Shown here one piece after another: positions 1-64,000 of a DNA stretch of 64,000 nt. The notes under the pieces are model-generated. The model was not told where the DNA came from, did not search any database, and saw nothing but the letters and a program-made list of their open reading frames with translations. Source of the DNA: Bacteroidota bacterium (GTDB lineage: Bacteria; Bacteroidota; Bacteroidia; Cytophagales; UBA9547); NCBI GenBank assembly GCA_033763735.1, contig JANRJY010000025.1, forward strand, positions 9,917-73,916, read 5' to 3'. Within the stretch, counting starts at the first letter, position 1; the number at the start of each line of letters is the position of its first letter. Both the position numbers and the translations under genes were made by a program.

Positions 1-1276
1 CCATTTTATGTTCTTCATCTGTTACTTTTAGCGGAGAGATAAGATCCGTTACTTTTAATAAGATAAATGATCCTACGAAAGCAAAAGCGCTTACAATTAC
101 TAATGCCATTAAATGAGTAAAGAATAATTTGGTTTCGCCAAATAATAATCCATTACCAGTAGTATTAGCAGAATTAACAGCTGTATGAGCAAAAATACCG
201 GTAAGTATCATCCCCATCATACCACCAACTCCATGGCAAGGAAATACATCCAAAGTATCGCTTAGTGTAGATTTTGATTTCCAGTCAGCAACAATGTTAC
301 TGATGATAGCAGCAATAACTCCAATAAATATACTTGAAGGAATTGTTACAAATCCGCAAGCTGGTGTAATAGCAACCAGACCAACTACTGCTCCAATACA
401 GAAACCAAGTGCAGATGGTTTTTTGCCTTTAACAACATCAAACAATACCCAAGCAAGTCCGGCAGCACCTGATGCGGTGTTAGTAGCACCAAAAGCACTT
501 ACTGCTAAAGGACCCGCACCAACAGCCGAACCACCATTGAATCCAAACCATCCAAACCACAACAAACCAGTTCCTAATAGTACAAAAGGAATGTTGGCAG
601 GTGAATGTGGATCAGTTGCTTTATCACCTTTAAGATATATAGATGCAGCTAATGCCGCTAAACCTGCAGACATATGCACAACTGTACCACCTGCAAAATC
701 CAATACGCCTAGTCCGAACAAATATCCACTTGGATGCCAAGTCATATGTGCAAGGGGTGCATATATAAACAAGCAGAACAAGCAAATAAATAATACATAC
801 GATTGAAAACGGATTCTTTCAGAGAATGTACCACTTATCAAAGCTGGAGTAATAATTGCAAATTTCAATTGGAAGAATGCAAATAAAGCCAATGGAATTG
901 TAGGCGCAAGTGACCATGGTTTACCATCAAGTACGCCTTGAAACATAAAGAAAGTCATAGGGTTACCAATGAAACCTCCAATAGTATCGCCAAATGCAAG
1001 TGAGAAGCCAATGACTACCCACAACACACTAATGATACCCATAGCAATAAAGCTTTGAAGCATAGTAGATATGATGTTTTTACTATCAATCATACCTCCG
1101 TAGAAATAAGCCAAACCAGGCGTCATAATCAATACAAGCGCAGTTGCGGTAAGCATCCATGCTGTGTCACCGGAATTAATACCTTCAGTAACTATAGTTG
1201 TTGGTACATTAGGTGTAAATAGTGCCAGTAAGCTAACCGCTACCAACACAATAAATGGAATTATAGATTTTTTCAT
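1..1276 (-). CDS. amt: Ammonium transporter (Amt/MEP family), partial: C-terminus lies beyond the left window edge
   Basis: Absent from the ORF track because it runs off the edge. The reverse frame from the ATG at 1276-1274 stays open to position 2. The translation MKKSIIPFIVLVAVSLLALF...DFAGGTVVHMSAGLAALAAS...LDVFPCHGVGGMMGMILTGIFA is typical Amt. The listed + ORF 294..806 is its antisense shadow. Confidence 0.9.
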   Translation of the reverse strand, partial: MKKSIIPFIVLVAVSLLALFTPNVPTTIVTEGINSGDTAWMLTATALVLIMTPGLAYFYGGMIDSKNIISTMLQSFIAMGIISVLWVVIGFSLAFGDTIGGFIGNPMTFFMFQGVLDGKPWSLAPTIPLALFAFFQLKFAIITPALISGTFSERIRFQSYVLFICLFCLFIYAPLAHMTWHPSGYLFGLGVLDFAGGTVVHMSAGLAALAASIYLKGDKATDPHSPANIPFVLLGTGLLWFGWFGFNGGSAVGAGPLAVSAFGATNTASGAAGLAWVLFDVVKGKKPSALGFCIGAVVGLVAITPACGFVTIPSSIFIGVIAAIISNIVADWKSKSTLSDTLDVFPCHGVGGMMGMILTGIFAHTAVNSANTTGNGLLFGETKLFFTHLMALVIVSAFAFVGSFILLKVTDLISPLKVTDEEHKM

Positions 1277-1312
1277 ATTGAAAAAGATTAGAAGGGTTTA
1301 ATTATTAGATAA

Positions 1313-1351
1313 TTTGAGGACACAAAATAGTAAATAAATTATGTCCTCAAA
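1313..1351 (-). terminator. Intercistronic stem-loop between porin and amt (attenuator or processing site, not a clear terminator)
   Basis: TTTGAGGACA (1313-1322) pairs with TGTCCTCAAA (1342-1351), giving a 10-bp stem with a 19-nt loop in the 86-nt gap between two co-directional genes. Confidence 0.3.
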
Positions 1352-1362
1352 TTAATTTTGAA

Positions 1363-2727
1363 TTAATATTTATAGATGAAGGCAACTCCAAATGTAGTTT
1401 GAGTTGTAGTTCCACCAGGACTAACATCCCCAGTAACAGCATCTAATGCACCAATTTTGCCATCTTTATCTTCATAATATGCTACTTTTTTACCTGTGCC
1501 ATAAACATATCTTTCACCAATGTCCATTCTGAATTCAGGTTTAATTATAAGATGACCATCTGCTAATGTAATTGGAACTGTAACTGTTACACTATTATTA
1601 ATCCCTCCAAAGTACCTAACAGCATTTTGATCATTAAAAAACTCGTAGCGAACACCAACGCCAATCATATCCGTAATTTGATAATTAGGATAAAGTGCAA
1701 CACCATACCATCCAATGGTGCTTGATGAATCCATTTTTCCTGTTGTAGGATCAAGTTTGCTTGAAGCTAAGGCTTGTTTTTTATCAAAACTATACATACC
1801 ATATGCGGCATTTAAACCAATATAGAACTTACTAGTTACCTGATATCCAGTTGTTAAATCAAACAACATTCTGTTATAGTTAGGTGTTGCAAAACCTGGT
1901 TCAACTTGGTTACCTACGATTTTGTAACCATCGTCATTATGACCTCCAATAAAATTCACATAAACATTCCATCCAGAAATTGGGCTTACATAAAATTGTC
2001 CAATAACTGATTTTTGTTTTTTCCAATCTGTTAAAGCATCCCAGTTATTAACAACTCCTAACATAACACCCAATTTGTCGGAGAATGCATAATTCAATTT
2101 ACCTCCAACATGGTAGAATGGACCATTGTTGAACAGATTCGATAATGAGTAATGATAATTCACAGGAGCATCAATTACTTCGTAACCAATATGTGTTCCA
2201 AACTGACCTACAGTGAAGCTTAGTTTATCAGTAATGTTATATTTGAAATAAGCCTGTTTAATAGCAGCGGAAGTACCATAAAGAGCTTGTTTACCTCCAA
2301 TTGTTGGATAATAACCTGCAGCAGTTCCACCACCAGTACCAGCATATCCAGTAACTGCACCTGTTGCAGGATCTGTTACTGCTGTAACTCCACTTATCAT
2401 TGGGCGTACATTACCAAAGTTACCTAACTCAGCATTTGGTCCAAAGGTTAAGTCAATTACCATTTCACTTTTTGAATTGGTGTATGCAAATCGAGTTTGA
2501 ACAAGTCCCAACCCAAATTGATCGGTAACCCTATCAAAAGCTCTACCAGCAGATGCTCCTAATAATTGTCCGGATTTTGGATTATTAAATGCTGTTAAAT
2601 AGTAAGAATCTATATAACCGTTTACAGTGAATTTTCCTTCGTCTTTTTTAGTTGCCGAAGTATCTTGTGCAAAAACTGAGGCGCAGCCAAGCAGCCCCAA
2701 GGCAATCGAGTAAATTGACTTTTTCAT
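1363..2727 (-). CDS. Outer-membrane beta-barrel porin, co-oriented upstream of amt
   Basis: Signal peptide MKKSIYSIALGLLGCASVFAQ. The sequence is rich in alternating aromatic/Gly/Asn beta-strand-like stretches and ends in the aromatic terminus FIYKY. It sits directly upstream of the ammonium transporter. Confidence 0.7.
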   Translation of the reverse strand: MKKSIYSIALGLLGCASVFAQDTSATKKDEGKFTVNGYIDSYYLTAFNNPKSGQLLGASAGRAFDRVTDQFGLGLVQTRFAYTNSKSEMVIDLTFGPNAELGNFGNVRPMISGVTAVTDPATGAVTGYAGTGGGTAAGYYPTIGGKQALYGTSAAIKQAYFKYNITDKLSFTVGQFGTHIGYEVIDAPVNYHYSLSNLFNNGPFYHVGGKLNYAFSDKLGVMLGVVNNWDALTDWKKQKSVIGQFYVSPISGWNVYVNFIGGHNDDGYKIVGNQVEPGFATPNYNRMLFDLTTGYQVTSKFYIGLNAAYGMYSFDKKQALASSKLDPTTGKMDSSSTIGWYGVALYPNYQITDMIGVGVRYEFFNDQNAVRYFGGINNSVTVTVPITLADGHLIIKPEFRMDIGERYVYGTGKKVAYYEDKDGKIGALDAVTGDVSPGGTTTQTTFGVAFIYKY

Positions 2728-3125
2728 AGAATTGTTTTTTAGGGTATTGAATTAATATTTAATTAGAATTTAATACAAACATAATAATAAAAGTATACCA
2801 TCACAATTTTTTATACATTTTTTTTGAAACAAGGTTTAAATTTTAACGTAGTATTTCATTTTTTATACTTTTTTTGGAAATACATGTATTTTATTAATGT
2901 TTAATTACAAATATCATTATATGATAAAATAGGAATATTTAGTTGTTATTTCACAAAGAGATTATAATATGTAAAATATAATTGTTTCTTAGTAAAATAC
3001 AATCTGTTTAAGTATTTCTACTTATATGTATCACAAAAAATGTAATTATTTTAAACAAGTTGCTTTGATTATGCGTTTATATTAAATAGATTTGAATTAT
3101 AGAGTTTTTTTTAACCACCTTTTAC

Positions 3126-4568
3126 ATGTCCAAGCTAAAAAATATAGTAAAACAACTTTCAGAGAAAGATTATCTCGAAATTGTAGCTTCCCTACAAGAT
3201 AGTAATGCAGAAAAATCAGCTTCATTACTTAAATATTTGAAAGAACGCCAGCTTTCAGATGCAAAAATAATGGTAGAATTAGACGTCAACCCCAATGCGT
3301 ATTACACACTTCGTTCGCGTTTGAATGAAAAAATCGAAGATTATTTAGTAAAACAAATGGAAAGTCCCAAAACGGACTTATTACGTAAGGTTGCAAATAT
3401 TAGTGAAATAATTTTCACTAAAAAGAAGACTATAGTTGTAGCTACACTCAAAAAACTCGAAAAAGAACTTTTGGATTATGACTTATCCAGTGAGCTTATC
3501 ATTGTATACAAAAATCTTAAAAAACAACATATCAATACTCCTGAACATTATCATTACTCACAACTATATAACAAGCACGTTGCTTATATGTTGGCAATTG
3601 ATAAAGCAGAATCAATTTTGGCAGATTATTTCAAAAAATTTGGTTCTTTGTTTTTAAGTGGTGATGAACTTATCAAAACAGAATTAACTCTATTGTGTAA
3701 GGAGATTAAAAATATTTCTCATTTATACCAATCACATCGGTTATATGTGTACCAAAGTTGTATGACTCTTTTTCATCGTTTTTTTGTAGAATATCCTTCA
3801 AAAAACACGGAAGAAGAAAAAACGGAGGTTATTTTTGAAAAAATAGATGAAATATTTGACACATATCCTTCTGACGCAACTTATCATCATCTTCAAATAG
3901 TATCTGATTATTTGAAGTTATGTTACTACACTGAAACCAAAAACACTAAAAAAGCTGAAAAGTATTTTGAAGAAGTAAAGGACTCTGCAGGAATATTTAT
4001 TGCGAATTATAGCTTATACACCTTTCCTCAAATGTTTTTTTTATATTCTTTAAATAAATGTACCAATCCCGACATTGCTAAAGCAATTATTGAAGAAAAC
4101 AAAGCAATATTTGCTGATTTTGAATGTGAATCGTCTGATATTTCCAAGTTTGTTACTTACAACTGTTACAGAGCCTTGTTGTATTTTTATGCTCAAAAAT
4201 ATGATATGTCATCCAAAATCATTAATACCATGTTGAATGATGTAAGCTTGAAAAAATATCCGGAACTATATGTTGAAACAAAAACTTTTCAAGCATTAAC
4301 TTATTGTTTGATTGATGATTATGATTTGTTTAATCAGTTGATGAATAGTATTCAAAGACAAGTGAGAATGCTAGGCAAAAAACGTTTGGAGCATATTACT
4401 TATCTGTCCAAAGCAATGAAAACTTCATTGAGTACAACCCCAAGTAGAGGTAAAACTGCAAAACTGAAGATGTTGGTGAACAAAATCAACATGAGCCACA
4501 TCAAATACTTTAGCCCATTGAAATTGGTGAAATTTGATGAATTCTTAATGGAAAAATTAAGTAGCTAG
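3126..4568 (+). CDS. Hypothetical helical-repeat protein with a possible N-terminal helix-turn-helix
   Basis: Clean 480-aa ORF. The segment LSDAKIMVELDVNPNAYYTLRSRLNEKI looks HTH-like, and the remainder is helical and TPR-like by eye. Function unknown. Confidence 0.5.
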   Translation: MSKLKNIVKQLSEKDYLEIVASLQDSNAEKSASLLKYLKERQLSDAKIMVELDVNPNAYYTLRSRLNEKIEDYLVKQMESPKTDLLRKVANISEIIFTKKKTIVVATLKKLEKELLDYDLSSELIIVYKNLKKQHINTPEHYHYSQLYNKHVAYMLAIDKAESILADYFKKFGSLFLSGDELIKTELTLLCKEIKNISHLYQSHRLYVYQSCMTLFHRFFVEYPSKNTEEEKTEVIFEKIDEIFDTYPSDATYHHLQIVSDYLKLCYYTETKNTKKAEKYFEEVKDSAGIFIANYSLYTFPQMFFLYSLNKCTNPDIAKAIIEENKAIFADFECESSDISKFVTYNCYRALLYFYAQKYDMSSKIINTMLNDVSLKKYPELYVETKTFQALTYCLIDDYDLFNQLMNSIQRQVRMLGKKRLEHITYLSKAMKTSLSTTPSRGKTAKLKMLVNKINMSHIKYFSPLKLVKFDEFLMEKLSS

Positions 4569-4981
4569 ATTCCTTCTGAAATTTTTGATAAATTTTCTTG
4601 AGTAAGAGGCTTGTTCAAATATTTGAGCACAAAAGCATTTTTCTTAGATTTTGATATATCTTTTGGATCAAGCGATGAAGTTAGCAAAACAATTTTACAA
4701 AAGTTTTTAGTAGAATCGTTTAGCTTTTCAAATTCATCAATAAATTGAAAACCGTCCATTAAAGGCATATCTATGTCTAAAAAAATAAGTTTAGGTAAAA
4801 ATTTGTCGGTAGAGTCTTTAATTTTTTCGATATTTTTCAAATATTCCAAAGCACTTTTTGCTCCGGAATGAACAAAAATATTATCGGCCAAACCTACTGA
4901 TTCAATCATTTTTTGATTAATTAAATTGTCAATCTCATTGTCATCAATAAGCATAACGGCATTTAATTTTTGAGTTTTCAT
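4565..4981 (-). CDS. Stand-alone response regulator receiver (CheY-like REC domain only)
   Basis: Acidic pocket MLIDDNEID, phospho-acceptor context IFLDIDMPLMDG, LLTSS, and NKPL with the conserved Lys. At 138 aa it has no output domain. Confidence 0.85.
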   Translation of the reverse strand: MKTQKLNAVMLIDDNEIDNLINQKMIESVGLADNIFVHSGAKSALEYLKNIEKIKDSTDKFLPKLIFLDIDMPLMDGFQFIDEFEKLNDSTKNFCKIVLLTSSLDPKDISKSKKNAFVLKYLNKPLTQENLSKISEGI

Positions 4982-5135
4982 GAATAAAGAGTTTATAATA
5001 TTTTCGAATGTAAAATATGTTGTTAAAAGATATCAATCATGTGATATGCAATAATAGCACTTTTTGAATTAAAAGGCATCAATTTTGTCAACAAATTGGC
5101 TTTGAAAAAATAAAAACAACAATTGAATATAAATT

Positions 5136-5163
5136 AAAAGTGCCACAAATTGTGGCACTTTTA
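5136..5163 (-). terminator. Rho-independent-type terminator after the DAHP synthase/chorismate mutase gene
   Basis: AAAAGTGCCAC-AAATT-GTGGCACTTTT. A GC-containing inverted repeat is flanked by an A-run and a T-run, immediately 3' of the minus-strand stop at 5170. Confidence 0.6.
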
Positions 5164-5169
5164 AACTTT

Positions 5170-6276
5170 TTAGTGATGCACTTCTACATCCTTGTTCATT
5201 ATCTCATTTTGCTGTCTGATAGATTCGCCATGGATTGCTGTGAGGAAAGTTTCCATAAATTCTTCAGAAAGCCCTTTATTTTTAGCTTCTTTTATGCGAG
5301 TTTCCATGATATCTTGCCATCGATCTGATTGCAAAATAGTGATATTATTATCTTTTTTATATGTGCCTATTTCTTTAGCAATTTCCATACGTTTCGAAAT
5401 CAAGCTCACAATATCTTTATCAAGACTATCAATAACATCACGTAGTTCTTCAAGCTTATTAATAAAAACAGGGTCCGTACTTACTCTGTCTCTAATTACC
5501 AAACTGTTCAATATATCATTAAGTACATCAGGCGTAACTTGTTGTTTGGCATCACTTAAAGCAACTTTAGGATTGATGTGTGACTCAATCATAAGTCCAT
5601 CATAATCCAAATCCATAGCTTTTTGAGCTACAAACTGGATGTATTCGGTTGTACCGCAAATATGACTTGGGTCGCAAATCATTGGCAAATTAGGAATACG
5701 TCTTCTCAATTCAAGAGCCAATTCCCACATGGGTTTGTTTCTATATTCTGATTTTATAGTTGTTGAAAAACCTCTGTGAATAGCACCTAATCGAGTGATT
5801 CCGGCTTTATTCAAACGTTCCAATCCACCAATCCAAAGTTCAAGATCAGGATTAATAGGATTTTTAACAAATACCGGCACATCTATTCCTTTAAGGGCAT
5901 CCGCAATTTCTTGCATTCCAAAAGGATTAACGGTAGTACGCGCACCTATCCAAAGAATTTGAACACCTGCTTTAAGGGCTTGTTCTAAGTGAGTGGCATT
6001 TGCTATTTCAGTTGCCACAGGTAACCCTACAGCTTTACCGGCATCCGTAAGCCAGCTAAGTCCTTCCATTCCAATGCCTTCAAAAGTACCAGGACGTGTA
6101 CGTGGCTTCCAAATACCAGCTCTGATAACCGAAACTTTTTTATTTTTGGCAACATTCACTACTGTTTCCATTACTTGCTCCGGACTTTCTGCACTGCAAG
6201 GGCCAGAAATAATCACAGGAGACTTTAAGCTGTATCCCCACTGCTCCAGCGGAAGTATGTTTAAATCAATTGTCAT
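5170..6276 (-). CDS. Bifunctional 3-deoxy-7-phosphoheptulonate (DAHP) synthase type I-beta / chorismate mutase type II
   Basis: The N-terminal two-thirds carry the DAHPS/KDO8PS-type motifs IISGPCSAES and MICDPSHICG. The C-terminal ~90 aa (LEELRDVIDSLDKDIVSLISKRMEIAKEIGTYK...) is a chorismate mutase II helix bundle. Confidence 0.85.
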   Translation of the reverse strand: MTIDLNILPLEQWGYSLKSPVIISGPCSAESPEQVMETVVNVAKNKKVSVIRAGIWKPRTRPGTFEGIGMEGLSWLTDAGKAVGLPVATEIANATHLEQALKAGVQILWIGARTTVNPFGMQEIADALKGIDVPVFVKNPINPDLELWIGGLERLNKAGITRLGAIHRGFSTTIKSEYRNKPMWELALELRRRIPNLPMICDPSHICGTTEYIQFVAQKAMDLDYDGLMIESHINPKVALSDAKQQVTPDVLNDILNSLVIRDRVSTDPVFINKLEELRDVIDSLDKDIVSLISKRMEIAKEIGTYKKDNNITILQSDRWQDIMETRIKEAKNKGLSEEFMETFLTAIHGESIRQQNEIMNKDVEVHH

Positions 6277-6362
6277 TTTTTAATTTTATTCTTATTTTAC
6301 AAAATAGATATAACAACGAAGGTACGAATAATTACGAATTGAGGATTAAAATATTTGAGAAT

Positions 6363-7523
6363 TTAATTTACAGCAGCGATTCGTTCGTATGCCAAATTAA
6401 GGTCTTCCACAGGTGTACAAACCGATATTCGCAAATAACCTTCGCCATTAGACCCAAAAATAAAACCGGGTGTGATAAATACGTGTGCTTTTTGAAGATA
6501 ATACTCTGTGAATTCCTCTGAAGTTTTAAATTTTGAAGGTATTCGTCCCCACATAAACATACCAACTTGCCTTTTATTATAGACGGACCCGATGGTGTCC
6601 ATTATTTTCCATATCACTTCTCTTCGTTTCTCATAAATATCGTTTTGAGCTTTATGCCATTCAGGTGTATTGTGAGTGGCTGCAGCTGCGGCATGTTGTA
6701 TTGGCAAAAAGTGACCTGAGTCAATATTGCTTTTAACTTTAAGAATACTATGAATGTAATCGGCTGCCCCAACTACCAACCCAACACGCCAGCCAGCCAT
6801 ATTATGTGATTTGCTCATAGAATTGAGTTCCAATGCCACCTCTTTAGCCCTTGGATATTTGAGAATACTCAACTGATTATAGTTGAGAATAGAACTATAT
6901 GGATTGTCGTGCACTAACAATATTTTGTGTTTTAAAGCAAAGTCAATATACTTTTTGAACACTTCTTCTGATGCAGGTGCTCCAGTGGGCATGTTAGGGT
7001 AATTGAGCCACATAATTTTTACTTTAGATAAATCTTGTTTATCTAAAGCTTCAAAATCAGGATAATAACCGTTTTTTTCTAGCAAATCATAGGTCCTAAT
7101 TTTAGCTTTTGCTATTCTGCTTGCTGAAGAATAAGTGGGATAACCGGGATTTGGAACCAATACTTCATCGCCCGGATCAAGGAAAGTAAGTGAAATATGC
7201 ATAATTCCTTCTTTAGAACCCAAAAGTGGCAACACCTCAGTATCCGGGTCTAAATCAACTCCATACAAATCGCGATACTTGTCAGTAAAACCTTTTCTGA
7301 ATTCTTTTAATCCAATATAACTTTGATATCCATGATTGTGTGGATTTGAAGCTGAATCAACTAATGCTTTAATAGTGTTGTTGGAGGGTGGCAAATCAGG
7401 ATTTCCAATGCCCATATTAATAACATGGATGCCGGCATCATTCATTTTTTTGATTTCCTTTAGTTTGAGTGAAAAGTAGTATTCTTTGGTTTCCTCTAAA
7501 GTGGCAGCAGGTTTGATAATCAT
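6363..7523 (-). CDS. Class I/II PLP-dependent aminotransferase (aromatic/prephenate aminotransferase candidate by context)
   Basis: LNYPNMPTG and the SMSKSHNMAGWRVG PLP-lysine motif. The gene lies between pheA and the DAHPS/CM gene. Confidence 0.8.
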   Translation of the reverse strand: MIIKPAATLEETKEYYFSLKLKEIKKMNDAGIHVINMGIGNPDLPPSNNTIKALVDSASNPHNHGYQSYIGLKEFRKGFTDKYRDLYGVDLDPDTEVLPLLGSKEGIMHISLTFLDPGDEVLVPNPGYPTYSSASRIAKAKIRTYDLLEKNGYYPDFEALDKQDLSKVKIMWLNYPNMPTGAPASEEVFKKYIDFALKHKILLVHDNPYSSILNYNQLSILKYPRAKEVALELNSMSKSHNMAGWRVGLVVGAADYIHSILKVKSNIDSGHFLPIQHAAAAATHNTPEWHKAQNDIYEKRREVIWKIMDTIGSVYNKRQVGMFMWGRIPSKFKTSEEFTEYYLQKAHVFITPGFIFGSNGEGYLRISVCTPVEDLNLAYERIAAVN

Positions 7524-7637
7524 TGTTTTTTGATGTGTTTAAGTGTTCACGTGTTAAAGTGTTCACGTTTTTGAGTTGTAGAGTTAGTGAGTTTTTGAGT
7601 TGTTAAGTTTAAAGTTTATTAGTTTTTATATATAAAG
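7524..7637. repeat. C-poor (G/T/A-rich) intergenic tract with two short direct repeats
   Basis: AAGTGTTCACGT occurs at 7541-7552 and 7557-7568 (period 16). GTTTTTGAGTTGT occurs at 7567-7579 and 7591-7603 (period 24). I count only four C residues in roughly 100 nt of the + strand. Confidence 0.7.
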
Positions 7638-8447
7638 TTAAATTCCTTTTATATAGTGTCCATGACTTTGGATATGGTTATCAAATAAAAAAGATTCCAT
7701 TTCAGAAACCGTCATTGAATATTCCAAATCGCAGAAAAATCTATAATTCCACTCTTTGCCAACAATGGGCAATGATTGAATATTAGCGATATTTACATTT
7801 TTGGTTAAAAACAAATCCATCAATTTTTTAAGTTGACCCTTTTCATTTGGGATTGAAAACGAAACTGTAGCTTTATTTGTTCCACTTTCAGTATTAGTAA
7901 TTGTTTTTTTAAGCACTAAAAATCTAGTAAAATTTCGATCACTATCCTCTATATTTGCTTTCAATATTTTTAAGTCAAATCTTTCAGCCACATTTTTTCC
8001 TGCAATTGCTGCTACACCCCTAGTTTGCTTTTCAGAAATTAACTGAGCCATGTAAGCGGTATCGATATCTTCAACTAATCGTATTTCAGGATATGATCTA
8101 AAAAACCGCATACACTGCATTATTGCCATTGGATGAGACCTAACTTCCTTAATATTTTCTAATTCTTGACCATTGAGTCCCATTAAAAAATGTTCGATTT
8201 TTAAAGAAGTTTCTGCTATTATTCTTAATCCCTGATATTGATGGAGAAGTGAATAGTTAAAAAGTATACTTCCTGCAATGGTGTTTTCAATAGCCATCAC
8301 TGCATAATCAGCCTGTCCTAAATCTAAGGCCTTAAAAAGATTAGGAAAGGAATCGCACATCACTAATTCAATATCAGAACCCAGCATTTTTTCTGCTGCT
8401 ATTGCATGAAATGAACCTGTAAATCCCTGAATTGCTACTTTAGTCAT
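7638..8447 (-). CDS. pheA: Prephenate dehydratase
   Basis: PDT domain beginning MTKVAIQGFTGSFHAIAAEKM, the TRF motif (NFTRFLVL), and a C-terminal ACT-like segment. The start is moved to the internal Met at 8447; the track ORF extends to 8495 with an implausible hydrophobic leader. Confidence 0.85.
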   Translation of the reverse strand: MTKVAIQGFTGSFHAIAAEKMLGSDIELVMCDSFPNLFKALDLGQADYAVMAIENTIAGSILFNYSLLHQYQGLRIIAETSLKIEHFLMGLNGQELENIKEVRSHPMAIMQCMRFFRSYPEIRLVEDIDTAYMAQLISEKQTRGVAAIAGKNVAERFDLKILKANIEDSDRNFTRFLVLKKTITNTESGTNKATVSFSIPNEKGQLKKLMDLFLTKNVNIANIQSLPIVGKEWNYRFFCDLEYSMTVSEMESFLFDNHIQSHGHYIKGI

Positions 8448-8496
8448 GATTATGAAAACGGGTGCAAAAGAACAGATAAAAAATGATGGTAGCAAA

Positions 8497-10911
8497 CTAT
8501 TTCATATTCCTTACCAATGCCTGTCTTTCTTTCGAAGAAATGTTACTTTTTTTAAGGTAATCTACTATTAATCGTTTTTGTGCAGATTGTTTATAGAAAT
8601 ATTGTATGGCATCTCCAGCGACAGTGTATAATCTACTATTAAAATGGGCAGCTGCATTTGCCAAATTAGTCACAACTTTATCATCCAAATGGTTAAGTTT
8701 TTTAAGCGCTTCTATGGCATTGGTACGAGTACGAAATTCATAAGACTGTGAAGAATAAGCGATTAGCTCATCTATATATTTGCTCTTTTCATTAATACAA
8801 GCAATTTCAAGCCATTTGATTCTGACATTTTTATTGTTATTTCCAAATTCAGACTTAGTAATTTCTAAATATGTATTTGTATTTTCTGGAAATTTGAATG
8901 CCAATTTCTCTAAAGTCAATTCAATAGCAACATAAGATGAGTCTTTAAGCAACTTGCGCAACTCAGTTTCTAATTCAGGTGAAATATTCTGAATATTAGT
9001 AATTACTGCCTTACGTACATTTGCATCCTTGTCATTTATAGCTCTTTTCAATAAATCAAAAGTTGATTTGGCAGTATCGTTTGCCAATTGAGATATAATC
9101 TCTGATTTGACAGCATGAAATTTTTCTTTCATGTATGTGCTAATCAATACATCACGTTTTTTACCAATATCAACCCCTTTGAGGGCAACCACTGCATCAT
9201 ACCTATCCAACATATAAGGGGCACGTAAAGCTTGATTCATCCACTCATCCAAATACTTATTAAATACTACGGACTTCATAATTTGTGCATTAGGGTCAAA
9301 AAGCACAAAATCAACGTCTACATTATTTTTATTATTTATTGCAACGGTATGGAAGGTGTTTTCCATAATTGTTTTGGATGTATCTTTTGTCCCATCTTTG
9401 TAAAACACCTCAATTTTAATTGGAACTTTAAATAAGCCAACCATATCATTGATTTCATGTGTTTGTTCAATTTTTATTTCTGTAACACGTTCATTTTTAG
9501 AGTTTTTCATATCCTGCCAATGTACTTTAAACGCAGGTTCTCCACCTTTGTATATCCATTCGTCCCAAAACCAATTCAATGAAATACCAAGCACATCATG
9601 AAAAGCTAATAAAAATTCATGGGAATCGACATTTTTATATCCGTATTTTTCAAGATAATATTTGATTACTCTATTGAATTGTTCTTTTCCGACCTGATTT
9701 TTGAGCATTTCAATTACAAATGCACCTTTAGGGTACCATCTTGTTGAACCCCCTTCAGAATGTGCTATAGCTTTTTTGTCGGTATTGGATGCTGCAATTG
9801 CTTGATTTATAGCTTGTTTGCGATTCCAATCGAATTGATCTTGACCAAAGACCTCACGGTCAAATACCCATTGATAATGCGTAGCAAAACTCTCCTGAAG
9901 CCAAGTATCGGAAGCCGAACGAGCCGTAATTAAGTCTCCAAACCACATATGAACCAATTCATGTGCATTGGTTCCTACATAATTACGATCTAAATATGCT
10001 CTTGCATCTACACAATAATAATCCGTGAATACAGTGGCAGTGGTGTTCTCCATAGCGCCATACATATAATCCTGCACTGGAATTTGAGAATAGGTAGTTT
10101 TCCAGGCATATGGTACGCCAAACTCCTTTTCAAAAAAATCCACCATTTTATCCGTGTATTTATAAATTACGTCTACCCTATCCTTATGTTCTGGATAATA
10201 ATAAAGCCTGATTGGTACTCCTGATTTAGATTTTATTTCTTTGATTTCATATTCACCAATACCTATCATAATTAAGTAAGGTGCATGAGGCATTTGCATA
10301 CGGTATTTCCAGGTTTTAGTACCATCCGAGTTTTCCTTTTCGCTTAATTTAGCCCCATTTGAAAGGACTTTATATTTTTTATCAAAAGTTACCTGAACCT
10401 CAGAAATGATTTTATCATTCATTTCGTCATACATTGGAATCCAGTTGCGGTTTTCAATTCCCTGACCTTGTGACCAAATTTGTTTTTTGGCTACATTTGT
10501 GGAATCATTCCACCCTACAAAATACAATCCCCGTTTAGGACGAGCTTCGTAGTTAAGTACTAAACTATATTTGTTGCCAAATAATACTTCCTGAGCAGGA
10601 TAAAAGGTATACCCAGCTGAATCGCGTTTGAATTCAATATTTACACCATTGATTTGAGCATCTTTAATAATCAATCCATCTTTTGCATCCAAAAAGAAAT
10701 TATCAACTTTGGTTCGAAGGGGAGTAAATATATGTGTTACTTTTCCTTTAACAAGACCTTGTTTGGGCTCAAAAGCTATTTCTAATTTCAACTCAATAAA
10801 GTCCAATGGATGCTCTCTTGGAGTAAGCAAATTGTCAACTTCGCGTTTGAACAGCTTTTGAGCAAAAATTAAATTGAGACTTAATAAAAATATAATTAGT
10901 GTGCGATACAT
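8497..10911 (-). CDS. M1 family zinc aminopeptidase with a C-terminal HEAT/ARM-like helical domain
   Basis: GAMENT exopeptidase motif and HELVHMWFGD...WLQESFA (HEXXH-18-E). A signal-like start MYRTLIIFLLSLNLIFAQ begins at 10911; the track ORF starts at 10974. Confidence 0.85.
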   Translation of the reverse strand: MYRTLIIFLLSLNLIFAQKLFKREVDNLLTPREHPLDFIELKLEIAFEPKQGLVKGKVTHIFTPLRTKVDNFFLDAKDGLIIKDAQINGVNIEFKRDSAGYTFYPAQEVLFGNKYSLVLNYEARPKRGLYFVGWNDSTNVAKKQIWSQGQGIENRNWIPMYDEMNDKIISEVQVTFDKKYKVLSNGAKLSEKENSDGTKTWKYRMQMPHAPYLIMIGIGEYEIKEIKSKSGVPIRLYYYPEHKDRVDVIYKYTDKMVDFFEKEFGVPYAWKTTYSQIPVQDYMYGAMENTTATVFTDYYCVDARAYLDRNYVGTNAHELVHMWFGDLITARSASDTWLQESFATHYQWVFDREVFGQDQFDWNRKQAINQAIAASNTDKKAIAHSEGGSTRWYPKGAFVIEMLKNQVGKEQFNRVIKYYLEKYGYKNVDSHEFLLAFHDVLGISLNWFWDEWIYKGGEPAFKVHWQDMKNSKNERVTEIKIEQTHEINDMVGLFKVPIKIEVFYKDGTKDTSKTIMENTFHTVAINNKNNVDVDFVLFDPNAQIMKSVVFNKYLDEWMNQALRAPYMLDRYDAVVALKGVDIGKKRDVLISTYMKEKFHAVKSEIISQLANDTAKSTFDLLKRAINDKDANVRKAVITNIQNISPELETELRKLLKDSSYVAIELTLEKLAFKFPENTNTYLEITKSEFGNNNKNVRIKWLEIACINEKSKYIDELIAYSSQSYEFRTRTNAIEALKKLNHLDDKVVTNLANAAAHFNSRLYTVAGDAIQYFYKQSAQKRLIVDYLKKSNISSKERQALVRNMK

Positions 10912-10973
10912 AAAAACAAAATTTTGATGCAATATAAAATGATTAGTTTTATAACGAAAACAATATCCAAACA

Positions 10974-11183
10974 TTGAAGTATCTGGCTATTATCATTATT
11001 CGTTTTTACAAGTATGCTATTTCGCCTTTTTTACCAATGGCCTGCAGGTATACTCCAACTTGTTCCTCATACACAGAAGAAGCAATTAAGAAATATGGAG
11101 TGTTAAAAGGAAGTTGGTTGGCTATCAAGCGAATAAGTAGTTGCCACCCATGGGGAGGAAGTGGATATGATCCGGTACCTTAG
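10974..11183 (+). CDS. yidD: Membrane protein insertion efficiency factor YidD
   Basis: 69 aa. [54 protein letters not shown] is the canonical YidD sequence. Confidence 0.9.
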
Positions 11184-11290
11184 AAGTGTTGACGATTTGA
11201 AGTGCTGACGCTTGGACGTGTATAAGTGTTATGTCTTATTATGTGTTCAAGTGTTAATGTTTTGAAGAGTTGTGTGATGTAAAATATTAT
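11183..11290. repeat. Second C-poor (G/T/A-rich) intergenic tract, related to 7524-7637
   Basis: GAAGTGTTGACG at 11183-11194 and GAAGTGCTGACG at 11199-11210 (period 16), with further AAGTGTT copies and TTTTGAAGAGTTGTGTGATG. It shares the core AAGTGyTsACG with the 7541/7557 repeats. Confidence 0.6.
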
Positions 11291-11342
11291 TCTTATTAAA
11301 TGAAGATTTAAACGTAAAAGTTAATTGTTTTCAGGTTGAAAC

Positions 11343-13685
11343 TTAAAATTTAAAATTATAAGTAACAGCCGGAATTATTGGAAAGAGAGAGACTTGTTTG
11401 AATAAATTCTTGATTTCCGTACTTCCATTGATGGCCGTATTTTGGCCTTCTTGCAAATCACCGGTATCCACATACACAAAATAAGGATTACGATTGTTAT
11501 AAGCATTATAGATGCTAAAAGTAAGGTCTGATGTGCCCCATTTGGGGTAAAATTTCCAAATCAATCCTAAATCCAACCGATGATATGCTGCCATTCGGGA
11601 ATTGTTGCGCTGATCATATACAGGAACAATTGCAGGATCAGAACCATTAATGCCTTGCTTTACAAATAATGCTACCGGTATTGTTAGTGTATTGCCCGTG
11701 CCATAAACCCAGGTAGCAGAAAAGCTTAATCTTTTTGAAAAATCGTAAACTGCCACAATAGATACATCGTGTCTTCTATCCACTCTTGAAGGAAATGCCT
11801 GTCCATTGTTAATTAATTCGAATTGACGCCAATTCCATGAAAGGGTATAACCTATCCATCCGTGTAGTTTTCCTTCTTTCTTTTCAATGTAAAATTCATT
11901 TCCATAAGCCCATCCTTTTCCAAAAACAAACTGACTATCTATTTGGTCAACATTGAATATATTTGCTCCGTCTTTCAGGTCAATTTGATTATTGAGCCAT
12001 TTGTAAAACAGCTCATTGGTTATCAATACTTTACCTTCAAACATGGTCATTGACACCCCTCCTGCTATCTGATCGGAATATTGAGGTTTTACCATTTGGT
12101 TGGAAGGATACCAAAAATCCCATGGAAGTGATGCCCCGGAGTTGGAAACTAAGTTGAGATATTGGTACATACGTGCATAACTTCCTTTTAATGAAAATCG
12201 CTCATTGATTTTATATCGTACAGCTGCCCTTGGTTCCGGATTAATATAATATGCATAAGTTTTAGGATTGTAAATGCCTGAAAATCTGAGTCCTGCATAT
12301 AACTTCCATCGCAAACTCAGGTCAAAATCATCACCAACATATGCAGCAAAACTATAAGCATTGATAGGAGTTTCGTTCAAAAAGTTTGATGAATTATCGG
12401 AAGTACTTATACTGATTCGGTTCAATACAAAATCATGCCTTGTAAATTGAGCTCCAAACTTGACGGCATGTCGCGTATTCAAATTGTAATCAAAATCATA
12501 CTTTATTGAATAATCTCTAATGGAGGAACCCAGACTAAACTTAAATGCATCAAGCGCATTTTTAATTTCATATCGGTAATCTGAAAATAGTATTGACAAA
12601 TTGGAAAACAAGCGACCGCTAAACACATGATTCCACCTGAATGTTGAATTAATGTTACCCCATGTGAAATCAATTTTGAAATTTCGTCTTTGAAAGCCAA
12701 ACACATCTTGACCAAAATATCCACTTAAAAATATTCTATCTCTATTTCCCAAAATATAGTTTGCTTTCAGATTCAAATCATAAAAATAATAAGCTGGGAT
12801 TGGCTCATAGTTTTTAACATTTTTATTCAATTGGTTATACATTTCAGTAAAAATATCGGCATAGGTTCTTCTTCCTGCAATTAAAATAGAGCCTTTATTT
12901 TTTACAATTGGCATTTCTATCATTCCACGAGAAGCAATTAATCCAATGCCCCCCGAACCTGAAAACTTGGTTTTGTTTCCTTCATTCATCCTTACATCTA
13001 CAATGGAAGAAAGCCTGCCTCCATATTGAGCAGGGAATCCACCTTTGTATAAATCGACCGACTTTACCGCATCCGGGTTGAATGTGCTAAAAAAACCAAA
13101 TAAATGACCGGGATTATACACGGTAGCTTCATCAAGCAAAAACATATTTTGATCTGCTCCCCCACCCCTTACATACAATCCGGCAAATCCTTCTCCACCA
13201 GATTGCACACCAGGTTTTAGCTGCAATACCTTAATCAAATCCACTTCACCCAAAATAACAGGAACCGATTTGGCTTCTTTTGTTGTTAGTTGAAGCATAC
13301 TTGTTTGGGTGGAATTAACTTGTTCTTTGTAAGCTGTGGATGTTACTTCTATTTCATCTATTTGCTTGGAAGCACTTATTAATTCAAAGTTGATGACAGT
13401 ATCTTTCTGCAATTCAAATGACCTGCTTTGCGTTTGATAACCCAGATATGAGCATAAAATACTGATTGTATCCGGTTTTGCACTTATAGAATAATGACCA
13501 TAACCATTGGTTGAAGTTGCTTGAGTTTTGGCTTTTATGGAAATTGTTCCTCCAATTAATTCCTCACCTGTGGTTTTATCTTTGACATAACCCGAAACTA
13601 CAAATTGTTTTTGAGCAAATATTATGGTCGAAAAAAAATAAAAAGTCAAGATTGCTTTTTTACTTATAGGATGCATTACATTCAA
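11343..13685 (-). CDS. TonB-dependent outer-membrane receptor with N-terminal carboxypeptidase-regulatory-like domain
   Basis: Signal peptide, then FVVSGYVKDKTTGEELIGGTISIK (CarboxypepD_reg-like), then a plug region (VDLIKVLQLKPGV), a long beta-barrel and the terminal aromatic YNFKF. Confidence 0.85.
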   Translation of the reverse strand: MNVMHPISKKAILTFYFFSTIIFAQKQFVVSGYVKDKTTGEELIGGTISIKAKTQATSTNGYGHYSISAKPDTISILCSYLGYQTQSRSFELQKDTVINFELISASKQIDEIEVTSTAYKEQVNSTQTSMLQLTTKEAKSVPVILGEVDLIKVLQLKPGVQSGGEGFAGLYVRGGGADQNMFLLDEATVYNPGHLFGFFSTFNPDAVKSVDLYKGGFPAQYGGRLSSIVDVRMNEGNKTKFSGSGGIGLIASRGMIEMPIVKNKGSILIAGRRTYADIFTEMYNQLNKNVKNYEPIPAYYFYDLNLKANYILGNRDRIFLSGYFGQDVFGFQRRNFKIDFTWGNINSTFRWNHVFSGRLFSNLSILFSDYRYEIKNALDAFKFSLGSSIRDYSIKYDFDYNLNTRHAVKFGAQFTRHDFVLNRISISTSDNSSNFLNETPINAYSFAAYVGDDFDLSLRWKLYAGLRFSGIYNPKTYAYYINPEPRAAVRYKINERFSLKGSYARMYQYLNLVSNSGASLPWDFWYPSNQMVKPQYSDQIAGGVSMTMFEGKVLITNELFYKWLNNQIDLKDGANIFNVDQIDSQFVFGKGWAYGNEFYIEKKEGKLHGWIGYTLSWNWRQFELINNGQAFPSRVDRRHDVSIVAVYDFSKRLSFSATWVYGTGNTLTIPVALFVKQGINGSDPAIVPVYDQRNNSRMAAYHRLDLGLIWKFYPKWGTSDLTFSIYNAYNNRNPYFVYVDTGDLQEGQNTAINGSTEIKNLFKQVSLFPIIPAVTYNFKF

Positions 13686-13740
13686 AATGTAGCAGTTCTT
13701 TACAATATTAAAGTCAGTTTCATAAAAATTTTTATCGGAA

Positions 13741-14862
13741 TTAACCTTTCAAATTGCTATTTAATATATTGGATAACAATAATATATCCTCTTTTGAATT
13801 GAATTGATGCAAACAAATCCGAAGTCGTTCGGTTCCTTTTTTGACTGTTGGAGAAAGAATAGGTTTAACCCATAATCGATTATTCTGTAAATCATTGCTT
13901 ATTTTTTTAGTTTCTTTAACATCGCCAATAATAATGACTTGAATAGGACTGTCTGAATCCATTTTCAAAACTTCAGAATTACATACCGACTTAAATAAGG
14001 CAATATTATTTTCTAATTGTAACTTCAGGTAAATATTTTCTTGAAGAAATTCAAATGCACAATCAATAGATACTAATGAGTGAAAAGGCAAAGCTGTTGC
14101 ATAAATAAAAGGTCGAGAAAAATTTATCAAAAAGTCTTTTACCATTCGGCTGCAAATGACCACTGCACCATGAACACCCATGCCTTTACCAAAAGTGTGA
14201 ATTCTGATACAAATGTCCTTTTCTATGTTCAAATCAACACACAATCCCTCCCCCATAGGACCATACACACCAGTGCTATGTGCCTCATCTACAATAATAT
14301 AGGCTTGATATTTTTTTGCAATATTTGTAATCTCAATTATTGAAGCTTCATCGCCATCCATTGAATAAATGCTTTCAATAACGATAAAAATTGTGCCTTG
14401 TGCATTCTTTATCTTTTTTTCTAAATCTGTAATATCATTATGACGGAATGCAAATTTTTCGGCAAAACTCAATCGTATGCCATCTTTGATACTTGAATGG
14501 CAAAGTTCATCATATAAAATGGTGTCCCCTTTTTGAGGAACAGATGAAAGTACACCTGTATTGGCGGCATACCCGGAATTAAAAATCAAAGCAGATTCAC
14601 CTTTGAAGAATACTCGCAGCTTTTCTTCTAATTGTTCGTAAAAAATGCAATTCCCACTTATCAATCTGGAGCCAGTGGCACCCAATTTGTTTTGAAAATC
14701 TGCTTGTTTAAATCTTTTCTCAATTAACTGAAACAACTCAGGATTACGAGCCAAACCTAAATAATCGTTGGAACAAAAATCTATTAAATTATTTTGCTTT
14801 GGAAGTGTTCTGAACGAATCTTCCTCGTGCCTTGTGTTGAGTTTATGAATCAGTTTGTCCAA
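13741..14862 (-). CDS. bioF: Alpha-oxoamine synthase, 8-amino-7-oxononanoate synthase-like (BioF/Kbl/Spt family)
   Basis: FCSNDYLGL, DEAHSTGVYG, and HTFGKGMGVHGA carrying the PLP lysine. No other bio genes are adjacent, so the substrate assignment is tentative. Confidence 0.65.
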   Translation of the reverse strand: MDKLIHKLNTRHEEDSFRTLPKQNNLIDFCSNDYLGLARNPELFQLIEKRFKQADFQNKLGATGSRLISGNCIFYEQLEEKLRVFFKGESALIFNSGYAANTGVLSSVPQKGDTILYDELCHSSIKDGIRLSFAEKFAFRHNDITDLEKKIKNAQGTIFIVIESIYSMDGDEASIIEITNIAKKYQAYIIVDEAHSTGVYGPMGEGLCVDLNIEKDICIRIHTFGKGMGVHGAVVICSRMVKDFLINFSRPFIYATALPFHSLVSIDCAFEFLQENIYLKLQLENNIALFKSVCNSEVLKMDSDSPIQVIIIGDVKETKKISNDLQNNRLWVKPILSPTVKKGTERLRICLHQFNSKEDILLLSNILNSNLKG

Positions 14863-14867
14863 TTCAA

Positions 14868-15452
14868 TTACTTTTTTAGTGCTATCGAATCCTTTAACGC
14901 CTTGTACTCTTCAGGTTTCAAATTCTTATAACCTATTTGCTGCTGAATATCTGATTGATTTACATATATAAAAGCTTTGCTAATCTGATTTTGCAATATT
15001 AAAAACTTCACATGCACCCTGAAAATAGCCCAGGTATTATAATCGCGATTGTGAAACTTTGCTGTGTAATAATGCATTACCCATACTTCCGATTTGTTTT
15101 TATCATTTTTCTTTATGGAAATAAAACTTTCGGGATTTTGATAAAACATAGAATCATTGCGTAGATGCGTACTTTTCCAACTAATGATTAGTTTTTCTTT
15201 ATTGAGTGAATCTTTTAGCTTTGGACCGTAAAAAACAAGGTCGTTGGCTAGTATTTTTTCTAAAGTACCATATTTTTCATCAAAGGCTGCCTTAAAATAC
15301 TGTTCCACCAACTGTTTTGGACTTACTGATGCCTCTTTTTTAACCAGTTGTTTATATCTTCTTTTTTTTCTTCTAGCACCATTACAAAGTATTGAAAAAC
15401 ATAATAATATAAGGGTTAAAAAAACAAACCTATTCTTGAAATTAGTAAACAT
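14868..15452 (-). CDS. Hypothetical secreted protein (possibly NTF2/SnoaL-like fold)
   Basis: 194-aa ORF with an N-terminal hydrophobic signal-like segment. It sits 5 nt from the upstream bioF-like stop on the same strand. Function unknown. Confidence 0.45.
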   Translation of the reverse strand: MFTNFKNRFVFLTLILLCFSILCNGARRKKRRYKQLVKKEASVSPKQLVEQYFKAAFDEKYGTLEKILANDLVFYGPKLKDSLNKEKLIISWKSTHLRNDSMFYQNPESFISIKKNDKNKSEVWVMHYYTAKFHNRDYNTWAIFRVHVKFLILQNQISKAFIYVNQSDIQQQIGYKNLKPEEYKALKDSIALKK

Positions 15453-15461
15453 TATGGAGGT

Positions 15462-16439
15462 TTAGCCTAAGCTTTGATTTTCAATAGAAGCTAATTCTAT
15501 GAGTTCTTCGTAATCTTTTGGAGATAAATCATTGAAGAAATAATGAATAGGATTTACCATAACACCGCCTTTAATTACTTCATAATGCAAATGTGGTGCA
15601 GTAGCTGTGCCAGTGCTGCCTACATATCCAATCACCTCACCTCTTTTAACTTTTTGTCCATTTTTAATATTGATTTTGTCCAAATGAGCATATCGGGTCA
15701 CAAATCCAAATCCATGATCCACTTCAATAAATCTACCATAGCCATCGTATGATGCATTTCCAATATATGCCATTCCATCTCCTGTTGCATATACAGGCGT
15801 GCCTCTTACTGCCGAAAAGTCAATGCCGGTGTGAAATTTTTTCACTTTATATATAGGATGAATTCTCATTCCAAATCCGGAAGCCAAACTTTTTAAAGTT
15901 TTATTAGAAATGGGCTGAATAGCAGGGATACTAGCCAACATTTGTTCTTTATTACGAGCAAGATTTATTATTTCATCATATGATTTACTTTGGATATATA
16001 TCTTACGTTTAAGTTCTTCCACTTTACTAAGTGTAGATGCAATGATTTTTTCACGATCAATACCTTGCACCACCATGTTTGCATATTTTTCGGCACCACC
16101 TACACCTGCATTTCTTTTGGATTGAGGAATAGGATCCGTTTCAAAAATCACCCTGTAAATGTTGTCATCTCTATCTTGTAACTGACTCAGCACTTCATTG
16201 GACTCAACAAGCTGTCTGTTGATAATATCGTAATACGTTTTGAGTTGTTCGTTCTCTTTTTTAAGCAAAACTTCCTTTGGAGAATCAAAAAATTTGAAAT
16301 AAAGATAAAAAAGCAAGGATGCTAGCGATAATGAAAGTGCAACAAAGCCTGCCAAATTGAGCAATATATCAGAAGTTTTGGTTACTGACCGCTCGTATTT
16401 GCAAGTTTCTGTATTATAGTAATATTTTATTCTCGCCAT
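15462..16439 (-). CDS. M23 family metallopeptidase (membrane-anchored, with coiled coil)
   Basis: HTGIDFSAVRGTPVYATGDG (HxxxD) and APHLHYEV (HxH), with an N-terminal TM helix. Confidence 0.85.
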   Translation of the reverse strand: MARIKYYYNTETCKYERSVTKTSDILLNLAGFVALSLSLASLLFYLYFKFFDSPKEVLLKKENEQLKTYYDIINRQLVESNEVLSQLQDRDDNIYRVIFETDPIPQSKRNAGVGGAEKYANMVVQGIDREKIIASTLSKVEELKRKIYIQSKSYDEIINLARNKEQMLASIPAIQPISNKTLKSLASGFGMRIHPIYKVKKFHTGIDFSAVRGTPVYATGDGMAYIGNASYDGYGRFIEVDHGFGFVTRYAHLDKINIKNGQKVKRGEVIGYVGSTGTATAPHLHYEVIKGGVMVNPIHYFFNDLSPKDYEELIELASIENQSLG

Positions 16440-16495
16440 AACTTAAATCAAATAATATGAACAAATTCAGTTATAAAACATCTTCATTATTCATT

Positions 16496-16517
16496 TATTT
16501 GCACAATATTTGCACAA
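16496..16517. repeat. Perfect tandem duplication of TATTTGCACAA in the divergent M23/alaS promoter region
   Basis: TATTTGCACAA occurs at 16496-16506 and again at 16507-16517. Confidence 0.8.
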
Positions 16518-16591
16518 CAAATTCAACATCAATACGCAAATTACAAACTAATATTACATTTTCAAATTAAGTAGCTTTAAAATAGTAGTCA

Positions 16592-19273
16592 ATGAATTCG
16601 AGGGAGATACGTGAACAATTTCTTACATTTTTTAAATCAAAACAACATACCATAGTTGCTTCTGCACCTTTGGTTATTAAAAACGACCCTACACTAATGT
16701 TCACTAATGCAGGGATGAATCAGTTTAAAGATTTTTTTTTAGGGAATAAAAAACCAATTGACAAACGTGTAGCTGATACACAAAAATGCCTTCGCGTTTC
16801 CGGTAAACACAATGATCTTGAGGATGTTGGGTTTGACACATATCATCACACCATGTTTGAAATGCTCGGTAATTGGTCGTTTGGTGATTATTTCAAAAAT
16901 GAAGCCATTTCATGGGCTTGGGAATTACTGACTGATGTGTACAAACTACCCAAAGAACGTTTGTATGTAACTGTATTTGAAGGCGATACAAAAGAAGGAC
17001 TGGAATTTGATCAAGAAGCTTATAATATATGGTCAAAGTTTGTTGAACCCGGACGAATACTAAAAGGAAACAAAAAAGATAACTTTTGGGAAATGGGTGA
17101 TCAGGGACCTTGTGGCCCTTGTTCTGAAATCCATATTGACTTACGCCCTCAAAGTGAAATTGATAAAGTTCCTGGAAAAGACAGGGTAAACAATGACGAC
17201 CCTCAGGTAATTGAAATATGGAACAATGTATTTATACAATATAATCGTAAAGCGGATGGCTCGCTTGAACCATTACCTGATAAACATGTGGATACAGGAA
17301 TGGGGTTTGAACGTTTGGTCAGAGTCATTCAAGGCAAAAGCTCCAATTATGACACCGATTTATTTCAATATTTAATCAATTTTCTTGAAACTGAATCCGG
17401 CATTAAATACCAAACTGAAGACAGCAAACCTATAGGAGCAAAAGGAACAAGTACTGATAAAAAAACTGACATAGCTATGCGTGTGGTGGCTGACCATGTA
17501 AGGGCTGTATCGTTTGCTATTGCAGACGGACAATTGCCATCAAATGCAAAAGCTGGATATGTAATAAGGCGTATTTTGCGAAGAGCCATTCGATATGGAT
17601 ATACTTATTTGGGATTCAAAGAACCTTTTGTTTATAAATTAGTTGCTGTACTTGCCAAACAATTTGATGGCGTATTTCCTGAACTTATTGCCCAAGAAGC
17701 TTTTGTTGCTAATGTTATCAAAGAAGAAGAGGCTTCGTTTTTAAGGACATTAGATAATGGAATAAAGCTAATTGATACGGCAATTAAAAATCAAACCAAT
17801 TCAAAAGTGATTGATGGAAAAACGGTATTTGAGCTATATGATACGTATGGTTTTCCTGTGGACTTGACTTCATTAATTGCCAGAGAAAATGGATTTTCGG
17901 TGGATGAAACGGGTTTTCAAAAGGAAATGGAAATCCAAAAGGAAAGATCTAGAAATGCTGCCTCTCAAGAAACAGGTGATTGGATAATTGTAAATGAAGC
18001 AGATAAAGTTGATTTTGTTGGTTATGATCAATTGGAAACCACTTCGCAAATTGTCAAATACAGATCTGTAAAATTAAAAGACAAAACAATTTATCAACTA
18101 GTACTTGACAAAACCCCTTTCTATGCTGAAAGTGGAGGACAAGTAGGTGACACTGGTACTTTGACCTTGAATAATGGAAATGTAATTCAAGTGCTCGACA
18201 CGAAAAAAGAAAATGACTTAATTATACATTTTGTTGATAAAGACATATCCAAAATCGATCAACTTGCCAATATCAGCATTATTGCAAAAGTCGATTCCAA
18301 TAAAAGGCTTCTGACTCAAAACAATCATAGCGCTACCCATTTATTGCAATCGGCACTCAGAATAGTATTGGGTAACCATGTGCAACAAAAGGGAAGTTAC
18401 GTTTCAGACCAAATTCTGAGATTTGACTTTGCTCATTTTGCAAAAATGACTGACGAAGAACTGGTACGCACAGAAAGAATCGTTAATGAACATATCCGCC
18501 AAAATATCCCTTTGGATGAAAAAAGAAATATACCCATCAAGCAGGCTCTTGAATATGGTGCTACCGCTTTGTTTGGTGAAAAGTATGGCGATTTCGTTAG
18601 AGTAATAACATTTGATAAGAACTATTCAGTGGAGCTCTGTGGAGGAACACATGTATCTGCTACAGGTAATATTGGATATTTTAAAATCATTTCTGAAAGT
18701 TCGGTAGCTGCTGGGGTTCGTAGAATTGAGGCTGTTACAGCAAACGGTGTTGAAGATTATATCCACACTTTATCAAGTACTATAGAAAAAGCAAATGATT
18801 TGCTTAAAAATCCCAGGGATATCAATCAGGCAATTGAAGCCTTAATACAAGAAAAAGCAGAATTACAGAAGAAATTGAGCGAATTTGAAAGCAATCAATT
18901 GCAAGTCATTAAAAAAGAGCTACTTACAAAAGTCAAAAACCTTGATGGAATTAATTTTATCAATGAAAAAGTAGCCGTAAAAAATGCGGATGCTGTAAAA
19001 ACCCTTGCTTTTGAATTGAAAAATGAAGTTGAAAATTTGTTTTGTGTACTTACAGCTATTACCGATGATAAACCTCACATAGCGGTAATTATTTCTGATA
19101 ATTTGGTAAAAGAAAAAGGTTTTAATGCTTCAAATATTGTTAGAGAATTGGCCAAAGAAATTCAAGGTGGTGGAGGTGGTCAACCGTTTTTTGCAACAGC
19201 TGGAGGAAAAGATATTAATGGACTCGAACGTGTATTTATTAGAGCTTCTGATTACTTAAAAGTACTTGCGTAA
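16592..19273 (+). CDS. alaS: Alanine--tRNA ligase
   Basis: 893 aa. FTNAGMNQFKD, the editing-domain motifs HSATHLL and CGGTHV, and a C-terminal DHHA1-like GGGGQPFFATAGG. Confidence 0.97.
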   Translation: MNSREIREQFLTFFKSKQHTIVASAPLVIKNDPTLMFTNAGMNQFKDFFLGNKKPIDKRVADTQKCLRVSGKHNDLEDVGFDTYHHTMFEMLGNWSFGDYFKNEAISWAWELLTDVYKLPKERLYVTVFEGDTKEGLEFDQEAYNIWSKFVEPGRILKGNKKDNFWEMGDQGPCGPCSEIHIDLRPQSEIDKVPGKDRVNNDDPQVIEIWNNVFIQYNRKADGSLEPLPDKHVDTGMGFERLVRVIQGKSSNYDTDLFQYLINFLETESGIKYQTEDSKPIGAKGTSTDKKTDIAMRVVADHVRAVSFAIADGQLPSNAKAGYVIRRILRRAIRYGYTYLGFKEPFVYKLVAVLAKQFDGVFPELIAQEAFVANVIKEEEASFLRTLDNGIKLIDTAIKNQTNSKVIDGKTVFELYDTYGFPVDLTSLIARENGFSVDETGFQKEMEIQKERSRNAASQETGDWIIVNEADKVDFVGYDQLETTSQIVKYRSVKLKDKTIYQLVLDKTPFYAESGGQVGDTGTLTLNNGNVIQVLDTKKENDLIIHFVDKDISKIDQLANISIIAKVDSNKRLLTQNNHSATHLLQSALRIVLGNHVQQKGSYVSDQILRFDFAHFAKMTDEELVRTERIVNEHIRQNIPLDEKRNIPIKQALEYGATALFGEKYGDFVRVITFDKNYSVELCGGTHVSATGNIGYFKIISESSVAAGVRRIEAVTANGVEDYIHTLSSTIEKANDLLKNPRDINQAIEALIQEKAELQKKLSEFESNQLQVIKKELLTKVKNLDGINFINEKVAVKNADAVKTLAFELKNEVENLFCVLTAITDDKPHIAVIISDNLVKEKGFNASNIVRELAKEIQGGGGGQPFFATAGGKDINGLERVFIRASDYLKVLA

Positions 19274-19282
19274 CCTAAATCC

Positions 19283-19804
19283 ATGAGCAAATACAATAAA
19301 AAATTATCCTATGGCGCAAACAATACCGTAATTGCTTTGGATGATTATTTTGTGGCAAAAATATATGAAGGAGATACGCGCTCTGATATAGGTTCAGAAG
19401 CTGAAAAAATGAAGTATGCTAACAAAATAAATGATTTGGTTGTAAAATTTGAAAGACTTGATTATGATACAACCAACAATTGGGATATGTTAGTAATGGA
19501 ACGTATTTATCCATTAGATTTTCGTGGTATAGATGTGGAAAAAAGACAATTAATTTTATCTGTTTTCATAGATGAATTAAAACAACTACATACCAATGGA
19601 TTTGTGCACAGGGATATTTGTCGACCTTCAAATATCCCTGGTGAAAAGTTTGACAATATTATGCTCACCAAAGAAGGATTACGATTAATTGATGTGGGAA
19701 TATCTGCAATAAAAGAACAGGTGGGTGATAAACTATTTGAAAAGTATGTTGAAAATGAACTTGCCGAGGTAAAAATATTTGAAGAATATTTTATTAATAG
19801 GTAA
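19283..19804 (+). CDS. Minimal protein-kinase-like (Bud32/RIO-like) protein, 173 aa
   Basis: YGANNTVIALDDYFVAKIY (Gly-rich loop plus VAK lysine), SEAEKMKYA (helix C Glu), the catalytic loop FVHRDICRPSN, and LIDVG in the DFG position. It starts 9 nt after the alaS stop. Confidence 0.55.
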   Translation: MSKYNKKLSYGANNTVIALDDYFVAKIYEGDTRSDIGSEAEKMKYANKINDLVVKFERLDYDTTNNWDMLVMERIYPLDFRGIDVEKRQLILSVFIDELKQLHTNGFVHRDICRPSNIPGEKFDNIMLTKEGLRLIDVGISAIKEQVGDKLFEKYVENELAEVKIFEEYFINR

Positions 19805-20095
19805 ATGAATAAAAAAGAGATTCTGCAAAAAATATCTGAAAATAAACCATTTTTATTGCAAAGCTTTTCTGTAATTGAAATAGGGTTATTTGGTTCATAT
19901 ATTCGGAATGAACAAACCAGTAATAGCGTAATAGATATTCTTGTTGATTTCAATCAAAAAGTTGATTTTTTTAAATTTCTGGAATTGGAAGAATACTTAC
20001 AAAATTTGTTAGGAAATAAAGTTGATTTAGTTCCTAAAAAAAATCTAAAACCTGTAATTGGTAAAATAATACTTTCTGAAGTTGAATACATATGA
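19805..20095 (+). CDS. MNT-type nucleotidyltransferase domain protein (MntA-like) with a degenerate active-site motif
   Basis: GLFGSYIRNEQTSNSVIDILVDF aligns by eye to GSxxRGxxxxxSDxDxxV, but with N in place of G and V in place of the first Asp. The ATG directly follows the upstream TAA (TAAATG). Confidence 0.65.
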   Translation: MNKKEILQKISENKPFLLQSFSVIEIGLFGSYIRNEQTSNSVIDILVDFNQKVDFFKFLELEEYLQNLLGNKVDLVPKKNLKPVIGKIILSEVEYI

Positions 20096-20195
20096 GTAGA
20101 AAAATAAACCTTACGGAATAAAAATATTAATAAATCAAATCAATTTGAATATTATAATTCAAAATTTAACATTCAACATTTATCATTTCTAAGTA

Positions 20196-21194
20196 ATGAC
20201 TTCAAAAAAAATACTCATCACAGGTGGTGCCGGATATATTGGATCGCACACTGTTCGTCTTTTAGCTGAAAAAGGATACAGTCTCATTGTACTTGACAAT
20301 TTGGTATATGGACATCGTGAATCCATTATCAATCCTGAAGTAGAACTAATCGTTGGAGACTTGGGTGACAAAGATTTGACCGGACGATTATTTGAGTACA
20401 ATGACATTGAAGCGGTTATTCACTTTGCAGCATATGCCTATGTGGGAGAGTCAGTTACTGAACCGGAAAAATATTATTTCAACAATATTGTAGCACCATT
20501 GAACTTGCTTCATGTGATGAAAAAATATGGTTGCAAAAACTTTATATTTTCCTCAACCTGTGCTACTTATGGCAATCCACAATACACTCCATTAGACGAA
20601 AAACATCCACAAAAACCAATCAATCCATACGGCACCAGCAAATTCATGCTAGAACTAATACTTAGGGACTATGCTCATGCATATGGCTTTAAATATGCCT
20701 TCTTAAGATATTTCAATGCTTCAGGCGCATCACCTGATGGACTTATTGGTGAAGATCACAATCCGGAATCACATTTGATACCACTTATATTAGAGGCAAT
20801 TAATGGTGACCGACCACATATTACTGTTTTTGGTACCGATTACGATACACCTGATGGTACATGCATCAGAGATTATATTCATGTGGATGATCTTGCAACG
20901 GCACATTTGGCTGCATTGGAACATCTTTCAAGTGGTAAAGAATCAATAGTATGTAATTTAGGCACCGGCATAGGTGTATCGGTGAAAGAAATGATTCAGG
21001 TAGTGGAAGAAGTAACCGGCAAAAAAGTTCCCGTAGTATATGGAGATCGTAGAGCAGGAGACCCACCATATTTGTTTGCAAACCCTGCAGCAGCCAAGGA
21101 ATTATTGGGTTGGGAAGCCAAATATAAAGATGTAAAAGAAACGGTGGCCCACGCTTGGAAATGGAAAACAGGCCCAAAAGGAGGTCATTTTTGA
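20196..21194 (+). CDS. galE: UDP-glucose 4-epimerase
   Basis: [20 protein letters not shown] and YGTSKFMLE (YxxxK), with GalE-like length and sequence. Confidence 0.85.
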   Translation: MTSKKILITGGAGYIGSHTVRLLAEKGYSLIVLDNLVYGHRESIINPEVELIVGDLGDKDLTGRLFEYNDIEAVIHFAAYAYVGESVTEPEKYYFNNIVAPLNLLHVMKKYGCKNFIFSSTCATYGNPQYTPLDEKHPQKPINPYGTSKFMLELILRDYAHAYGFKYAFLRYFNASGASPDGLIGEDHNPESHLIPLILEAINGDRPHITVFGTDYDTPDGTCIRDYIHVDDLATAHLAALEHLSSGKESIVCNLGTGIGVSVKEMIQVVEEVTGKKVPVVYGDRRAGDPPYLFANPAAAKELLGWEAKYKDVKETVAHAWKWKTGPKGGHF

Positions 21195-21236
21195 TAATTC
21201 ATCGGAAATATTTTATAAATTCGTTTATGATAAAAT

Positions 21237-21821
21237 ATGTCTGAAAAAATAACTTCGTTGTCGCAGCTTGATTTGAACAAGCAATACACTTATGCAGACT
21301 ACCTCAATTGGTGGTTTGATGAGCGTGTGGAATTAATTAAGGGATTCATAAAAAAAATGTCCCACGATCCAAATAATATTCACCAAAGAGTAAGTGCAAA
21401 TTTGTCTATTGAAATTGGCAGATTCCTAAAAAAGCAAAAATGCCAATTACGGTTTGCGCCTTTTGATGTTAGACTTACTCGAAAACTTAATGACCGAGAA
21501 GTAACAACGGTAGTGCAACCTGACATTTGCATCATTTGTAATCCCGAACTATTAGATGAAAAAGGATGTAATGATGCACCCGACATGATTATTGAAATTT
21601 TATCAGAGTCAAACAGAAAACACGATTTGGTTACCAAATTTCAGCTATATGAAGAAGCTGGAGTAAGTGAATACTGGATAGCCTACCCTTTGGATTGCAT
21701 GATTGAGGTGTATTTATTGAAAAATGGCAAATATTATTTGGATAAAAAATACATTGAAGATGACATTGCACCTGTTTTTACGATTCCGGGGTTAAAAATT
21801 GATTTGAAGGATATTTTTTAA
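21237..21821 (+). CDS. Uma2 family (DUF820) PD-(D/E)xK endonuclease-like protein
   Basis: VVQPDICII...APDMIIEILSESNRKHDLVTKFQLYEEAGVSEYWIAYP matches the Uma2 core layout. Confidence 0.75.
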   Translation: MSEKITSLSQLDLNKQYTYADYLNWWFDERVELIKGFIKKMSHDPNNIHQRVSANLSIEIGRFLKKQKCQLRFAPFDVRLTRKLNDREVTTVVQPDICIICNPELLDEKGCNDAPDMIIEILSESNRKHDLVTKFQLYEEAGVSEYWIAYPLDCMIEVYLLKNGKYYLDKKYIEDDIAPVFTIPGLKIDLKDIF

Positions 21822-21852
21822 TAGAAACTTTAAAATTCAAATAATAAATTAA

Positions 21853-22899
21853 CTACCCCATCACCCACAATTTCCATACGGCCGATATAAAAATTAAAAG
21901 TAATGAAGCCGGAGTAAGAACTTTCCAACCTATGTACATCAGTTGATCAATCCTTACCCTTGGGAAAGTCCATCGAATCCAAATTTGAATTAAGAGAAAT
22001 ATCATTGCTTTTAACACCAGCCAAAAGCCACTTAACAGATATCCACTAAAGGTTCCGGGTATTCCATTTGTCCAATCAAAAAGCGAAATATTACCTATGT
22101 TTGGTAATGGTGAATTCCACCCTCCAAAAAATATTATGGCACCAACAATACTTACTAAAATCATAAGGGCATATTCTGCCAAAAAGAAAATAGCAAATCT
22201 AAATCCCGAATATTCCACATGAAAACCTGCTACTAGTTCACTTTCAGCTTCGGGTATATCAAAAGGCGCTCTGTTGCACTCTGCCAATGAAGAAATAAAA
22301 AAAATAATCCATGCTATAAATAAATGTGGTGCCTTAATGACATTCCAAGATAAAAATCCCCCAGAAACGAAAGTATTTGAACTATTTGATTGAAAGACAC
22401 TTATTTCTGACAAATCAAGTGTTTCAGTAATCATTATTACAGATAATACACTGAAACCAAGGGGGATTTCATAAGATATAATCTGGGCAACTGATCGCAT
22501 GGATCCAAAAAGTGCATATTTATTATTAGAAGCCCAACCTGCAATTAATAACCCAATAATATCTAGGCTTACAATTGCCATCATAAAAAACACACCTGTA
22601 GAAATACTTGCACCTTTTAATCCATTGCAAAGTGGAACTACTGCAAACCCTGTAAATACAGATGCCAAAATTAAGTATGGTGCAATTTTGAATAAAAATG
22701 GGTCAGCCGCACTTGGAACTATGTCTTCTTTTTGGAATAATTTTATCAAATCGGCCACTGGTTGTAATATGCCCCACTTTCCTACATGTGTTGGTCCTAA
22801 TCTGTCTTGAATGAAAGATGCTATTTTTCTTTCAGCATAAAAAACTATGAGAACTGTAATCAGAATAAAGACAAGATAAATAACTGGTATCCAAGGCAT
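21853..22899 (-). CDS. nuoH: NADH-quinone oxidoreductase subunit H
   Basis: YAERKIASFIQDRLGPTHVGKWGILQPVADLIKLF, ECNRAPFDIPEAESELVAGFHVEYSG and FLAEY are canonical NuoH/ND1 motifs. Confidence 0.9.
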   Translation of the reverse strand: MPWIPVIYLVFILITVLIVFYAERKIASFIQDRLGPTHVGKWGILQPVADLIKLFQKEDIVPSAADPFLFKIAPYLILASVFTGFAVVPLCNGLKGASISTGVFFMMAIVSLDIIGLLIAGWASNNKYALFGSMRSVAQIISYEIPLGFSVLSVIMITETLDLSEISVFQSNSSNTFVSGGFLSWNVIKAPHLFIAWIIFFISSLAECNRAPFDIPEAESELVAGFHVEYSGFRFAIFFLAEYALMILVSIVGAIIFFGGWNSPLPNIGNISLFDWTNGIPGTFSGYLLSGFWLVLKAMIFLLIQIWIRWTFPRVRIDQLMYIGWKVLTPASLLLIFISAVWKLWVMG

Positions 22900-22902
22900 A
22901 AA

Positions 22903-23652
22903 TTAATTATCTACCAAATCATCTTTGAAATAATGAAGAATTGAATTTTGAATAAGATGATCATCTTCTAATACTTTTTCTAAAGGAATTCTAAAGTAAT
23001 ATTCCACACCTGCAGCATCAGTAAGATAAAAGGTATATTCCATCTTAACAGTTCCATCTGGCAAATATATTTTTTCTTTTCTAGCGAAATTACGTGCTTC
23101 AAAAGCAGCCAGTTCCTTTTCAAAACCATTATTTTTCAAATCTTCATATAATATCTTGCAAATGGGTTGATTGATTGCATTAAAACTAAACTCGGCAGGT
23201 ATAAACAAAGTGACCGACTGCATTTTATAAGTCTTTGAATTTCGCTCAATATCCAAATTAATACTATCGTTCAACTCAATACCTACCAATTTAATATTCA
23301 AAATATCAGATTCACTTACTTTATTTGAATCTATTTGCTTTTTAAGTCCTTCAGATACAAGATTATACATCACCCTTTTGTAACTAATTTTATTGTTATC
23401 TTCGGAGTAGGCTTGAATTTTACCTTCTCTTATTAAATTGATTACTTTAGGAGTAAAATCTGCATAAATTTCATTGCCCTCTACAGGTACCATCTTACCC
23501 GGATTTATGGTATCCGACCAATCTATTTCATTTACTCTTAAAAACCATGATCCTTGAAACTTTAAAAGATCTGTACCTTTTTCCTTTTTTTGTTTGTCGC
23601 ATGAAATCAAAAGTATAGTAGAAATAACTAATAGAATAAAAATTTTTTTCAT
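22903..23652 (-). CDS. Hypothetical lipoprotein
   Basis: MKKIFILLVISTILLISC lipobox-like signal. The stop codon lies 3 nt upstream of the nuoH start codon on the same strand. Function unknown. Confidence 0.55.
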   Translation of the reverse strand: MKKIFILLVISTILLISCDKQKKEKGTDLLKFQGSWFLRVNEIDWSDTINPGKMVPVEGNEIYADFTPKVINLIREGKIQAYSEDNNKISYKRVMYNLVSEGLKKQIDSNKVSESDILNIKLVGIELNDSINLDIERNSKTYKMQSVTLFIPAEFSFNAINQPICKILYEDLKNNGFEKELAAFEARNFARKEKIYLPDGTVKMEYTFYLTDAAGVEYYFRIPLEKVLEDDHLIQNSILHYFKDDLVDN

Positions 23653-23729
23653 TAGAAAAGAGTTAAAATATGCCGTTTTTATACAAAAGATTATGCTAAA
23701 TAAGCGATTTTTTTAAAATTTAAATCTAA

Positions 23730-23771
23730 AATCTCTATGAGAATAACTAAACCATATTCTTTGAAGAGATT
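23730..23771 (-). terminator. Putative terminator hairpin after gcvP
   Basis: AATCTCT..GAGAATA / TATTCTt..AGAGATT imperfect inverted repeat just 3' of the gcvP stop, followed on the minus strand by T-rich sequence. Confidence 0.4.
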
Positions 23772-23782
23772 ATAGAATATTA

Positions 23783-26644
23783 TTATGCAAATGCTTCAAT
23801 TGGTATGCAACTGCAAACCAAATTTCTATCACCAAAGGCACCATCTATTCTGCTAACTGTAGGCCAAAATTTTGATTCTCTAACAAAAGACAAAGGGAAT
23901 GCAGCTTTGTTTCTACTGTATGGATATTCCCAATTATCCGACATAATTACTTCTGCTGTGTGTGGTGCATTTTTTAGTACATTGTTATCTTTTGCAAATA
24001 AACCTTTTTCAATTTCTTCAATTTCAGTTCTGATTTGAATCATTGCGTCACAGAAGCGATCTAATTCATTTTTACTTTCACTTTCTGTAGGTTCTATCAT
24101 TAAAGTTCCTGCAACTGGAAATGAAACAGTAGGCGCATGAAAACCATAATCCATTAATCGTTTGGCAATATCTTCTACTTCAATTCCGGTTTGTGATTTG
24201 AAACTTCGGCAATCAATAATCATTTCATGTGCACATCGTCCATTGCTTCCTGAATATAAAATTGGGAAATGCTTTTCCAATCGTGTTTTGATGTAATTTG
24301 CATTCAAAATGGCATATTTAGTTGAATGAGTAATTCCATTGCTACCCATCATTGCTATATACCCATATGATATTGGCAAAATAGAAGCACTAGCGTAAGG
24401 TGCTGCAGACACAGCCCCTTTAGTTCCTTGAATATAATGACCGGGCAAAAATGGTACTAAATGCTTGGCAACTCCAATTGGTCCCATACCTGGACCACCA
24501 CCTCCATGAGGAATGCAAAATGTTTTGTGCAAATTCAAATGGCAAACATCAGCGCCTATAAATCCAGGAGCAGTTAGACCCACCTGAGCATTCATATTAG
24601 CCCCATCCATGTATACTTGTCCGCCATTATCATGAATTATTTTGCAAATTTCTTTAATTCCTTCTTCAAAAACACCGTGTGTTGAAGGATAAGTGACCAT
24701 TAAGCATGCCAAATTTTCTTTATGTTTCTCTGCATGAAGTTTAAGGTCTTCGATATCAACATTTCCTTTTTCATCGCATTTAGTCACAACTACTTGCATG
24801 CCAGCCATAACCGCACTTGCCGGATTAGTACCATGAGCCGATGAAGGAATTAACGCGATTTTTCTGTGTCCTTCTCCTTTGTTGATTAAATAATTACGAA
24901 TTACCATCAAACCTGCATATTCACCCTGTGCTCCTGAATTAGGTTGTAAACTAACTCCGGCAAAACCTGTAATTTCAGCAAGCCAATTTTGTAAGGTGTC
25001 GAATAATTGATGGTAACCTAAAGTTTGTTCCTTTGGTGCAAAGGGATGCAATTGTCCAAATTCAGGCCATGTAACCGGTATCATTTCTGTGGTTGCATTT
25101 AATTTCATAGTACAAGATCCTAATGAAATCATGGAATGAACCATTGATAAGTCTTTGTTTTCCAATCGTTTCATATATCGAAGCATTTCATGTTCGGTAT
25201 GATAACTATTGAAAACAGGATGCGTCATGAAATCGGTATGCCTTGCCAATCCTTTGGGAAATGAATTATCTTTATTTGTAAATTGAAAGTTTGAAGCAGG
25301 TTTTCCAACAGATTTAGCTAACACATCTATTATCGCTTTTATGTCATCGTTGTCGACCGTTTCGTCTAAAGCTATCTGAAATTGATTATTTGTATAATAA
25401 AAATTAATTTCTTGTTGTTGTGCATTCCTTTTTATGGTGTCTAATAACTCGTTTGATTTTACTTCATAAGTTAAAGTATCAAAAAAACTGCCATTTTTAT
25501 TATTGTATCCTAATCCAACTAATGTTTCATTAAGTTGAACGGCAAAGTTGTGAATTCGATTTGCTATTCGTTTTACACCATTTGGGCCATGATATACAGC
25601 ATACATTCCAGCCATTACAGATAATAGCACCTGTGCAGTGCAAATATTTGATGTTGCTTTTTCTCTCCTAATATGTTGTTCTCGGGTTTGCAAAGCCATT
25701 CGGTAGGCTTTTTTACCTTTTGCATCAACAGAAACACCAATAATTCTCCCGGGTATATTTCTTTTGTAAATATCTTTTGTGGCGAAAAAAGCAGCATGTG
25801 GCCCCCCAAAACCCATAGGAACGCCAAATCGTTGAGAAGAACCAAAAGCAATATCAGCCCCCATTTCACCGGGAGGGGTAAGTAATGTTAAAGCCATCAA
25901 ATCAGTAGCTACAGCCACAAGAACATTGTTTTCTTTTGCTGAAGCAATTAAACTTGAATAATCTTGTACATTACCCTCACAATCAGGATATTGAAGCAAT
26001 ATACCATACAAATTTGGGTTGGTTAAATCAAGTTTATCCAAAGAATTAATTTGTAAATTTATATCCAAAGGAGCAGCTCTTGTTTCGAGTACATCTATAG
26101 TTTGAGGAAATACTTTGTCCGAAACAAAAAAAGTATGTGCATTTTGCTTGCTTGAACCACGTAAACCATGCAACATGGTCATAGCTTCTGCTCCTGCAGT
26201 TGCTTCATCGAGCAATGATGCATTGGCTATTTCCATACCGGTAAGGTCCATTACCATCGTTTGATAATTGATTAATGCTTCAAGCCTACCTTGCGCAATT
26301 TCTGCCTGATAAGGCGTGTAAGCGGTATACCATCCCGGATTTTCTAAAATATTACGCAAAATAACCGGTGGCGTAATCGTATTGTAGTACCCCAATCCAA
26401 TATAGGTTTTCCATAGCTGATTTTTATTTGCAATAGCTTTGATGTCTTTTAAATATTCAAATTCTGTTTTAGGTTCTACAAAAGAAAGTGATTTTGGTAA
26501 TCTGATTCCTTGTGGAACTGTTTGACTGATAAGTGTTTCCAATGAATCTACACCAATTTGTTGAAGCATTTGACTTAATTCGGTACTATTGCTGCTAATA
26601 TGGCGATCAATAAATGGCGTTTGGGATAAATTAAAAGAACCCAT
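23783..26644 (-). CDS. gcvP: Glycine dehydrogenase (decarboxylating), glycine cleavage P protein
   Basis: 953 aa single-chain P protein with the PLP site [18 protein letters not shown]. Overall typical GcvP. Confidence 0.95.
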
Positions 26645-26761
26645 AAATAATTTGATGGTTAAATAATTGTTAATTCTTACAAAATAAGTAAATTATTAAT
26701 GCCAATGTTTCAATTGTGGATAAAATCAAAATCATAAAAACTGTAAATATTATAGTTTAAA

Positions 26762-27319
26762 ATGCAAGAACCTGATTTACAATACATACCAAACTTTATT
26801 GATGCAAAAAAATCTGATGAATTATTCCAAAAATTCAAAGAAAATATTCATTGGAATCATGAACAAATTACACTCTTTGGGAAGAAAATATTTGAACCTC
26901 GATTAACCGCATGGTTTGGCTCTAAAAGTTATAAATATTCTGGCAAAAATATGCAACCTCAAAGCCTCAATTCTGATTTGGAATGGATTATTCAAAAGAT
27001 AAATTCTGATGTAGGGCTTGAATTTAACACCGTACTATTGAATTATTACAGAAATGGCACTGATAGTATGGGTTGGCATAGTGATGATGAAAAGGAATTG
27101 GGCCCTTCTCCAATAATAGCATCCATTAGCATGGGTGCAGAAAGGACTATTCACTTTCGATTGAAAGAAAATCACAAGATTGTTAAAAAATGTTTACTTC
27201 ATCACGGTAGTTTATTAATTATGAAAGGCAATACACAACTACTTTGGCAACATGCCTTACCTAAAGTCAAAAATTTAGAACAACCTCGTATTAATTTGAC
27301 ATTTAGAAAAATAAATTGA
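26762..27319 (+). CDS. alkB: Fe(II)/2-oxoglutarate-dependent dioxygenase, AlkB-like
   Basis: GWHSDDE (HxD), a distal His in WQHALPK, and RINLTFRKI. Confidence 0.8.
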   Translation: MQEPDLQYIPNFIDAKKSDELFQKFKENIHWNHEQITLFGKKIFEPRLTAWFGSKSYKYSGKNMQPQSLNSDLEWIIQKINSDVGLEFNTVLLNYYRNGTDSMGWHSDDEKELGPSPIIASISMGAERTIHFRLKENHKIVKKCLLHHGSLLIMKGNTQLLWQHALPKVKNLEQPRINLTFRKIN

Positions 27320-27339
27320 AAAGTATCTGAAAAAAATAT

Positions 27340-27465
27340 TACATTTGCGGTTCGTTAATTTTGTCTTCAGACATTTCCTTTTCGTTTCCCTCTCCTTTCA
27401 GATTGTGACGTGCACGAAATAAAATGCCTCAAGGCACTTGTCACACAATTTAAACATTCATTTCA
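27340..27465 (+). promoter_or_regulatory. Candidate -7 promoter box plus long structured 5' leader of the DEAD-box helicase gene
   Basis: TACATTTG at 27340-27347 fits TAnnTTTG. A CU-rich tract spans 27374-27399. An imperfect stem pairs GTGACGTGC (27405-27413) with GCACttGTCAC (27434-27444). The ATG is at 27466. Confidence 0.4.
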
Positions 27466-29187
27466 ATGACAGAAAACCTTATGTTTTCGGATTTTGCTAT
27501 ATCCGAAGAAATCAAGATGGCCCTTACCGATATGGGCTTTGTAGCACCTTCGCCTATTCAATCACAAGCGATTCCTTTATTACTCGAAGGAAGAGACATT
27601 ATTGGCCAAGCACAAACCGGAACCGGCAAAACTGCTGCTTTTGGTATACCAATGATTCAAGCAATTGACCCTGCTAAAAGAAAAATTCAATCTATTGTGC
27701 TTTGTCCTACACGTGAACTTGCAGTTCAAGTAGCAGAAGAAATTAAAAAGATGACAAAATATCTAAGGGGTATTAAAGTGCTTCCTATATATGGTGGGGC
27801 ATCTATCGACCGCCAAATACAAGACCTTCGCAATGGGGTTCAAATTGTGGTAGGTACACCCGGAAGAGTAATAGATCATTTAAACAGAGGGACTTTAGAC
27901 TTAGGTCATGTTTCTATTTTGGTTCTTGATGAAGCCGATGAAATGTTAAACATGGGATTTATAGAAGATATCGAAATGATTCTTACCCATTTACCTGAAG
28001 ATCGTCAAACTGTTTTCTTTTCTGCAACCATGCCAAAACCAATTTTGGATTTAACACGCAGATTTCAGCAAAATCCTGAATTGATTAAAGTTGCAAATAA
28101 GGAACTTACGGTAACTAATATTGAACAATTATACTTTGAAGTTAAGCAATCGCTTAAAACGGAGGCTATGTGCCGATTGATAGATATGCATGGGCTTAAA
28201 ATGATGCTTGTTTTTTGCAATACCAAACGTGGGGTTGATGCTTTAGTGGAAGAACTTCAATTGAGAAATATTTCAGCCGAAGGATTGCATGGCGACTTAC
28301 GACAAACGCAAAGAAGCAATGTGTTGGCCAAATTCAAAGCAGGTGTTGTTTCGGTTTTAGTTGCTACCGATGTAGCAGCAAGAGGAATAGATGTACAAGG
28401 TGTAGATGCGGTATTTAACTTTGATATGCCTTTGGATCAGGAAAACTATGTTCACAGAATTGGTAGAACAGGTAGAGCCGGTAGGTTAGGCAAATCATTC
28501 ACCTTTATTTCAGGCAGAAAAGATGTGTTGAAATTGAAAGATGTAATGCATTATACCAAAGCCCAGGTTGCGCAAGGTACTATTCCGAGCAATGAAGAAA
28601 TTAAAGAATTCAGAAAAAGACAATTTCTTGACAAACTTTCTGCGACCATGTATACTGATGAAATCAAAGAATTTTTGCCAATAGCTGATGAGATTCTGGA
28701 AAGTAACATCGCACCTAAAAATATTATTGCAGGATTGTTGAAATTACATTTGGGGACATTGACTCCAGAAAAACGTGAAGAAACAAATTTTGCTATGAGT
28801 GCCTCAAGGAGAGACGAAAGCAGTGATGGAGGAGGTAGAGACAGGAACAGAAATTTTCGAGATAGAGATGACAGAGGTAGAGGGGATGAAAGAGATAGAG
28901 GAAGAGATAGGGACAGAGGTCGTGACCGTGAACGCAGTTATGGTGGCGATGCTAACATGGTTAAACTGTTTTTTAATGTTGGTCGCAATCAGAATATAAG
29001 ACCAGGAGATTTTGTTGGTGCTATTGCCGGTGAATGCGGGGTCGATGGAAAGGACATAGGAAATATTGAAATTAAAGATAAGTTCTCTTTTGTTTATGTT
29101 CCTAAAAATCTGGTAAACACCATTATGGATACTATGATTGGTAACAAAATCAAAGGGTACAAAGTAAATTTGGAAATAGCACAGTAA
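27466..29187 (+). CDS. deaD: DEAD-box ATP-dependent RNA helicase (DeaD/CsdA-like) with RD/RG-rich linker and C-terminal DbpA-like RNA-binding domain
   Basis: AQTGTGKT, VLDEADEML, SAT, HRIGRTGRAG, the low-complexity segment GGGRDRNRNFRDRDDRGRGDERDRGRDRDRGRDRE, and a C-terminal small domain. Confidence 0.9.
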   Translation: MTENLMFSDFAISEEIKMALTDMGFVAPSPIQSQAIPLLLEGRDIIGQAQTGTGKTAAFGIPMIQAIDPAKRKIQSIVLCPTRELAVQVAEEIKKMTKYLRGIKVLPIYGGASIDRQIQDLRNGVQIVVGTPGRVIDHLNRGTLDLGHVSILVLDEADEMLNMGFIEDIEMILTHLPEDRQTVFFSATMPKPILDLTRRFQQNPELIKVANKELTVTNIEQLYFEVKQSLKTEAMCRLIDMHGLKMMLVFCNTKRGVDALVEELQLRNISAEGLHGDLRQTQRSNVLAKFKAGVVSVLVATDVAARGIDVQGVDAVFNFDMPLDQENYVHRIGRTGRAGRLGKSFTFISGRKDVLKLKDVMHYTKAQVAQGTIPSNEEIKEFRKRQFLDKLSATMYTDEIKEFLPIADEILESNIAPKNIIAGLLKLHLGTLTPEKREETNFAMSASRRDESSDGGGRDRNRNFRDRDDRGRGDERDRGRDRDRGRDRERSYGGDANMVKLFFNVGRNQNIRPGDFVGAIAGECGVDGKDIGNIEIKDKFSFVYVPKNLVNTIMDTMIGNKIKGYKVNLEIAQ

Positions 29188-29203
29188 ATTATTCTACATT
29201 AAA

Positions 29204-29246
29204 CTCCAACAAAGATGATAAATGTCATTGTTGGAGTTTTTTTTTT
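29204..29246 (+). terminator. Rho-independent terminator after deaD
   Basis: CTCCAACAA (29204-29212) pairs with TTGTTGGAG (29228-29236), followed by a run of ten T. Confidence 0.75.
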
Positions 29247-29272
29247 GCTATTAATTGCTTCTTAAATACACT

Positions 29273-29683
29273 ATGAAGCAAGACATTAATTCAAGAGACG
29301 AATTAAATTTTTTAATAAATAAATTTTCAGAAAAACTTAAAACGGATGCTGTTTTAGCACCATATTTCGAAAAATACACCGGATTAAATTGGGAAGTACA
29401 CGAAAGCAGGATGGTTGACTTTTGGAATTTCATCTTGTTTAATTCAACTGAATTTAATGGAGATGTATTAGGAAAACATTCCAATATTTTTTCAAATATG
29501 CCATTTCTCCTAGCTCATTTTGAACAGTGGATAATGCATTTTAAAGAAACCATTGATGAACATTTTGAAGGAAAAAAATCAAATGAACTCAAAAACTTTG
29601 CGTCTCATATTGCTAATGTGCTTAAAATAAAACTGATAGGTACATCAACAAACAACTTAAAACAAAATTTGGCCTTTGAATAA
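29273..29683 (+). CDS. Truncated hemoglobin, group III-like
   Basis: Layout F..K...D..LAPYF.....W..H..R...FW...LF......G....H.......F..W..HF resembles Ctb-type trHb III. The start is taken at the Met of MKQDINS; the track ORF starts at 29255. Confidence 0.55.
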   Translation: MKQDINSRDELNFLINKFSEKLKTDAVLAPYFEKYTGLNWEVHESRMVDFWNFILFNSTEFNGDVLGKHSNIFSNMPFLLAHFEQWIMHFKETIDEHFEGKKSNELKNFASHIANVLKIKLIGTSTNNLKQNLAFE

Positions 29684-29687
29684 GTGA

Positions 29688-30620
29688 TTAATTGCAAGGT
29701 TTGAGTTGAACAGATACGCAAGTATCTTTCTTTATCACAAAAGTCCCTTGCCAAGCACATTTTTTGTCGGCCGACAGCGCTAGGTAACTATAAGTCCCTG
29801 CCATTTTCTTTTCATTTGAAGTTCCTGTGAGTGCATCCCCACAAGTATAATCACTATTTATTGCAGTTTGAAGCACCGGCATTGATTCAATTTCATTGAG
29901 GGTGATGGAAATTGGGAATAAAGTGGAGGTTTTGGTTCTTGTCCAAAATACAACTGTTCCAAGTTCACATGCTTCTAGTTTAATTGGCAAGAAATCGCCT
30001 GATTTCACTTTAAACTTGCCAGTCCAAGCACAACCCAACGCATTTTTTGCATAGTAGGTATGCGTGCCTTTTTGAATTGTTTTGTATACAATATTAGGGT
30101 CGCTCGCAACTGTCGGAGCTGTATTTCTTGGACTTTGGAGTAATAAAGTATCTTCTATCATTACTACTTGAATCGGAAATACATTATCTGATGCTGACCA
30201 AAATCCTACATTGGCACTTGTAGGTATCAGTTTTACATCAACCGAAATATCAATATTTTTCGGCAAATCATTTATTGCATTGCTATATCCTTCATTTGTA
30301 AAAATAAGTTTTCGTACTTCATCATTATATTGGATATAAAGCCAGTACGATGTATTGCTATTTAAATTTACTACTGCTACTCCATTGGTACTCACAGTGC
30401 TGTCAATCGCATATTTACCGGTAAAATTTCCTGCTGCCAGTTCATAATCGCGTAGTGTAGCCAATAAATAAACTTTTGCATTGGTCAGTTTATTTCCTAC
30501 ATCATCTCTAATATTCAAAGTAATACGAACAGACTTTGTTTTTGGCAAATCCTCATTACGACTGCAGGTACAAGCGTATAAAAAAATGAGCGAGTAGGTT
30601 AGTAACTTGGATAACTTCAT
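29688..30620 (-). CDS. Hypothetical lipoprotein with internally duplicated Cys-containing C-terminal modules
   Basis: MKLSKLLTYSLIFLYACTCS signal beginning at 30620. The track ORF start at 30692 would run through the tsf terminator hairpin. Internal repeats are described in the findings. Confidence 0.55.
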   Translation of the reverse strand: MKLSKLLTYSLIFLYACTCSRNEDLPKTKSVRITLNIRDDVGNKLTNAKVYLLATLRDYELAAGNFTGKYAIDSTVSTNGVAVVNLNSNTSYWLYIQYNDEVRKLIFTNEGYSNAINDLPKNIDISVDVKLIPTSANVGFWSASDNVFPIQVVMIEDTLLLQSPRNTAPTVASDPNIVYKTIQKGTHTYYAKNALGCAWTGKFKVKSGDFLPIKLEACELGTVVFWTRTKTSTLFPISITLNEIESMPVLQTAINSDYTCGDALTGTSNEKKMAGTYSYLALSADKKCAWQGTFVIKKDTCVSVQLKPCN

Positions 30621-30687
30621 CAAAAGTAATTGTGTAAAATTAATACGAAAAAATCGCTCGAGGTAACTTTTATTGTAAAAATAATTT

Positions 30688-30720
30688 GGCAAATAGTTTC
30701 TTTATCGAAACCTATTTGCC
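30688..30720 (-). terminator. Putative terminator hairpin after tsf
   Basis: GGCAAATAGTTTC...GAAACcTATTTGCC inverted repeat with a 1-nt bulge, 13 nt 3' of the tsf stop. AT-rich and T-rich sequence follows on the minus strand. Confidence 0.5.
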
Positions 30721-30733
30721 AAATGTTTAAATA

Positions 30734-31564
30734 TTAACCAATTTGAACTCTTTTGAATTTGCTAACTGTGAGTCCTTTTGACACACTATCAAGTAATTGA
30801 GCAATTGTTTTTGAAGTATCTTTTACAAAATCCTGATTTAGTAAAGTACTGTCTTTGTAAAATTTGTTCAATTTACCCAAAGCAATTTTTTCAAGCATGG
30901 CTTCCGGTTTTCCTTCAGCACGTGCTTGTTCTTTACCAATTTCAATTTCACGTTCTATCGTACTTGGGTCAACATCATCTTTATCAACGGCCACAGGTTT
31001 CATTGCTGCAATTTGCATTGCAACATCCTTGCCAACTTCAGTTACATCTTTGCCGTTTACATTTTTAAATGCTACCAATACTCCTACTTTGTTATTTGAG
31101 TGAATATAAGGTACTATTTTTTCGGCTTCATAATTCTCAAATGAGCTTACTTCAAGTTTCTCTCCAATTTTACCCATCAAATCAATAAGCAAATCACTTA
31201 CTTTTTTACCGGAAATGGTCATTTCTAATAATGCAGCAGCATTGGAAATGTTGTTTTTAAGAGCTTCAGAGGCAATATTCTTGCCTAGTGAGACAAACTC
31301 TTCATTTTTGGCAACAAAATCAGTTTCGCAACTTATTGAGAAAATGATTCCTTTTGTATTATCAGAGTTGGTTGTTACGAATACTGCTCCTTCATTAGCT
31401 TCTTTGTCAGCCCTGGAAGCTGATACTTTTTGACCCTTTTTGCGCAAGAAATCAATGGCTGCTTCAAAATCACCATTCGATTCAGTAAGAGCTTTTTTGC
31501 AATCCATCATACCGGCACCGGTCATTTGTCTTAATTTATTTACATCTGTAGCGGAAATAGACAT
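30734..31564 (-). CDS. tsf: Translation elongation factor Ts
   Basis: ISATDVNKLRQMTGAGMMDCKKALTESNGDFEAAIDFLRKKG (UBA-like N-terminus) followed by the EF-Ts core. Confidence 0.95.
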   Translation of the reverse strand: MSISATDVNKLRQMTGAGMMDCKKALTESNGDFEAAIDFLRKKGQKVSASRADKEANEGAVFVTTNSDNTKGIIFSISCETDFVAKNEEFVSLGKNIASEALKNNISNAAALLEMTISGKKVSDLLIDLMGKIGEKLEVSSFENYEAEKIVPYIHSNNKVGVLVAFKNVNGKDVTEVGKDVAMQIAAMKPVAVDKDDVDPSTIEREIEIGKEQARAEGKPEAMLEKIALGKLNKFYKDSTLLNQDFVKDTSKTIAQLLDSVSKGLTVSKFKRVQIG

Positions 31565-31685
31565 ATTTGTATGTTATTAGGTTTTTGTTAAAATCGGTTG
31601 CAAAGCTATGTTTTTTTATTTTATTACCATCCGGTGTTAAATAAATTTAATTTTTGGTTATTTTGGCAGCCATTTTTGAATAAAT

Positions 31686-32303
31686 ATGAGCAAAAAGGTA
31701 AATCAAAAAAGCACCCCAATACCGCCTAAAAAGGTTGTTGCTCCTCAAATAATTAAAGAAACCAAAAACGCTTTTTTTCAAATGTCATTTTTTAAAAACT
31801 TTATTCAATTGCTTGTGATATTGGCAGTTATACTTATTTGTATGAAAGGAAATGAAGGGTATTCGTGGGTCTGGAGTGATTTGATTAATGAAAATTTGAA
31901 ATTTATCAGTAAAAACAAACAATTGAACACTGCCCAAAAGTATCAAGCAAAGTTTGGTGTCGATGCAGCGGCCCTCGATTATATTAAACTTAAAACCCCA
32001 GATACTGCTATAATACTTTTCCCATACTACAACACTATCATTAGTGATAGTTCCGGATATCAATTTATTAAAGGGCTAGGTGGAATTAAAATAAGAGTAT
32101 GGTCAACATATTTTTTGTATCCACGCAAACTTGTGTACATGGATGAATTTGAAAAAAATAGGTATAAAAACAAGATCACACATGTAGTTTGCATGGGCAA
32201 TTGGGGTTATAATTATTTGGATTATCCGGTAGAAAGCAGAAAAATGTTTGATGTTTTGCCTTTGCATTCCAACAAATCGCAATTGAATTTAATGGGTAAT
32301 TAA
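31686..32303 (+). CDS. Hypothetical single-pass membrane protein; first gene of the glycan locus
   Basis: One TM helix (FIQLLVILAVILICM) after a Lys/Pro-rich N-terminus, then a ~150-aa extracytoplasmic domain. The stop lies 1 nt before the next ATG. Confidence 0.5.
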   Translation: MSKKVNQKSTPIPPKKVVAPQIIKETKNAFFQMSFFKNFIQLLVILAVILICMKGNEGYSWVWSDLINENLKFISKNKQLNTAQKYQAKFGVDAAALDYIKLKTPDTAIILFPYYNTIISDSSGYQFIKGLGGIKIRVWSTYFLYPRKLVYMDEFEKNRYKNKITHVVCMGNWGYNYLDYPVESRKMFDVLPLHSNKSQLNLMGN

Positions 32304-32304
32304 G

Positions 32305-33666
32305 ATGGGGATATTTGCATTTATATTATTTTTTATTTTAGGATTTGCGTTGGTTAACCGATTTGCCAATACACTTTCAATTATCGAAAAAATTGGTTTT
32401 TCTTTTCCTATTGGATTGGGGTTGGTTACTGTACTTATGTTTTTGTTGGATATCAGCAAAGTTGGAATTACAATAGCTCCTATATTATTAGGAGTAATAA
32501 TTTTAATAATATTATTTGGGTATCCACTTTTTAAAACTACACGGCTATATTGGATTGATTCTTTCAAATTACTTAACATTAAATACTCCTTTGGATGGTT
32601 TTTCTTAATTGGATTTATAATTTACTTACTTTATGGTATAACTTCTAAAGGACTTTATTGGCCTCCTGCAGAACACGATTCGTTGACAGGATACGACTTA
32701 CAAGCCAAAATGATAGCAAATGAAGGTACATTTGTAACAAGTCAATTTGATTATCCTTACAACAGCACCTATGACTTAGCAAGGTTTATTTACCCTCCTT
32801 TATCATCTGCTGGATTTGCATTAGCTTATATATTTGGATTTGACAATAGTAAAATAACAGTTATCTTATTGTTTTACAGCCTTTTAATCTCATTTTATGG
32901 ATTAATCCGTAAGTCAATTAATGATACTTGGGCGCTGTTATTCACTTTTTTTATGATGATAACACCTGAAATGTTTTCGCATGCCTCTCTTTCACTAACA
33001 AATCTCCCAAACACAGTATATACTTCTATTTCAGTTATTTGCTTGTATTATTGGCTTATTTCCAATGATAAGTCCTATTTTATTATTTCATTAAGTTGTA
33101 TGTTTTTGAGTAATTGGAGTCGAAGTGATAGCATAGTTTTTGTAATAGCTACCCTTGCAGTTATTCTATTTTTTAACTTAAAAAATATTCAATGGAAGAA
33201 TATAATAATTTATGGAGTAATTTCAATAATTCCATTTATTGTATGGGGATTATTTATAAAGATGAATATTGGTGCAAATTCTTCTGACTTTTTTGTCAAA
33301 ACGTTGTTTTGGGATAGCCAAAAAATGTCTGAAATATTGTCCAAATGTATGGTAATTGTGCTTGGAAATGGCGTATATTATGGAATCACCTTTTTTGTAT
33401 TTGTGGCAATTGCCGGATTGAATGTGGTTGATATATTTCAAACAAGAAATCCGGTAGCAATGTTTATATTTATTGCTTGGATGGGTTATACACTTTTATA
33501 TTATCAAATAGATTATAATTTTGCAGGTAGTATTGATGCATATATTAATGCTTCGTATAAAAGAGGGATGTTTAACTTTGTACCATTATGCTGGTTCTTT
33601 ATTGGAACAAGTCCATTTTCAATAAAATGGCTGGGAAAAGCAGATATGTTTTTTAACAAAAACTAA
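32305..33666 (+). CDS. Polytopic membrane protein, possible GT-C / ArnT-PMT_2-like glycosyltransferase
   Basis: 453 aa with at least 10 hydrophobic helices by eye. The loop segment PPAEHDSLTGYDLQAKMIANEG resembles the D-E/S...A..M..G motif of PMT_2-type enzymes. Weak assignment. Confidence 0.4.
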   Translation: MGIFAFILFFILGFALVNRFANTLSIIEKIGFSFPIGLGLVTVLMFLLDISKVGITIAPILLGVIILIILFGYPLFKTTRLYWIDSFKLLNIKYSFGWFFLIGFIIYLLYGITSKGLYWPPAEHDSLTGYDLQAKMIANEGTFVTSQFDYPYNSTYDLARFIYPPLSSAGFALAYIFGFDNSKITVILLFYSLLISFYGLIRKSINDTWALLFTFFMMITPEMFSHASLSLTNLPNTVYTSISVICLYYWLISNDKSYFIISLSCMFLSNWSRSDSIVFVIATLAVILFFNLKNIQWKNIIIYGVISIIPFIVWGLFIKMNIGANSSDFFVKTLFWDSQKMSEILSKCMVIVLGNGVYYGITFFVFVAIAGLNVVDIFQTRNPVAMFIFIAWMGYTLLYYQIDYNFAGSIDAYINASYKRGMFNFVPLCWFFIGTSPFSIKWLGKADMFFNKN

Positions 33667-33670
33667 TAAC

Positions 33671-34210
33671 GTGGGGAACAGAAAAGTAATATTGTATATT
33701 TCGATGAGTTTAGACGGGTTTATTGCCCGTCAGAATGATGATATTGAATGGCTTTCATTGGTTGAAAAGAAAGGAGAGGATTATGGTTATAATGAATTCT
33801 ATAATACAATTGACACAGTAATCATGGGTCGTAGAACTTATGAAAAAGTGCTATCATTTGGAATAGATTTCCCGCATAGAAACAAAAAATGCTTTGTTTT
33901 TTCTTCTGCCAAAACTTTTATAGACCCATACGTAACATTTGTTGATCAATCTCCTGAAATTTGGCTTAAGAAGTATAAAACAACTGAAGGTGGCGATATT
34001 TACTGCGATGGTGGTGCTACATTGGTACACACTTTGCTGAAATATGGATTAATTGACGAAATGGTTATCTCAATAATACCAATTTTATTAGGCGAAGGCA
34101 AAAGATTGTTTTCCAGACATTTACCTGAAAATTCTGTAAAACTTATTAATTCTAATACCTTTGATACAGGTTTAGTACAGTTGACATATAAAATATTGAT
34201 TAAAAAATAA
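33671..34210 (+). CDS. Dihydrofolate-reductase-like (RibD C-terminal domain) NADPH-dependent reductase family protein
   Basis: A GTG start gives MGNRKVILYISMSLDGFIARQNDDIEW...VIMGRRTYE...YCDGGATLVHTLL, the typical RibD_C/DHFR-like layout. Confidence 0.7.
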   Translation: MGNRKVILYISMSLDGFIARQNDDIEWLSLVEKKGEDYGYNEFYNTIDTVIMGRRTYEKVLSFGIDFPHRNKKCFVFSSAKTFIDPYVTFVDQSPEIWLKKYKTTEGGDIYCDGGATLVHTLLKYGLIDEMVISIIPILLGEGKRLFSRHLPENSVKLINSNTFDTGLVQLTYKILIKK

Positions 34211-34290
34211 TATTTTTATTTCAAAACAAAACATCTGTAAATAAATGAATCACAATGAAAAATGTAGTTTATTTTCTAATTTTTTAAAAT

Positions 34291-36315
34291 ATGAAAAATT
34301 CTAAAAATAAATCTTTAGAAAATAATACATCTTCCAATCTTGCCTCTTTACAACAAAGAGCCAATAATGATTTTTTTAGTTTTAATTTCGGCAATAAAGA
34401 AAAGTGGTTTATAGGAATTTCACTTTTACTATACTTTTCATTCATATTATTGAAATGGAATGGTTCATCAATTTCAGTATGGAATCAAATATTTGGAACC
34501 ATTCAAAACACTAAAAAAAGTGTAATTTTTGGAGAAGCAGTACCCATCAGACAAGATGAATGGATGGTTTATACACCCATGCTTTTAAACCAATACGAAA
34601 ATGGAATGAATGTTATAAATGAAAGTTTAGGAGAAGGTAATATAACATTACCTATTAATGTTCCAGTGAAACATTTTTCTATTTTTTTCAAACCCAACAT
34701 GATATTTTTTTTATTTCTTAATAAAGAACAAGGGTATTCTGCTTTTTGGAATTTCAAAATCTTTGGGATTATTATTTCTGTTTTTTTGTTTTTGAGTTGT
34801 CTAACTAAAAACAATTTTTTACTTTCCGTTTTTGGGGCATTTTGGGTGTATTTGTCTCCTGTTACACAATGGTGGTTTTCTACAAATATTCCGGAAATGA
34901 CTACATCATTTTGCCTTACATTCTTTTTTTTAATTCAGTTTATTAATTCTACGAAAAAATTACACTCTATTCTTTATTCGTTTGGTCTTGTATATTCCAT
35001 GTTTTTCTTTGCAATGCAATTATATCCGCCATATATGTTTCCCTTTGCCCATTTTGGAGTTTTTTTATTGATTGCAATTATTTTTGAAAAGAGAGAGTTA
35101 ATCAAATTGGTTTTTTTGGATAAGATCAAAATGATTAGCTTCATTTTTTTGACTATTATTTCAGGACTATTGTTTGCACTTTTTTTACAAGAAATGAAAA
35201 GTATTGTTGACACAATGTTACAAACGGAATATCCTGGAAAACGAGATTTTACTGGGGTAACCATTATATCTTATTTAGATGCATTTACAGCATACTTTGA
35301 TTTCTTTCATACTAAAACTAAATTTCCAATGTATCCCGGTAGTGGAAGTCAATCAGAAATAGCAGAGGCTTTATGGATATTTCCATTTGCTTTTTTTGGT
35401 GTCGTTTATAATGCCATTAGATATAAGACACACGATTATGTTTTATACGTTTTCCTGATTTATTTCATCTTTATTGTGCTATGGGTTTTTGTTGGTCTAC
35501 CTCCTTTTTTGTACAAAATTTTACTTTTAGATATGACTACCCCTGATCGAGGAAGTCAAATAATAGGAATTTGTGGAATCTTTATAACGATTATTTATAT
35601 ATCTAGAACGAGTAAAAATGCAAATATGAATACCTTTGCATCAATTATTTTTTCTATATTAATTTTTGTCTTTGTTGCATTTATTGGATATAAATCAAAT
35701 GAAGTTTTAAATAATTTTTTTACAAGTACTCAAATTTTAGTTGCTGCATTCTTAATCTCGTTATCAGGCTTTTGCATGTTTAATTTTAATAATATGTTTT
35801 TAAGATTTGGTTTTGTAGGTATTATTTTATTTATATCTTTCAAAAATATTGCCATAAATCCGATACAAGTTGGACTTTCTCCTATTACCAAAAATCCATT
35901 ATATGATAATGTAAAATCAATTTACCGTTTAAATCCTGATAAAGGTTGGATTGTTATGGGTAGTTCTATGGTAGCAAATTTCATAAGATGCACAGGAGCT
36001 AAAGTAATTAACGGTGTCAATTATATTCCTAATTACAAATATACGTCTGTATTGGACCCTGAAAATAAAAACAAAAAAGTTTACAACAGATATGCCCACA
36101 TTACATGTTATCCGTTTATTAATAATACAGATACCATTGCATTTACGCTTAATAATGCTGATGCATACTCAATGGGTATCGACCCTTCTTCTGAAAAACT
36201 CAAAAAAATAGGAGTGAAATATGTTGTTTTTACTTACGATCCCCAACCTATTGAGGTTAGAAATCTAGAACAAATCTCAAAAGATGGCATATCAATTTAT
36301 CAATTTAAAGACTAA
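34291..36315 (+). CDS. Large polytopic membrane protein with C-terminal soluble domain; uncharacterised GT-C-like family (paralog of 41730..43736)
   Basis: 674 aa. TM1 is followed by the loop KSVIFGEAVPIRQDEWMVYTP, many further TM helices, and a ~130-aa C-terminal domain (TGAKVINGVNY...NRYAHITCYPFINNTD...FTYDPQPIEVR). Confidence 0.5.
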   Translation: MKNSKNKSLENNTSSNLASLQQRANNDFFSFNFGNKEKWFIGISLLLYFSFILLKWNGSSISVWNQIFGTIQNTKKSVIFGEAVPIRQDEWMVYTPMLLNQYENGMNVINESLGEGNITLPINVPVKHFSIFFKPNMIFFLFLNKEQGYSAFWNFKIFGIIISVFLFLSCLTKNNFLLSVFGAFWVYLSPVTQWWFSTNIPEMTTSFCLTFFFLIQFINSTKKLHSILYSFGLVYSMFFFAMQLYPPYMFPFAHFGVFLLIAIIFEKRELIKLVFLDKIKMISFIFLTIISGLLFALFLQEMKSIVDTMLQTEYPGKRDFTGVTIISYLDAFTAYFDFFHTKTKFPMYPGSGSQSEIAEALWIFPFAFFGVVYNAIRYKTHDYVLYVFLIYFIFIVLWVFVGLPPFLYKILLLDMTTPDRGSQIIGICGIFITIIYISRTSKNANMNTFASIIFSILIFVFVAFIGYKSNEVLNNFFTSTQILVAAFLISLSGFCMFNFNNMFLRFGFVGIILFISFKNIAINPIQVGLSPITKNPLYDNVKSIYRLNPDKGWIVMGSSMVANFIRCTGAKVINGVNYIPNYKYTSVLDPENKNKKVYNRYAHITCYPFINNTDTIAFTLNNADAYSMGIDPSSEKLKKIGVKYVVFTYDPQPIEVRNLEQISKDGISIYQFKD

Positions 36316-36317
36316 AA

Positions 36318-37559
36318 ATGTATAAAGAAGTTAATGTTTGCCGAATTTGCGGTAACACAAAATTTGAACCTATAGTTTCTCTTGGTGTCCAATCACTTAC
36401 CGGTGTTTTTCCAAAATCTATTGACGATAAAGTTGATAAAGGTCCCCTTGATTTAGTACAATGTAAAGGAGATAATTCATGTGGATTAGTACAATTAAAA
36501 CATTCTTTTAGTCATGAAGAAATGTATGGAATGAATTATGGGTATAGATCAGGGCTAAACAAATCTATGGTTATGCATTTGTCCTCAATAACAAAGAAAG
36601 TTTCTCAAATTATTGAATTAAAAGACAATGATGTAATAATTGATATTGGAAGCAATGATTCAACCTTATTGCAATCATATGCCCAGGTAACAAAGGCAAA
36701 ACTTAATTTAATAGGAATTGACCCAACCGGAATCAAGTTTAAAAAGTATTACCCTGAAAATATTAATTTGATTGCTGACTTTTTTTCTGCAAATATCTTT
36801 AAAAAGGCTTATCCAAACAAAAAAGCTAAAGTTGTTTCTTCAATTGCAATGTTTTACGATTTAGAAGACCCTACTTCATTTATGGAGGACATTTATAATG
36901 TGTTATCTGACGATGGAATTTGGATATTTGAACAAAGCTATCTTTTAACCATGTTGGAAGTCAATGCATATGACACAATTTGTCATGAACATATCGAATA
37001 TTATGCAATAAGACAAATTGAATGGATGGCTAAAAAAGTTGGTTTCAAGCTTGTTGATATTATCTTAAATGATATCAATGGAGGAAGTTTTCAAATAATT
37101 TGCACAAAGGCTATAAATAATAATATTAAATCAAGCAGTAATTTGGACAAATTAATAATCAATGAGAATGACAACCTTCATAAACTTTTGATTAATTATA
37201 AAATACAGGTTGAAAATCATCGTAATGAATTAATAAAATTATTAACCAAACTTAAAACTGAAGGCAAAAAAGTATTTGGTTATGGGGCCTCCACAAAGGG
37301 AAATGTTATATTACAATATTGCGGCATTGATAAAAATTTGATGCCTTACATCGCAGAAGTAAATGAAGATAAGTTTGGATCTTTTACACCAGGCACTCTA
37401 ATTCCAATTATCTCTGAAAATGAAGCAAGAGCATTAAAACCGGATTATTTCCTGGTTTTACCTTGGCATTTTAGAGCAGGCATTTTAGAAAGAGAAAAAG
37501 AGTTTTTAAAAAATGGAGGTAAATTCATTTTTCCATTGCCAAAAATTGAAATAGTTTGA
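36318..37559 (+). CDS. Zinc-ribbon SAM-dependent methyltransferase of the NDP-hexose C-methyltransferase (TylCIII-like) architecture
   Basis: N-terminal CRIC...C....C Cys cluster, a class I SAM fold (VIIDIGSNDSTLL), and a C-terminal domain (VFGYGASTKGNVILQYCG...YFLVLPWHF) typical of Methyltransf_13/14-type enzymes. Confidence 0.6.
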   Translation: MYKEVNVCRICGNTKFEPIVSLGVQSLTGVFPKSIDDKVDKGPLDLVQCKGDNSCGLVQLKHSFSHEEMYGMNYGYRSGLNKSMVMHLSSITKKVSQIIELKDNDVIIDIGSNDSTLLQSYAQVTKAKLNLIGIDPTGIKFKKYYPENINLIADFFSANIFKKAYPNKKAKVVSSIAMFYDLEDPTSFMEDIYNVLSDDGIWIFEQSYLLTMLEVNAYDTICHEHIEYYAIRQIEWMAKKVGFKLVDIILNDINGGSFQIICTKAINNNIKSSSNLDKLIINENDNLHKLLINYKIQVENHRNELIKLLTKLKTEGKKVFGYGASTKGNVILQYCGIDKNLMPYIAEVNEDKFGSFTPGTLIPIISENEARALKPDYFLVLPWHFRAGILEREKEFLKNGGKFIFPLPKIEIV

Positions 37560-38509
37560 TGAGAAAAACTGCTTTAATTGTTGGATTTACTGGACAAGAT
37601 GGTCAAATTCTATGGAAGTATCTTGAAAATTTAGGTTACAATTTAATAGGTATTTCAACAAACAAAATAATTTCGAACTATTATAGTCTAAATCACTCTA
37701 ATTTTAATATAAGTTCTGAATCAGATATTAAATCATTGATTTCAACTATATATATTGATGAAATATACTTTCTTGCAGCTGTGCACCAATCTTCTACTGA
37801 CGTACTTGATAACGAATTAGATTATTTTAGGAAAAGTAATGAAGTAAATTTTGTATCTCCAAGTACAATTCTTTCTTGTATTTTTAACTATTCAAAAAAG
37901 ACCAAATTTTTTTATGCTTCATCTTCTCACATTTTTAGAGGCTCAGTACAAACGCCACAAAATGAAGAAACAAAACCAGTTCCGTTGTGTATATACGGAA
38001 TTACAAAAACTTCTGGTACTTATATTACTCAGTACTTTGCAAATAAAGGTGTATTTGCTTCTGTGGGAATCTTATATAATCACGAGTCAATTTTTAGAGA
38101 TCGAAAATTCGTTTCACAAAAAATTATAAAAGGAGCAGTTGCAATCAAAAAAGGACTTTTAGATTCATTAACTTTGGGCTCATTGGATGCTAAAATTGAT
38201 TGGGGTTATGCACCTGATTTTGTAAAGGCTTATCATATGATCTTAAATATTTCAAAGCCAGATACTTTTATTATAAGTACATATAAGCTGACATCTATTG
38301 CTGATTTTGTAGAAGAAACCTTTAATCAGCTCGGACTGGACTGGAGAAAATATATTAAAATTGACAGTGAAATCATAAAGAAAGGCTTACAAAACAATCT
38401 TTTAGGAGATCATTCTAAGCTAAAAAATATGACTGGATGGTATCCTGAAACCACTTTTTCTGAAATGATTAAAATATTATTAGATTATGAACTTAGCAAC
38501 AATGGATAA
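37556..38509 (+). CDS. Gmd-family extended SDR (GDP-sugar 4,6-dehydratase/reductase-like)
   Basis: ALIVGFTGQDGQILWKYL (GxTGQDG), YGITK (YxxxK) and LYNHESIFRDRKFVSQKI. The usual T-S-E catalytic segment reads SSSHIF. The start overlaps the upstream stop (ATGA). Confidence 0.6.
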   Translation: MMRKTALIVGFTGQDGQILWKYLENLGYNLIGISTNKIISNYYSLNHSNFNISSESDIKSLISTIYIDEIYFLAAVHQSSTDVLDNELDYFRKSNEVNFVSPSTILSCIFNYSKKTKFFYASSSHIFRGSVQTPQNEETKPVPLCIYGITKTSGTYITQYFANKGVFASVGILYNHESIFRDRKFVSQKIIKGAVAIKKGLLDSLTLGSLDAKIDWGYAPDFVKAYHMILNISKPDTFIISTYKLTSIADFVEETFNQLGLDWRKYIKIDSEIIKKGLQNNLLGDHSKLKNMTGWYPETTFSEMIKILLDYELSNNG

Positions 38510-39242
38510 TTTATCAGAAATTCTTGTAGCAATTCCAACATATAATGAAGCTGAAAATGTCAAAAAATTATTTGAACAAATTTTTAAACTCAATTTCAAG
38601 AAAGATATTTTGTTTTTGGATGACAACTCTCCGGATGGAACAGGTGAAATAATTAAAATGATCCAATCAGAAAATAAAAATGTTTTTGCTATACATAGAA
38701 TAGGTAAGCTTGGAATTGGTAGTGCTCATCAAGAAATCATTAATTTTGCATATCAAAAAGGATATAAAATTCTTGTTACAATGGATTGTGATTTTACACA
38801 TTCCCCATCATCAATAATTGACTTCATTAATAACTCCGACAATTATGATGTAGTAGTAGGTTCAAGATATATGAAAAAAGATAGTCTCAAGGACTGGAAT
38901 CTAATCCGAAAATTTTTAACCAATTTTGGCCATATACTAACAAAGTATGTTTTAAATTTGAAAGAAGATGCAACAGGAGCCTTTCGATTATACAAATTAA
39001 ATAATATTCCAAAGCAACTTTTCTCATTAGTTGAGTCAAAAAGCTATTCTTTTTTCTTTGAAAGTCTGTTTATTATTTCCTTCAATAAATTTAAAATAAA
39101 AGAAATACCTATAGATTTGCCTTCACGTACTTATGGAAATTCAAAAATGGAAATAAAAGATGTTATTAAGAGTTTAAAATATTTGTATTTATTATTAATG
39201 AGAAAATATTTTAACAGGCAGTCCTTAATAATCAAGAATTAA
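38502..39242 (+). CDS. GT2 polyprenol-phosphate glycosyltransferase (DPM1/ArnC-like)
   Basis: ILVAIPTYNEAENV, FLDDNSPDGTGEII, VTMDCDFTH and VVVGSRYM match the dolichyl/undecaprenyl-phosphate sugar synthase layout. An alternative start lies at 38487. Confidence 0.65.
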   Translation: MDNLSEILVAIPTYNEAENVKKLFEQIFKLNFKKDILFLDDNSPDGTGEIIKMIQSENKNVFAIHRIGKLGIGSAHQEIINFAYQKGYKILVTMDCDFTHSPSSIIDFINNSDNYDVVVGSRYMKKDSLKDWNLIRKFLTNFGHILTKYVLNLKEDATGAFRLYKLNNIPKQLFSLVESKSYSFFFESLFIISFNKFKIKEIPIDLPSRTYGNSKMEIKDVIKSLKYLYLLLMRKYFNRQSLIIKN

Positions 39243-39243
39243 T

Positions 39244-39927
39244 ATGGCACTAACTTACGAACAAATAGAACAAGATTGGGAGATTTACTGGGGAGCTCAA
39301 GGTAAACCCACCAGTAAAACATATGATTTAATCGCAGAGTTTTACAGAAGAAATATTATTATTAAAATTCTGAATCATTTCTTAAAAAAACATTATAAAG
39401 AGCATGAAAATGTTTTGCATGCCGGATGCGGAAGTGGACAAGTTGATTTAGATGCTAATATTTACTTGAATATTACAGCTCTTGACATATCATCAAAAGC
39501 GCTTGAAATTTACAAAAAAGTTAATCCTTCTAATAAAAAAACAGTAAAGGGAACAATTTTTGATTTGCCGTTTGAAGACAACTCTTTTGATGGAATTTAT
39601 AACCTTGGAGTTATGGAACACTTTACTGAAGAAGAAATTCAACTGATCTTGAAAGAATTCAAAAGAGTAGTCAAAAAAGAAGGTAAGATTATTTTATTCT
39701 GGCCTCCTACCCGTGGAATCACTGTTAATTTCTTAGACTCAGTACATTTTATTTGTAATAAGATATTTCAAATGAATGTTAAACTCCATCCCGATGAGAT
39801 TACAAGAATCAGATCCAAAAAACATGCTCAAGAAATTATCGAAAAATCTGGAATGAATTTGATTGACTATTATTTTGGCATTAAAGATATATTCACTCAA
39901 GCAGTTATAGTTGCTCAAAAAAAATAG
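39244..39927 (+). CDS. Class I SAM-dependent methyltransferase
   Basis: VLHAGCGSGQVDL (motif I), DGIYNLGVMEHF and GKIILFWP. Confidence 0.7.
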   Translation: MALTYEQIEQDWEIYWGAQGKPTSKTYDLIAEFYRRNIIIKILNHFLKKHYKEHENVLHAGCGSGQVDLDANIYLNITALDISSKALEIYKKVNPSNKKTVKGTIFDLPFEDNSFDGIYNLGVMEHFTEEEIQLILKEFKRVVKKEGKIILFWPPTRGITVNFLDSVHFICNKIFQMNVKLHPDEITRIRSKKHAQEIIEKSGMNLIDYYFGIKDIFTQAVIVAQKK

Positions 39928-39935
39928 GCTTTGTT

Positions 39936-41717
39936 ATGAATTTGGACAAAAAAAATAAACTAAGCAATATACTTCCTTCTGTATTTGTTGCAATAGTAAT
40001 AATTAGTTTCAGCTTTAGTTTGTTTAAGAATATTTCTTACCCATTGCTTTGGAATGATGAAACTGATGCAGCTATGTGGTCAACCAGAATAATGGAGTTT
40101 GGCTATCCTAAAGTTCATGATGGTAAAAACAAAGTATTTTTAGTATATGCCCCAAATATGAAAATGGGCTATAAAAAGGAACATGATGCATATATTTATA
40201 TAACTTGGGGTGGGTATTATTTTGCGGTAATTGGAGAATTTCTTTCAAAATTTACAAACGACATTTATGTTAAAACGGCTTTAATGCGCATTCCTTTCGC
40301 TTTGGCCGGTTTTATTGGTATTATTTTGATGGTGTTATCGATCAAAGACTTTTTCCTCCAAAATCGAACATTACTTTGGTTAGCAATCATATTTGGTATT
40401 TTTGAAATTTTATCCATATCACTTGTATTACACATGCGAGAAGTACGATATTTTTCTTTAGTAATCTTTTTTACAGGAATATTGTTTTTTATATTTTTTA
40501 GGTTTCAGCTTCTTAATAAAATGTCATTAATCGCTTATAGTATTGCAATGACTATCTTGTTATTCTTAACATTCAATACTAATTTTATAGTTTTTGCAAT
40601 TTTTGTTGGAACAATTGGATTTTATCAATTCATTTTATTTTTATTTCAATTTAAAAATGGTAAATCATTTGACAAAAAATCAGGTAATACTGAATCATGG
40701 AAAGTCAGAATCATAAATCTATTTATTCAATATATACCTTTGTTTATTTCTATATTGTTGGCAATTCCACTGATTTCTTATTTTGAAATAATTGAATCAT
40801 CTGCTGAATTGTCAAAATTCAAAAATTTCAATTTAAATCTTTATTTTTCAAATCTTTCAAGTGTGTTAAAATACTTTACTAAACTTGAATATCTATATCT
40901 GGCAATCGTTGTCAAAATTATTCTTTTATTAACTTTTTTAACCGTAAAAAAATCTATATCCGAAAAACCAACCAAAAACAAAGAAAATGAAATTGTAATT
41001 ACTAAAATTCCATTTACAATCAATTATAAAATAATGGTTTCAAATTTTATGTTATTATTTATTTTAATTTATGCGCTTATTAATTGTCGATTACCATATT
41101 TTTATGTGCGCCATTTTATTGTATTACAACCTGTAATGTCACTTATGATGGTATTGGATATTTTTATTGTTTTTCAAATTTTTAATGAAAATGTTAAAAA
41201 AACCAGTATAACTTTTTCAAAAGCACTAATTTCTTTTGTCATTATTATTGCGTTTGCAGTTAACACAGGTAACAAATTAAAATATATTAATTTGCACTTA
41301 TATGAACTAACTCATCAATATAAAGGAGTGCTTGATTATATTATTCCCTATATTAAGGAAAACTATAAAAACCCTGAGAAACTAACAATTGCTACGAATT
41401 ATGAAGAATTAGCTTATATGTTTTACTTAAAATCTAAAACTACAATAGGTTTTATTAAAAATAATTTAGAAGAAGACAAAAAATATCAACCTGATATTAT
41501 TATTTACAGAAGAGGTTGGGGTTGGCAAAATGACCAAAATATTTTTAATGATTTCTTTCAAAAAGCCAAATACAAACCCATACAATTTCCGGTAGTGGAT
41601 TTCTATGTGAATAATATGCCAGAAATAAATGAAAAAGATCCGGTTACACATCAGTTTAAGACATTAACAACGAATGACCCTAATCAGATGATGACAATAT
41701 ATGTTAAAGAAGATTAA
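39936..41717 (+). CDS. Polytopic GT-C glycosyltransferase, ArnT/PMT_2 (GT39/83)-like
   Basis: 593 aa. TM1 is followed by YPLLWNDETDAAMWSTRIMEFGYP (DE...A..S..M..G as in ArnT-type enzymes), many TM helices, and a ~130-aa C-terminal soluble region. Confidence 0.55.
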   Translation: MNLDKKNKLSNILPSVFVAIVIISFSFSLFKNISYPLLWNDETDAAMWSTRIMEFGYPKVHDGKNKVFLVYAPNMKMGYKKEHDAYIYITWGGYYFAVIGEFLSKFTNDIYVKTALMRIPFALAGFIGIILMVLSIKDFFLQNRTLLWLAIIFGIFEILSISLVLHMREVRYFSLVIFFTGILFFIFFRFQLLNKMSLIAYSIAMTILLFLTFNTNFIVFAIFVGTIGFYQFILFLFQFKNGKSFDKKSGNTESWKVRIINLFIQYIPLFISILLAIPLISYFEIIESSAELSKFKNFNLNLYFSNLSSVLKYFTKLEYLYLAIVVKIILLLTFLTVKKSISEKPTKNKENEIVITKIPFTINYKIMVSNFMLLFILIYALINCRLPYFYVRHFIVLQPVMSLMMVLDIFIVFQIFNENVKKTSITFSKALISFVIIIAFAVNTGNKLKYINLHLYELTHQYKGVLDYIIPYIKENYKNPEKLTIATNYEELAYMFYLKSKTTIGFIKNNLEEDKKYQPDIIIYRRGWGWQNDQNIFNDFFQKAKYKPIQFPVVDFYVNNMPEINEKDPVTHQFKTLTTNDPNQMMTIYVKED

Positions 41718-41729
41718 TTATTAAAACAA

Positions 41730-43736
41730 ATGTCTTCGATTAAAAAAAAAGATACTAAAATTATTTCAATAGAGAATGCGAAACCTGAATTGAAGGGTAA
41801 TCTTATAATATTTGACCGTAAAGTCAAAATATTCATTTCTGTTTGCTTCATCGCATTTTTTATATGTGTTTTATTTAAATTACATGGATCTTCAATAGGG
41901 ATTTGGGATTCAATAACAGGAAATACAAGTCTTAAAAATAAAAGCGTAATCTTAGGAACACCAAAAAGTATTCGCTCAGATGAATGGCTTGTTCAGACTC
42001 CTTTTTTAATTTCTCAATTTAACAGAAAATTTTCAAATGAAAACGAATCATGGGGCGCATATAATTCACCTGTGGCAATGGGTGGCCCCGCAAATGATTT
42101 AACATCACATATTAAATTAAATTACCTTGGGTTTTATTTATTTAACATTGAGTACGGTTATTCCTTTTATTGGAATTTTAAAATTTATTTTCTCTTAATA
42201 TCCTCATTTCTGCTTTTTATGTTGCTTACTAAAAACAACTTTTGGTTGAGCATTTTTGGCTCTTTTTGGCTTTATTTGTCGAGTGGAGTTCAATGGTGGT
42301 TTTCAACAAGTCTGCCGGAAATGCTTATTTCTTTATGTATCATTACGACTTCTTTATTATATTTATCCTATGCAAAAAATCTTTTTCACATTATAATATC
42401 CTCTGTTTCAATACTCTTGTTTTCTTGGGTTCTTGTTTTTCATATTTATCCTCCTTTTCAATTATTAACTTTTTATACTATCGTAGTTTTATTCTTGGTT
42501 TTACTTTTAATGTATTGGGATAAAATTCTTTTTCGCAAAAATATTTATCTAAAAATATGTATATGTCTCGTTATTTTATCAATTGATATTTTATTGATTT
42601 ACTTTTTTTATATCGATACCAAACAAACTATTGAAATTGTTCAACAAACTATTTACCCAGGTCAAAGATTAGTTGATCATGCAAACTTTACCTGGTCAAG
42701 ATTTTTTGTCAATTTTTTTGATGTATTCTTAAATGAAACAAAGTTTCCTAACTTAAATGTTTGGTACAATATTTGTGAAAGTAGTGGATTTTTAATGCTT
42801 TTTCCTTTTATTATTCCTGCAATAGTATTTCAACAAATCAGAAAAAAAGCTATTGATTACACTTATACTATCATTTTATCATTAATTTTTTTGCTTACGT
42901 TTAGTTGCTTTGTTGAATTACCTGATTTTTTATATAAAATAACTTTATTAAGCATGATTTCATCCGTAAGATGCCATCTTTTTGTTGGATTTTTAAGTTT
43001 AGTTCTAACGATTTACTTTTTAAATGACATTTCTAAGAATTCAAAATTTACAAATCTGGAAAGGGTAATAACCATATCAATTGCTGCTTTAATTTATCTC
43101 TCAATTTATTTAAATATTAAAGAAATTTTGGATCAGTATATCACTGGAAATCAATTTATTATTGCTTTAATATTAATTTTAATTCTGACTAGTCTGACTT
43201 TGTTTAATTTTAAATTCAGAGAATTAGTTTTTGTTGGCATAATAATCTTATTCCTTTCTTCTAATTTATTGGTTAATCCAATAACCAAAGGTCTTGGCCC
43301 CATATTAAATAATCCGCTCTATAAACAAGTGAAAAATTTAAATAATCAAAATTCGAAATGGGTTGTGTTCGGACAAATGACTTTTTCAAATTTTATCAAA
43401 ACTACCGGTGCAAAAGTGATAAGTGGCGTAAATTATACTCCTGAGAAAGAAAAGTTAGATATTCTAGATTCAAAAAATCAATTTCAGCACATACACAATA
43501 GATATGCTCATATTTCATTTTATCCTTTTATTAACGGAACTGATTCTGTAGCTTTTGTTTACGATGGGAATAAATTTACAGATTCTTATACTATAGCCAT
43601 GGACCCTTGTTCTCCAAAACTAAAAGCATTAGGGGTACAATATTATTTTTTTACTTATCAACCACAACCAGCAGAAGTAAGGTGTCTTGATTTGGTAGAC
43701 CAAAATCCATTTCCAATATACAAACTAAAAGACTAA
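41730..43736 (+). CDS. Large polytopic membrane protein with C-terminal soluble domain; paralog of 34291..36315
   Basis: 668 aa. Shares with 34291: GSSIxxW, KSVIxGxPxxIRxDEWxVxTP, LTKNNFxLSxFGxFWxYLSxxxQWWFST, YPP, TxYPGxR, LPxFLYKIxLL, VNPIxxGLxPIxxNPLY, TGAKVIxGVNY, NRYAHIxxYPFIN and FTYxPQPxEVR. Confidence 0.5.
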   Translation: MSSIKKKDTKIISIENAKPELKGNLIIFDRKVKIFISVCFIAFFICVLFKLHGSSIGIWDSITGNTSLKNKSVILGTPKSIRSDEWLVQTPFLISQFNRKFSNENESWGAYNSPVAMGGPANDLTSHIKLNYLGFYLFNIEYGYSFYWNFKIYFLLISSFLLFMLLTKNNFWLSIFGSFWLYLSSGVQWWFSTSLPEMLISLCIITTSLLYLSYAKNLFHIIISSVSILLFSWVLVFHIYPPFQLLTFYTIVVLFLVLLLMYWDKILFRKNIYLKICICLVILSIDILLIYFFYIDTKQTIEIVQQTIYPGQRLVDHANFTWSRFFVNFFDVFLNETKFPNLNVWYNICESSGFLMLFPFIIPAIVFQQIRKKAIDYTYTIILSLIFLLTFSCFVELPDFLYKITLLSMISSVRCHLFVGFLSLVLTIYFLNDISKNSKFTNLERVITISIAALIYLSIYLNIKEILDQYITGNQFIIALILILILTSLTLFNFKFRELVFVGIIILFLSSNLLVNPITKGLGPILNNPLYKQVKNLNNQNSKWVVFGQMTFSNFIKTTGAKVISGVNYTPEKEKLDILDSKNQFQHIHNRYAHISFYPFINGTDSVAFVYDGNKFTDSYTIAMDPCSPKLKALGVQYYFFTYQPQPAEVRCLDLVDQNPFPIYKLKD

Positions 43737-43741
43737 CTTAA

Positions 43742-44674
43742 GTGAATATTGCTGTAATTATACCTTGTTATAAAGTAGAAAATCATATTGAAAATGTTAT
43801 TAATACATTACCCAGTATAATAACTTATATTATTGTAGTTAATGATTGTTCTCCTGACAATACTAAATTGATTCTTAATAAAATAGGTACAACAAATAAT
43901 AAAGTTATTTACTTAGAACATACGCAGAATCAAGGTGTAGGGGGGGCAATGAAAACAGGGTTTGTAAAAGCCTTAGAACTTAATGCTGATATTATTATTA
44001 AACTTGACGGGGATGGTCAAATGAACCCAAAATATATTCCAGAATTTATTAAACCAATTATCGAAGGGAAAGCAGATTTTACCAAAGGGAATAGGTTCAG
44101 AAATTACCGAACCATTCAAAGAATGCCTATTATAAGACGCATTGGAAATTTAGGATTGAGCTTTTTAACAAAAGCAGCCTCAGGTTATTGGAATATTTTT
44201 GATCCTACGAACGGTTATTTCGCTATGAATATAACCACACTTAAGCTAATAAATCTTGAAACGCTTCATAACCGTTATTTTTTTGAAAGTTCGTTGTTAA
44301 TTGAAATGTATCATAGTGATACAGTTATTCAAGATATTCCTATCGATGCTCAGTATGGAGAGGAGATTTCAAATTTGTCTGTAACAAAAACATTATTTGA
44401 ATTCCCACCAAAATTATTCTTAGCTTTCATTAAAAGAATTTTATTCAAATATTTTCTATATGATTTTAATATAGCTTCAATTTATATAATGTTAGGTTTT
44501 CCAATATTTACATTGGGTGCTTGGTATGGTTTAATCAATTATATTAAATACACTCATTTACATATTGTAGCTCCGACCGGTACTGTAGTTATTCCAACTT
44601 TGCTCATTACTTTGGGATTTCAGTTAATACTTTCAGCAGTTAATTTTGATGTATCCAATTATCCAAAAAAATAA
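43742..44674 (+). CDS. GT2 bactoprenol-phosphate glycosyltransferase (GtrB/ArnC-like) with C-terminal TM helices
   Basis: GTG start. IAVIIPCYKVENHI, VVNDCSPDNT, KLDGDGQMNP, and two C-terminal hydrophobic helices (IYIMLGFPIFTLGAWYGLI, VVIPTLLITLGFQLILSAV). Confidence 0.7.
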   Translation: MNIAVIIPCYKVENHIENVINTLPSIITYIIVVNDCSPDNTKLILNKIGTTNNKVIYLEHTQNQGVGGAMKTGFVKALELNADIIIKLDGDGQMNPKYIPEFIKPIIEGKADFTKGNRFRNYRTIQRMPIIRRIGNLGLSFLTKAASGYWNIFDPTNGYFAMNITTLKLINLETLHNRYFFESSLLIEMYHSDTVIQDIPIDAQYGEEISNLSVTKTLFEFPPKLFLAFIKRILFKYFLYDFNIASIYIMLGFPIFTLGAWYGLINYIKYTHLHIVAPTGTVVIPTLLITLGFQLILSAVNFDVSNYPKK

Positions 44675-44711
44675 TAAAGTAATTATTTAAAACTTTACCA
44701 AATTGAATAAA

Positions 44712-45422
44712 ATGGAAATATCTGATTTACCGGTATTATTATTAGCAGGGGGTAAAGGAACCAGAATACAACATTTACTCAATGATTTACCAAAGCCGAT
44801 GTATCCTGTATTCAACAGACCATTTTTGGACTATCAAATTGATTATTTGTTAAAATTTGGGTTTCAAAATTTTTATATTTCTACTGGTTATCAAGGTCAT
44901 GTAATTGCAAACTATTACCGAAATAATAAAAATATCAATATAATTCACGAGACTCAGCCACTTGGCACTGGAGGAGGCATTTTATTTGCGATGTCAAAAA
45001 TCAAAGAGCCTAATGTAATTGTTCTAAATGGTGACACACTTTATTTATTAGATTTTTTTTCTTTTGTCAATCATGCATTAAACAACCCATTACACACATG
45101 TATAGCTTTGAAAACTGTTGTTGACTCCACTAGATACGGTACAGTAATATTAGATAACTTTAATAAAATAACCCATTTTATTGAAAAAGGGAAAAGCAAC
45201 ACCGGACCTGGATTAATTAATGCGGGAATATATTATTTGAACAAGCAACAAATCTTAAATTATAGTTTTCCTGAAATATGCAGTATTGAAGAAACCATTT
45301 TTCCCAAAATAATAGAATCAGGTATTTATGGATTTAAGGCTCATAATGAATTTATTGATATTGGCACCCCAGAAACATTACATGAAATAGAAAATTTTGT
45401 CAAAGTAAACAACCTAATATAG
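44712..45422 (+). CDS. hddC: Sugar-1-phosphate nucleotidylyltransferase, D-glycero-alpha-D-manno-heptose-1-phosphate guanylyltransferase-like
   Basis: LLAGGKGTRIQHLLNDLPKPM (GxGTR), LGTGGGI and LNGDT, with a size of about 236 aa. The track ORF uses a TTG at 44703. Specificity is inferred from the neighbouring hddA/gmhA. Confidence 0.6.
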   Translation: MEISDLPVLLLAGGKGTRIQHLLNDLPKPMYPVFNRPFLDYQIDYLLKFGFQNFYISTGYQGHVIANYYRNNKNINIIHETQPLGTGGGILFAMSKIKEPNVIVLNGDTLYLLDFFSFVNHALNNPLHTCIALKTVVDSTRYGTVILDNFNKITHFIEKGKSNTGPGLINAGIYYLNKQQILNYSFPEICSIEETIFPKIIESGIYGFKAHNEFIDIGTPETLHEIENFVKVNNLI

Positions 45423-45431
45423 TAATTTTAA

Positions 45432-46259
45432 ATGGCTGCATTGACGGTAATTATGACTTTTTTTAATGAATCTCCTGATTTATTGAAACGCTCGGTATAT
45501 TCGATTTTAAACCAAACTTTCAATGATTTCGAGTTTATTATTATAGCTGGAAACCCTGAAAATTCTGCAGGCATTAATTTTATACTTAATGCTCAAAAAA
45601 CAGACTCAAGAATTATCTTTAAAGTATATGAAACTAAACTATTGATGACAGTATGTCTAAATATTGCAATAAAAATGGCTAAAACTCCTTTAATAGCCAT
45701 TCAAGAAGCAGATGATGAGTCTTTGCCTCTAAGATTTGAAAAGCAAATTGAAGTTTTTAATACCAATTCAAATATTGACGTAGTAGGAACCGCTATTAGA
45801 TATGTAGACAATTTTACAGGAAAAGAAATAGTAACCAGATATTACCCCCAATATAGTTTTAAAGAATTTAACAGATTTGCAGCTATTGCACACCCAACAG
45901 TAATGGCAAAAAAATATTTATATGAAAAATACGGATTTTATAGCGAAGAAGAGAAACATAGGAACAGCCCTGATTTTGAATTATGGGTAAGGTGGAAGCA
46001 ACAAGGTGTGATTTTTTATAATATTCAGGAAGTGCTATTTCTATATTACCAAAGTCAAGATAATGGAAGAAATAAGAATGTAAAAAAAACACTTAAATCT
46101 GTCATAAATATTAAGGAACACCATTTAAGTAAATTAAAATTTACATTTAATGATTATCTATTTTTGTTTGCAGAAAAAACATTATTACTTTTTCCTGCCT
46201 CGTTTATTTCAAAATTGTTTTATGTTTGGGGTCAAACTCAAAAAAAATCAAATAATTGA
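45432..46259 (+). CDS. Family 2 glycosyltransferase
   Basis: LTVIMTFFNESPDLLKRSVYSILNQTFNDFEFIII and the acidic EADDES motif. Confidence 0.7.
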   Translation: MAALTVIMTFFNESPDLLKRSVYSILNQTFNDFEFIIIAGNPENSAGINFILNAQKTDSRIIFKVYETKLLMTVCLNIAIKMAKTPLIAIQEADDESLPLRFEKQIEVFNTNSNIDVVGTAIRYVDNFTGKEIVTRYYPQYSFKEFNRFAAIAHPTVMAKKYLYEKYGFYSEEEKHRNSPDFELWVRWKQQGVIFYNIQEVLFLYYQSQDNGRNKNVKKTLKSVINIKEHHLSKLKFTFNDYLFLFAEKTLLLFPASFISKLFYVWGQTQKKSNN

Positions 46260-46262
46260 TTA

Positions 46263-47249
46263 ATGATTATTTCAAAAACACCACTTAGAATAAGCTTTTT
46301 TGGCGGAGGCACTGATTACCCCGATTATTTTAAACAATATGGGGGCGCAGTTTTATCAACTTCAATTAATAAATACGTATATATCTCAGTAAATCAAATA
46401 TCTGCAATTTCTGAATATAAATACAAAAATACATATTCAAAAGTTGAACAAGTACAAACTATAGACGAAATCATTCATCCTTCTGTTAGGGAATGTTTGC
46501 GATACATGAAAATTAATGATGGTCTTGAAGTACATACAATCAGTGATTTACCTGCAAAAACAGGGTTAGGATCTTCTTCTTCGTTCACTGTGGGACTGCT
46601 AAATGCTTTGCATGAGTATCAAAACACAAAAAGAACTGCTTTGGAACTGGCTAAGGAAGCAATATATGTAGAGCAAAAATTAATAGGTGAAAAAGTAGGT
46701 GTTCAAGATCAAAGTGCTGCTGCTGTTGGGGGGCTTAATTATTTTGAGTTTAATACAGATGAATCAATCTCCTATAAGCCGGTACCCATATCAAAAGAAA
46801 GAATTGTTGCTTTTAAAAATCATATGTTACTTTTTTATACAGGTGTGCAAAGATTTGCAGAGGATGTATTAAAAGAACAAATTGAAAAAACAAAAACAGG
46901 GGAAGTAAAGCAAGATCTTGCTTCCATTCGAAAAATGGTAGATAAAGGATATGAAATTCTCACTTCAAATAGTTCTCTTTTGGAGTTCGGAAAACTTTTG
47001 GATGAAGCCTGGAAACTTAAAAAGAACTTATCATCTTCAATTTCAAACAATTACCTGGATGAAATGTATAATACTGCAATTAATGCCGGAGCCTCTGGAG
47101 GAAAACTATTAGGAGCTGGCGGAGGTGGATTTTTTCTCTTTTTTGCAGATCCATCTAAACACATTGAAATTCGAAAAGCATTAAATCAATATCAAGAAAT
47201 CCAATTCGATTTTGATAATGATGGAAGTAAAATCATATTCGTACACTAA
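46263..47249 (+). CDS. hddA: GHMP sugar kinase, D-glycero-alpha-D-manno-heptose-7-phosphate kinase-like
   Basis: TPLRISFFGGGTDYPDY, PAKTGLGSSSSFTVGL (GHMP motif II) and GGKLLGAGGGGFFLFF (motif III). Confidence 0.7.
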   Translation: MIISKTPLRISFFGGGTDYPDYFKQYGGAVLSTSINKYVYISVNQISAISEYKYKNTYSKVEQVQTIDEIIHPSVRECLRYMKINDGLEVHTISDLPAKTGLGSSSSFTVGLLNALHEYQNTKRTALELAKEAIYVEQKLIGEKVGVQDQSAAAVGGLNYFEFNTDESISYKPVPISKERIVAFKNHMLLFYTGVQRFAEDVLKEQIEKTKTGEVKQDLASIRKMVDKGYEILTSNSSLLEFGKLLDEAWKLKKNLSSSISNNYLDEMYNTAINAGASGGKLLGAGGGGFFLFFADPSKHIEIRKALNQYQEIQFDFDNDGSKIIFVH

Positions 47250-47261
47250 ATTAACTTAAGA

Positions 47262-48182
47262 ATGAAAAAAATATTTGATTACATAGTCTCGAAAAGTTTT
47301 GATATGGTATATTTTTTTACTGATAAAATGGGTATATTTTATTATATTTCCCCTTTTTTTACGAAATTAAATGAATTAATTCATCTTTCGAATACGATTT
47401 TTGTAAGAAATCTTATAAAAAAACAATCAAAAAACAACAATATAATTGCTCCCAATGTAAATAATTCTTTGGAAAACACGGGTGGAATCAAAATTAGTGA
47501 AGAACAAATTATTGAAAAAATTAACTCAAAAGTTTTAATTGGCTCTAAACCTTCAAGGTTAGCTAATTTTGAAGGAGTGGCTTTAGATGATGCTTTGAGC
47601 TATAAGTATGAATGGAGACACTTAAGTTTTTACCCAATAACGAAAGCAATTGATGCCATTTCTAAAAAATATTTAAAAATCAATCATTTCAGTTTGTTAG
47701 AATTGGGATGTGGAGCTGGAAGTATATTTGAATTTTTAAAATACAATGATTGCAAAGAGTATTTAGGATTAGATGCTAATATTATTGCGTTAAAAAACAG
47801 CCCTTACATAAAAGGATTTGAGAGTAATTTTAAGGAGGTGAATTTAGATCAAGAAATTAATTTTCAATATAAATTTGATATTATTATTTCATTTGAGGTT
47901 CTGGAACATTTAAAAAAAACCACTATACCAAACATTTTAAAAACAATAAAAAATCACATGCATGATAATTCAATATTTTTAGGTACGGCCTGTCTTAGAG
48001 AAATGGAAGTGCATTTGACAGTTGAGTCAAAAACTTGGTGGTTAAAACAATTCGAAGAAGCAGGATTAATACCACATCCTAAGGAAAAGGAAATTATTGA
48101 AATTTTACAAGATCATCACCCTTATAATTGGAATCTAGCTACATCAATATTGTTTGCAATGGTTAAAAAAAATGATAATTAA
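47262..48182 (+). CDS. SAM-dependent methyltransferase (C-terminal class I fold) with an uncharacterised N-terminal region
   Basis: LLELGCGAGSIFEFL (motif I) and FDIIISFEVLEHL. Confidence 0.6.
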   Translation: MKKIFDYIVSKSFDMVYFFTDKMGIFYYISPFFTKLNELIHLSNTIFVRNLIKKQSKNNNIIAPNVNNSLENTGGIKISEEQIIEKINSKVLIGSKPSRLANFEGVALDDALSYKYEWRHLSFYPITKAIDAISKKYLKINHFSLLELGCGAGSIFEFLKYNDCKEYLGLDANIIALKNSPYIKGFESNFKEVNLDQEINFQYKFDIIISFEVLEHLKKTTIPNILKTIKNHMHDNSIFLGTACLREMEVHLTVESKTWWLKQFEEAGLIPHPKEKEIIEILQDHHPYNWNLATSILFAMVKKNDN

Positions 48183-48555
48183 ATTTATTTCATATTTGGT
48201 ACTTTTTTCTCTTTCCGCAGCAGGTTCAACTACATTAATGGGAGACAAAGACATGTTAGCCGGAAATTTGTTATCTAAAGAAGGAATTTTAACTTTGATC
48301 ATGAATTGGAGATTTTATTTAGCAATTTTTTTAGCTATTTTGAGCAGATTCACCTTTGTTCTTATGAATAGTGAACTTTTAAAAATAGAATATACGCGAA
48401 ATAACGCGACAAATATTACTACAATTGTTTCGATTGCTTCAATAATTGTGGTCTTTTTTTCAAACTATATATTTTTGAATGAATGGCTTACATCAAAGCA
48501 ATTTGTTGGTTCAGTTATTATCTTATTTGGAGTTTGGCTAGTTTTAACAAGATAA
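48172..48555 (+). CDS. Small four-helix DMT/EamA-half membrane protein, ArnE/ArnF- or GtrA-type lipid-linked sugar flippase candidate
   Basis: About 127 aa with four hydrophobic helices and the EamA-like C-terminal helix FVGSVIILFGVWLVL. The ATG at 48172 overlaps the upstream gene by 11 nt. The track ORF uses a TTG at 48154. Confidence 0.5.
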   Translation: MIIKFISYLVLFSLSAAGSTTLMGDKDMLAGNLLSKEGILTLIMNWRFYLAIFLAILSRFTFVLMNSELLKIEYTRNNATNITTIVSIASIIVVFFSNYIFLNEWLTSKQFVGSVIILFGVWLVLTR

Positions 48556-48565
48556 ATACAAAATT

Positions 48566-49774
48566 ATGAAATGTAGAGTATGTGATTCTGAACACTTAGA
48601 GTTAGCAGTGGATTTAGGAAACCAACCTTGGTGTAACAATTTTCTTAAAAAAGAAGAAATAGGTAAGGAGCCTTATTATCCACTTAGATTAATGTATTGC
48701 CACGATTGTGCTACAACACAACTTGATTATACCGTTAAAAAGGAAATAATGTTTGGCGATCACACTTATCTATCAGGCGTTACCAAATCGTTATCTGCTC
48801 ATTTTGAGCGCATAGCAAAGGAAACCGATGAATTATTTTGTAAAGGTAAAAATGAGAAATGGGTTTTGGATATTGGCTCAAATGATGGTACTCAGCTAAA
48901 ACATTTTTTAAAATTAGGATACAATGTGGTGGGGGTCGAATCTTCTAAAACCACCGCAAAAATGGCAAATGATGCAGGCGTATATACCATTAACGAATAC
49001 TTTAATGAAGATTTAATCAATAAATATAACTTTAAAGAAAAGTTTGATTTATTCAATGCCGCTGGAGTTTTTTTTCATTTAGAAGAACTCCATTCTGTGA
49101 CTCGAGGCATTAAAAAAGGGCTTAAAAAAGAGGGGGTTTTTGTTGTTCAGTTTTTGTATATGAAGCGAATTGTAGAAAACTTAGCTTTTGATCAAATATA
49201 TCACGAACATCTACTCTATTATACTCTTAAAACTATTGAAGTCCTTTTGAATAGACATGGCTTAAGTATGTTTGATGCTTACGTTGACCCAATTCATGGA
49301 GGTTCAGTTATTGGCTATATAACACACAAAGAAGCCAATAAACCAGCATCTGATCGACTACAAATATTAAGAGAGGAAGAAGAAAAGGATAAAATCAATG
49401 AATTTTCAACCTATGTAGAGTTTGCAGAAAGAATTAAAAAAATGAAGGAAGAAAATCTAAAATATTTGACTTCAGCGAAAAAAGCAGGGAAAAGAATTTG
49501 GGGAATGGGAGCACCTGTCAAAGGCAACACAATGCTTAATTATTTTGGTGTTGGAACTCAATACATTGATTTTCTTGTTGAAAAGAATAAACTGAGAAAA
49601 GGATTATATTCACCTGGCCAACATATTCCAATAGTTATTGAGGAAGAACTAACGGAATTGCCGGATATATATTATGGTTTAGCGTGGAACTTCAAGAAGG
49701 AGATTTTGGCAAATAACCAAGATTTAATTAAAAAAGGAGTAGAATTTTACTTTCCAGTAAATCCTAAAGAATAA
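48566..49774 (+). CDS. Zinc-ribbon SAM-dependent methyltransferase of the NDP-hexose C-methyltransferase architecture (paralog of 36318..37559)
   Basis: CRVC...C..C Cys cluster, VLDIGSNDGTQL, and a C-terminal domain IWGMGAPVKGNTMLNYFG...YYGLAWNF. Confidence 0.6.
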   Translation: MKCRVCDSEHLELAVDLGNQPWCNNFLKKEEIGKEPYYPLRLMYCHDCATTQLDYTVKKEIMFGDHTYLSGVTKSLSAHFERIAKETDELFCKGKNEKWVLDIGSNDGTQLKHFLKLGYNVVGVESSKTTAKMANDAGVYTINEYFNEDLINKYNFKEKFDLFNAAGVFFHLEELHSVTRGIKKGLKKEGVFVVQFLYMKRIVENLAFDQIYHEHLLYYTLKTIEVLLNRHGLSMFDAYVDPIHGGSVIGYITHKEANKPASDRLQILREEEEKDKINEFSTYVEFAERIKKMKEENLKYLTSAKKAGKRIWGMGAPVKGNTMLNYFGVGTQYIDFLVEKNKLRKGLYSPGQHIPIVIEEELTELPDIYYGLAWNFKKEILANNQDLIKKGVEFYFPVNPKE

Positions 49775-49776
49775 AA

Positions 49777-50703
49777 ATGAATATTTTAGTAACTGGGGCA
49801 ACGGGGTTTCTTGGACAATTTCTAATTCAAAAATTAGAAGCTGAGGGCCATAATGTTGTAAAAATAAATTCAAAAAACGCAGATTTAACAACGCAAGTAT
49901 CACTGAATAATTTTAATTCAGTAAAATACGACCTAATTTATCACTTGGCTGCATGGACGCAGGCAGGTGATTTTTGTCTGTACCATCCAGGTGAACAATG
50001 GGTTATAAATCAAAAAATCAACACTAATGTTTTAGGCTGGTGGTCAGAATTTCAACCGCAGTCAAAATTTATAAGCATGGGTACAAGTTGTTCCTATGCT
50101 CCTGAAAATCAACTTATTGAAAAAAATTATTTATTAGGCGAACCAATTGATAGTTTGTATACATATGCACATACTAAAAGAATGTTACAAATAGGGCTTC
50201 AGTCTTTAAATAAACAATATGGCCTTAAATATCTAACTGTAGTGCCTTCTACTTTGTATGGTGAAAGTTATCATAATGATGGCAGACAAATGCATTTCAT
50301 ATTTGATTTAATAAGAAAAATTATCAGAGGAAAAGAATTTGGAGAAGAGGTTATATTATGGGGAGATGGATTCCAAAAAAGAGAACTTATTTATGTCAAA
50401 GATTTTGTAGAAGCCCTATATTTTTTATCAGGTATTTCAGAAAATGAAATTATCAATATAGGTGGAGGCAAAGAGTATACAATTCGTGAATTCGCAGATT
50501 CAATTTGCAATATTGTTGGATATGATCATTCTAAAATTATATATGACACATCAAAATATACAGGTGCAAAATCAAAATTTTTGTCAATTGAAAAATTAAT
50601 GAAAATTTATCCAAAATTCAGTCAAATATCACTTGAATCAGGTTTAAGAAAAACTATAGATTGGTTTTATACTTCCAAAGCGTATTTACCCCCAAGTAAT
50701 TAA
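49777..50703 (+). CDS. GDP-L-fucose-synthase-like SDR (NDP-4-keto-6-deoxy sugar 3,5-epimerase/4-reductase family)
   Basis: ILVTGATGFLG, MGTSCSYAPE (compare GSSCIYP in Fcl/GMER) and YAHTK (YxxxK). Confidence 0.6.
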   Translation: MNILVTGATGFLGQFLIQKLEAEGHNVVKINSKNADLTTQVSLNNFNSVKYDLIYHLAAWTQAGDFCLYHPGEQWVINQKINTNVLGWWSEFQPQSKFISMGTSCSYAPENQLIEKNYLLGEPIDSLYTYAHTKRMLQIGLQSLNKQYGLKYLTVVPSTLYGESYHNDGRQMHFIFDLIRKIIRGKEFGEEVILWGDGFQKRELIYVKDFVEALYFLSGISENEIINIGGGKEYTIREFADSICNIVGYDHSKIIYDTSKYTGAKSKFLSIEKLMKIYPKFSQISLESGLRKTIDWFYTSKAYLPPSN

Positions 50704-50723
50704 ACCCCAAATTTTCTTATGAG

Positions 50724-50757
50724 CTAAACGATAAAATCAATTTGTTTTATCGTTTAG
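50724..50757 (+). terminator. Strong hairpin after the 18-gene block (terminator or attenuator)
   Basis: CTAAACGATAAAA (50724-50736) pairs with TTTTATCGTTTAG (50745-50757), a 13-bp stem. It is AT-rich and has no clean T-run after it. Confidence 0.5.
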
Positions 50758-50772
50758 TATAAAATATATTTG
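50741..50772 (+). promoter_or_regulatory. Candidate Bacteroidota sigma-A promoter for gmhA
   Basis: TTTG at 50741-50744, a 20-nt spacer, then TATATTTG at 50765-50772 (TAnnTTTG), 29 nt before the gmhA ATG. Confidence 0.45.
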
Positions 50773-50801
50773 CGACCATTTTATTCGAATTACCTCGCAC
50801 C

Positions 50802-51380
50802 ATGTTAGTAAAAAATAATTTTAGTTTAGCAGCAAAAGTTTTGTCTGATTTTAGTAATGAAGAAAATTTTAAAAAAATTGAGCTTGCTGCCAGTTGGATG
50901 ATTGAATCAGTAAAAAACGGAGGAAAAGTAATAAGTTGTGGTAATGGCGGTTCCATGAGCGATGCAATGCATTTTGCTGAAGAGATGACCGGTCGTTTTC
51001 AAAAAAACCGACCTGCTATTGCAGCTGTTGCTATTTCGGACCCTGCTCATATAACTTGTGTTGCTAATGATTACGGATATGAATTTATTTTCTCCAGATT
51101 CGTAGAATCGGTAGGGACTAAAAACGATGTGTTATTAGGAATCAGCACCAGTGGTAATAGTCAAAATGTTATAAACGCAGTTGAAGCTGCTAAGAAAAAA
51201 GGAATAAAAACAGTGGTTTTGACGGGCAAAGATGGAGGAAAGTTAGCCTCATTAGCAGATCTTGAAATTCGAGTGGCACATCTTGGTTGGGCAGACAGAA
51301 TACAAGAAGTTCATATCAAAATAATTCACACGCTTATTCAATTAATAGAACAGGCTATTTATCCTGAACTTTGTAATTAA
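50802..51380 (+). CDS. gmhA: D-sedoheptulose-7-phosphate isomerase (phosphoheptose isomerase)
   Basis: SIS domain with [48 protein letters not shown] and [10 protein letters not shown]. Confidence 0.85.
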
Positions 51381-53490
<2,110 letters not shown>

Positions 53491-53501
53491 GTATTAAAAA
53501 A

Positions 53502-54950
53502 TCAATTATTCAAATCAATTCCTTTGTAAAACTCTAGAATTTTAATTTTAAGTGCAAGGTCGTAAGTTGCTTGTAGCAATTCTGAGTTCGCTCTATTCAA
53601 ATTATTTAAAACTACCATATAATCAATAGAATTTGCAACTCCCGCTAAATATCTTTTTTCGGAAATTCTGAATGATTCATCAGCTGCGTTTTTTTGCAAT
53701 ATAGAGGCTGACTTACGTTTTAAAGCTGCTTCTACATTGTAATAGGCTTGAATTATTCTGTTTTTCAATTGAATTTTAGCATTTTGAAAATTAAGTTCGG
53801 CATTTTTTTGACGAATTTGCGCCTGATCAATACTTGTTTTAATGTTTCTATTATTGAATATCGGAATGGTCAAATTTAACGATACAGATTGAGAAATATT
53901 ATCGTTTACCTGATTTACAAAAGGATATTCATTAAAACTTGGAATTACAGTGGGTTGGGACACCGTTTGGGTAGGGTCATTGGTAAGATACCCAATTGTT
54001 ACAGGTTGTCCAAGTGAATAACCTTTAAATTGAGTTCTTGAACTTGAGTAAATGGTATACACATTCCCTTGAAGTGTTAATCTTGGATACACTGATGCCT
54101 TTGCCACTTTTACTCCAATATTTGCACTAATTATGCGGTGATAGGGACCTAATATTGAAGGCTGCTTTTTTTCAGCAATGGTATATATTTCATCGGGGCT
54201 TCCATAGTTAATATTTGTGTCTTTAGGGATGTTAATGGGTTCAATATCAAACAATTCCAAACTATCTGCCATCATTTTTGTATTCATTAACATTATCAAA
54301 TTAAGTTTTGCCTGATTCAATTGATTATTGGCATTCACTATAGCTAATTCATCTGTACTTAATTGTGATTTAAGCGTGTATAAATTGGTTTCGGGTAATA
54401 TTCCTGACTGCACTAGTTTTTGAGTCCTTTCTAATTGGGAATTTGTTAAATTAGACTGATTTTGATTGTTTTTCAACAATTCTTTATTGAACAGAACTTG
54501 AAGATATGCATTTACTACATTCAAGATCAGATTGTTTTTATTTTCTTCATATTCATATTGTGTTGCTTTTTCAGTTGCATTTGCCTGTGCAATAGTATGT
54601 TGGATTCTAAAGCCATTGAACAAAATCAAGTTTGATGAAATACCAAAGTTATTTGATCGAATTTGTTGGTTAACAAATTGATTAGTACTTGGGTCAATTG
54701 AACGACCAAAGTTCCACCCTTGGTTGGCATTTGCATTTAAATCAGGTAATATGGCTGCATTTGCTTGTTTGCGGAGTATTTCTGATTGGTCAATTTGGAG
54801 TTTCGACTGTAGTAATTGAATGTTATTTGTTATTGCCTCGTTTACACAGGTTTGCAAACTGATTAATGTTTTTGAATTTTGCCCCATGCTCACTGAGACT
54901 ATAAAAAATAATACTATTAAAATACGCATCGGGGGTTTACTGAATTTCAT
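53502..54950 (-). CDS. tolC: TolC family outer-membrane efflux protein
   Basis: Signal peptide followed by two OEP-type repeats (e.g. CVNEAITNNIQLLQSKLQIDQSE..., YPRLTLQGNVY). No adjacent MFP or pump genes. Confidence 0.75.
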   Translation of the reverse strand: MKFSKPPMRILIVLFFIVSVSMGQNSKTLISLQTCVNEAITNNIQLLQSKLQIDQSEILRKQANAAILPDLNANANQGWNFGRSIDPSTNQFVNQQIRSNNFGISSNLILFNGFRIQHTIAQANATEKATQYEYEENKNNLILNVVNAYLQVLFNKELLKNNQNQSNLTNSQLERTQKLVQSGILPETNLYTLKSQLSTDELAIVNANNQLNQAKLNLIMLMNTKMMADSLELFDIEPINIPKDTNINYGSPDEIYTIAEKKQPSILGPYHRIISANIGVKVAKASVYPRLTLQGNVYTIYSSSRTQFKGYSLGQPVTIGYLTNDPTQTVSQPTVIPSFNEYPFVNQVNDNISQSVSLNLTIPIFNNRNIKTSIDQAQIRQKNAELNFQNAKIQLKNRIIQAYYNVEAALKRKSASILQKNAADESFRISEKRYLAGVANSIDYMVVLNNLNRANSELLQATYDLALKIKILEFYKGIDLNN

Positions 54951-54972
54951 TTACAACGTTCAAATTCAGCAA

Positions 54973-55482
54973 TTATTCTTTTGAAAGCTTAAGAATTAAT
55001 TCTTTATACTCCGAAAAATCTGTTAACAATTGTTCTTGTTTTGCCATTTCGAAATCAGCAAAATCAAAACCCGGTGCCACTACACAACTAACCAAACTAT
55101 ATCCTTCATTTCCACTCGATTGTGCTCCAAACCAACAATTTTTAGGTATCATTGCTTGAAAACATGGAAAACTTTCATTCATATCGCCTAATGTTATTTT
55201 AATCAAATCATTATTCTCCAAAATGAAGATTTCAAGTGGATCACCCATATGAAAGTACCAAAGTTCGTCCGATTTTATTCTATGAAATGCAGAAAAATCA
55301 TTCTTTTGTAAAAGGAAGTATATCGATGTATAAATATTTCTTTTATTGCCAGTATAGCCTAATGGTAATGAATCAATCGAAATATAATCTGCCGATCTGA
55401 ATATTTCTTTATAATACCCACCTTCGGGATGTGGTTGAAGCTGTAATTTATTAATTAATTGACTAGCATCCATTTTATACAT
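54973..55482 (-). CDS. Cupin superfamily protein (DUF985-like)
   Basis: LQPHPEGGYYKEIFRS, FHRIKSDELWYFHMGDPL and GYSLVSCVVAPGFDFADFE. Confidence 0.75.
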   Translation of the reverse strand: MYKMDASQLINKLQLQPHPEGGYYKEIFRSADYISIDSLPLGYTGNKRNIYTSIYFLLQKNDFSAFHRIKSDELWYFHMGDPLEIFILENNDLIKITLGDMNESFPCFQAMIPKNCWFGAQSSGNEGYSLVSCVVAPGFDFADFEMAKQEQLLTDFSEYKELILKLSKE

Positions 55483-55487
55483 CAGAA

Positions 55488-56528
55488 TTAAAGTTCTATC
55501 ACAACTTCTTCAGTGGCAGGATGTCCACAACAAGTAAGCACATATCCTTTTGCAATTTCGCCATCAGTAAGTCCATCCGGATTGTCCATTATTACCTTAC
55601 CAAAAGTACACTTACCCATGCAAGCGGTACACATGCCACTTTGGCAAGAATAGGGAAGTTTGTAACCAAGTTTTAGTCCCGTTTCTAGTATAGTATTTTT
55701 AGTTTCTACTTCAAATTGATACGTTTTACTTCCATCTTTAACCGTAACTTTACTTTTGGTAAATCCTTTTGCTTCAGCAGGAGCTCCGGTATTTTCGTTA
55801 TGGAAACTTTCTTTGTGTATAAAGTCTTTTTGAACGCCTTTGGATATTAAGTACTGTGTCAAATCATCCATCATTATTTTAGGCCCACAAATAAAGTATT
55901 CAACCGACTGATATTCAGAGTTGTTTTGTGCCAATACGTATTTTTGAACAAGTTCTGTTCTAATCCTTCCAGTTTCTTTTGTCCAATTTCCATTTGGTTT
56001 TGATATTACTGGAATGTAATTGAATCTAGAAGGATATTCGTTTGAATATTTTATTAAAGTATGATTAAAAATTATCGAATCTTCTGTTCGGTTACCATAT
56101 AATAAAGTTACAATACTTTGAGGTTCTTTCATAAGTATAGAAGTTAACATTGACATTAGTGGTGTAATGCCACTCCCGGCTCCAATCAATACTATATGTC
56201 TTTTTTTTGAAGAAGGAACACATACGAAATGTCCCATAGGTTCGATTACTTCTATTTTATCCCCTACTTTTAATTGATTGTTCAAATATTTTGATACAAA
56301 TCCATTCTCAACTTCCTTAACTGCAACAGATATTAGAGCATCTACATATGGAGAAGAACAAATTGAATACGAGCGCCTTACTTCCTTGCCATCAAGTTGG
56401 AGTACAAATGTTATAAACTGTCCTGATTCATAGGCAATTCTTTCAATAGCGTTATCAAAAGTTATTTTTATGGATTGAGGCGTTTCTCTGGCTATTTCTT
56501 TAACTGTTAAAGAATATGATTTCATCAA
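55488..56528 (-). CDS. Ferredoxin-NAD(P) reductase-type flavoprotein with C-terminal plant-type 2Fe-2S domain (PaaE/FNR-like)
   Basis: RSYSICS (FAD RxYS), GAGSGITPLMSM (NAD binding) and CQSGMCTACMGKC (2Fe-2S). Confidence 0.8.
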   Translation of the reverse strand: MMKSYSLTVKEIARETPQSIKITFDNAIERIAYESGQFITFVLQLDGKEVRRSYSICSSPYVDALISVAVKEVENGFVSKYLNNQLKVGDKIEVIEPMGHFVCVPSSKKRHIVLIGAGSGITPLMSMLTSILMKEPQSIVTLLYGNRTEDSIIFNHTLIKYSNEYPSRFNYIPVISKPNGNWTKETGRIRTELVQKYVLAQNNSEYQSVEYFICGPKIMMDDLTQYLISKGVQKDFIHKESFHNENTGAPAEAKGFTKSKVTVKDGSKTYQFEVETKNTILETGLKLGYKLPYSCQSGMCTACMGKCTFGKVIMDNPDGLTDGEIAKGYVLTCCGHPATEEVVIEL

Positions 56529-56689
56529 ATTAAATTAAGTTTCAAAAATAATGGATATTTTATGGAATAAAGTAAATAAATTAAACTTAAAATCAAGCTT
56601 AACTAAAGTTTTAGTAATACTTTCGATATTTCAACATCATGTTTTGAAATAATGTTTTTAAATATTAATGATTGTATCTTCGTGCTTCA

Positions 56690-57727
56690 ATGTTAGCATA
56701 TTTTAAAATTTGTATTTTATTTTTTATTATAATAATGCAATCTTTTAATTCAGTAGCACATACACAATCTGATTCACTTGGAACTTTATTTATTTATTTC
56801 AATGGTGAATATAATGGGAAAACAAGAGGATTCCCTTTGTATTTAAATGACACTTTGATTGGATATATAAAAGAAGGTGTAAAATTTCGAATTCCTACTA
56901 ATCCCGGAAGAATTTCTTTATTAGGCAAAACATGGCTTAACTCTAAAATTTATCTCAAAGTTGAAAGTAGAAAAGAATATTATTTTAAATGCCAACTTGA
57001 TAATGAGGGAGCATCTCCCAGGCCAGAAATCATTTTACAAGATTCTATAAATGGCAAAATAGAATATGAAGCCATATCATACGAAAAAGATAAAATTTTA
57101 GCGATTGAGAATGATGACGTTAGTGTTTCCTATTTTCAAAAAAAACAAGAATCATACAATTCTTTTAAAGAACCTAAAGGTGAAACCGTTACAATAAATA
57201 AGCCTCTCAAAATGTATATTGGAGGCTCAAGCGGGATCAATAACATCAGTGGAATAATAGGTCCAACGTTTGAATATTTCTTTTCAAAAAAATGGACTGC
57301 GATATCTGGTTTCGGAATTGGATCCTGGGGATTAAAATTTTCTGCCGGTACCAGGTTTTACTTTACTCCACCACACAAATCATCAATTAATATATTTTAT
57401 ACTTATGTAACCGGAATTAAAAATATTACCCAAACAGCTGAAGTTCAATCTGTTTCAGGAATGAATAACACTATTGTTGAAAAGCAAGTTTTGGTAGATT
57501 TACTTCCTTTTCATGTATTTAGCTTAAGTTACGTTTATCATTATAAAATTGCTGGTCCTGTTAGAGGGTATTTTGAAATAGGCTATCCGATTTCATTTCC
57601 TGCTTTGGGGAAAGTTATTGAGGTGAAAGATGGGTCTGTTTTGACTTTGGATGGCAGAAATTCAATTGAAAGGTGGCAACCTGGAACTTTCATTATAATA
57701 GGATTCGGATTCAATGTGGGTTTTTAA
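56690..57727 (+). CDS. Hypothetical secreted/outer-membrane protein
   Basis: MLAYFKICILFFIIIMQSFNSVAHT signal-like start; the track ORF uses a TTG at 56672. The C-terminal half is rich in Gly and aromatic beta-strand-like segments and ends FGFNVGF. Confidence 0.45.
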   Translation: MLAYFKICILFFIIIMQSFNSVAHTQSDSLGTLFIYFNGEYNGKTRGFPLYLNDTLIGYIKEGVKFRIPTNPGRISLLGKTWLNSKIYLKVESRKEYYFKCQLDNEGASPRPEIILQDSINGKIEYEAISYEKDKILAIENDDVSVSYFQKKQESYNSFKEPKGETVTINKPLKMYIGGSSGINNISGIIGPTFEYFFSKKWTAISGFGIGSWGLKFSAGTRFYFTPPHKSSINIFYTYVTGIKNITQTAEVQSVSGMNNTIVEKQVLVDLLPFHVFSLSYVYHYKIAGPVRGYFEIGYPISFPALGKVIEVKDGSVLTLDGRNSIERWQPGTFIIIGFGFNVGF

Positions 57728-57866
57728 ACTAAATGGGGTTGGTAATGGTTATTAAAGTATTAATATTCCAAATTTTATTACAAGCCCAATTTAACTTACA
57801 ACATCTTATCAATAAGTTACGTATTCTTATACTTAATAGTAAATTGCAGTCAAATTAGGGTAAAAA

Positions 57867-58742
57867 GTGAAAATCATTTTAAACAAATTATTTCTAAGTT
57901 TTTTATTATTAATTCAATTCTCTTTTACACAACCGGACGCTAATACTTATTATGAATCCGGAGTAAAAAGCATTAAATCAAAGGATTATATTAAGGCCAT
58001 TGGTGATTTTACTAATGCAGTCTCAATGAGGGCTAATTATGCCGAAGCCTATTTGCAAAGAGCCAAAGCAAAAATACTCTTAGGGGAGCAAATGGGTTTC
58101 GTTAATTCTGAAGCCTGTGGTGACTTGGTAATGGCAATGCGATATGGGAACAAAGAAGCAGTCGATTTATTAGAAAAAAATTGTATGGGTGAATGCTTTG
58201 ATTCAAAGCTTGCATTTGATGAACCTGATATGGTATATTGCGGAGACTTTAGTAACAAAGTGCTATACGAAATTCCAACTGATGTTTCTAAGCTTGTTAA
58301 TGTTGTCAAAATCAGCTTATTCAATAATAAGCTTACAAAATTATCCGAAAGAATTTCTCCACTTTATACTTTAATTTCGCTCGATGTTAGCAGCAACAAA
58401 ATCACAGAAGTTTCTCCTGAAATTTCTAAATTAAATGCACTTCGCGAATTAAATCTAAGTAAAAATCTTATCACAGAATTACCATATGAATTTGGAAATC
58501 TGACCGAACTGCGATTCCTTAATTTAAGAAGTAATATGCTTGCCCAATTGCCTAAATCAGTAGCACGATGCAAGAATTTACAAGTTTTGGATTTGTCTTT
58601 GAACAAACTTACTACACTACCCATTGAAGTGGCAACCATGAAATCCTTAAAAGAATTGAATTTAGTGGGAAACGATATTCCCAAAGACAAACAGGCTGTT
58701 ATTTCTTCTCTCCTCCCAAATACCAAAATATATTTCGAATAA
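57867..58742 (+). CDS. Secreted TPR + leucine-rich-repeat protein
   Basis: GTG start with a signal-like N-terminus. TPR-like YYESGVKSIKSKDYIKAIGDFTNAV...AEAYLQRAKA, then about six ~23-residue LRRs (LxxLxLxxNxLxxLP). Confidence 0.7.
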   Translation: MKIILNKLFLSFLLLIQFSFTQPDANTYYESGVKSIKSKDYIKAIGDFTNAVSMRANYAEAYLQRAKAKILLGEQMGFVNSEACGDLVMAMRYGNKEAVDLLEKNCMGECFDSKLAFDEPDMVYCGDFSNKVLYEIPTDVSKLVNVVKISLFNNKLTKLSERISPLYTLISLDVSSNKITEVSPEISKLNALRELNLSKNLITELPYEFGNLTELRFLNLRSNMLAQLPKSVARCKNLQVLDLSLNKLTTLPIEVATMKSLKELNLVGNDIPKDKQAVISSLLPNTKIYFE

Positions 58743-58820
58743 AAATACTGTTTTTTTGTGCTTTTGATTTGCACTCAAATATTTTGTCCTTTCTAAATTC
58801 CAAAATTCAATTTCAGGCAC

Positions 58821-59294
58821 TCATTTTACCCTAATTATCGCATTTTCTTTGTAATTAGCCAAAACAATCATGCTGGTCATATTGCCTATTTCTTCTATTT
58901 GGCTCAATTTTTCCATTAAAAATTTATGATAATTATCTATATCCTCCACCAAAATCTTTACCAAAAAATCTCCAGCTCCCGTAATATGATATACTTCTAA
59001 TATTTCTTCGAGTTTGGTTATTTTTTCTATAAATGTATTGATTTGATTGATTTTGTGACTTGAAATGGTAATCATTAAAAAAACGGTTACACCCAATCCA
59101 AGTTGTTTGGTATTCAGTTCTGCATGATATCCTTTAATTAAACCCGACTGCTCGAGTTTTTTTACCCTCTCTAAAGTAGGAGCTGGCGACAATCCAATAT
59201 CCTTTGCAAGCTGTGAATTAGTAATGTTTCCATCTTTTTGTAAAATTTCTAATATTTTTTTGTCAGTTGTGTCTAACTTTAGGGCTTGGCTCAT
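58821..59294 (-). CDS. lrp: Lrp/AsnC family transcriptional regulator
   Basis: ILEILQKDGNITNSQLAKDIGLSPAPTLERVKKLEQSGLIKGY (wHTH) followed by a RAM domain. Confidence 0.9.
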   Translation of the reverse strand: MSQALKLDTTDKKILEILQKDGNITNSQLAKDIGLSPAPTLERVKKLEQSGLIKGYHAELNTKQLGLGVTVFLMITISSHKINQINTFIEKITKLEEILEVYHITGAGDFLVKILVEDIDNYHKFLMEKLSQIEEIGNMTSMIVLANYKENAIIRVK

Positions 59295-59351
59295 AATTAG
59301 ATTTGAATTATAAAATTGAATCGACCAAAAATAAAATAAAATTTTGTTAAA

Positions 59352-60221
59352 TTGAAAATAAGTAGAATTTCCTTGTTTGTTTTTGCTTTTTTTAAGTTAA
59401 TTAGGGTTAAAAATTTGCTTATTTTAGCATTTACACAATTATGTACCCGTCTTTTTATTATTGGACCTAGGAAATCTTATTCGACTATTTTACTAGAACC
59501 CGAAATATATTATTTAATAATTTCGACTATGTTAGTCGCGGCTGCAGGTTATATAATCAACGATTATTATGATATTAAAATTGATATGATTAACAAACCC
59601 AAACGCGTTGTTTTGGGTAAAACAATTAACAGAAGAATAGGATTACTCATGCACCTTTTGCTAAATACAATTGCAATAGGGATTTCCTTTTTCTTCCTTT
59701 CTTTCAACGTTTCATTGTTTATTATAACTTGCCAATTTTTGCTTTGGATTTATTCTAACTATTTCAAAAGAACACCATTTATAGGTAATATCTTAATATC
59801 ACTTTTAGCTTTTGCATCTCTATTTATTATTGGTTTGTTTTATAAAGATCAAATGAATAAAATTATATTCTTCGGAATTTTTGCATTCATTACCAATTTA
59901 ATAAGAGAAATCATTAAAGATACTGAGGATATTGAAGGAGATAAAACCTATGGAAGCAATACTTTACCCATTCTAATTGGAGTAAAAAAAACAAAAAATG
60001 TACTTTATGCTTTAATATTTATTGAAGTAAGTTTACTTATATATTCTTACTGGCTTATCAATAATCTTCTCTTTGGATTTTTAACAGCATTTGTAATAAT
60101 TCCATTTTTGTACATTTCATATTTAACTTTTAAAGCAGATAATCCTGGTGATTTTTCAAGATTAAGTGCTATTACAAAGGTCATAATGGTTTTTGGAATT
60201 ATGAGTATGGTACTAATTTAA
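59352..60221 (+). CDS. UbiA family aromatic/isoprenoid prenyltransferase
   Basis: NDYYDIKIDMINKPKR (NDxxDxxxD), a second acidic motif KDTEDIEGD, and about 8 TM helices. There is no in-frame ATG before the conserved N-terminus, so the TTG start at 59352 is uncertain. Confidence 0.75.
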   Translation: MKISRISLFVFAFFKLIRVKNLLILAFTQLCTRLFIIGPRKSYSTILLEPEIYYLIISTMLVAAAGYIINDYYDIKIDMINKPKRVVLGKTINRRIGLLMHLLLNTIAIGISFFFLSFNVSLFIITCQFLLWIYSNYFKRTPFIGNILISLLAFASLFIIGLFYKDQMNKIIFFGIFAFITNLIREIIKDTEDIEGDKTYGSNTLPILIGVKKTKNVLYALIFIEVSLLIYSYWLINNLLFGFLTAFVIIPFLYISYLTFKADNPGDFSRLSAITKVIMVFGIMSMVLI

Positions 60222-60226
60222 AACAA

Positions 60227-60814
60227 ATGTCAAAAAAAATTAATATTGCCATATTTGCATCAGGTTCCGGCTCTAATGCAGAAGAATTAATCAAATATTT
60301 TAATTCACATCCTTTAATACAGGTTTCATTAATTTTATCAAATAAGAAAGATGCTTATGTGTTGGAACGAGCAAAAAAATTTGCAATTCCAGCAATAACT
60401 TTCAACAAAGATACCTATTTGAACCCTGATATGTTTTTACCAATTTTAATCAATCAAAAAATCGATTTTATCATTCTGGCAGGATTTTTATGGTTAATAC
60501 CTGAATATTTAGTGAATTTTTATCAAGGCAAAATCATTAATATTCATCCGGCACTTTTACCCAAATTTGGAGGAAAAGGTATGTATGGACGTTATGTACA
60601 TGAGGCAGTAAAACTTTCAAATGAAAAAGAAACCGGAATTACTATTCATTTGGTAAATAAAAATTATGACGAAGGCGACATTGTTTTTCAAGAAAAAGTT
60701 TCCTTAAATCATTCAGACACCCCTGACACAATTGCTTCCAAAGTACACCAATTGGAACACAAATACTATCCAATAATTTCTGAGCAAATTGTAAAAAAAG
60801 TTTTTGGCGTTTGA
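60227..60814 (+). CDS. purN: Phosphoribosylglycinamide formyltransferase
   Basis: IAIFASGSGSNAEELI, INIHPALLPKFGGKGMYG and HLVNKNYDEGDI. Confidence 0.9.
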   Translation: MSKKINIAIFASGSGSNAEELIKYFNSHPLIQVSLILSNKKDAYVLERAKKFAIPAITFNKDTYLNPDMFLPILINQKIDFIILAGFLWLIPEYLVNFYQGKIINIHPALLPKFGGKGMYGRYVHEAVKLSNEKETGITIHLVNKNYDEGDIVFQEKVSLNHSDTPDTIASKVHQLEHKYYPIISEQIVKKVFGV

Positions 60815-60830
60815 TTTTTTACTATATTTG
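60803..60830 (+). promoter_or_regulatory. Candidate promoter for infC-rpmI-rplT
   Basis: TTTG at 60803-60806, a 16-nt spacer, then TATATTTG at 60823-60830 (TAnnTTTG). Confidence 0.4.
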
Positions 60831-60865
60831 CACCCTTATTTTGAGAAAACTAAATATTTACCAAA

Positions 60866-61447
60866 ATCGCACAGCAGTTTAATTCATCAAGTTCGCCTTT
60901 CAGTAGGGGTCCGCGTACATTCAAAAAAGAGGAAGAACCTTATAAGATTAATGATCGCATAAGATCTCCACGAGTAAGGTTAGTAGGTGACAATATTGAA
61001 TCTAGAGTATGCAGTATTGATGAAGCATTGCAGGTTGCGGTGCAGATGGGTTTGGACTTGGTGGAAATTTCACCAACTGCAGATCCACCGGTTTGTAAGA
61101 TTGTAGATTACTCAAAATTTAAATACGAACAAAAAAAGAAACAAAAGGAAATTAAAGCTAAGGCTCAAAAAGCGGTTTTGAAAGAAATTCGCTTTGGACC
61201 TAATACTGATGATCATGATTTTGATTTTAAAGTAAAGCATGCAATTAATTTCTTAAAAGAAGGTTCTAAAGTGAAAGCATATGTGCATTTTGCAGGACGT
61301 TCTATCGTATATAAAGAAAGAGGTGAATTGTTGTTATTAAGGTTCGCACAGTCACTTGAAGAAGTTGGAAAAGTTGAGCAACTCCCCACTTTGGAAGGTA
61401 AAAGAATGCAATTGATGATGATTCCAAAACCGGGAGTTAAAAAATAA
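60866..61447 (+). CDS. infC: Translation initiation factor IF-3, with a non-AUG start (exact start uncertain within 60854-60947)
   Basis: The track ORF (61028) begins mid-protein. The frame is open from the TAA at 60851-60853 and encodes ...[44 protein letters not shown]. This matches the IF3 N-domain, but there is no in-frame ATG, GTG or TTG upstream of it. Candidate starts are ATA at 60854, ATC at 60866 and ATT at 60947. Confidence 0.8.
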
Positions 61448-61458
61448 ATTTAAGTATC

Positions 61459-61659
61459 ATGCCAAAAGTTAAAACAAATTCGTCGGCTACCAAAAGGTTC
61501 AAAATAACCGGTACAGGAAAGATTAAAAGAAAGCATGCTTTCAAAAATCATATCCTTACCAAAAAGACCACGAAACAAAAAAGACACTTGACCAAAAAAG
61601 GTCTGGTTAGCAAACCTGATATGAATAATATATCAATGCTGCTTAGAGGGTTGGTTTAG
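61459..61659 (+). CDS. rpmI: 50S ribosomal protein L35
   Basis: [36 protein letters not shown]. Confidence 0.95.
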
Positions 61660-61676
61660 TCACCACCTCAATATTG

Positions 61677-61755
61677 AAGAACATAGTTTGTTCTTTGGTT
61701 CAATTGTTCAACCCGATGTAAGGCAAAAAGTGTAACCGGAGTGTTGCCGTCTTAC
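61677..61755 (+). promoter_or_regulatory. Two stem-loops in the unusually long rpmI-rplT spacer
   Basis: AAGAACA (61677-61683) pairs with TGTTCTT (61689-61695). GTAAGGCA (61718-61725) pairs with TGCcgtCTTAC (61745-61755). Confidence 0.35.
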
Positions 61756-61773
61756 TTCAAAAACTATTAAAAT

Positions 61774-62118
61774 ATGCCACGTTCAGTCAATGCACCCGCG
61801 TCAAGAGCCAGAAGAAAGAAATTCTTAAACATGGCCAAAGGGTATTGGGGAGGTAACAGTCGCCTTTATACCGTTGCTCGTAACAGAGTAGAAAAAGGAT
61901 TAACCTACGCTTATCGCGATAGAAAAGCAAAAAAACGCGAATTCCGTGCTATATGGATTCAAAGGATTAATGCAGCCGTTCGTAACTATGGAATGTCATA
62001 TTCTGTATTTATGGGAAAATTCAACAAATCAGGCTTAGAACTTGATCGTAAAGTACTTGCCGACTTGGCTATGAACCATCCAGAAGCCTTCAAACAAGTA
62101 GTAGACAAAATAAAGTAA
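61774..62118 (+). CDS. rplT: 50S ribosomal protein L20
   Basis: [26 protein letters not shown]... Confidence 0.95.
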
Positions 62119-62138
62119 GAAGATTTATTATCTTATTT

Positions 62139-62170
62139 AAGAGGGCAATTCACATTGCCCTCTTTTTTTA
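62139..62170 (+). terminator. Rho-independent terminator after rplT
   Basis: AAGAGGGCAAT (62139-62149), loop TCAC, ATTGCCCTCTT (62154-62164), then a T-run. Confidence 0.85.
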
Positions 62171-62171
62171 T

Positions 62172-62798
62172 ATGAATATTTTAGTTGAATCACTGTTTTT
62201 ACCTCCAATTGCCTTTTTTCAAGAAGTTATAAATTTTTCAAAAATTAACATCGAAATACACGAACATTTTCAAAAACAAACCTTTAGAAATCGTTGCTAT
62301 ATTCTCTCCGCTAATGGGCCACAAATACTGACAGTGCCAGTGCACCATTCCGGCAAAATCCATTCAAAAGACATTATTATTGATAACTCACAACGATGGA
62401 ATTCAATAATGTGGAGAAGTGTATGTACTTCATATGGAAATAGCCCTTTTTTTGAACATTATAGAGATGATTTTGAAAAAATTATTTTGACAAAAAATGA
62501 AACATTAGTTGAGTTAAATACTAAATTACTTAAGTTGTGTTTTAAGTTGCTGAATATCAATAATATAATTGAATTCACAACAGAATATGAAAGCCAATGC
62601 GAAATTAATATTAAAGATATTCGTAATAAGTATTTACCTTCTATATTCAAACCCGTATTAACCTCTGAATATAATCACAAGTATTTTCAACAGTTTGGCA
62701 ACATTTTTGTTCTGAATTTATCTATACTTGATTTGTTATTCAATGTTGGAACGAATTCGAGTGAATATTTGTATTATATTTCAAATCAATTCGAATAA
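62172..62798 (+). CDS. WbqC family protein
   Basis: FLPPIAFFQEVINFSKINIEIHEHFQKQTFRNRCYILSANGPQILTVPV matches the WbqC-like family N-terminus. Confidence 0.7.
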   Translation: MNILVESLFLPPIAFFQEVINFSKINIEIHEHFQKQTFRNRCYILSANGPQILTVPVHHSGKIHSKDIIIDNSQRWNSIMWRSVCTSYGNSPFFEHYRDDFEKIILTKNETLVELNTKLLKLCFKLLNINNIIEFTTEYESQCEINIKDIRNKYLPSIFKPVLTSEYNHKYFQQFGNIFVLNLSILDLLFNVGTNSSEYLYYISNQFE

Positions 62799-62887
62799 AT
62801 ATTAAGTTGTTGTTAACAAAGACAAAATAATTTATATATTTAAGTCGAAATATTTGTTGAGATACAGGTCGTTATAAAATTTATATT

Positions 62888-64000
62888 ATGGAAGCAAAGT
62901 TTTCAGAAAAAGTTAAAGAAGTTATCTCATATGCACGTGAGGAAGCATTGCGACTTGGTCACGATTATATAGGTACAGAACATTTAGTTTTGGGAATGAT
63001 TCGTGAAGGCGAAGGAATTGCCTTGGCAATTCTAAAAAAATTAGGTGTGTCAATGGATGAACTCAAAAAAAATATTGAGTTATATACCAAAAAAACGGCA
63101 ACGTTTCATCAGATAAAAAATATTGAACAAATTCCATTGACAAAACAATCGGAAAAAGTGCTCAAAATCACATATTTAGAAGCTAAAGTATTTAAAAGTG
63201 AACTTATTGGTACTGAGCATGTAATGCTTTCAATTTTGAGAGATTCTGAAAACTTGGCAACTCAGATACTTAATAAGTTTGATGTATCGTATGATGTATT
63301 CAAAGAGATGCTTGAATACCACGTTTCAAACCCAACTCCAAAAGCGACTTCCGATACTGATGATCCGGATGATGAAAGTGGCAGAATGTTTTCAGGTCAA
63401 GGTGGTGCTCAGGGACAAGGAGGAAAAGAATCAACTTCAAAGTCACAAGAAAAATCAAGAACTCCGGTTTTAGATAATTTTGGGCGAGATTTAACAAAAA
63501 TTGCAGAAGATGGAAAACTTGATCCAATTATTGGTAGAGAAAAAGAAATTGAACGTGTGGCTCAAATATTGAGTCGAAGAAAGAAAAATAATCCAATACT
63601 TATTGGAGAACCCGGAGTTGGTAAAACAGCAATCGCAGAAGGGTTAGCCCTTAGAATTGTTCAGAAAAAAGTGTCTCGGGTTTTGTTTGGCAAAAGAGTA
63701 ATTACACTTGACTTAGCATCTTTAGTTGCTGGTACCAAGTATCGTGGTCAGTTTGAAGAACGTATGAAAGCGGTCATGAATGAACTTGAAAAATCTCCGG
63801 ATGTAATTTTGTTTATTGATGAATTGCACACCATTGTAGGTGCTGGAGGTGCATCAGGTTCATTGGATGCATCGAACATGTTCAAACCTGCTTTGGCAAG
63901 AGGGGATATTCAATGTATTGGTGCAACAACTTTAGACGAATATCGCCAGTATATCGAAAAAGATGGTGCATTGGCACGTAGGTTCCAAGTAGTAATGGTT
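62888..64000 (+). CDS. clpC: ATP-dependent Clp protease ATP-binding subunit ClpC-like (AAA+), partial: continues beyond the right edge
   Basis: Absent from the ORF track because it has no stop in the window. ATG at 62888. Double Clp_N repeats ([31 protein letters not shown]), a Walker [11 protein letters not shown], and [13 protein letters not shown]. Track ORFs 63279..63473 and 63300..63527 lie inside it in wrong frames. Confidence 0.9.

Follow-up and report, generated by a model that had tools for sequence, protein, structure and literature searches.

An operon for sugar biosynthesis from an uncultured member of the Bacteroidota lies in the window (the whole 64,000-nucleotide stretch of DNA analysed), and two of its ATG-initiated open reading frames on the + strand encode the proteins termed here A (674 residues, 34291..36315) and B (668 residues, 41730..43736). 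A is 100% identical to the NCBI entry [quoted passage not shown]. A reading of the DNA made from the sequence alone (the sequence-only reading) had taken the two for collinear paralogs, which is borne out at these positions by a single collinear BLASTP alignment with 239 identities over 650 residues (37%; 54% positives; E 1e-124), a similarity far above chance. The two are most likely distinct in their donor, acceptor or linkage. Nearly all of the sequence blocks described as shared are present in both translations (GSSIxxW, IRxDEWxVxTP, GYSxxWNFKI, LTKNNFxLSxFGxFWxYLSxxxQWWFSTxxPEM, YPP, TxYPGxR, TKFP, LPxFLYKIxLL, NPIxxGLxPIxxNPLYxxVK, TGAKVIxGVNY, NRYAHIxxYPFIN, FTYxPQPxEVRxL and the Y-x-(F/L)-K-D end), with two small transcription slips: the proline of "GxPxxIR" occurs only in B, A reading G-E-A-V-P-I-R, and the first residue of "VNPI" is isoleucine in A. 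The acidic pair proposed to be catalytic, with its partner arginine, lies in R87-Q-D89-E90-W91 of A (34549..34563, +) and in its counterpart R82-S-D84-E85-W86 of B (41973..41987, +).

Between A and a 251-residue family 2 glycosyltransferase (GT2) lie, at 36318..38509 (+), genes for a 413-residue sugar C-methyltransferase (Pfam Methyltransf_13/14) and a 317-residue GDP-mannose-4,6-dehydratase-like enzyme (Pfam GDP_Man_Dehyd; TIGR01472 gmd, E 1e-52), which are assigned by these matches to sugar-nucleotide tailoring. In the remaining operon (44703..52322, +) are genes for an HddC-like guanylyltransferase, an EpsE-like GT2, an HddA-like heptose kinase, methyltransferases, a second C-methyltransferase, an Fcl-like reductase, a GmhA-like SIS isomerase and an epimerase, a combination that looks like a GDP-heptose/6-deoxy-sugar pathway. 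The polytopic 593-residue protein encoded between A and B (39936..41717, +) has a W-N-D-E sequence right after TM1 (40050-40061, +) that is invariant among homologs, and a 145-residue C-terminal outer domain. It matches no Pfam or NCBIfam family even at E ≤ 10, and none of its 555 homologs carries a Pfam domain. Its AF2 model (pLDDT 88, pTM 0.91) returns only GT-C enzymes among the top 20 Foldseek matches, with E-values as low as 1.2e-5, by which it is a third predicted GT-C-fold protein, from a family that lacks a Pfam model. A polytopic protein of 453 residues (32305..33666, +) is a possible, weakly indicated fourth GT-C-like enzyme, matching NF047440 (LA_3751/LA_3752 putative glycosyltransferase) at E 1.4e-5 and PMT_2 at E 1e-3 (19.7 bits, under the 26.1 cut-off).

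Family membership and predicted fold of A and B

Both proteins match the Pfam families DUF7657 and DUF7654 in N-to-C order, A with 319.9 and 112.1 bits and B with 342.0 and 94.2 bits, all above the gathering cut-offs of 26 bits (DUF7657) and 27 bits (DUF7654); the DUF7657 E-values are 1e-95 and 1e-102. In A, DUF7657 covers the membrane core (residues 38–438) and DUF7654 the C-terminal outer domain (residues 531–672), and B has the same architecture. The family is large, with about 3,900 representative clusters at 50% identity (B was recovered as P0013 at E 1e-248 in the representative search), and is already catalogued, its function being predicted rather than measured. The suggestion of a novel, unnamed family is not supported in that form and survives only in part: the two Pfam entries exist and a 2024 preprint had already put forward the Enterococcus faecalis member EpaP as a possible GT-C-type transferase (bioRxiv 10.1101/2024.06.26.600781), while no experimentally tested DUF7657/DUF7654 member, enzymatic or genetic, and no unrelated function, was found in the literature searched. 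A numbered CAZy family requires one characterised member.

The link of A and B to GT-C enzymes is at the level of predicted fold only. Neither protein matches the Pfam models for PMT/PMT_2/ArnT, YfhO, DUF2142 or STT3 at E ≤ 1, PDB sequence and profile searches with the family gave no matches, and hhalign comparisons with ArnT, PMT_2+TPR and DUF2142 profiles gave probabilities of ≤3%; as these profiles were shallow, a link may still emerge from deeper ones. The AF2 model of A (pLDDT 77, pTM 0.83) has 13 long TM helices and an alpha/beta C-terminal outer domain, with outer loop 1 (residues 54–144, ~90 residues) following TM1 and R87-Q-D89-E90-W91 opening a short helix within it; confidence is low in the predicted catalytic loops (residues 75–81 and 319–356). 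In a Foldseek comparison of the model with the PDB, ranks 1–12 are all GT-C enzymes (STT3, PglB, ArnT, EmbC and AftD), with probabilities of 0.89–1.00, modest E-values (1.6e-3 to 0.2) and TM-scores of 0.22–0.48, all below 0.5. Reviews recognise the GT-C enzymes of multi-component systems by the same structural homologs (PMC8035078; PMC9574508).

The density of lysine and arginine is 0.176 per residue in the predicted inner loops versus 0.067 in the short outer loops, and by the positive-inside rule the R-x-D-E-W loop is predicted to lie outside the cytoplasm, as the sequence-only reading had supposed. R87 and D89 are each found in 158/160 diverse relatives, and E90 in 154 (with aspartate in 4 more); among the 52 positions conserved to at least 85%, 38 fall in the three predicted outer regions. 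The invariant arginines of A are R87, R318 and R420, and an N-R-Y sequence is invariant in the DUF7654 domain. Because structure prediction and fold search, the invariance of R-x-D-E, positive-inside topology and gene neighbourhood (see below) agree, the assignment of A and B to the GT-C superfamily, with a putatively catalytic acidic pair in outer loop 1 and a tie to polyprenyl-phosphate GT2 genes, is supported at the level of models that superpose on solved GT-C enzymes.

The weak Foldseek E-values, the TM-scores below 0.5 and the missing sequence-level link to any glycosyltransferase family would also fit A and B being not glycosyltransferases at all, but a transporter, a Wzy-like polymerase, an O-antigen ligase or a structural protein with a superficial likeness to GT-C. 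This is very improbable, given that the next matches after the GT-C enzymes are MFS transporters with probabilities of ≤0.1 and TM-scores of only about 0.1, that Wzy_C, FtsW/RodA (SEDS) and WaaL are found neither by Pfam nor among the Foldseek matches, that the invariant polar residues cluster in loops of the outer face rather than along a membrane-spanning pathway, and that neighbouring lipid-sugar synthases fit an enzyme consuming their product.

PMT (GT39), which uses a lipid-monophosphate sugar donor, has a conserved Asp-Glu pair in loop 1 as its classic motif, and general protein O-glycosylation is known in Bacteroidota. Both facts, together with the C-terminal TPR repeats of some family members (P0046) and with streptococcal GtrB and GT-C pairs that glycosylate Ser/Thr-rich protein regions (PMC12041528), favour a role for A and B as protein O- or N-glycosyltransferases of GT-C fold that act on envelope proteins instead of polysaccharide, like PMT, YfhO-type PgtC2/PgfM1 and TMTC. 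We consider this improbable: although A and B share the loop 1 pair with PMT, they match neither the PMT_2 nor the PMT Pfam model and have no MIR or other protein-binding domain, and PMT structures rank poorly for A (9e61_A at rank 46 with probability 0.33). Moreover, the operon, like most related loci, is a polysaccharide-type cluster, and EpaP lies within a rhamnopolysaccharide locus.

Lipid-linked sugar synthases and the proposed pathway

A polyprenyl-phosphate GT2 gene had been noted within a few genes of each paralog, and this holds: the gene for the 251-residue GT2 (38487..39242, +) is the third downstream of A, and that for a 310-residue GT2 (43742..44674, +) directly follows B, beginning 6 nt past its end. 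Both proteins score best against polyprenyl-phosphate glycosyltransferases, yet below the NCBIfam equivalog cut-offs. The 310-residue protein (Pfam Glycos_transf_2; best NCBIfam matches AglJ, PpgS, PgfS and ArnC) has hydrophobic segments within residues 242–305, predicted to form two C-terminal TM helices, and aligns with the N-terminal domain of Escherichia coli ArnC (24% identity, E 3e-9); it is a candidate polyprenyl-phosphate sugar synthase of the GtrB/ArnC/DPM-synthase type. The 251-residue protein, which has a Pfam GT2 match, best NCBIfam matches to PpgS, PgfS and ArnC and no TM helices, is a candidate synthase of the GacI/EpaI/PpgS type, with 23% identity over its full length (E 2e-13) to E. 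faecalis EpaI, which makes GlcNAc-P-Und (bioRxiv 10.1101/180810).

Gene neighbourhoods were compared across 51 genome loci that carry 45 full-length relatives, from Bacteroidota, Desulfobacterales (Desulfobacterota), Firmicutes including Lachnospiraceae and Erysipelotrichales, Endomicrobia and the archaeal genus Methanobrevibacter. A small polyprenyl-phosphate-type GT2 immediately adjoins the family member in 20/45 loci across phyla, usually on the same strand, and one is present within 6 kb in 28/45; small membrane proteins of the GtrA (PF04138) or DUF2304 (GacJ/Rv3632) type are often alongside.

The 17/45 loci in which no such GT2 lies inside 6 kb are in keeping with another reading, in which A and B are GT-C-fold glycan ligases or oligosaccharyltransferases, taking a ready-made oligo- or polysaccharide off its undecaprenyl (di)phosphate carrier and joining it to another polymer or to protein. 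The best Foldseek matches of A are oligosaccharyltransferases (STT3 8agc and PglB 6gxc); PglB/STT3 are known, and WpsJ from Lactococcus is proposed, to act in this way, and reviews accept WpsJ-type GT-C enzymes that move oligosaccharides from C55-P carriers (PMC9574508). The only published hypothesis on a family member is also of this kind, EpaP and EpaQ being proposed to join EPA decorations to rhamnan (bioRxiv 10.1101/2024.06.26.600781), and EpaP adjoins ABC-transporter and rhamnosyltransferase genes, not EpaI/J. Nevertheless, we regard ligation as unlikely for A and B. A directly adjoining GtrB-type GT2 accompanied by GtrA or DUF2304, as seen across phyla, is a signature of monosaccharide-phosphate-lipid donors, and such a GT2 directly follows B; no initiating phosphoglycosyl transferase or Wzx was found in the annotated part of the operon; and fold rank is uninformative on donor type, ArnT reaching a TM-score of 0.48 against 0.32–0.37 for the oligosaccharyltransferases.

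We favour, as the probable reading, that A and B act outside the cytoplasm as GT-C-fold transferases in a multi-component glycan-modification system of the GtrA/GtrB/GtrC type. From the paralogy, family membership, predicted fold and topology, residue conservation and gene neighbourhood we infer a donor, an acceptor, a flippase and roles for individual residues as follows. Cytoplasmic enzymes of the same operon (GmhA-, HddA- and HddC-like heptose-type enzymes, a 4,6-dehydratase, reductases/epimerases, C-methyltransferases and further methyltransferases) would supply at least one unusual GDP-activated sugar, probably a modified heptose or deoxyhexose, which the 251- and 310-residue GT2s would load onto undecaprenyl phosphate. 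Flipping of the loaded lipid to the periplasmic side would fall to a small transporter. A candidate for this step is a four-helix, EamA-like membrane protein of 133 residues (48154..48555, +), identified by hydropathy and a Pfam EamA match of 30.4 bits, barely over the 28.2 cut-off; it shares similarity with neither ArnF nor EpaK. Among the operon ORFs scanned there is no flippase gene of the GtrA, Wzx or MATE type, and the window lacks a GtrA-family flippase. A and B would then each pass the sugar on to an acceptor glycan at the cell surface (O-antigen, capsule or glycoprotein), with catalysis through the invariant Asp-Glu pair of outer loop 1, the donor phosphate probably held by R87, R318 and R420, and acceptor binding probably aided by the DUF7654 domain with its N-R-Y. 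Three or four GT-C candidates share the operon with only two polyprenyl-phosphate GT2 genes, which weighs against the proposal in leaving no simple pairing of synthase and transferase.

A wider synthesis, which we offer as rather doubtful, would make DUF7657/DUF7654 a distinct, unnumbered glycosyltransferase family of Bacteria and Archaea, in which the C-terminal domain completes the active site and envelope polymers receive either pre-assembled glycan chains or unusual methylated sugars of the 6-deoxy-heptose type. The operon, with its three or four unrelated GT-C-fold enzymes (including the Pfam-less 593-residue family), might then be a periplasmic assembly line for a multi-sugar side branch, using lipid-monophosphate donors throughout.

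Comparison with known systems

PglB/STT3/AglB (GT66), the top Foldseek matches of A (E 1.6e-3 to 1e-1), resemble it in their 13 TM helices, in the acidic residues of loop 1, in a catalytic outer loop that is flexible, and in an alpha/beta domain on the outer side at the C-terminus. However, A and B have neither the WWDYG motif nor sequence similarity to these enzymes, which use diphosphate-linked oligosaccharide donors and peptide acceptors. The best TM-score for A (0.41–0.48) is with ArnT (GT83, undecaprenyl-phosphate-L-Ara4N:lipid A transferase; PDB 5EZM/5F15), which likewise has 13 TM helices and a periplasmic C-terminal domain, and whose donor is a lipid-monophosphate sugar made by the GT2 ArnC and flipped by the small EamA/SMR-type ArnE/F. 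A and B differ from ArnT in lacking sequence or profile similarity to it, in their motif set and in the family of their C-terminal domain.

In the three- and four-component glycosylation systems of GtrC-type enzymes, GacL and CsdB, as proposed here, a polyprenyl-phosphate GT2, in some cases joined by a DUF2304 activator, works with a small flippase and with a polytopic GT-C enzyme acting outside, identified by fold and not by sequence. These GT-C enzymes probably belong to other, mutually dissimilar sequence families, and, unlike them, DUF7657 proteins have a dedicated, conserved 145-residue C-terminal domain.

The closest parallel within the family is EpaP, a core gene product of the E. faecalis locus for the enterococcal polysaccharide antigen (epa) with EpaI and EpaJ (DUF2304). 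EpaP has DUF7657/DUF7654, aligns with A over its full length (25% identity, E 5e-52) and keeps RxDEW, QWW, YP, TxYPGKR, NPI and NRYAHI; its glycan locus, like the window, includes a polyprenyl-phosphate GT2 (EpaI) and a small EamA protein. In contrast to A and B, EpaP has a Gram-positive host, a rhamnan acceptor, a single copy and a GT2 that is not directly adjacent, whereas the window, from a Bacteroidota MAG, has two paralogs and further GT-C genes within an operon of the heptose/deoxy-sugar kind. The polymer ligation published for EpaP as a proposal differs from the monosaccharide transfer that we propose for A and B.

Two paralogous members of the DUF7657 family

The window encodes two collinear paralogs on the + strand, A (34291..36315, 674 aa) and B (41730..43736, 668 aa), both with ATG starts as defined by ORF calling and translation. 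BLASTP gave a single collinear 650-column alignment (37% identity, 54% positives, E 1e-124), far beyond chance, confirming the paralogous pair proposed in the sequence-only reading. All of the shared motif blocks listed there are present, with trivial slips in that the P of GxPxxIR occurs in B only and VNPI is INPI in A. Regional identity is highest in the C-terminal domain (47%) and lowest in TM8-13 and the loop at residues 302-363 (27-29%).

Pfam assigns DUF7657, the membrane core, to roughly residues 35-435 (E 3e-95 in A, 5e-102 in B) and DUF7654, the C-terminal outer domain, to the last ~145 residues (E 2e-32 in A, 8e-27 in B), all well over cut-off. The earlier description of the family as unrecognised is therefore outdated: both domains are catalogued by Pfam and one member has been called GT-C-type (10.1101/2024.06.26.600781). 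A literature search for DUF7657, DUF7654, PF24677 and PF24672 found no paper mentioning these names, an NCBIfam scan of A and B matched no model, and single-sequence and profile searches of the PDB returned no chain meaningfully similar to the family. A is identical to the NCBI entry ‘MAG: hypothetical protein SFY32_03830 [Bacteroidota bacterium]’; the G+C content of the window is 32%.

Searching 1.84 billion representative proteins with a 12-member profile identified 3,940 clusters at E≤1e-3 (2,323 at E≤1e-30), so that DUF7657 is a big family and A and B are no orphan pair. Some members bear UniRef names (‘Glycosyltransferase RgtA/B/C/D-like domain-containing’; ‘YfhO family’) that are a further hint of GT-C, the polytopic glycosyltransferase fold superfamily. 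Scanning a single genome for each species yielded 51 related loci (numbered with the prefix L) from Cytophagales, Chitinophagaceae, Desulfobacterales, Lachnospiraceae including Blautia, Erysipelotrichales (Dubosiella), Endomicrobia, Gastranaerophilales, an actinomycete MAG and, among Archaea, several Methanobrevibacter; a plasmid search for relatives gave one partial match and no other. Some members (P0040, P0047, P0065, P0082, P0101, P0084 and others) carry a 160-290-aa N-terminal extension, in which an apparent signal-anchor helix and a second helix flank a soluble domain of ~130-150 aa ahead of the core. These extensions were considered and rejected as fused GT2 or flippase domains, having no Pfam match and resembling TM - soluble domain - TM inserts; they would put an additional domain on the outer side of the membrane, possibly for carbohydrate binding. 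Member P0046 has TPR repeats at its C-terminus.

Predicted fold, topology and conserved residues

In the AlphaFold2 model of A, built on a 12-sequence alignment (pLDDT 77, pTM 0.83), an unstructured N-terminus leads into TM1 (residues 35-53), followed by a 90-residue loop with short helices (54-144) and twelve more TM-length helices, with a second long loop (302-363) modelled at low confidence in part and an alpha/beta domain running from residue 525 to the C-terminus. Comparison with the PDB using Foldseek placed GT-C glycosyltransferases at all of ranks 1-12 (probability 0.89-1.00), comprising yeast and mammalian STT3, PglB, ArnT (top TM-score, 0.48), EmbC and AftD; from rank 13 onward the matches are MFS and other transporters (probability ≤0.1, TM-score about 0.1). 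The absolute scores of the GT-C matches are modest (E 1.6e-3 to 0.2, TM-scores <0.5), and the gap between GT-C enzymes and transporters is sharp. In reviews, the same structural match list serves to identify the GT-C enzymes that take part in multi-component glycosylation systems (PMC8035078; PMC9574508). That A and B have a function other than glycosyl transfer appears very improbable.

The relationship is seen at the level of fold. Neither A nor B matched the Pfam models PMT, PMT_2, YfhO, STT3, DUF2142 or Wzy_C at E≤1, and hhalign of the DUF7657 profile against E. coli ArnT, a 21-sequence PMT_2+TPR profile, a 9-sequence DUF2142 profile, and the 593-aa family and 453-aa ORF encoded alongside A and B gave probabilities of ≤3% throughout. 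The GT-C link is thus invisible at sequence level with the small local profiles built, and DUF7657 constitutes its own sequence family with a fold-level GT-C assignment, as is normal for GT-C enzymes (PMC9574508).

Topology was predicted by taking the helices of the A model as TM segments and counting Lys and Arg per loop over 160 family members. The density of these residues is 0.176 per residue in predicted cytoplasmic loops versus 0.067 in short outer loops, which places the N-terminus inside, and loop 1, the 302-363 loop and the C-terminal domain outside. A MAFFT alignment of 160 diverse members (A numbering) shows that, in the R-x-D-E-W motif of outer loop 1, R87 and D89 are each conserved in 158/160 sequences, E90 in 154 (plus four with Asp) and W91 in 143. 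R420 and P524 are invariant (160/160); Q193-W194-W195, Y245-P246, T312-x-Y-P-G-x-R318, N353 (Ser in A itself) with E356, and N599 and R600 are each conserved in at least 94% of the 160, and N523 and Y601 in 89%. Of the positions conserved at ≥85%, 38/52 lie in the three predicted outer regions and the remainder mostly at outer helix ends, a pattern as expected of an active site at the extracytoplasmic face. ArnT, PglB, PMT and Emb have a catalytic Asp/Glu in loop 1; the outer-face clustering backs the idea, raised in the sequence-only reading, that the D-E pair is catalytic, and by analogy supports its assignment as a putative acid/base equivalent to the loop-1 Asp/Glu of these enzymes. The invariant arginines may bind the donor phosphate, by comparison with ArnT and PglB.

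Operon context and conserved gene partners

The genes at 31686-52322 all lie on the + strand, neighbours being separated by very short gaps or overlapping slightly; a promoter/terminator scan gave counts no better than shuffled sequence and was uninformative. At the operon head is a polytopic 453-aa protein (32305..33666), followed by a RibD_C protein (start 33671), A (34291), a sugar C-methyltransferase (36318), a GDP-mannose-4,6-dehydratase-like enzyme (37556), a 251-aa GT2 (38487), a methyltransferase (39244), a 593-aa polytopic protein (39936..41717) and B (41730). Downstream of B are a 310-aa GT2 with two C-terminal TM helices (start 43742), an HddC-like guanylyltransferase (44703), an EpsE-like GT2 (45432), an HddA-like heptose kinase (46263), a methyltransferase (47262), a 133-aa EamA-like membrane protein (48154..48555), a second C-methyltransferase (48566), a GDP-fucose-synthase-like reductase (49777), a GmhA-like SIS protein (50802) and an epimerase (51387). 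Directly past the operon, a convergent 393-aa ORF (52309..53490, - strand) has a sub-threshold match to Wzy_C, the O-antigen ligase/polymerase family (24.7 bits, cut-off 31.7), and is followed by a TolC-like OEP gene.

The 251-aa and 310-aa GT2s score highest with polyprenyl-phosphate sugar synthases (PpgS, AglJ, PgfS, ArnC), under the equivalog cut-offs, and the whole of the 251-aa protein aligns with E. faecalis EpaI (E 2e-13), which has been shown experimentally to make GlcNAc-P-undecaprenol (bioRxiv 10.1101/180810). The sugar genes (36318..38509 and 44703..52322, + strand), comprising the GmhA-like isomerase, HddA-like kinase, HddC-like guanylyltransferase, GMD-like 4,6-dehydratase, Fcl-like and other epimerase/reductases, two C-methyltransferases (Methyltransf_13/14) and two further methyltransferases, suggest a GDP-activated, C-methylated 6-deoxy-heptose or deoxyhexose product; a GmhB-type phosphatase was not found among the operon's annotated genes. 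[quoted passage not shown]

Further candidate GT-C-like proteins are encoded in the operon. The 593-aa protein, between A and B, matched no Pfam or NCBIfam model even at E≤10, and its 555 homologs (from Bacteroidota, Omnitrophota, Patescibacteria and Syntrophales) are all ‘hypothetical’, none with a Pfam domain. It has an invariant P-L-x-W-x-D-E directly behind TM1, and the 20 best PDB matches of its confident AlphaFold2 model (pLDDT 88, pTM 0.91) are GT-C enzymes only, including STT3A (lowest E, 1.2e-5), ArnT, ALG12, PglB, ALG9, AftA/B and PMT. From this model it looks like an uncatalogued GT-C-fold family; the operon would therefore have at least three GT-C-fold enzymes, mutually unrelated by sequence. 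The 453-aa protein may be a fourth GT-C-like enzyme, with matches that are all sub-threshold, to PMT_2 (19.7 bits against a cut-off of 26.1) and, at E 1.4e-5, to the putative glycosyltransferase family of Leptospira LA_3751/LA_3752. The operon arrangement is partly conserved in a Bacteroidetes MAG (L005), where the DUF7657 gene comes directly after a 593-aa homolog, a 251-aa-type GT2 and a methyltransferase and is followed, two genes downstream, by a short GT2 that has a DUF2304 partner.

ORFs were called in the 51 related loci and searched with the window proteins, and partners were counted over the 45 loci in which the family gene is full-length. A small polyprenyl-P-type GT2 is immediately adjacent to the DUF7657 gene in 20/45, usually on the same strand and in most cases 308-321 aa with two C-terminal TM helices; it is ≤2 genes away in 23/45 and within 6 kb in 28/45. 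The GT2s are accompanied by small membrane proteins, either GtrA (PF04138), in Dubosiella, Claveliimonas and Methanobrevibacter loci, or DUF2304 (GacJ/Rv3632-type activator), in Blautia and in one MAG each of Cytophagales and Bacteroidetes. The DUF7657-GT2 partnership is common to Gram-negative bacteria, Gram-positive bacteria and Archaea, and such a gene set is the signature of three-/four-component extracytoplasmic glycosylation systems (PMC11127046; PMC9574508). In a Eubacteriaceae MAG (L030, about 6001-10400), tandem DUF7657 genes (727 aa + 727 aa) precede a 321-aa two-TM GT2, and therefore tandem duplication beside a single lipid-sugar synthase recurs outside Bacteroidota. One to three tandem genes for ~612-633-aa polytopic proteins with a weak PMT_2 match and C-terminal TPR repeats adjoin the DUF7657-GT2 pair upstream on the opposite strand in Chitinophagaceae/Bacteroidetes loci (L001, L004, L006, L008, L010, L011, L046), and DUF2142 polytopic proteins are neighbours in L001, L002, L022 and L026.

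Predicted fold, topology, conserved residues and gene neighbourhood together bear out the structural and functional GT-C proposal of the sequence-only reading. A and B are probably periplasmic transferases of a multi-component system: the two small GT2s would load the operon's GDP-activated sugars, probably heptose- or 6-deoxy-derived and methylated, onto undecaprenyl phosphate, and A and B would use these lipid-linked donors on the periplasmic side to decorate a surface glycan. The main alternative, that they ligate a polymer or oligosaccharide as proposed for the E. faecalis protein EpaP, is in keeping with the OST-like top fold matches and with the 17/45 loci without a nearby GT2, and is made rather unlikely by the tight GT2/GtrA/DUF2304 linkage; transfer of sugar to protein seems less likely still.

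Implications and comparison with EpaP

The last decorations of bacterial surface glycans, which matter for antigenicity, are determined by GT-C enzymes, and these are hard to recognise because sequence conservation is absent. For the window the result is one of annotation, two ‘hypothetical proteins’ becoming predicted periplasmic glycosyltransferases, with a third GT-C-fold family without a Pfam model also flagged. More broadly, a predicted fold and topology, a conserved gene partnership and a hypothesis for the catalytic motif can now be assigned to a large DUF family with some 3,900 clusters across Bacteria and Archaea. The assignment will be expected by specialists, since new, sequence-unrelated GT-C families recur beside lipid-sugar GT2 genes of multi-component systems. 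A DUF7657 member characterised biochemically for the first time would open a new CAZy family, as happened with GT136 for a different GT-C (PMC11127046).

A tblastn search of phage records matched ‘Enterococcus/Listeria phage’ contigs from wastewater flagged UNVERIFIED_ORG, and Paraburkholderia phage IPK (39% coverage, E 9e-10). The ‘Listeria/Enterococcus phage’ matches were discounted as evidence of phage carriage, as these contigs hold bacterial chromosomal glycan loci. Two records from the ‘phages’ collection (L052 and L053; GenBank OR848519.1 and OR846623.1) contain bacterial cell-wall polysaccharide genes, one with a DUF7657 gene behind ORFs whose sizes resemble those of dTDP-rhamnose (rml) genes and the other with E. 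faecalis epaN-epaR, and look like host chromosomal contigs, not phage genomes.

These contigs led to EpaP. Family member P0161 (Enterococcus, 667 aa) is the representative of 1,567 E. faecalis sequences that carry the name ‘DUF7657 domain-containing protein’. It lies in the virulence-relevant epa locus, where the order is rmlD (epaH), EpaI (a 241-aa GT2), EpaJ (DUF2304), a small EamA protein, the ABC transporter genes EpaL/M, EpaN/O (two large GT2 proteins), the DUF7657 protein itself, a protein of 433 aa without a Pfam match and EpaR (Bac_transf). By its position in the locus, the E. faecalis DUF7657 protein is EpaP. EpaP and EpaQ have been proposed to ligate EPA decorations onto the rhamnan backbone, on the basis of bioinformatics and an epaQ phenotype, the role of EpaP being a prediction (10.1101/2024.06.26.600781). 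EpaP aligns end to end with A (25% identity, E 5e-52), with every motif kept.

Follow-up and report, generated by a model that had tools for sequence, protein, structure and literature searches.

The low-GC gene array described here probably consists of two juxtaposed, independently inherited periplasmic glycosylation cassettes of the three-component type, which are functional analogues and not duplicates of each other. It lies in a 64,000-nt stretch of DNA from a Bacteroidota bacterium (GCA_033763735.1 JANRJY010000025.1:9917-73916), referred to below as the window. An initial annotation had read positions 34291-50703 as two modules, A and B, that repeat the same logic. All 15 ORFs of this region were present at the coordinates given, every one on the + strand, and Pfam and NCBIfam profile searches confirmed their domain families, the hddC-like, hddA-like, EamA-like, Gmd-family and Fcl-like assignments included. 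The two gene sets form the core of a low-GC island at ~31.7-52.3 kb (26-30% GC vs 33-37% in the flanks), flanked by housekeeping genes. Its genes are co-directional and tightly packed, with 20 + strand ORFs spaced by ≤28 bp or overlapping, the two exceptions being 80 bp ahead of DUF_A and 98 bp ahead of gmhA. Modules A and B are separated by a 12-bp gap; we found no sequence mark at this boundary and no + strand terminator within the array. A weak Wzy_C-like gene adjoins the island. The genes discussed are listed here.

34291..36315, +, DUF_A: DUF7657+DUF7654 polytopic membrane protein of 674 aa, predicted GT-C fold
36318..37559, +, ZnMT_A: zinc-ribbon sugar 3-C-methyltransferase homolog, cassette 1
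37556..38509, +, Gmd-family SDR: 317 aa, His at the catalytic Glu position, cassette 1
38487..39242, +, GT2dpmA: DPM1/ArnC-type polyprenyl-phosphate GT2, no TM helices, candidate loader of cassette 1
39244..39927, +, MT227: class I SAM methyltransferase (Pfam Methyltransf_11/25), cassette 1
39936..41717, +, TM593: 593 aa, predicted GT-C fold, candidate transferase of cassette 1
41730..43736, +, DUF_B: DUF7657+DUF7654 protein of 668 aa, predicted GT-C fold, candidate transferase of cassette 2
43742..44674, +, GT2tmB: GtrB-like GT2 with two C-terminal TM helices, candidate loader of cassette 2
44703..45422, +, HddC-like sugar-1-phosphate guanylyltransferase (NCBIfam HddC best match)
45432..46259, +, GT2_275: soluble EpsE-like GT2, an ordinary Leloir glycosyltransferase (Pfam GT2)
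46263..47249, +, HddA-like GHMP sugar kinase (NCBIfam HddA best match)
47262..48182, +, MT306: class I SAM methyltransferase (Pfam Methyltransf_23/12)
48154..48555, +, small EamA-like membrane protein: ArnE/F-style flippase candidate, 4-5 TM helices
48566..49774, +, ZnMT_B: zinc-ribbon sugar 3-C-methyltransferase homolog, very conserved lineage
49777..50703, +, Fcl-like SDR: GDP-sugar epimerase/4-reductase type
50802..51380, +, GmhA: sedoheptulose-7-phosphate isomerase, cassette 2, beyond 34291-50703
51387..52322, +, SDR311: close homolog of PDB 6vo6, cassette 2, beyond 34291-50703

Three-component systems, including ones with several GT-Cs, are known (PMC11127046). Judged from sequence, the proposed logic, in which a nucleotide sugar is tailored, loaded by a DPM1/GtrB-type GT2 and transferred by a GT-C, does appear to be present twice. 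Both small GT2s, which belong to Pfam GT2, have the Dol-P-Man synthase/ArnC/GtrB group as their best matches. GT2dpmA matched the P. furiosus Dol-P-Man synthase best in the PDB (5mlz, 77 bits), followed by ArnC and GtrB, and its best NCBIfam matches were PpgS, PgfS and ArnC, each below cutoff. GT2tmB, whose TM helices lie at about residues 242-300, likewise matched a Dol-P-Man synthase best in the PDB (53 bits). Its homologs in four loci of other genomes (L001, L112, L127 and L131; L numbers denote such loci throughout) are 63-65% identical, and a DUF7657 gene is adjacent every time. The homologs of GT2dpmA and MT227 are fused in L088 into one protein of 473 aa with the methyltransferase as its C-terminal half, and MT227 homologs adjoin the GT2 in both L003 (78% identity) and L049 (60%). 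By this fusion and adjacency, MT227 is functionally tied to the candidate loader GT2dpmA.

The large membrane proteins were then compared by profile and by fold. DUF_A and DUF_B both carry DUF7657 and DUF7654 (2.7e-95 and 2.2e-32 in DUF_A, 5.4e-102 and 7.7e-27 in DUF_B). TM593 matched nothing in Pfam, NCBIfam or, by sequence, the PDB and is unrelated to DUF7657 at the profile level, and none of the three matched any characterised GT-C family by sequence. A GT-C fold is nevertheless predicted for all three, so that the GT-C-like character assigned to these proteins is supported at the level of fold by AF2 models and Foldseek, while the claim that GT-C appears twice gives way to three GT-C-fold genes. 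The AF2 model of DUF_A is of moderate confidence (pLDDT 73, pTM 0.79); its 12 top PDB matches were all GT-C proteins (STT3, ArnT, PglB, AftD and EmbC), with TM-scores of 0.3-0.47 and E about 1e-3. For TM593 (pLDDT 89.9, pTM 0.92), 24 of 24 top matches were GT-C, with a best E of 1.7e-5. Its description as ArnT-like thus holds for the fold and fails for the sequence. An acidic pair is invariant after TM1 in both families, as R87-x-D89-E90 in DUF_A and W39-x-D41-E42 in TM593, and K/R residues are more frequent in the N-termini than in loop 1.

These features bear on a different reading, in which the large membrane proteins act as polymerases, ligases, flippases or acyl/other transferases, their GT-C resemblance being a generic polytopic-membrane match, and the small GT2s serve a conventional polysaccharide locus as ordinary Leloir enzymes. 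We regard it as very unlikely. It draws on the missing sequence-level matches, on modest Foldseek TM-scores (0.3-0.54) and on the Wzy_C-like gene beside the island. However, the high-probability structural matches are all GT-C, with transporters ranking below them at probability <0.2; the invariant D-E pair in the first loop occupies a hallmark position; DPM1/GtrB-type GT2s recur beside both families; and the window contains no initiating transferase, Wzx, ABC or Wza-type exporter that we could find. TM593, which has >555 homologs, is on its modelled fold a candidate GT-C-fold membrane glycosyltransferase of a family without a Pfam model. In tblastn counts with the window's own proteins over a 31-locus sample that includes some near-duplicates, a loader-type GT2 lay ≤3 kb from the TM593 homolog in 14 loci and a ZnMT ≤10 kb from it in 8. 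A DUF7657 gene directly followed by a GtrB-like GT2 was seen in the window, L001, L005, L112, L127 and L131.

Both cassettes occur alone in other genomes, as expected of single modules. Cassette 1 (ZnMT_A, Glu-less Gmd-type SDR, GT2, MT and TM593) was found in L088, L049, L044, L048, L058, L061, L065 and L089. L088 preserves this gene order, except that its GT2 and MT are fused, and lacks DUF7657; its array reads SDR, ZnMT_A (53%), Gmd-type SDR (44%), MT and the GT2dpmA::MT227 fusion, with TM593 divergent. No stand-alone cassette 1 compared contained a DUF7657 gene as a counterpart of DUF_A, and in other genomes module A genes are accompanied by TM593 as their GT-C instead of a DUF7657 protein. 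On this gene content, DUF_A is an extra predicted GT-C paralog without a dedicated loader. Cassette 2 (DUF7657, GtrB-like GT2, GT2, SDR311, HddA, MT, ZnMT_B and Fcl) stands alone in L131, L112, L127 and L001. L131 is collinear with it and lacks cassette 1, with six enzymes at 57-80% identity and MT306 at 37% to the gene in the same position. Since gmhA and SDR311 are co-inherited with cassette 2 elsewhere, the cassette runs to 52322; module B, drawn as 41730-50703, ends too early.

Could the two sets instead be diverged copies of an ancestral module (GT-C, C-methyltransferase/SDR and loader GT2) duplicated in tandem, each with a DUF7657-type GT-C? The annotation had suggested an ancient duplication, and several pairs are indeed homologous. 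DUF_A is a true paralog of DUF_B (E 1e-123, with 37% identity across 650 aa), which was also its nearest relative (37%) in an exhaustive search of 1.84 billion representatives; ZnMT_A and ZnMT_B share 29% (E 6e-54) and GT2dpmA and GT2tmB 27% (E 2e-9). In each module the ZnMT is directly followed by an SDR of probable ketoreductase type. The claimed paralogy of the first gene and the MT/SDR pair is uneven, being much closer for the DUF pair than for the ZnMTs, and does not extend to the SDRs, different enzyme types that match each other at 24.7% and E 2e-4, which is superfamily level and not a paralog pair. More than 100 proteins, many of them cyanobacterial, share 72-92% identity with ZnMT_B, against 29% for ZnMT_A, and ZnMT_B scores higher with actinomycete MtmC (218 bits) than with ZnMT_A (176 bits). 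In neighbour-joining trees, the method used for all trees here, the ZnMT_A and ZnMT_B clades are separate (bootstrap 1.0), and ZnMT_A falls with ZnMTs that accompany TM593 genes (0.99-1.0). The separation of these clades is an outcome that the initial annotation itself had named as refuting its claim. The neighbour-joining tree places DUF_A with a clade of DUF_B and its L003 ortholog (53% identity to DUF_B, bootstrap 1.0), yet with a bootstrap of just 30-33%. The GT-C of stand-alone module A is TM593, never the DUF7657 type, and the two GT-C families are unrelated. In L003 a B-type DUF7657 (53%) occurs together with an A-type ZnMT (44%), GT2 (75%) and MT (78%), so the parts are not co-inherited along modules A and B as drawn. 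By sequence comparison, the ZnMT and SDR pairs already contradict a duplication of the whole module, which we hold to be highly improbable; a gene-level DUF_A/DUF_B duplication is possible, the case for it being weak.

The tailoring enzymes suggest methyl-branched sugars in both cassettes. Both ZnMTs have Methyltransf_13 (Zn ribbon), a SAM methyltransferase domain and Methyltransf_14 (Methyltransf_13/23/14 in ZnMT_A), and both match the sugar 3-C-methyltransferases MtmC, TcaB9 and KijD1 in the PDB. MtmC, which we take to be bifunctional, is the best match of each (4rv9 at 171 bits for ZnMT_A, ahead of TcaB9 and KijD1; 218 bits for ZnMT_B). The Gmd-family SDR of cassette 1 keeps its family assignment (Pfam GDP_Man_Dehyd 8e-55, GMDs as best PDB matches) and lacks the catalytic Glu of a canonical GMD, scoring 179 bits with NCBIfam gmd vs a cutoff of 415. 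Its motif is ASSSH vs S-T/S-S-E in the canonical copy of two-copy loci, positioned by the E. coli GMD landmark motif that we assume marks the catalytic Glu, and the L088 ortholog (L088_2971, 44%) also has H at this position. From these motifs it is probably a 4-ketoreductase acting downstream of C-methylation. The Fcl-like SDR of cassette 2 matched NCBIfam Fcl at 148 bits vs a cutoff of 500 and GDP-L-fucose synthases at about 100 bits as its best PDB matches; it has T-S-C where Ser-x-Cys is expected and follows ZnMT_B in L129 and L131 (69-72% identity).

Cassette 2 further contains candidates for a heptose route. GmhA exceeds curated cutoffs (NCBIfam 277.5 bits vs 265; TIGR00441 236.9 vs 209) and is 65-68% identical to homologs in L003, L112 and L125 that adjoin TM593 or DUF7657 genes. 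The HddC-like and HddA-like enzymes score well below theirs (136.6 bits vs 300 and 175 bits vs 600), with identities of 60% in L112 and 54% in L129 for the former and 70-76% in L003, L129 and L131 for the latter. SDR311 aligns over its full length with PDB 6vo6/6vo8 (432 bits, E 1e-128, at least about 60% of positions matching), and is 71%, 88% and 71% identical to homologs in L112, L129 and L131; 6vo6 is presumably Cj1427. SDR311 is by this homology a candidate for the enzyme forming 4-keto GDP-heptose. GmhB was not found in the 64-kb window. In the C. jejuni pathway, GmhA, HddA, GmhB and HddC are followed by the C4-dehydrogenase Cj1427 and C4-reductases, and GmhB is encoded outside the cluster (PMC10680097). 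GT2_275 matches NCBIfam EpsE at 108 bits, below cutoff, and is 53-57% identical in L112, L129 and L131. The small EamA-like protein passes the Pfam EamA cutoff (30.4 bits vs 28.2), its 4-5 TM helices are backed by hydropathy, and a 43% homolog in L129 sits in a comparable position two genes upstream of ZnMT_B. In L129 a TylF methyltransferase lies between these two genes.

How autonomous the cassettes are in this genome depends on the source of the cassette 1 sugar. Stand-alone cassette 1 loci carry a nucleotidyltransferase and a canonical Glu-containing 4,6-dehydratase (GMD); neither was found for cassette 1 in the 64-kb window, nor was a flippase candidate. Here the 4-keto sugar for cassette 1 must be supplied by cassette 2 or by another part of the genome, and the cassettes may not be independent at this locus. 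A single branched pathway is accordingly conceivable, in which the 4-keto GDP-heptose formed by SDR311 is shared and yields two C-methylated products, one through ZnMT_A and the Glu-less SDR and one through ZnMT_B and Fcl, with two loaders and three GT-Cs building one glycan, perhaps sequentially. The locus has just one nucleotidyltransferase (hddC-like) and one candidate 4-keto-forming enzyme, and the array is packed like an operon across the cassette boundary. In the window, as in L063, L125 and L127, a DUF7657 gene has TM593 immediately upstream; in L112 and L003 the two lie close to each other, and L003 interleaves both cassettes. The two GT-C types are thus frequent companions across that boundary. 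On the other hand, cassette 1 genes have no heptose genes near them in many genomes: gmhA/hdd genes lie near the TM593 homolog in 2 of 31 loci, against 8 ZnMT-containing TM593 loci; the usual substrate of cassette 1 is thus probably not a heptose. L131 holds a complete collinear cassette 2 without cassette 1, and a housekeeping GDP-mannose 4,6-dehydratase beyond the window could feed cassette 1. We consider the branched pathway unlikely overall, though of appreciable probability.

The data described so far show the genes present, their homologies, folds and conserved motifs, and how they are co-inherited elsewhere; for the favoured two-cassette reading, we infer substrates, step order, lipid carrier, flipping and acceptor as follows. 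In both cassettes, a special sugar nucleotide would be loaded onto polyprenyl phosphate by a DPM1/GtrB/ArnC-type GT2, flipped, and transferred by a GT-C-fold enzyme to an envelope acceptor. In cassette 1 (36318-41717), ZnMT_A would C-methylate the sugar, the Glu-less SDR would probably reduce its 4-keto group, GT2dpmA with its partner MT227 would load it and TM593 would transfer it. In cassette 2 (41730-52322), GDP-heptose made by the GmhA, HddA-like and HddC-like enzymes would be converted by SDR311 to the 4-keto form, C-methylated by ZnMT_B and reduced by the Fcl-like SDR, and MT306 may add an extra methyl group; GT2tmB would then load the sugar, the small EamA-like protein flip it and DUF_B transfer it. 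DUF_A, the third GT-C, would probably use one of these two lipid-linked donors on another acceptor site, much as a single GtrA/GtrB serves several Gtr GT-C enzymes. Each cassette would thereby build a methyl-branched sugar, load it onto lipid and attach it outside the cytoplasm by membrane enzymes of uncharacterised families.

The 15 ORFs that the initial annotation had named are all in place, and they belong to a single run of 20 co-directional ORFs (31686-52322) whose members overlap or are separated by at most 28 bp, except at two places, where 80 bp precede 34291 and 98 bp precede 50802. The island has a GC content of 26-30%, compared with 33-37% in its flanks, and is bordered by housekeeping genes (aromatic amino-acid synthesis, AlaRS, GcvP, NuoH, GldN-like, DeaD, EF-Ts). 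The source is a Bacteroidota metagenome-assembled genome, in which ORF 34291-36315 is NCBI protein SFY32_03830. Since neither an initiating phosphoglycosyltransferase nor Wzx nor an exporter of the ABC or Wza type was found within the 64-kb window, we regard the locus as a stand-alone "decoration" island and not as part of a backbone polysaccharide locus. The earlier domain assignments were confirmed by Pfam and NCBIfam, and the features are as follows.

Features of the island
31686-32303 (+): 205-aa orphan protein
32305-33666 (+): 453-aa protein with about 10 TM helices; no Pfam match, weak match to NCBIfam LA_3751/LA_3752 (E 1.4e-5, 24 bits)
33671-34210 (+): RibD_C-like reductase
34291-36315 (+): DUF_A, DUF7657+DUF7654 membrane protein
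from 36318 (+): ZnMT_A, zinc-ribbon C-methyltransferase homolog
37556-38509 (+): Gmd-family SDR
from 38487 (+): GT2dpmA, candidate loader (GT2 charging polyprenyl phosphate)
from 39244 (+): MT227, methyltransferase
from 39936 (+): TM593, 593-aa membrane protein
41730-43736 (+): DUF_B, DUF7657+DUF7654 membrane protein
from 43742 (+): GT2tmB, candidate loader
between GT2tmB and 48566 (+): HddC-like, GT2_275, HddA-like, MT306 and EamA-like genes, in this order
from 48566 (+): ZnMT_B, zinc-ribbon C-methyltransferase homolog, followed by an Fcl-like SDR
50802-51380 (+): GmhA
51387-52322 (+): SDR311

A terminator scan detected no + strand terminator inside the array, and sigma-70 promoter matches were no more frequent there than in shuffled sequence. 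An AT-rich inverted repeat (AAACGATAAAA...TTTTATCGTTT) lies in the 98-bp gap (50704-50801) that precedes gmhA; after it, at 50765 and 37 bp ahead of the gmhA start codon, comes a -7 motif of the Bacteroidota type (TATATTTG). This gap could hold an internal terminator and promoter, for which the motif is weak evidence because the pattern searched, TAnnTTTG, occurs about 1.3 times per kb of locus.

The three tightly spaced ORFs directly upstream of DUF_A (31686-34210) have no homologs in the related loci examined. The LA_3751/LA_3752 family comprises putative glycosyltransferases, and the 453-aa protein, which is unrelated to TM593 in profile-profile comparison, may be a fourth membrane glycosyltransferase of the locus. 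On the other side, a convergent 11-TM gene (52309-53490) with weak Wzy_C similarity and a TolC-like gene downstream provide the only hints at an acceptor in the window. Farther away, 10 kb upstream of the island, a GalE-like SDR (332 aa) adjoins a Uma2-family endonuclease-like gene (20196-21821); in related locus L003 (6070-6693), gmhA and the TM593 homolog have a Uma2-family gene between them. A WbqC-like protein (62172-62798, +; Pfam E 2.7e-35), of a family linked to O-antigen loci, is encoded beside infC/rplT near the window end, apart from the island.

The initial annotation had read the array as two repeats, module A (34291-41717) and module B (41730-50703), perhaps derived from an ancient duplication. 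All-against-all BLASTP gave 37% identity for DUF_A and DUF_B (E 1e-123), 29% for ZnMT_A and ZnMT_B (E 6e-54), 27% for the two small GT2s (E 2e-9) and 24.7% for the two SDRs (E 2e-4). The similarity of the SDRs goes no further than their superfamily, and these two are therefore not a paralog pair. We gathered the surroundings of DUF7657 genes (43 genomic loci) and of TM593 genes (80 metagenomic loci), together with several contigs that carry individual homologs, and mapped the window proteins onto all of them by tblastn and BLASTP. In a neighbour-joining tree, ZnMT_A nests with TM593-associated ZnMTs (bootstrap 0.99-1.0) and ZnMT_B falls in a clade of its own (0.96-1.0). Similarly, the loader GT2s share 27% identity with each other, compared with 57-75% between each and its relatives elsewhere. 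As the corresponding ZnMTs, SDRs and loader GT2s are not mutual closest relatives, we reject a duplication at the level of the module.

A duplication restricted to the DUF7657 gene is possible but unproven. In its favour, the best non-self match of DUF_A in an exhaustive profile search is DUF_B at 37%, the next being at most 35%. DUF_B has an ortholog in L003 (53%, bootstrap 1.0), and DUF_A joins this pair in neighbour-joining trees with only 30-33% support. DUF7657 genes occupying the same position in L131, L112 and L127 are 35-36% identical to DUF_B, compared with 57-80% for the neighbouring enzymes, which indicates that the DUF7657 family evolves fast; the 37% match alone thus does not show a local duplication.

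The related loci support the functional core of the two-unit idea, as the proposed modules broadly match real cassettes that occur alone in other genomes, here called cassette 1 (36318-41717) and cassette 2 (41730-52322). In L088, cassette 1 consists of an SDR of the Glu type, ZnMT_A (53%), the Gmd-type SDR (44%), a methyltransferase and a GT2dpmA::MT227 fusion, and this block is divergent from TM593 (35%) and another loader-type GT2, with no DUF7657 gene present. L049 encodes GT2dpmA (59%), MT227 (60%) and TM593 (45%), and in L044, L048, L058, L061, L065 and L089 TM593 is accompanied by Gmd-type SDRs, an A-type ZnMT and one small GT2. For cassette 2, L131 is collinear (DUF7657 36%, GT2tmB 63%, GT2_275 57%, SDR311 71%, HddA 70%, MT306 37%, ZnMT_B 80%, Fcl 69%), and L112 carries TM593 together with GmhA (68%), DUF7657 (35%), GT2tmB (65%), SDR311 (71%), HddC (60%) and GT2_275 (53%). 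A DUF7657 gene followed by GT2tmB was also found in L127 (64%) and L001 (63%); altogether, a DUF7657 gene followed directly by a GtrB-like GT2 was seen in the window and five other loci. Among loci flanked by at least 4 kb on either side, a sample that includes a few near-duplicates, a loader GT2 lies within 3 kb of TM593 in 14/31 loci and a ZnMT within 10 kb in 8/31; with DUF7657 as the anchor, the respective counts are 9/28 and 2/28.

The limits drawn for the modules need correction. TM593 is the GT-C that belongs to cassette 1; DUF_A, of which no stand-alone cassette 1 has an equivalent, is an add-on. Cassette 2 had been ended too early: gmhA and SDR311 travel with it, and it therefore extends to 52322. 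Nor is the boundary between the cassettes clean. In the window they are separated by a 12-bp gap without a terminator, a DUF7657 gene comes immediately after TM593 in L063, L125 and L127 and lies near it in L112, and in L003 the parts are interleaved, in the order TM593, GT2dpmA (75%), MT227 (78%), DUF7657 (53% to DUF_B) and, further on, a ZnMT (44% to ZnMT_A).

Searches of Pfam, NCBIfam and PDB sequences yielded no match of DUF_A, DUF_B or TM593 to any characterised family: TM593 had no Pfam or NCBIfam match and no PDB sequence match at E <0.08, and the DUF7657 profile retrieved nothing meaningful from PDB sequences. We therefore predicted structures. The TM593 model (pLDDT 89.9, pTM 0.92) matched GT-C structures in all of its best 24 PDB hits (STT3, ArnT, ALG9, PglB, Pmt4, AftA/B, Emb; E 1.7e-5 to 5e-2, TM-scores 0.22-0.54). 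The best 12 hits of the DUF_A model (pLDDT 73, pTM 0.79) were likewise all GT-C (STT3, ArnT, PglB, AftD, EmbC), with probability near 1, E 1e-3 to 2e-2 and TM-scores 0.21-0.47, weaker than those of TM593. We defined GT-C membership by a polytopic membrane domain of 7-13 TM helices of which the first extracytoplasmic loop, after TM1, holds a conserved acidic residue or motif, and the predicted models of TM593 and, less strongly, DUF_A appear to have the membrane architecture. An acidic motif after the first TM helix is a hallmark GT-C position, and an Asp-Glu pair just past TM1 is invariant in both families (D89-E90 in 11/11 DUF7657 sequences, D41-E42 in 35/35 TM593 sequences). K/R density, the sole basis for the topology, suggests that the N-termini of both kinds of protein are cytoplasmic, which would place the D-E loop outside. 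Predicted folds and the D-E motif thus back the earlier description of the large membrane proteins as GT-C-like; "ArnT-like", applied to TM593, stands as a statement of fold likeness, and the absence of any Pfam, NCBIfam or PDB sequence match argues against sequence membership in ArnT/PMT_2 (GT83).

Comparison of their profiles found the two families unrelated (hhalign probability 0.6%). An exhaustive DUF7657 profile search returned 3,928 representative clusters, and DUF7657/DUF7654 proteins are spread over Bacteroidota, Firmicutes, including gut Lachnospiraceae, Desulfobacterota and Methanobrevibacter; our literature searches for DUF7657, DUF7654 or their Pfam accessions found no reports. More than 500 homologs, from Bacteroidota, Omnitrophota and Patescibacteria, make up the TM593 family, for which there is no Pfam model; some of them (P0063, P0126) carry C-terminal TPR repeats. 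Two DUF7657 genes lie within 10 kb of each other in both L020 and L023 (Claveliimonas monacensis and a Eubacteriaceae MAG), so a multi-copy arrangement is not unique to the window. Among cultured organisms, Nibrella viscosa JCM 17925 (L002) carries a DUF7657 gene. On an Omnitrophota contig, L046 (1679-5292, 13331-14953), the TM593 gene follows a methyltransferase gene, and around it lie type IV pilus genes, a radical SAM gene and genes for three GT-Cs of the PMT_2 type, a context hinting that one class of acceptors may be proteins or pilins.

A transferase of predicted GT-C fold is encoded together with a candidate loader. Both small GT2s had the Pyrococcus Dol-P-Man synthase 5mlz as their best match (77 bits for GT2dpmA, 53 bits for GT2tmB), followed for GT2dpmA by ArnC and GtrB, and their best NCBIfam matches were PpgS, PgfS, ArnC and AglJ, all under equivalog cutoffs. 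By homology, both would be polyprenyl-phosphate sugar synthases of the GtrB/DPM1/ArnC type. The fused protein of the metagenomic locus L088 (640-2061, -; 473 aa) matches GT2dpmA at 57% over residues 14-236 and MT227 at 45% over residues 267-473. This Rosetta-stone link argues for a tight coupling of loader and MT227 and suggests that methylation is coupled to lipid loading. The flippase candidate of cassette 2, the EamA-like protein, has 133 aa and 4-5 TM helices and scores barely over the Pfam EamA threshold (30.4 bits vs 28.2); a 43% homolog is encoded in L129 two genes upstream of ZnMT_B, with a TylF methyltransferase gene between. No flippase candidate was found for cassette 1.

The zinc-ribbon, SAM and Methyltransf_14 Pfam domains of ZnMT_A and ZnMT_B all score above cutoff, and the N-terminal zinc ribbons contain four and five Cys, respectively. 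Both proteins align over their full length to 4rv9, 3ndi and 5t64, the sugar 3-C-methyltransferases MtmC, TcaB9 and KijD1, and on the strength of domains and full-length homology would be NDP-sugar 3-C-methyltransferases of the TylC3/TcaB9/MtmC type. They resemble these antibiotic-pathway enzymes in their three-domain architecture (E 1e-39 to 1e-63) and differ in their low identity to the solved members and in their context of envelope glycan genes (Bacteroidota, cyanobacteria, candidate phyla) instead of secondary metabolism. Their substrate is probably GDP-linked, a heptose for ZnMT_B, whereas the antibiotic enzymes use dTDP-2,6-dideoxyhexoses. More than 100 homologs of ZnMT_B, many of them cyanobacterial, are 72-92% identical to it. 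Proteins from many cyanobacteria (Crocosphaera, Nostoc, Snowella, Synechocystis, Lusitaniella) are 72-75% identical, a cross-phylum identity that is unusually high for a sugar-tailoring enzyme. In Synechocystis sp. LKSZ1 (L130, 8001-9203) the gene is flanked by a photosystem reaction-centre gene and by a CsoS1D-like gene and is not part of a glycan locus.

Among the heptose genes, GmhA scores above cutoff (277.5 bits vs 265; TIGR00441 236.9 vs 209). HddA and HddC are the best NCBIfam families of the two -like proteins, at 175 vs 600 and 137 vs 300 bits, and both genes are co-inherited with gmhA and SDR311 in L003, L112, L129 and L131. SDR311, encoded just beyond the region initially described, matches PDB 6vo6, which we take to be the C. 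jejuni GDP-heptose C4-dehydrogenase Cj1427, over its full length (432 bits). The C. jejuni pathway employs GmhA, HddA, GmhB, HddC, Cj1427, epimerases and C4-reductases (PMC10680097). No GmhB (HAD-type phosphatase) was found among the scanned ORFs of the window; this does not exclude a heptose pathway, because in C. jejuni, too, the gene for GmhB lies elsewhere in the genome and not in the cluster (PMC10680097). In L129 (2777-6438), a closely related locus from Bacteroidota where ZnMT_B is 92% and SDR311 88% identical, there are split transketolase-like genes, a 653-aa SDR::GT2 fusion and a TylF-type methyltransferase gene, and the DUF7657 gene is replaced by one for an unrelated 592-aa protein without a Pfam family. 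There, the same sugar-making core is joined to different transferases, possibly with further branched-chain chemistry.

The SDR at 37556 was assigned to the Gmd family, which holds for its Pfam family and overall resemblance to GMDs. For a true Gmd we looked for an equivalog-level score and a catalytic Thr/Ser-x-Glu before the Y-x-x-x-K motif; the protein scores 179 bits against the NCBIfam gmd cutoff of 415, and its motif, A-S-S-S-H, has His at the position of the catalytic Glu of canonical GMDs (located by what we presume to be the landmark motif of E. coli GMD), which argues against Gmd membership. The locus is therefore without a canonical 4,6-dehydratase. Gmd-family SDRs in the window, L048, L058, L065 and L088 are of two types, S-T/S-S-E and those with K/R/H/L at the Glu position. 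Loci with two Gmd-family genes have one Glu-containing and one Glu-less copy, and the window protein is orthologous to the latter (44% to L088_2971, which also has His). The Glu-less type consistently accompanies the A-type C-methyltransferase, suggesting a hitherto unrecognised reductase subfamily inside the Gmd family, and each ZnMT gene directly precedes one for a probable ketoreductase-type SDR. Two other assignments were considered. That the Gmd-like and Fcl-like SDRs catalyse consecutive dehydratase and reductase steps of one pathway was dropped because the Gmd-like protein is of the Glu-less type. Identity with Rmd was rejected, as the solved Rmd scores 45 bits compared with 155-165 bits for GMDs; a reductase role for the 37556 SDR is still proposed, on motif grounds.

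From homology and context, we infer the following steps. In cassette 2, the isomerase GmhA, the HddA-like kinase, a GmhB supplied from elsewhere and the HddC-like guanylyltransferase would turn sedoheptulose-7-P into GDP-heptose; SDR311 would oxidise C4, ZnMT_B would then methylate the sugar, probably at C3, and the Fcl-like SDR would epimerise and/or reduce it, with MT306 perhaps contributing an O-methyl group. GT2tmB would place the sugar on polyprenyl phosphate, the EamA-like protein would flip it, and DUF_B would transfer it to an envelope acceptor. In cassette 1, ZnMT_A would C-methylate a GDP-4-keto sugar, supplied as the SDR311 product or by a housekeeping GMD outside the window; the Glu-less SDR would perform the reduction, GT2dpmA the loading and TM593 the transfer, with MT227 acting on the same substrate stream. 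DUF_A would probably use one of the same lipid-linked donors for another acceptor site; several Gtr GT-Cs can share one GtrA/GtrB, and multi-GT-C loci have been reported (Kelly et al. 2024, PMC11127046). The joint proposal is that cassette 2 makes an undescribed GDP-3-C-methyl-heptose, that together with the C-methylated sugar of cassette 1 it yields polyprenyl-phosphate donors for the DUF7657/DUF7654 and TM593 families, and that the loader::methyltransferase fusion reflects methylation at the lipid-linked stage; taken whole, we consider it conceivable and, on balance, rather improbable. A literature search for C-methyltransferases together with GDP-heptose found nothing relevant.

At the level of homology and predicted fold, the system appears to share the features of three-component periplasmic glycosylation (Gtr, Arn, GT136). 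Gtr O-antigen glycosylation relies on the GtrA flippase, the Und-P-glucose synthase GtrB and a serotype-specific GT-C, and GT136 represents a pentofuranose system. The Arn lipid A pathway comprises sugar tailoring by ArnA/B, the loader ArnC, the flippase ArnE/F and the GT-C ArnT. Like Gtr/GT136 systems (PMC11127046), the locus combines a GT2 that would charge polyprenyl phosphate with a transferase of predicted GT-C fold and a small membrane protein as candidate flippase, and like Gtr-type systems it can stand apart from the backbone pathway. In contrast to them, its GT-Cs come from two families without a characterised member (DUF7657/DUF7654 and one without a Pfam model), its donors apparently derive from tailored GDP-sugars (C-methylated, heptose-based) and not from UDP-Glc or PRPP, its flippase candidate is EamA-like instead of GtrA or MATE and present in one cassette only, and a methyltransferase is coupled to one loader and fused to it elsewhere. 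With Arn it would share prior tailoring of a nucleotide sugar, GT2 loading, flipping by a small EamA/DMT-type protein and GT-C transfer, and ArnT is among the best structural matches of the DUF_A and TM593 models, as ArnC is among the best matches of GT2dpmA; yet here there is no ArnT/PMT family sequence membership, homologs of ArnA, ArnB and ArnD are absent, and the sugars would be GDP-derived and not UDP-GlcA-derived. In common with the C. jejuni capsular GDP-heptose pathway (PMC10680097), it has gmhA, hddA-like and hddC-like genes, a 6vo6 homolog (432 bits) and an Fcl-type reductase, with GmhB not encoded in the cluster. Unlike in C. jejuni, a putative sugar 3-C-methyltransferase stands between the 4-keto-forming enzyme and the reductase (PMC10680097 does not mention methyltransferases at all), HddA and HddC score under equivalog cutoffs, and the product seems bound for a polyprenyl-phosphate loader and a GT-C rather than a cytoplasmically built capsule. 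A further difference from the Gtr, Arn and GT136 systems is the presence of two such systems in tandem plus an extra GT-C.

Three-component periplasmic glycosylation is already a well-known mechanism. The claim about organisation is for the most part ordinary, but the chemistry that it implies and the two GT-C families without a known function merit experimental follow-up. The locus illustrates that repeated gene logic can come from juxtaposed analogous cassettes rather than duplication, and the natural cassette limits emerged only through comparative context. The analysis points to a possible new branched-chain heptose, and the C-methyltransferase lineage behind this putative product is unusually well conserved from Bacteroidota to cyanobacteria. 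For DUF7657/DUF7654 (about 3,900 clusters) and the TM593 family, the analysis provides a testable function as polyprenyl-phosphate-sugar-dependent GT-C glycosyltransferases; if true, each would be the founder of a new CAZy family, and three-component systems would prove able to carry sugars with elaborate tailoring.

Follow-up and report, generated by a model that had tools for sequence, protein, structure and literature searches.

Candidate C-methyl-sugar cassettes beside GDP-heptose pathway genes in the surface-glycan operon of an uncultured Bacteroidota bacterium

C-methyl-branched sugars are known chemically from Gram-negative glycans; Coxiella, for example, has virenose, H. pylori has 3-C-methyl-mannose, and both Burkholderia and Azorhizobium have 3-C-methyl-rhamnose. 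To our knowledge, the GDP-level methyltransferases for these sugars have not been characterised. The enzymes TcaB9, KijD1, MtmC and TylC3 have in common with two proteins of the present locus, MT1 and MT2, a three-domain architecture, a Cys4 zinc site and the SAM motif xIGxNDG. However, TcaB9, KijD1 and MtmC act on dTDP-sugars of the 2,6-dideoxyhexose type and belong to actinomycete antibiotic clusters, whereas MT1 and MT2 are found in a Gram-negative surface-glycan operon whose context points to GDP-sugars, mannose or heptose. Similar logic at the GDP level has been proposed for virenose in Coxiella burnetii, where a 4-keto intermediate made by Gmd, a TylC3-like methyltransferase and an Fcl-like epimerase/reductase with Cys109 and His179 would act in turn (PMC3539893); the comparison made here is with the published scheme. 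That pathway, which is still biochemically uncharacterised and was described as unresolved in 2026 (PMC13252051), begins at Gmd and leads to a 6-deoxyhexose, whereas the keto sugar of MT2 would derive from a heptose oxidised by a Cj1427-type dehydrogenase.

With reference to heptoses, the nearest described system is the capsular pathway of Campylobacter jejuni, which consists of HddA, GmhA, HddC, Cj1427, Cj1430 and Cj1428, with O-methylation by Cj1426. It employs a cupin epimerase and an FkbM-type O-methyltransferase, in contrast to the Fcl-like SDR and the TylC3-like MT2 of our locus. Neither a TylC3-like enzyme nor, by tblastn mapping, a gmhB gene was observed in the five C. jejuni capsule loci examined (L005-L009), and the paper on the heptose repertoire of this species mentions no C-methyl heptose (PMC10680097). 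Cj1426, the genetically assigned heptose 6-O-methyltransferase, was considered as a relative of MT1 and MT2, a kinship that would have spoken for O-methylation, and was rejected; identified as the gene between Cj1427 and hddA that is bracketed by the published Cj1426 primers, it encodes a 280-aa FkbM-type protein, and it likewise shows no similarity to the 306-aa methyltransferase (MT306) of our operon. A further comparison is offered by 3-C-methyl-rhamnose (evalose), which occurs in the O-antigens of Burkholderia andropogonis and Azorhizobium caulinodans (PMC7203242), and for which the literature searched yielded no linked gene in either organism.

In this study, we analysed a 64-kb stretch of DNA (the window, meaning that whole stretch) from an uncultured Bacteroidota bacterium, in which 20 closely spaced genes between positions 31686 and 52322 of the plus strand make up a single surface-glycan operon; all the operon genes described below lie on that strand. 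The open reading frames of MT1 (36318..37559) and MT2 (48566..49774) were found where the initial annotation had placed them, and MT1 is 100% identical to an NCBI protein of a Bacteroidota MAG (P0121). The same annotation had read into both enzymes a four-Cys ribbon, a SAM fold and a C-terminal domain, and had likened them to NDP-4-keto-hexose C-methyltransferases such as TylCIII; Pfam and full-length structure matches bear this out and place both in the TylC3/TcaB9-type sugar C-methyltransferase fold. Each protein contains the zinc ribbon PF08421, a class I methyltransferase domain and the C-methyltransferase C-terminal domain PF08484 (E 8e-48 in MT1 and 1.7e-48 in MT2), and each aligns end to end with the solved C-3 methyltransferases MtmC (4rv9), TcaB9 (3ndi) and KijD1 (5t64) at E values of about 1e-41 to 1e-63, with identities of only 26-30%. 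Between MT1 and MT2 themselves, full-length identity is 29%. The motifs quoted earlier (Cys ribbon, IGSNDxT and GxGAxxKG) are also present in both, as C8-x2-C11 ... C49-x5-C55, DIGSNDST and GYGASTKG in MT1, where the second Cys pair has a spacer of five residues instead of two, and as C3-x2-C6 ... C45-x2-C48, DIGSNDGT and GMGAPVKG in MT2. We found no characterised O- or N-methyltransferase of this architecture, the full-length PDB relatives being the three C-3 methyltransferases only. MT1 and MT2 are thus homologues of dTDP-4-keto-sugar 3-C-methyltransferases, and methyl transfer to carbon is predicted for both.

The active-site residues, given here in TcaB9 numbering, reveal two sharply delimited clades. 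The zinc ligands Cys13, Cys16, Cys54 and Cys57 are present in MT1, MT2 and 238-240 of 240 relatives, with two relatives of MT2 being gapped at Cys13 and Cys16 in the alignment, and none of the 245 aligned sequences departs from Tyr78, Glu224 or His225. Tyr76, His181 and Tyr222, which were reportedly probed and named as sugar-binding residues by the Holden laboratory, are conserved in all three solved enzymes. Every member of the MT1 clade (120/120) displays His181 to Asp together with Tyr222 to Cys, with Tyr76 kept in MT1, while all 120 members of the MT2 clade display Tyr76 to His and retain His181, Tyr222, Glu224 and His225. The heptose-linked relatives in Verrucomicrobiota retain Tyr76, His181 and Tyr222.

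MT2 is followed after 2 nt, a gap correctly given by the initial annotation, by an SDR gene (FclL, 49777..50703) which had been called Fcl-like and whose top NCBIfam match is indeed GDP-L-fucose synthase (NF047922, 148.5 bits, below the cutoff of 500). FclL retains the GMER catalytic residues, with Thr at Ser107 and with Cys109, Tyr136, Lys140 and His179; all five are kept in nine of nine Fcl-like SDRs, namely FclL and eight relatives beside MT2 homologues, and inspection of the alignment also showed TYA(M/H)TK to be conserved among them. We predict FclL to be an epimerase/4-reductase acting after MT2. Downstream lie GmhA (sedoheptulose-7-phosphate isomerase, 50802..51380; NF001628, 277.5 bits against a cutoff of 265) and a homologue of Cj1427 (51387..52322), 62% identical to it and matching PDB 6vo6 across residues 3-310 (E 1.1e-128). 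Upstream are an HddC-like sugar-1-phosphate guanylyltransferase (44703..45422; HddC is its top NCBIfam match at 136.6 bits, cutoff 300) and an HddA-like GHMP kinase of the D-glycero-D-manno-heptose 7-phosphate kinase type (46263..47249; Pfam, with HddA as top NCBIfam match at 175 bits, cutoff 600). No gmhB-like gene was detected in the window. From these genes, the operon appears to encode the GDP-D-glycero-D-manno-heptose pathway. Cj1427 is a GDP-heptose C4-dehydrogenase that produces GDP-4-keto-heptose (PMC10680097), and its homologue is the only predicted keto-forming enzyme encoded in the locus.

We also searched the 64-kb window for a 4,6-dehydratase (gmd) and detected none; an SDR at 20196-21194, tried as the missing Gmd, is GalE-like. 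The annotation had foreseen 6-deoxy hexoses or heptoses from a dehydratase, a C-methyltransferase and an epimerase/reductase. The enzymes of 4-keto-sugar chemistry and the sequence of keto formation, C-methylation and reduction fit what we observed, and the mention of heptoses was apt; the annotation did not point out the Cj1427-type gene beside GmhA and HddA/HddC-like genes. However, the dehydratase is not in the locus, and consequently the 6-deoxy part of the prediction has no basis inside it.

The MT2 arrangement is widely dispersed. MT2 adjoins an Fcl-like SDR in nine of the ten loci examined, our window included, and the pair recurs with heptose genes in three loci (L001, L141 and L142; order GmhA-GmhB-Cj1427L-MT2-FclL-HddA), in Nostoc (L004), in three loci of Verrucomicrobiota and in one of Methylomirabilota; in all, its range takes in Bacteroidota, Cyanobacteria, Verrucomicrobiota and Methylomirabilota. 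Nostoc sp. FACHB-110 is one carrier of the cassette that has been cultured. Identities to MT2 range from 72 to 92% across Bacteroidota and many cyanobacteria, and are about 40% in the relatives from Verrucomicrobiota and Methylomirabilota, which have the same context. The Nostoc locus showed no Cj1427 homologue within 8 kb, and in Synechocystis sp. LKSZ1 a 72%-identical MT2 homologue stands alone beside a gene of the photosystem reaction-centre family (PF00124, psbA-like). Separately, slr1610 of Synechocystis PCC 6803, whose mutant has an altered exopolysaccharide, may be a relative.

The SDR gene downstream of MT1 (GmdL, 37556..38509) had been described as Gmd-like and joined to MT1 by an ATGA overlap. 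The family assignment holds (PF16363, 187 bits), but the junction reads TTGATGA, with the TGA stop of MT1 at 37557-37559, so the overlap is one base if GmdL begins at the ATG at 37559, which is the likely start, or four if it begins at the TTG at 37556. Its closest solved relatives are genuine GDP-mannose dehydratases (1n7g, E 2.8e-47), and the Ser, Tyr and Lys residues are conserved in it, as is the nucleotide-binding region NHES...R. It is nevertheless not a canonical dehydratase: it scores 179.1 bits against the TIGR01472 (GDP-mannose 4,6-dehydratase) cutoff of 415, thus falling below the equivalog threshold, and Thr-Ser-Glu is replaced by Ser-Ser-His. The catalytic residues of the P. aeruginosa enzyme are Thr126, Glu128, Tyr150 and Lys154 (PMC3539893), and the corresponding positions in GmdL are Ser, His, Tyr and Lys, a change of Glu128 to His that is also seen in the SDRs of three related loci (L058-L060).

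The same slot was inspected in other MT1 loci. Of 67 informative loci from metagenomes or genomes, 31 have a GmdL homologue directly downstream of the MT1 homologue, and among 33 Gmd-like SDRs in this downstream position the Glu is absent in 31, being replaced by His (18), by Met or Leu with Tyr..Arg (7), by Leu (4) or by Arg (2). In 15 loci a canonical Gmd with the Glu kept adjoins the MT1 homologue on its upstream side, in 12 it lies at another place on that strand, and full trios of Gmd, MT1 homologue and Glu-less SDR were noticed in L070, L083, L093 and L116. Since across 84 related loci the Glu-less paralogue is found downstream of the methyltransferase and the canonical Gmd, where there is one, upstream, GmdL fills the slot of a reductase, not that of a dehydratase, and we predict it to be a GDP-4-keto-sugar 4-reductase (possibly an epimerase/reductase) acting after MT1. 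This recalls the Gmd/Rmd route to GDP-D-rhamnose, in that many MT1 loci have the order Gmd, methyltransferase and Gmd-related SDR without the dehydratase Glu, which is the arrangement expected for a GDP-3-C-methyl-6-deoxyhexose; it differs in that the solved Rmd (2pk3) is a more distant relative of the SDR downstream of MT1 than Gmd is, and in that the window contains no Gmd. Some MT1 homologues are followed by short 'SAM / Tyr..Arg' SDRs, which were tried as true Rmd orthologues and dismissed; scoring 145 bits with GMD and 87 bits with Rmd 2pk3, they are nearer to the former, and hence are called only Gmd-derived here. Neither the MT1-SDR nor the MT2-SDR pairing is due to chance, and in both the two genes are translationally coupled.

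The remaining genes suggest how a sugar might be handled at the membrane. GmdL is followed by GT2a (38487..39242; Pfam, NCBIfam), a polyprenyl-phosphate glycosyltransferase whose nearest match among solved structures is the Dol-P-mannose synthase (E 1.4e-20), an enzyme with GDP-mannose as its sugar donor; ArnC also matches. Next come MT227 (39244..39927; Pfam, NCBIfam), a small class I methyltransferase that locus comparison identifies as a conserved partner of GT2a and that presumably carries out O-methylation, and a 593-aa polytopic membrane protein (39936..41717) with zero Pfam matches, a candidate polyprenyl-P-sugar transferase with a 45%-identical homologue after the same module in L058. 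GT2a homologues occur in 20 of the 84 MT1 loci, mostly directly downstream of the MT1 cassette and also in other phyla; in five of the 20, it is fused to an MT227 homologue, and in five loci MT1 is followed by such a fusion with no SDR nearby. Two paralogous DUF7657+DUF7654 membrane proteins are encoded at 34291..36315, ending 2 nt ahead of MT1, and at 41730..43736, where the gene is followed by GT2b (43742..44674), a second GT2 family glycosyltransferase of 310 aa; this pair is arranged likewise in L141, where MT306 (47262..48182), a class I methyltransferase, is also conserved upstream of MT2. A small EamA-type membrane protein (48154..48555), with a homologue in L001, may by analogy with ArnE/F be a polyprenyl-P-sugar flippase subunit. 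GT2a, the EamA-type protein and the large polytopic membrane proteins together parallel the Dol-P-Man synthase/GT-C and the ArnC, ArnE/F and ArnT systems; in contrast to these, the DUF7657/DUF7654 and 593-aa proteins returned no solved relative in the structure search, and their transferase role is a candidate one.

Taken together, we consider it somewhat probable that the operon holds two C-methyl-sugar cassettes, both working at the GDP-sugar level. In cassette B, which is assigned by homology and context and whose chemistry we infer, the Cj1427 homologue would oxidise C4 to give GDP-D-glycero-4-keto-D-lyxo-heptose, the Glu-His dyad of MT2 would form a C3/C4 enolate, and the methyl group would pass from SAM to carbon, most likely C3 by analogy with TcaB9, KijD1 and MtmC, with C5 as the alternative. 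The Fcl-like SDR would then carry out an epimerisation, placed at C5 if C3 has become quaternary, and reduce C4, yielding a GDP-C-methyl-heptose with O6 retained; GDP-4-keto-heptose is the most likely substrate of MT2. Cassette A is less certain. Here MT1 would methylate a GDP-4-keto sugar, which judged by the behaviour of its family would be GDP-4-keto-6-deoxy-D-mannose supplied by a gmd outside the window, or alternatively the 4-keto-heptose from the Cj1427 homologue; the Glu-less Gmd paralogue would reduce C4, the Dol-P-Man-synthase-like GT2a would load the sugar onto polyprenyl phosphate, and the large membrane proteins of the operon would transfer it at the outer face of the inner membrane. 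[quoted passage not shown] Since enzymes resembling C-methyltransferases stand with reductase-type partners in an operon that would make GDP-heptose, methyl-branched products are likely, perhaps including a branched heptose. The fuller proposal, that the Cj1427 homologue, MT2 and FclL make a GDP-C-methyl-heptose and that the clade of MT1, marked by Asp181/Cys222, forms with the Glu-less Gmd paralogue the enzyme pair still lacking for GDP-3-C-methyl-6-deoxyhexoses, D-evalose among them, is put forward tentatively, at rather less than an even chance.

One alternative concerns the source of the keto sugar for MT1. With one route of nucleotide-sugar activation (HddA/HddC/GmhA), one predicted keto-forming enzyme, no gmd in the window, and all genes co-oriented and tightly packed, MT1 and its SDR could also draw on the GDP-4-keto-heptose from the Cj1427 homologue, and the operon would then make two C-methyl heptoses and no 6-deoxy sugar. 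We regard this as unlikely on balance: the companion of MT1 across 84 loci is a Gmd-like ORF (in 60) and not HddA (1), GmhA (2) or HddC (5), and GT2a resembles a GDP-mannose-dependent synthase. A different answer, in line with the scheme of the initial annotation, would be that GmdL itself functions as a 4,6-dehydratase on GDP-mannose (or GDP-heptose), with His as the base, perhaps reducing as well, so that the locus makes 6-deoxy-3-C-methyl hexoses or heptoses unaided. GmdL may still dehydrate, because in about two thirds of the loci with a His-type SDR the DNA retrieved contains no canonical Gmd, as in L059, where the MT1/SDR pair begins the cluster with no other SDR nearby; His is able to serve as a general base, the retained residues and genuine GMD relatives accord with it, and bifunctional GMDs have been mentioned (PMC3539893). 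Against this stand the loss of the catalytic Glu, the occurrence in the same slot elsewhere of Leu, Arg or Met, none of which can serve as a base, the division of canonical Gmd upstream and variant downstream in the four trios, and a score far under the TIGR01472 cutoff, and we judge it improbable.

It is also conceivable that MT1, MT2 or both place the methyl group on a hydroxyl (or an amine), whether in a GDP-sugar, in a polyprenyl-P-sugar or in the completed glycan, in which case adjacency to the SDRs would reflect a shared sugar pathway only. A Glu-His base would also suit O-methylation, and the clade-specific substitutions (Asp181 and Cys222 in MT1, His76 in MT2, each in 120/120), the five loci with MT1 and a GT2a-MT227 fusion but no SDR, the solitary MT2 homologue of LKSZ1 and the Nostoc locus lacking a nearby C4-dehydrogenase are in line with it. 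These points are outweighed in our opinion, leaving the idea quite doubtful, by the fact that every solved full-length relative is a C-3 methyltransferase of 4-keto sugars with the Glu-His dyad invariant, by a placement between keto-forming and keto-reducing enzymes that is conserved across phyla, by the two ordinary class I methyltransferases already available in the operon for O-methylation, and by the different fold of the heptose O-methyltransferase Cj1426.

In the light of the preferred reading of two GDP-level C-methyl-sugar cassettes, the relatives of MT1 and MT2 are candidate GDP-sugar C-methyltransferases that fall into two clades, both large and sharply delimited, and the conserved partner of each turns them into concrete enzyme pairs. 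The Glu-less Gmd paralogues beside the MT1 clade matter for annotation, since automated pipelines may label them as GDP-mannose dehydratases. The heptose-linked MT2 clade predicts a class of sugar, C-methyl-heptose, for which we found no report in any glycan in the literature searched, and as this clade is present in culturable cyanobacteria, the prediction is directly checkable.

It can be observed that MT1 (36318-37559) and MT2 (48566-49774), the two enzymes of the C-methyltransferase fold, lie where the initial annotation had placed them, and the motifs that it quoted are present in both sequences. Pfam analysis disclosed the same three parts in each, namely a putative zinc-binding domain (PF08421), a class I methyltransferase domain and the C-methyltransferase C-terminal domain (PF08484; E 8e-48 in MT1 and 1.7e-48 in MT2), and the two share 29% identity. 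Both aligned over their whole length with all three solved sugar 3-C-methyltransferases, MtmC (4rv9; E 2.5e-49 for MT1 and 2.4e-63 for MT2), TcaB9 (3ndi) and KijD1 (5t64), the latter two with E 1e-38 to 1e-50, and beyond these the PDB search returned only a weak UbiG match to the SAM domain. MT1 starts 2 nt after the end of the upstream membrane-protein gene, and the 2-nt gap described between MT2 and the following Fcl-like SDR gene (49777-50703) was also found. The ATGA overlap described between MT1 and its downstream Gmd-like SDR gene (37559-38509) needs correction, as the MT1 stop codon TGA (37557-37559) actually overlaps the ATG of the next gene at 37559.

For the active site, 240 relatives were aligned with the three solved enzymes, the literature numbering of TcaB9 being the chain index minus 2, which agreed at all five residues checked. 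Tyr78, Glu224 and His225 are invariant across this alignment, and the four zinc cysteines are kept in MT1, MT2 and their relatives, with the exception of two gapped ones. Work from the Holden laboratory reportedly assigned roles to these TcaB9 residues. The MT1 clade displays Asp181 and Cys222 in 120/120 members, a signature common to a 42% relative, the MT2 clade harbors His76 in 120/120, and verrucomicrobial heptose-linked relatives keep the canonical residue set. The substitutions of MT1 and MT2 are clade signatures, possibly tied to a different nucleotide and sugar.

All genes from 31686 to 52322 are plus-strand genes, and neighbors overlap or stand only a few bases apart. This block encodes a GmhA scoring above the NCBIfam cutoff, an HddA-like GHMP kinase, a guanylyltransferase of HddC-like type, three glycosyltransferases of family GT2 and two class I methyltransferases of the ordinary kind. 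Membrane proteins are encoded as well: a small one of EamA type, two with DUF7657/DUF7654, one of 593 aa and one that weakly resembles PMT_2. Its last gene (51387-52322), of the GDP-heptose C4-dehydrogenase type and missed in the initial annotation, is a homologue of C. jejuni Cj1427 (PDB 6vo6; E 1e-128, 62% identity). The window (1-64000) lacks both a GmhB-type heptose bisphosphate phosphatase and a canonical gmd, which the predicted pathways would have to obtain from other parts of the genome.

A RibD_C/DHFR-like reductase gene (179 aa, 33671-34210) was noticed inside the operon, between the PMT_2-like gene and DUF7657a. The block is flanked by tsf on one side and, on the other, by a weak Wzy_C-like gene and then a TolC-like gene, both on the minus strand. 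The former (52309-53490) encodes a polytopic protein of 393 aa that matched Wzy_C/O-antigen ligase only weakly (24.7 bits, below cutoff), and the gene converges on the operon end with a 14-nt overlap with the Cj1427-like gene. MT1 is 100% identical to a Bacteroidota MAG protein in NCBI, and the gliding-motility genes, which occur both in the window and in its nearest relative among the loci, are consistent with such a source. Some 8-10 kb past the operon, a formyltransferase-domain protein (60227-60814) and a WbqC-like protein (62172-62798) may serve another sugar-modification pathway, for instance of N-formyl or N-acyl amino sugars.

Comparatively, MT2 is unusually conserved for a cross-phylum pair, since this Bacteroidota enzyme shares 72-75% identity with those of many cyanobacteria, including Nostoc, Crocosphaera, Snowella and Synechocystis; in another Bacteroidota-type contig the value is 92%. 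The surroundings recur as well. L001 carries HddA, a small membrane protein, a TylF-type methyltransferase, MT2, the Fcl-like SDR, HddC and the Cj1427 homologue, in that order; L141 carries DUF7657, two GT2 genes, the Cj1427 homologue, HddA, a homologue of the methyltransferase MT306 (47262-48182), MT2 and the Fcl-like SDR; and L142 carries, as overlapping genes, GmhA, GmhB, the Cj1427 homologue, MT2, the Fcl-like SDR and HddA. In Nostoc sp. FACHB-110 (L004) the order is an NTP-transferase family gene, HddC-like on Pfam evidence only, then HddA, two FkbM-type methyltransferases, MT2, the Fcl-like SDR, GmhA and GmhB, with no Cj1427 homologue within 8 kb. Of the 53 genome loci retrieved by way of Cj1427, four (three Verrucomicrobiota and one Methylomirabilota) display the Cj1427 homologue, HddC and HddA, followed by an adjoining Fcl-like SDR and MT2 relative (40-42% identity). 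The Fcl-like SDR scored far under the Fcl equivalog cutoff; in 9/9 members the catalytic Ser/Thr, Tyr and Lys of GMER are retained, together with Cys109 and His179, the pair for epimerisation. By gene context, MT2 is a member of a conserved heptose cassette. A lone MT2 relative was also detected in Synechocystis sp. LKSZ1 (L002, 8001-9203), away from any sugar genes; on its two sides lie a CsoS1D-like gene and a psbA-like gene of the photosystem reaction-centre family (PF00124).

The SDR downstream of MT1 had been read as a dehydratase, and our data indicate that this role is wrong. Though closest to genuine GMDs, this Gmd paralogue reached 179 bits against a TIGR01472 cutoff of 415. The catalytic residues of the P. 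aeruginosa GMD are Thr126, Glu128, Tyr150 and Lys154 (PMC3539893). In our alignments, Ser-Ser-His stands in the paralogue where GMD has the catalytic Thr-Ser-Glu, and the same Glu-to-His change was seen in SDRs after MT1 homologues of one Bacteroidetes, one Deltaproteobacteria and one Proteobacteria MAG. We then sorted all Gmd-like ORFs by position and motif in 80 metagenome loci with MT1 relatives. In the SDR directly downstream of the methyltransferase, the Glu position is occupied by His (18), Met/Leu with Tyr..Arg (7), Leu (4), Arg (2) or Glu (2). A Gmd of the canonical type, with Thr/Ser-x-Glu and scores of about 200-490 bits against the P. aeruginosa GMD, immediately precedes the methyltransferase in 15 loci and lies elsewhere on its strand in 12, and the complete trio of Gmd, MT1 and Glu-less paralogue, in that order, occurs in L070, L083, L093 and L116. 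Leu, Arg or Met cannot replace a general base, and the slot downstream of MT1 is therefore best read as a 4-ketoreductase step, putatively filled by the Gmd-derived paralogue. The predicted "6-deoxy" nature of the sugars likewise has no basis within this locus, as a canonical Gmd is absent from the window, where a tblastn search with the P. aeruginosa GMD gave the same His-type gene as its best match; the SDR at 20196 was considered and is GalE-like instead. A second Gmd-derived SDR type of about 295 aa also follows MT1 homologues (L086 7236-8114, L096 1555-2445, L100 4481-5368, L130 5274-6158 and L133 1341-2243); here Met/Leu replaces the catalytic Glu and Arg the Lys of the Tyr-x3-Lys motif, and this type lies nearer to GMD than to the solved Rmd.

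Whether MT1 and MT2 could be O-methyltransferases deserves consideration, because a Glu-His base would suit O-methylation too, and in some loci an SDR or a dehydrogenase is not visible. Among heptose O-methyltransferases, Cj1426 alone is backed by genetic evidence (PMC3546167); its 280-aa FkbM-type gene is flanked by Cj1427 and hddA in C. jejuni, and the published primers bracket it. The initial annotation had cautioned that this architecture may include O- or N-methyltransferases; we found no characterised example. Both clades are placed between keto-forming and keto-reducing enzymes across phyla, which matches the need of C-methylation through an enolate, whereas O-methylation does not require such placement. 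C-methylation by MT1 and MT2 is thus favored.

Among solved structures, GT2a (38487-39242) is closest to a GDP-mannose-dependent Dol-P-Man synthase (5mlz, E 1.4e-20), with ArnC next. The run of MT1, Gmd paralogue, GT2a and the methyltransferase MT227 (39244-39927) is found again in L058, and in L062 with an extra ORF before the MT227 homologue, while L064 harbors only the first three. A single ORF directly after the MT1 homologue combines GT2a and MT227 homologues in five metagenome loci of high GC content (L087 7740-9389, L095 5067-6506, L102 7137-8726, L110 6045-7523 and L129 4912-6600), indicating that the two functions are linked; these loci lack an SDR between the MT1 homologue and the fusion, leaving the keto-sugar source there unexplained. 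The GT2a gene runs, the small EamA-type protein and the large membrane proteins suggest that polyprenyl phosphate would receive the modified sugars, whose transfer would then occur outside the cytoplasm. The DUF7657 and DUF7654 paralogues (34291-36315 and 41730-43736) are about 670 aa long and 37% identical, and neither has a solved relative. GT2b (43742-44674) follows one of them, and the order DUF7657, GT2b, GT2c is repeated in L141 (DUF7657 at 2305-4281). These paralogues may be uncharacterised glycosyltransferases using polyprenyl-P-sugar. In clusters of related Bacteroidota loci with MT1 or MT2 modules, an SDR-GT2 fusion of about 655 aa lies beside transketolase-like genes (L001 2777-6438, split into N- and C-terminal halves; L058 1537-5367, a single Transket_pyr gene), which may point to one more pathway, absent from the window, for a branched-chain or otherwise unusual sugar.

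In the proposed model, GDP-heptose would be oxidised at C4 by the Cj1427 homologue, C-methylated by MT2, then epimerised and reduced by the Fcl-like SDR, and in the MT1 cassette a GDP-4-keto sugar would be C-methylated by MT1, reduced by the Gmd paralogue and transferred to a polyprenyl-P carrier by GT2a. The mode of methylation would be that of actinomycete TylC3/TcaB9, and the logic that of the proposed, still unproven virenose route of Coxiella, grafted onto the known heptose chemistry of C. jejuni. 3-C-methyl-rhamnose, 3-C-methyl-mannose and virenose are C-methyl sugars of Gram-negative glycans, and no report of a C-methyl heptose was found in the literature searched. The enzyme family and general logic of the initial annotation hold, apart from the role of the Gmd-like SDR and the 6-deoxy product in this locus; these are predicted to be C-methyltransferase cassettes for a GDP-sugar, probably heptose. 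The C-methyl-sugar prediction, drawn entirely from sequence, is clear, testable and fairly widespread.
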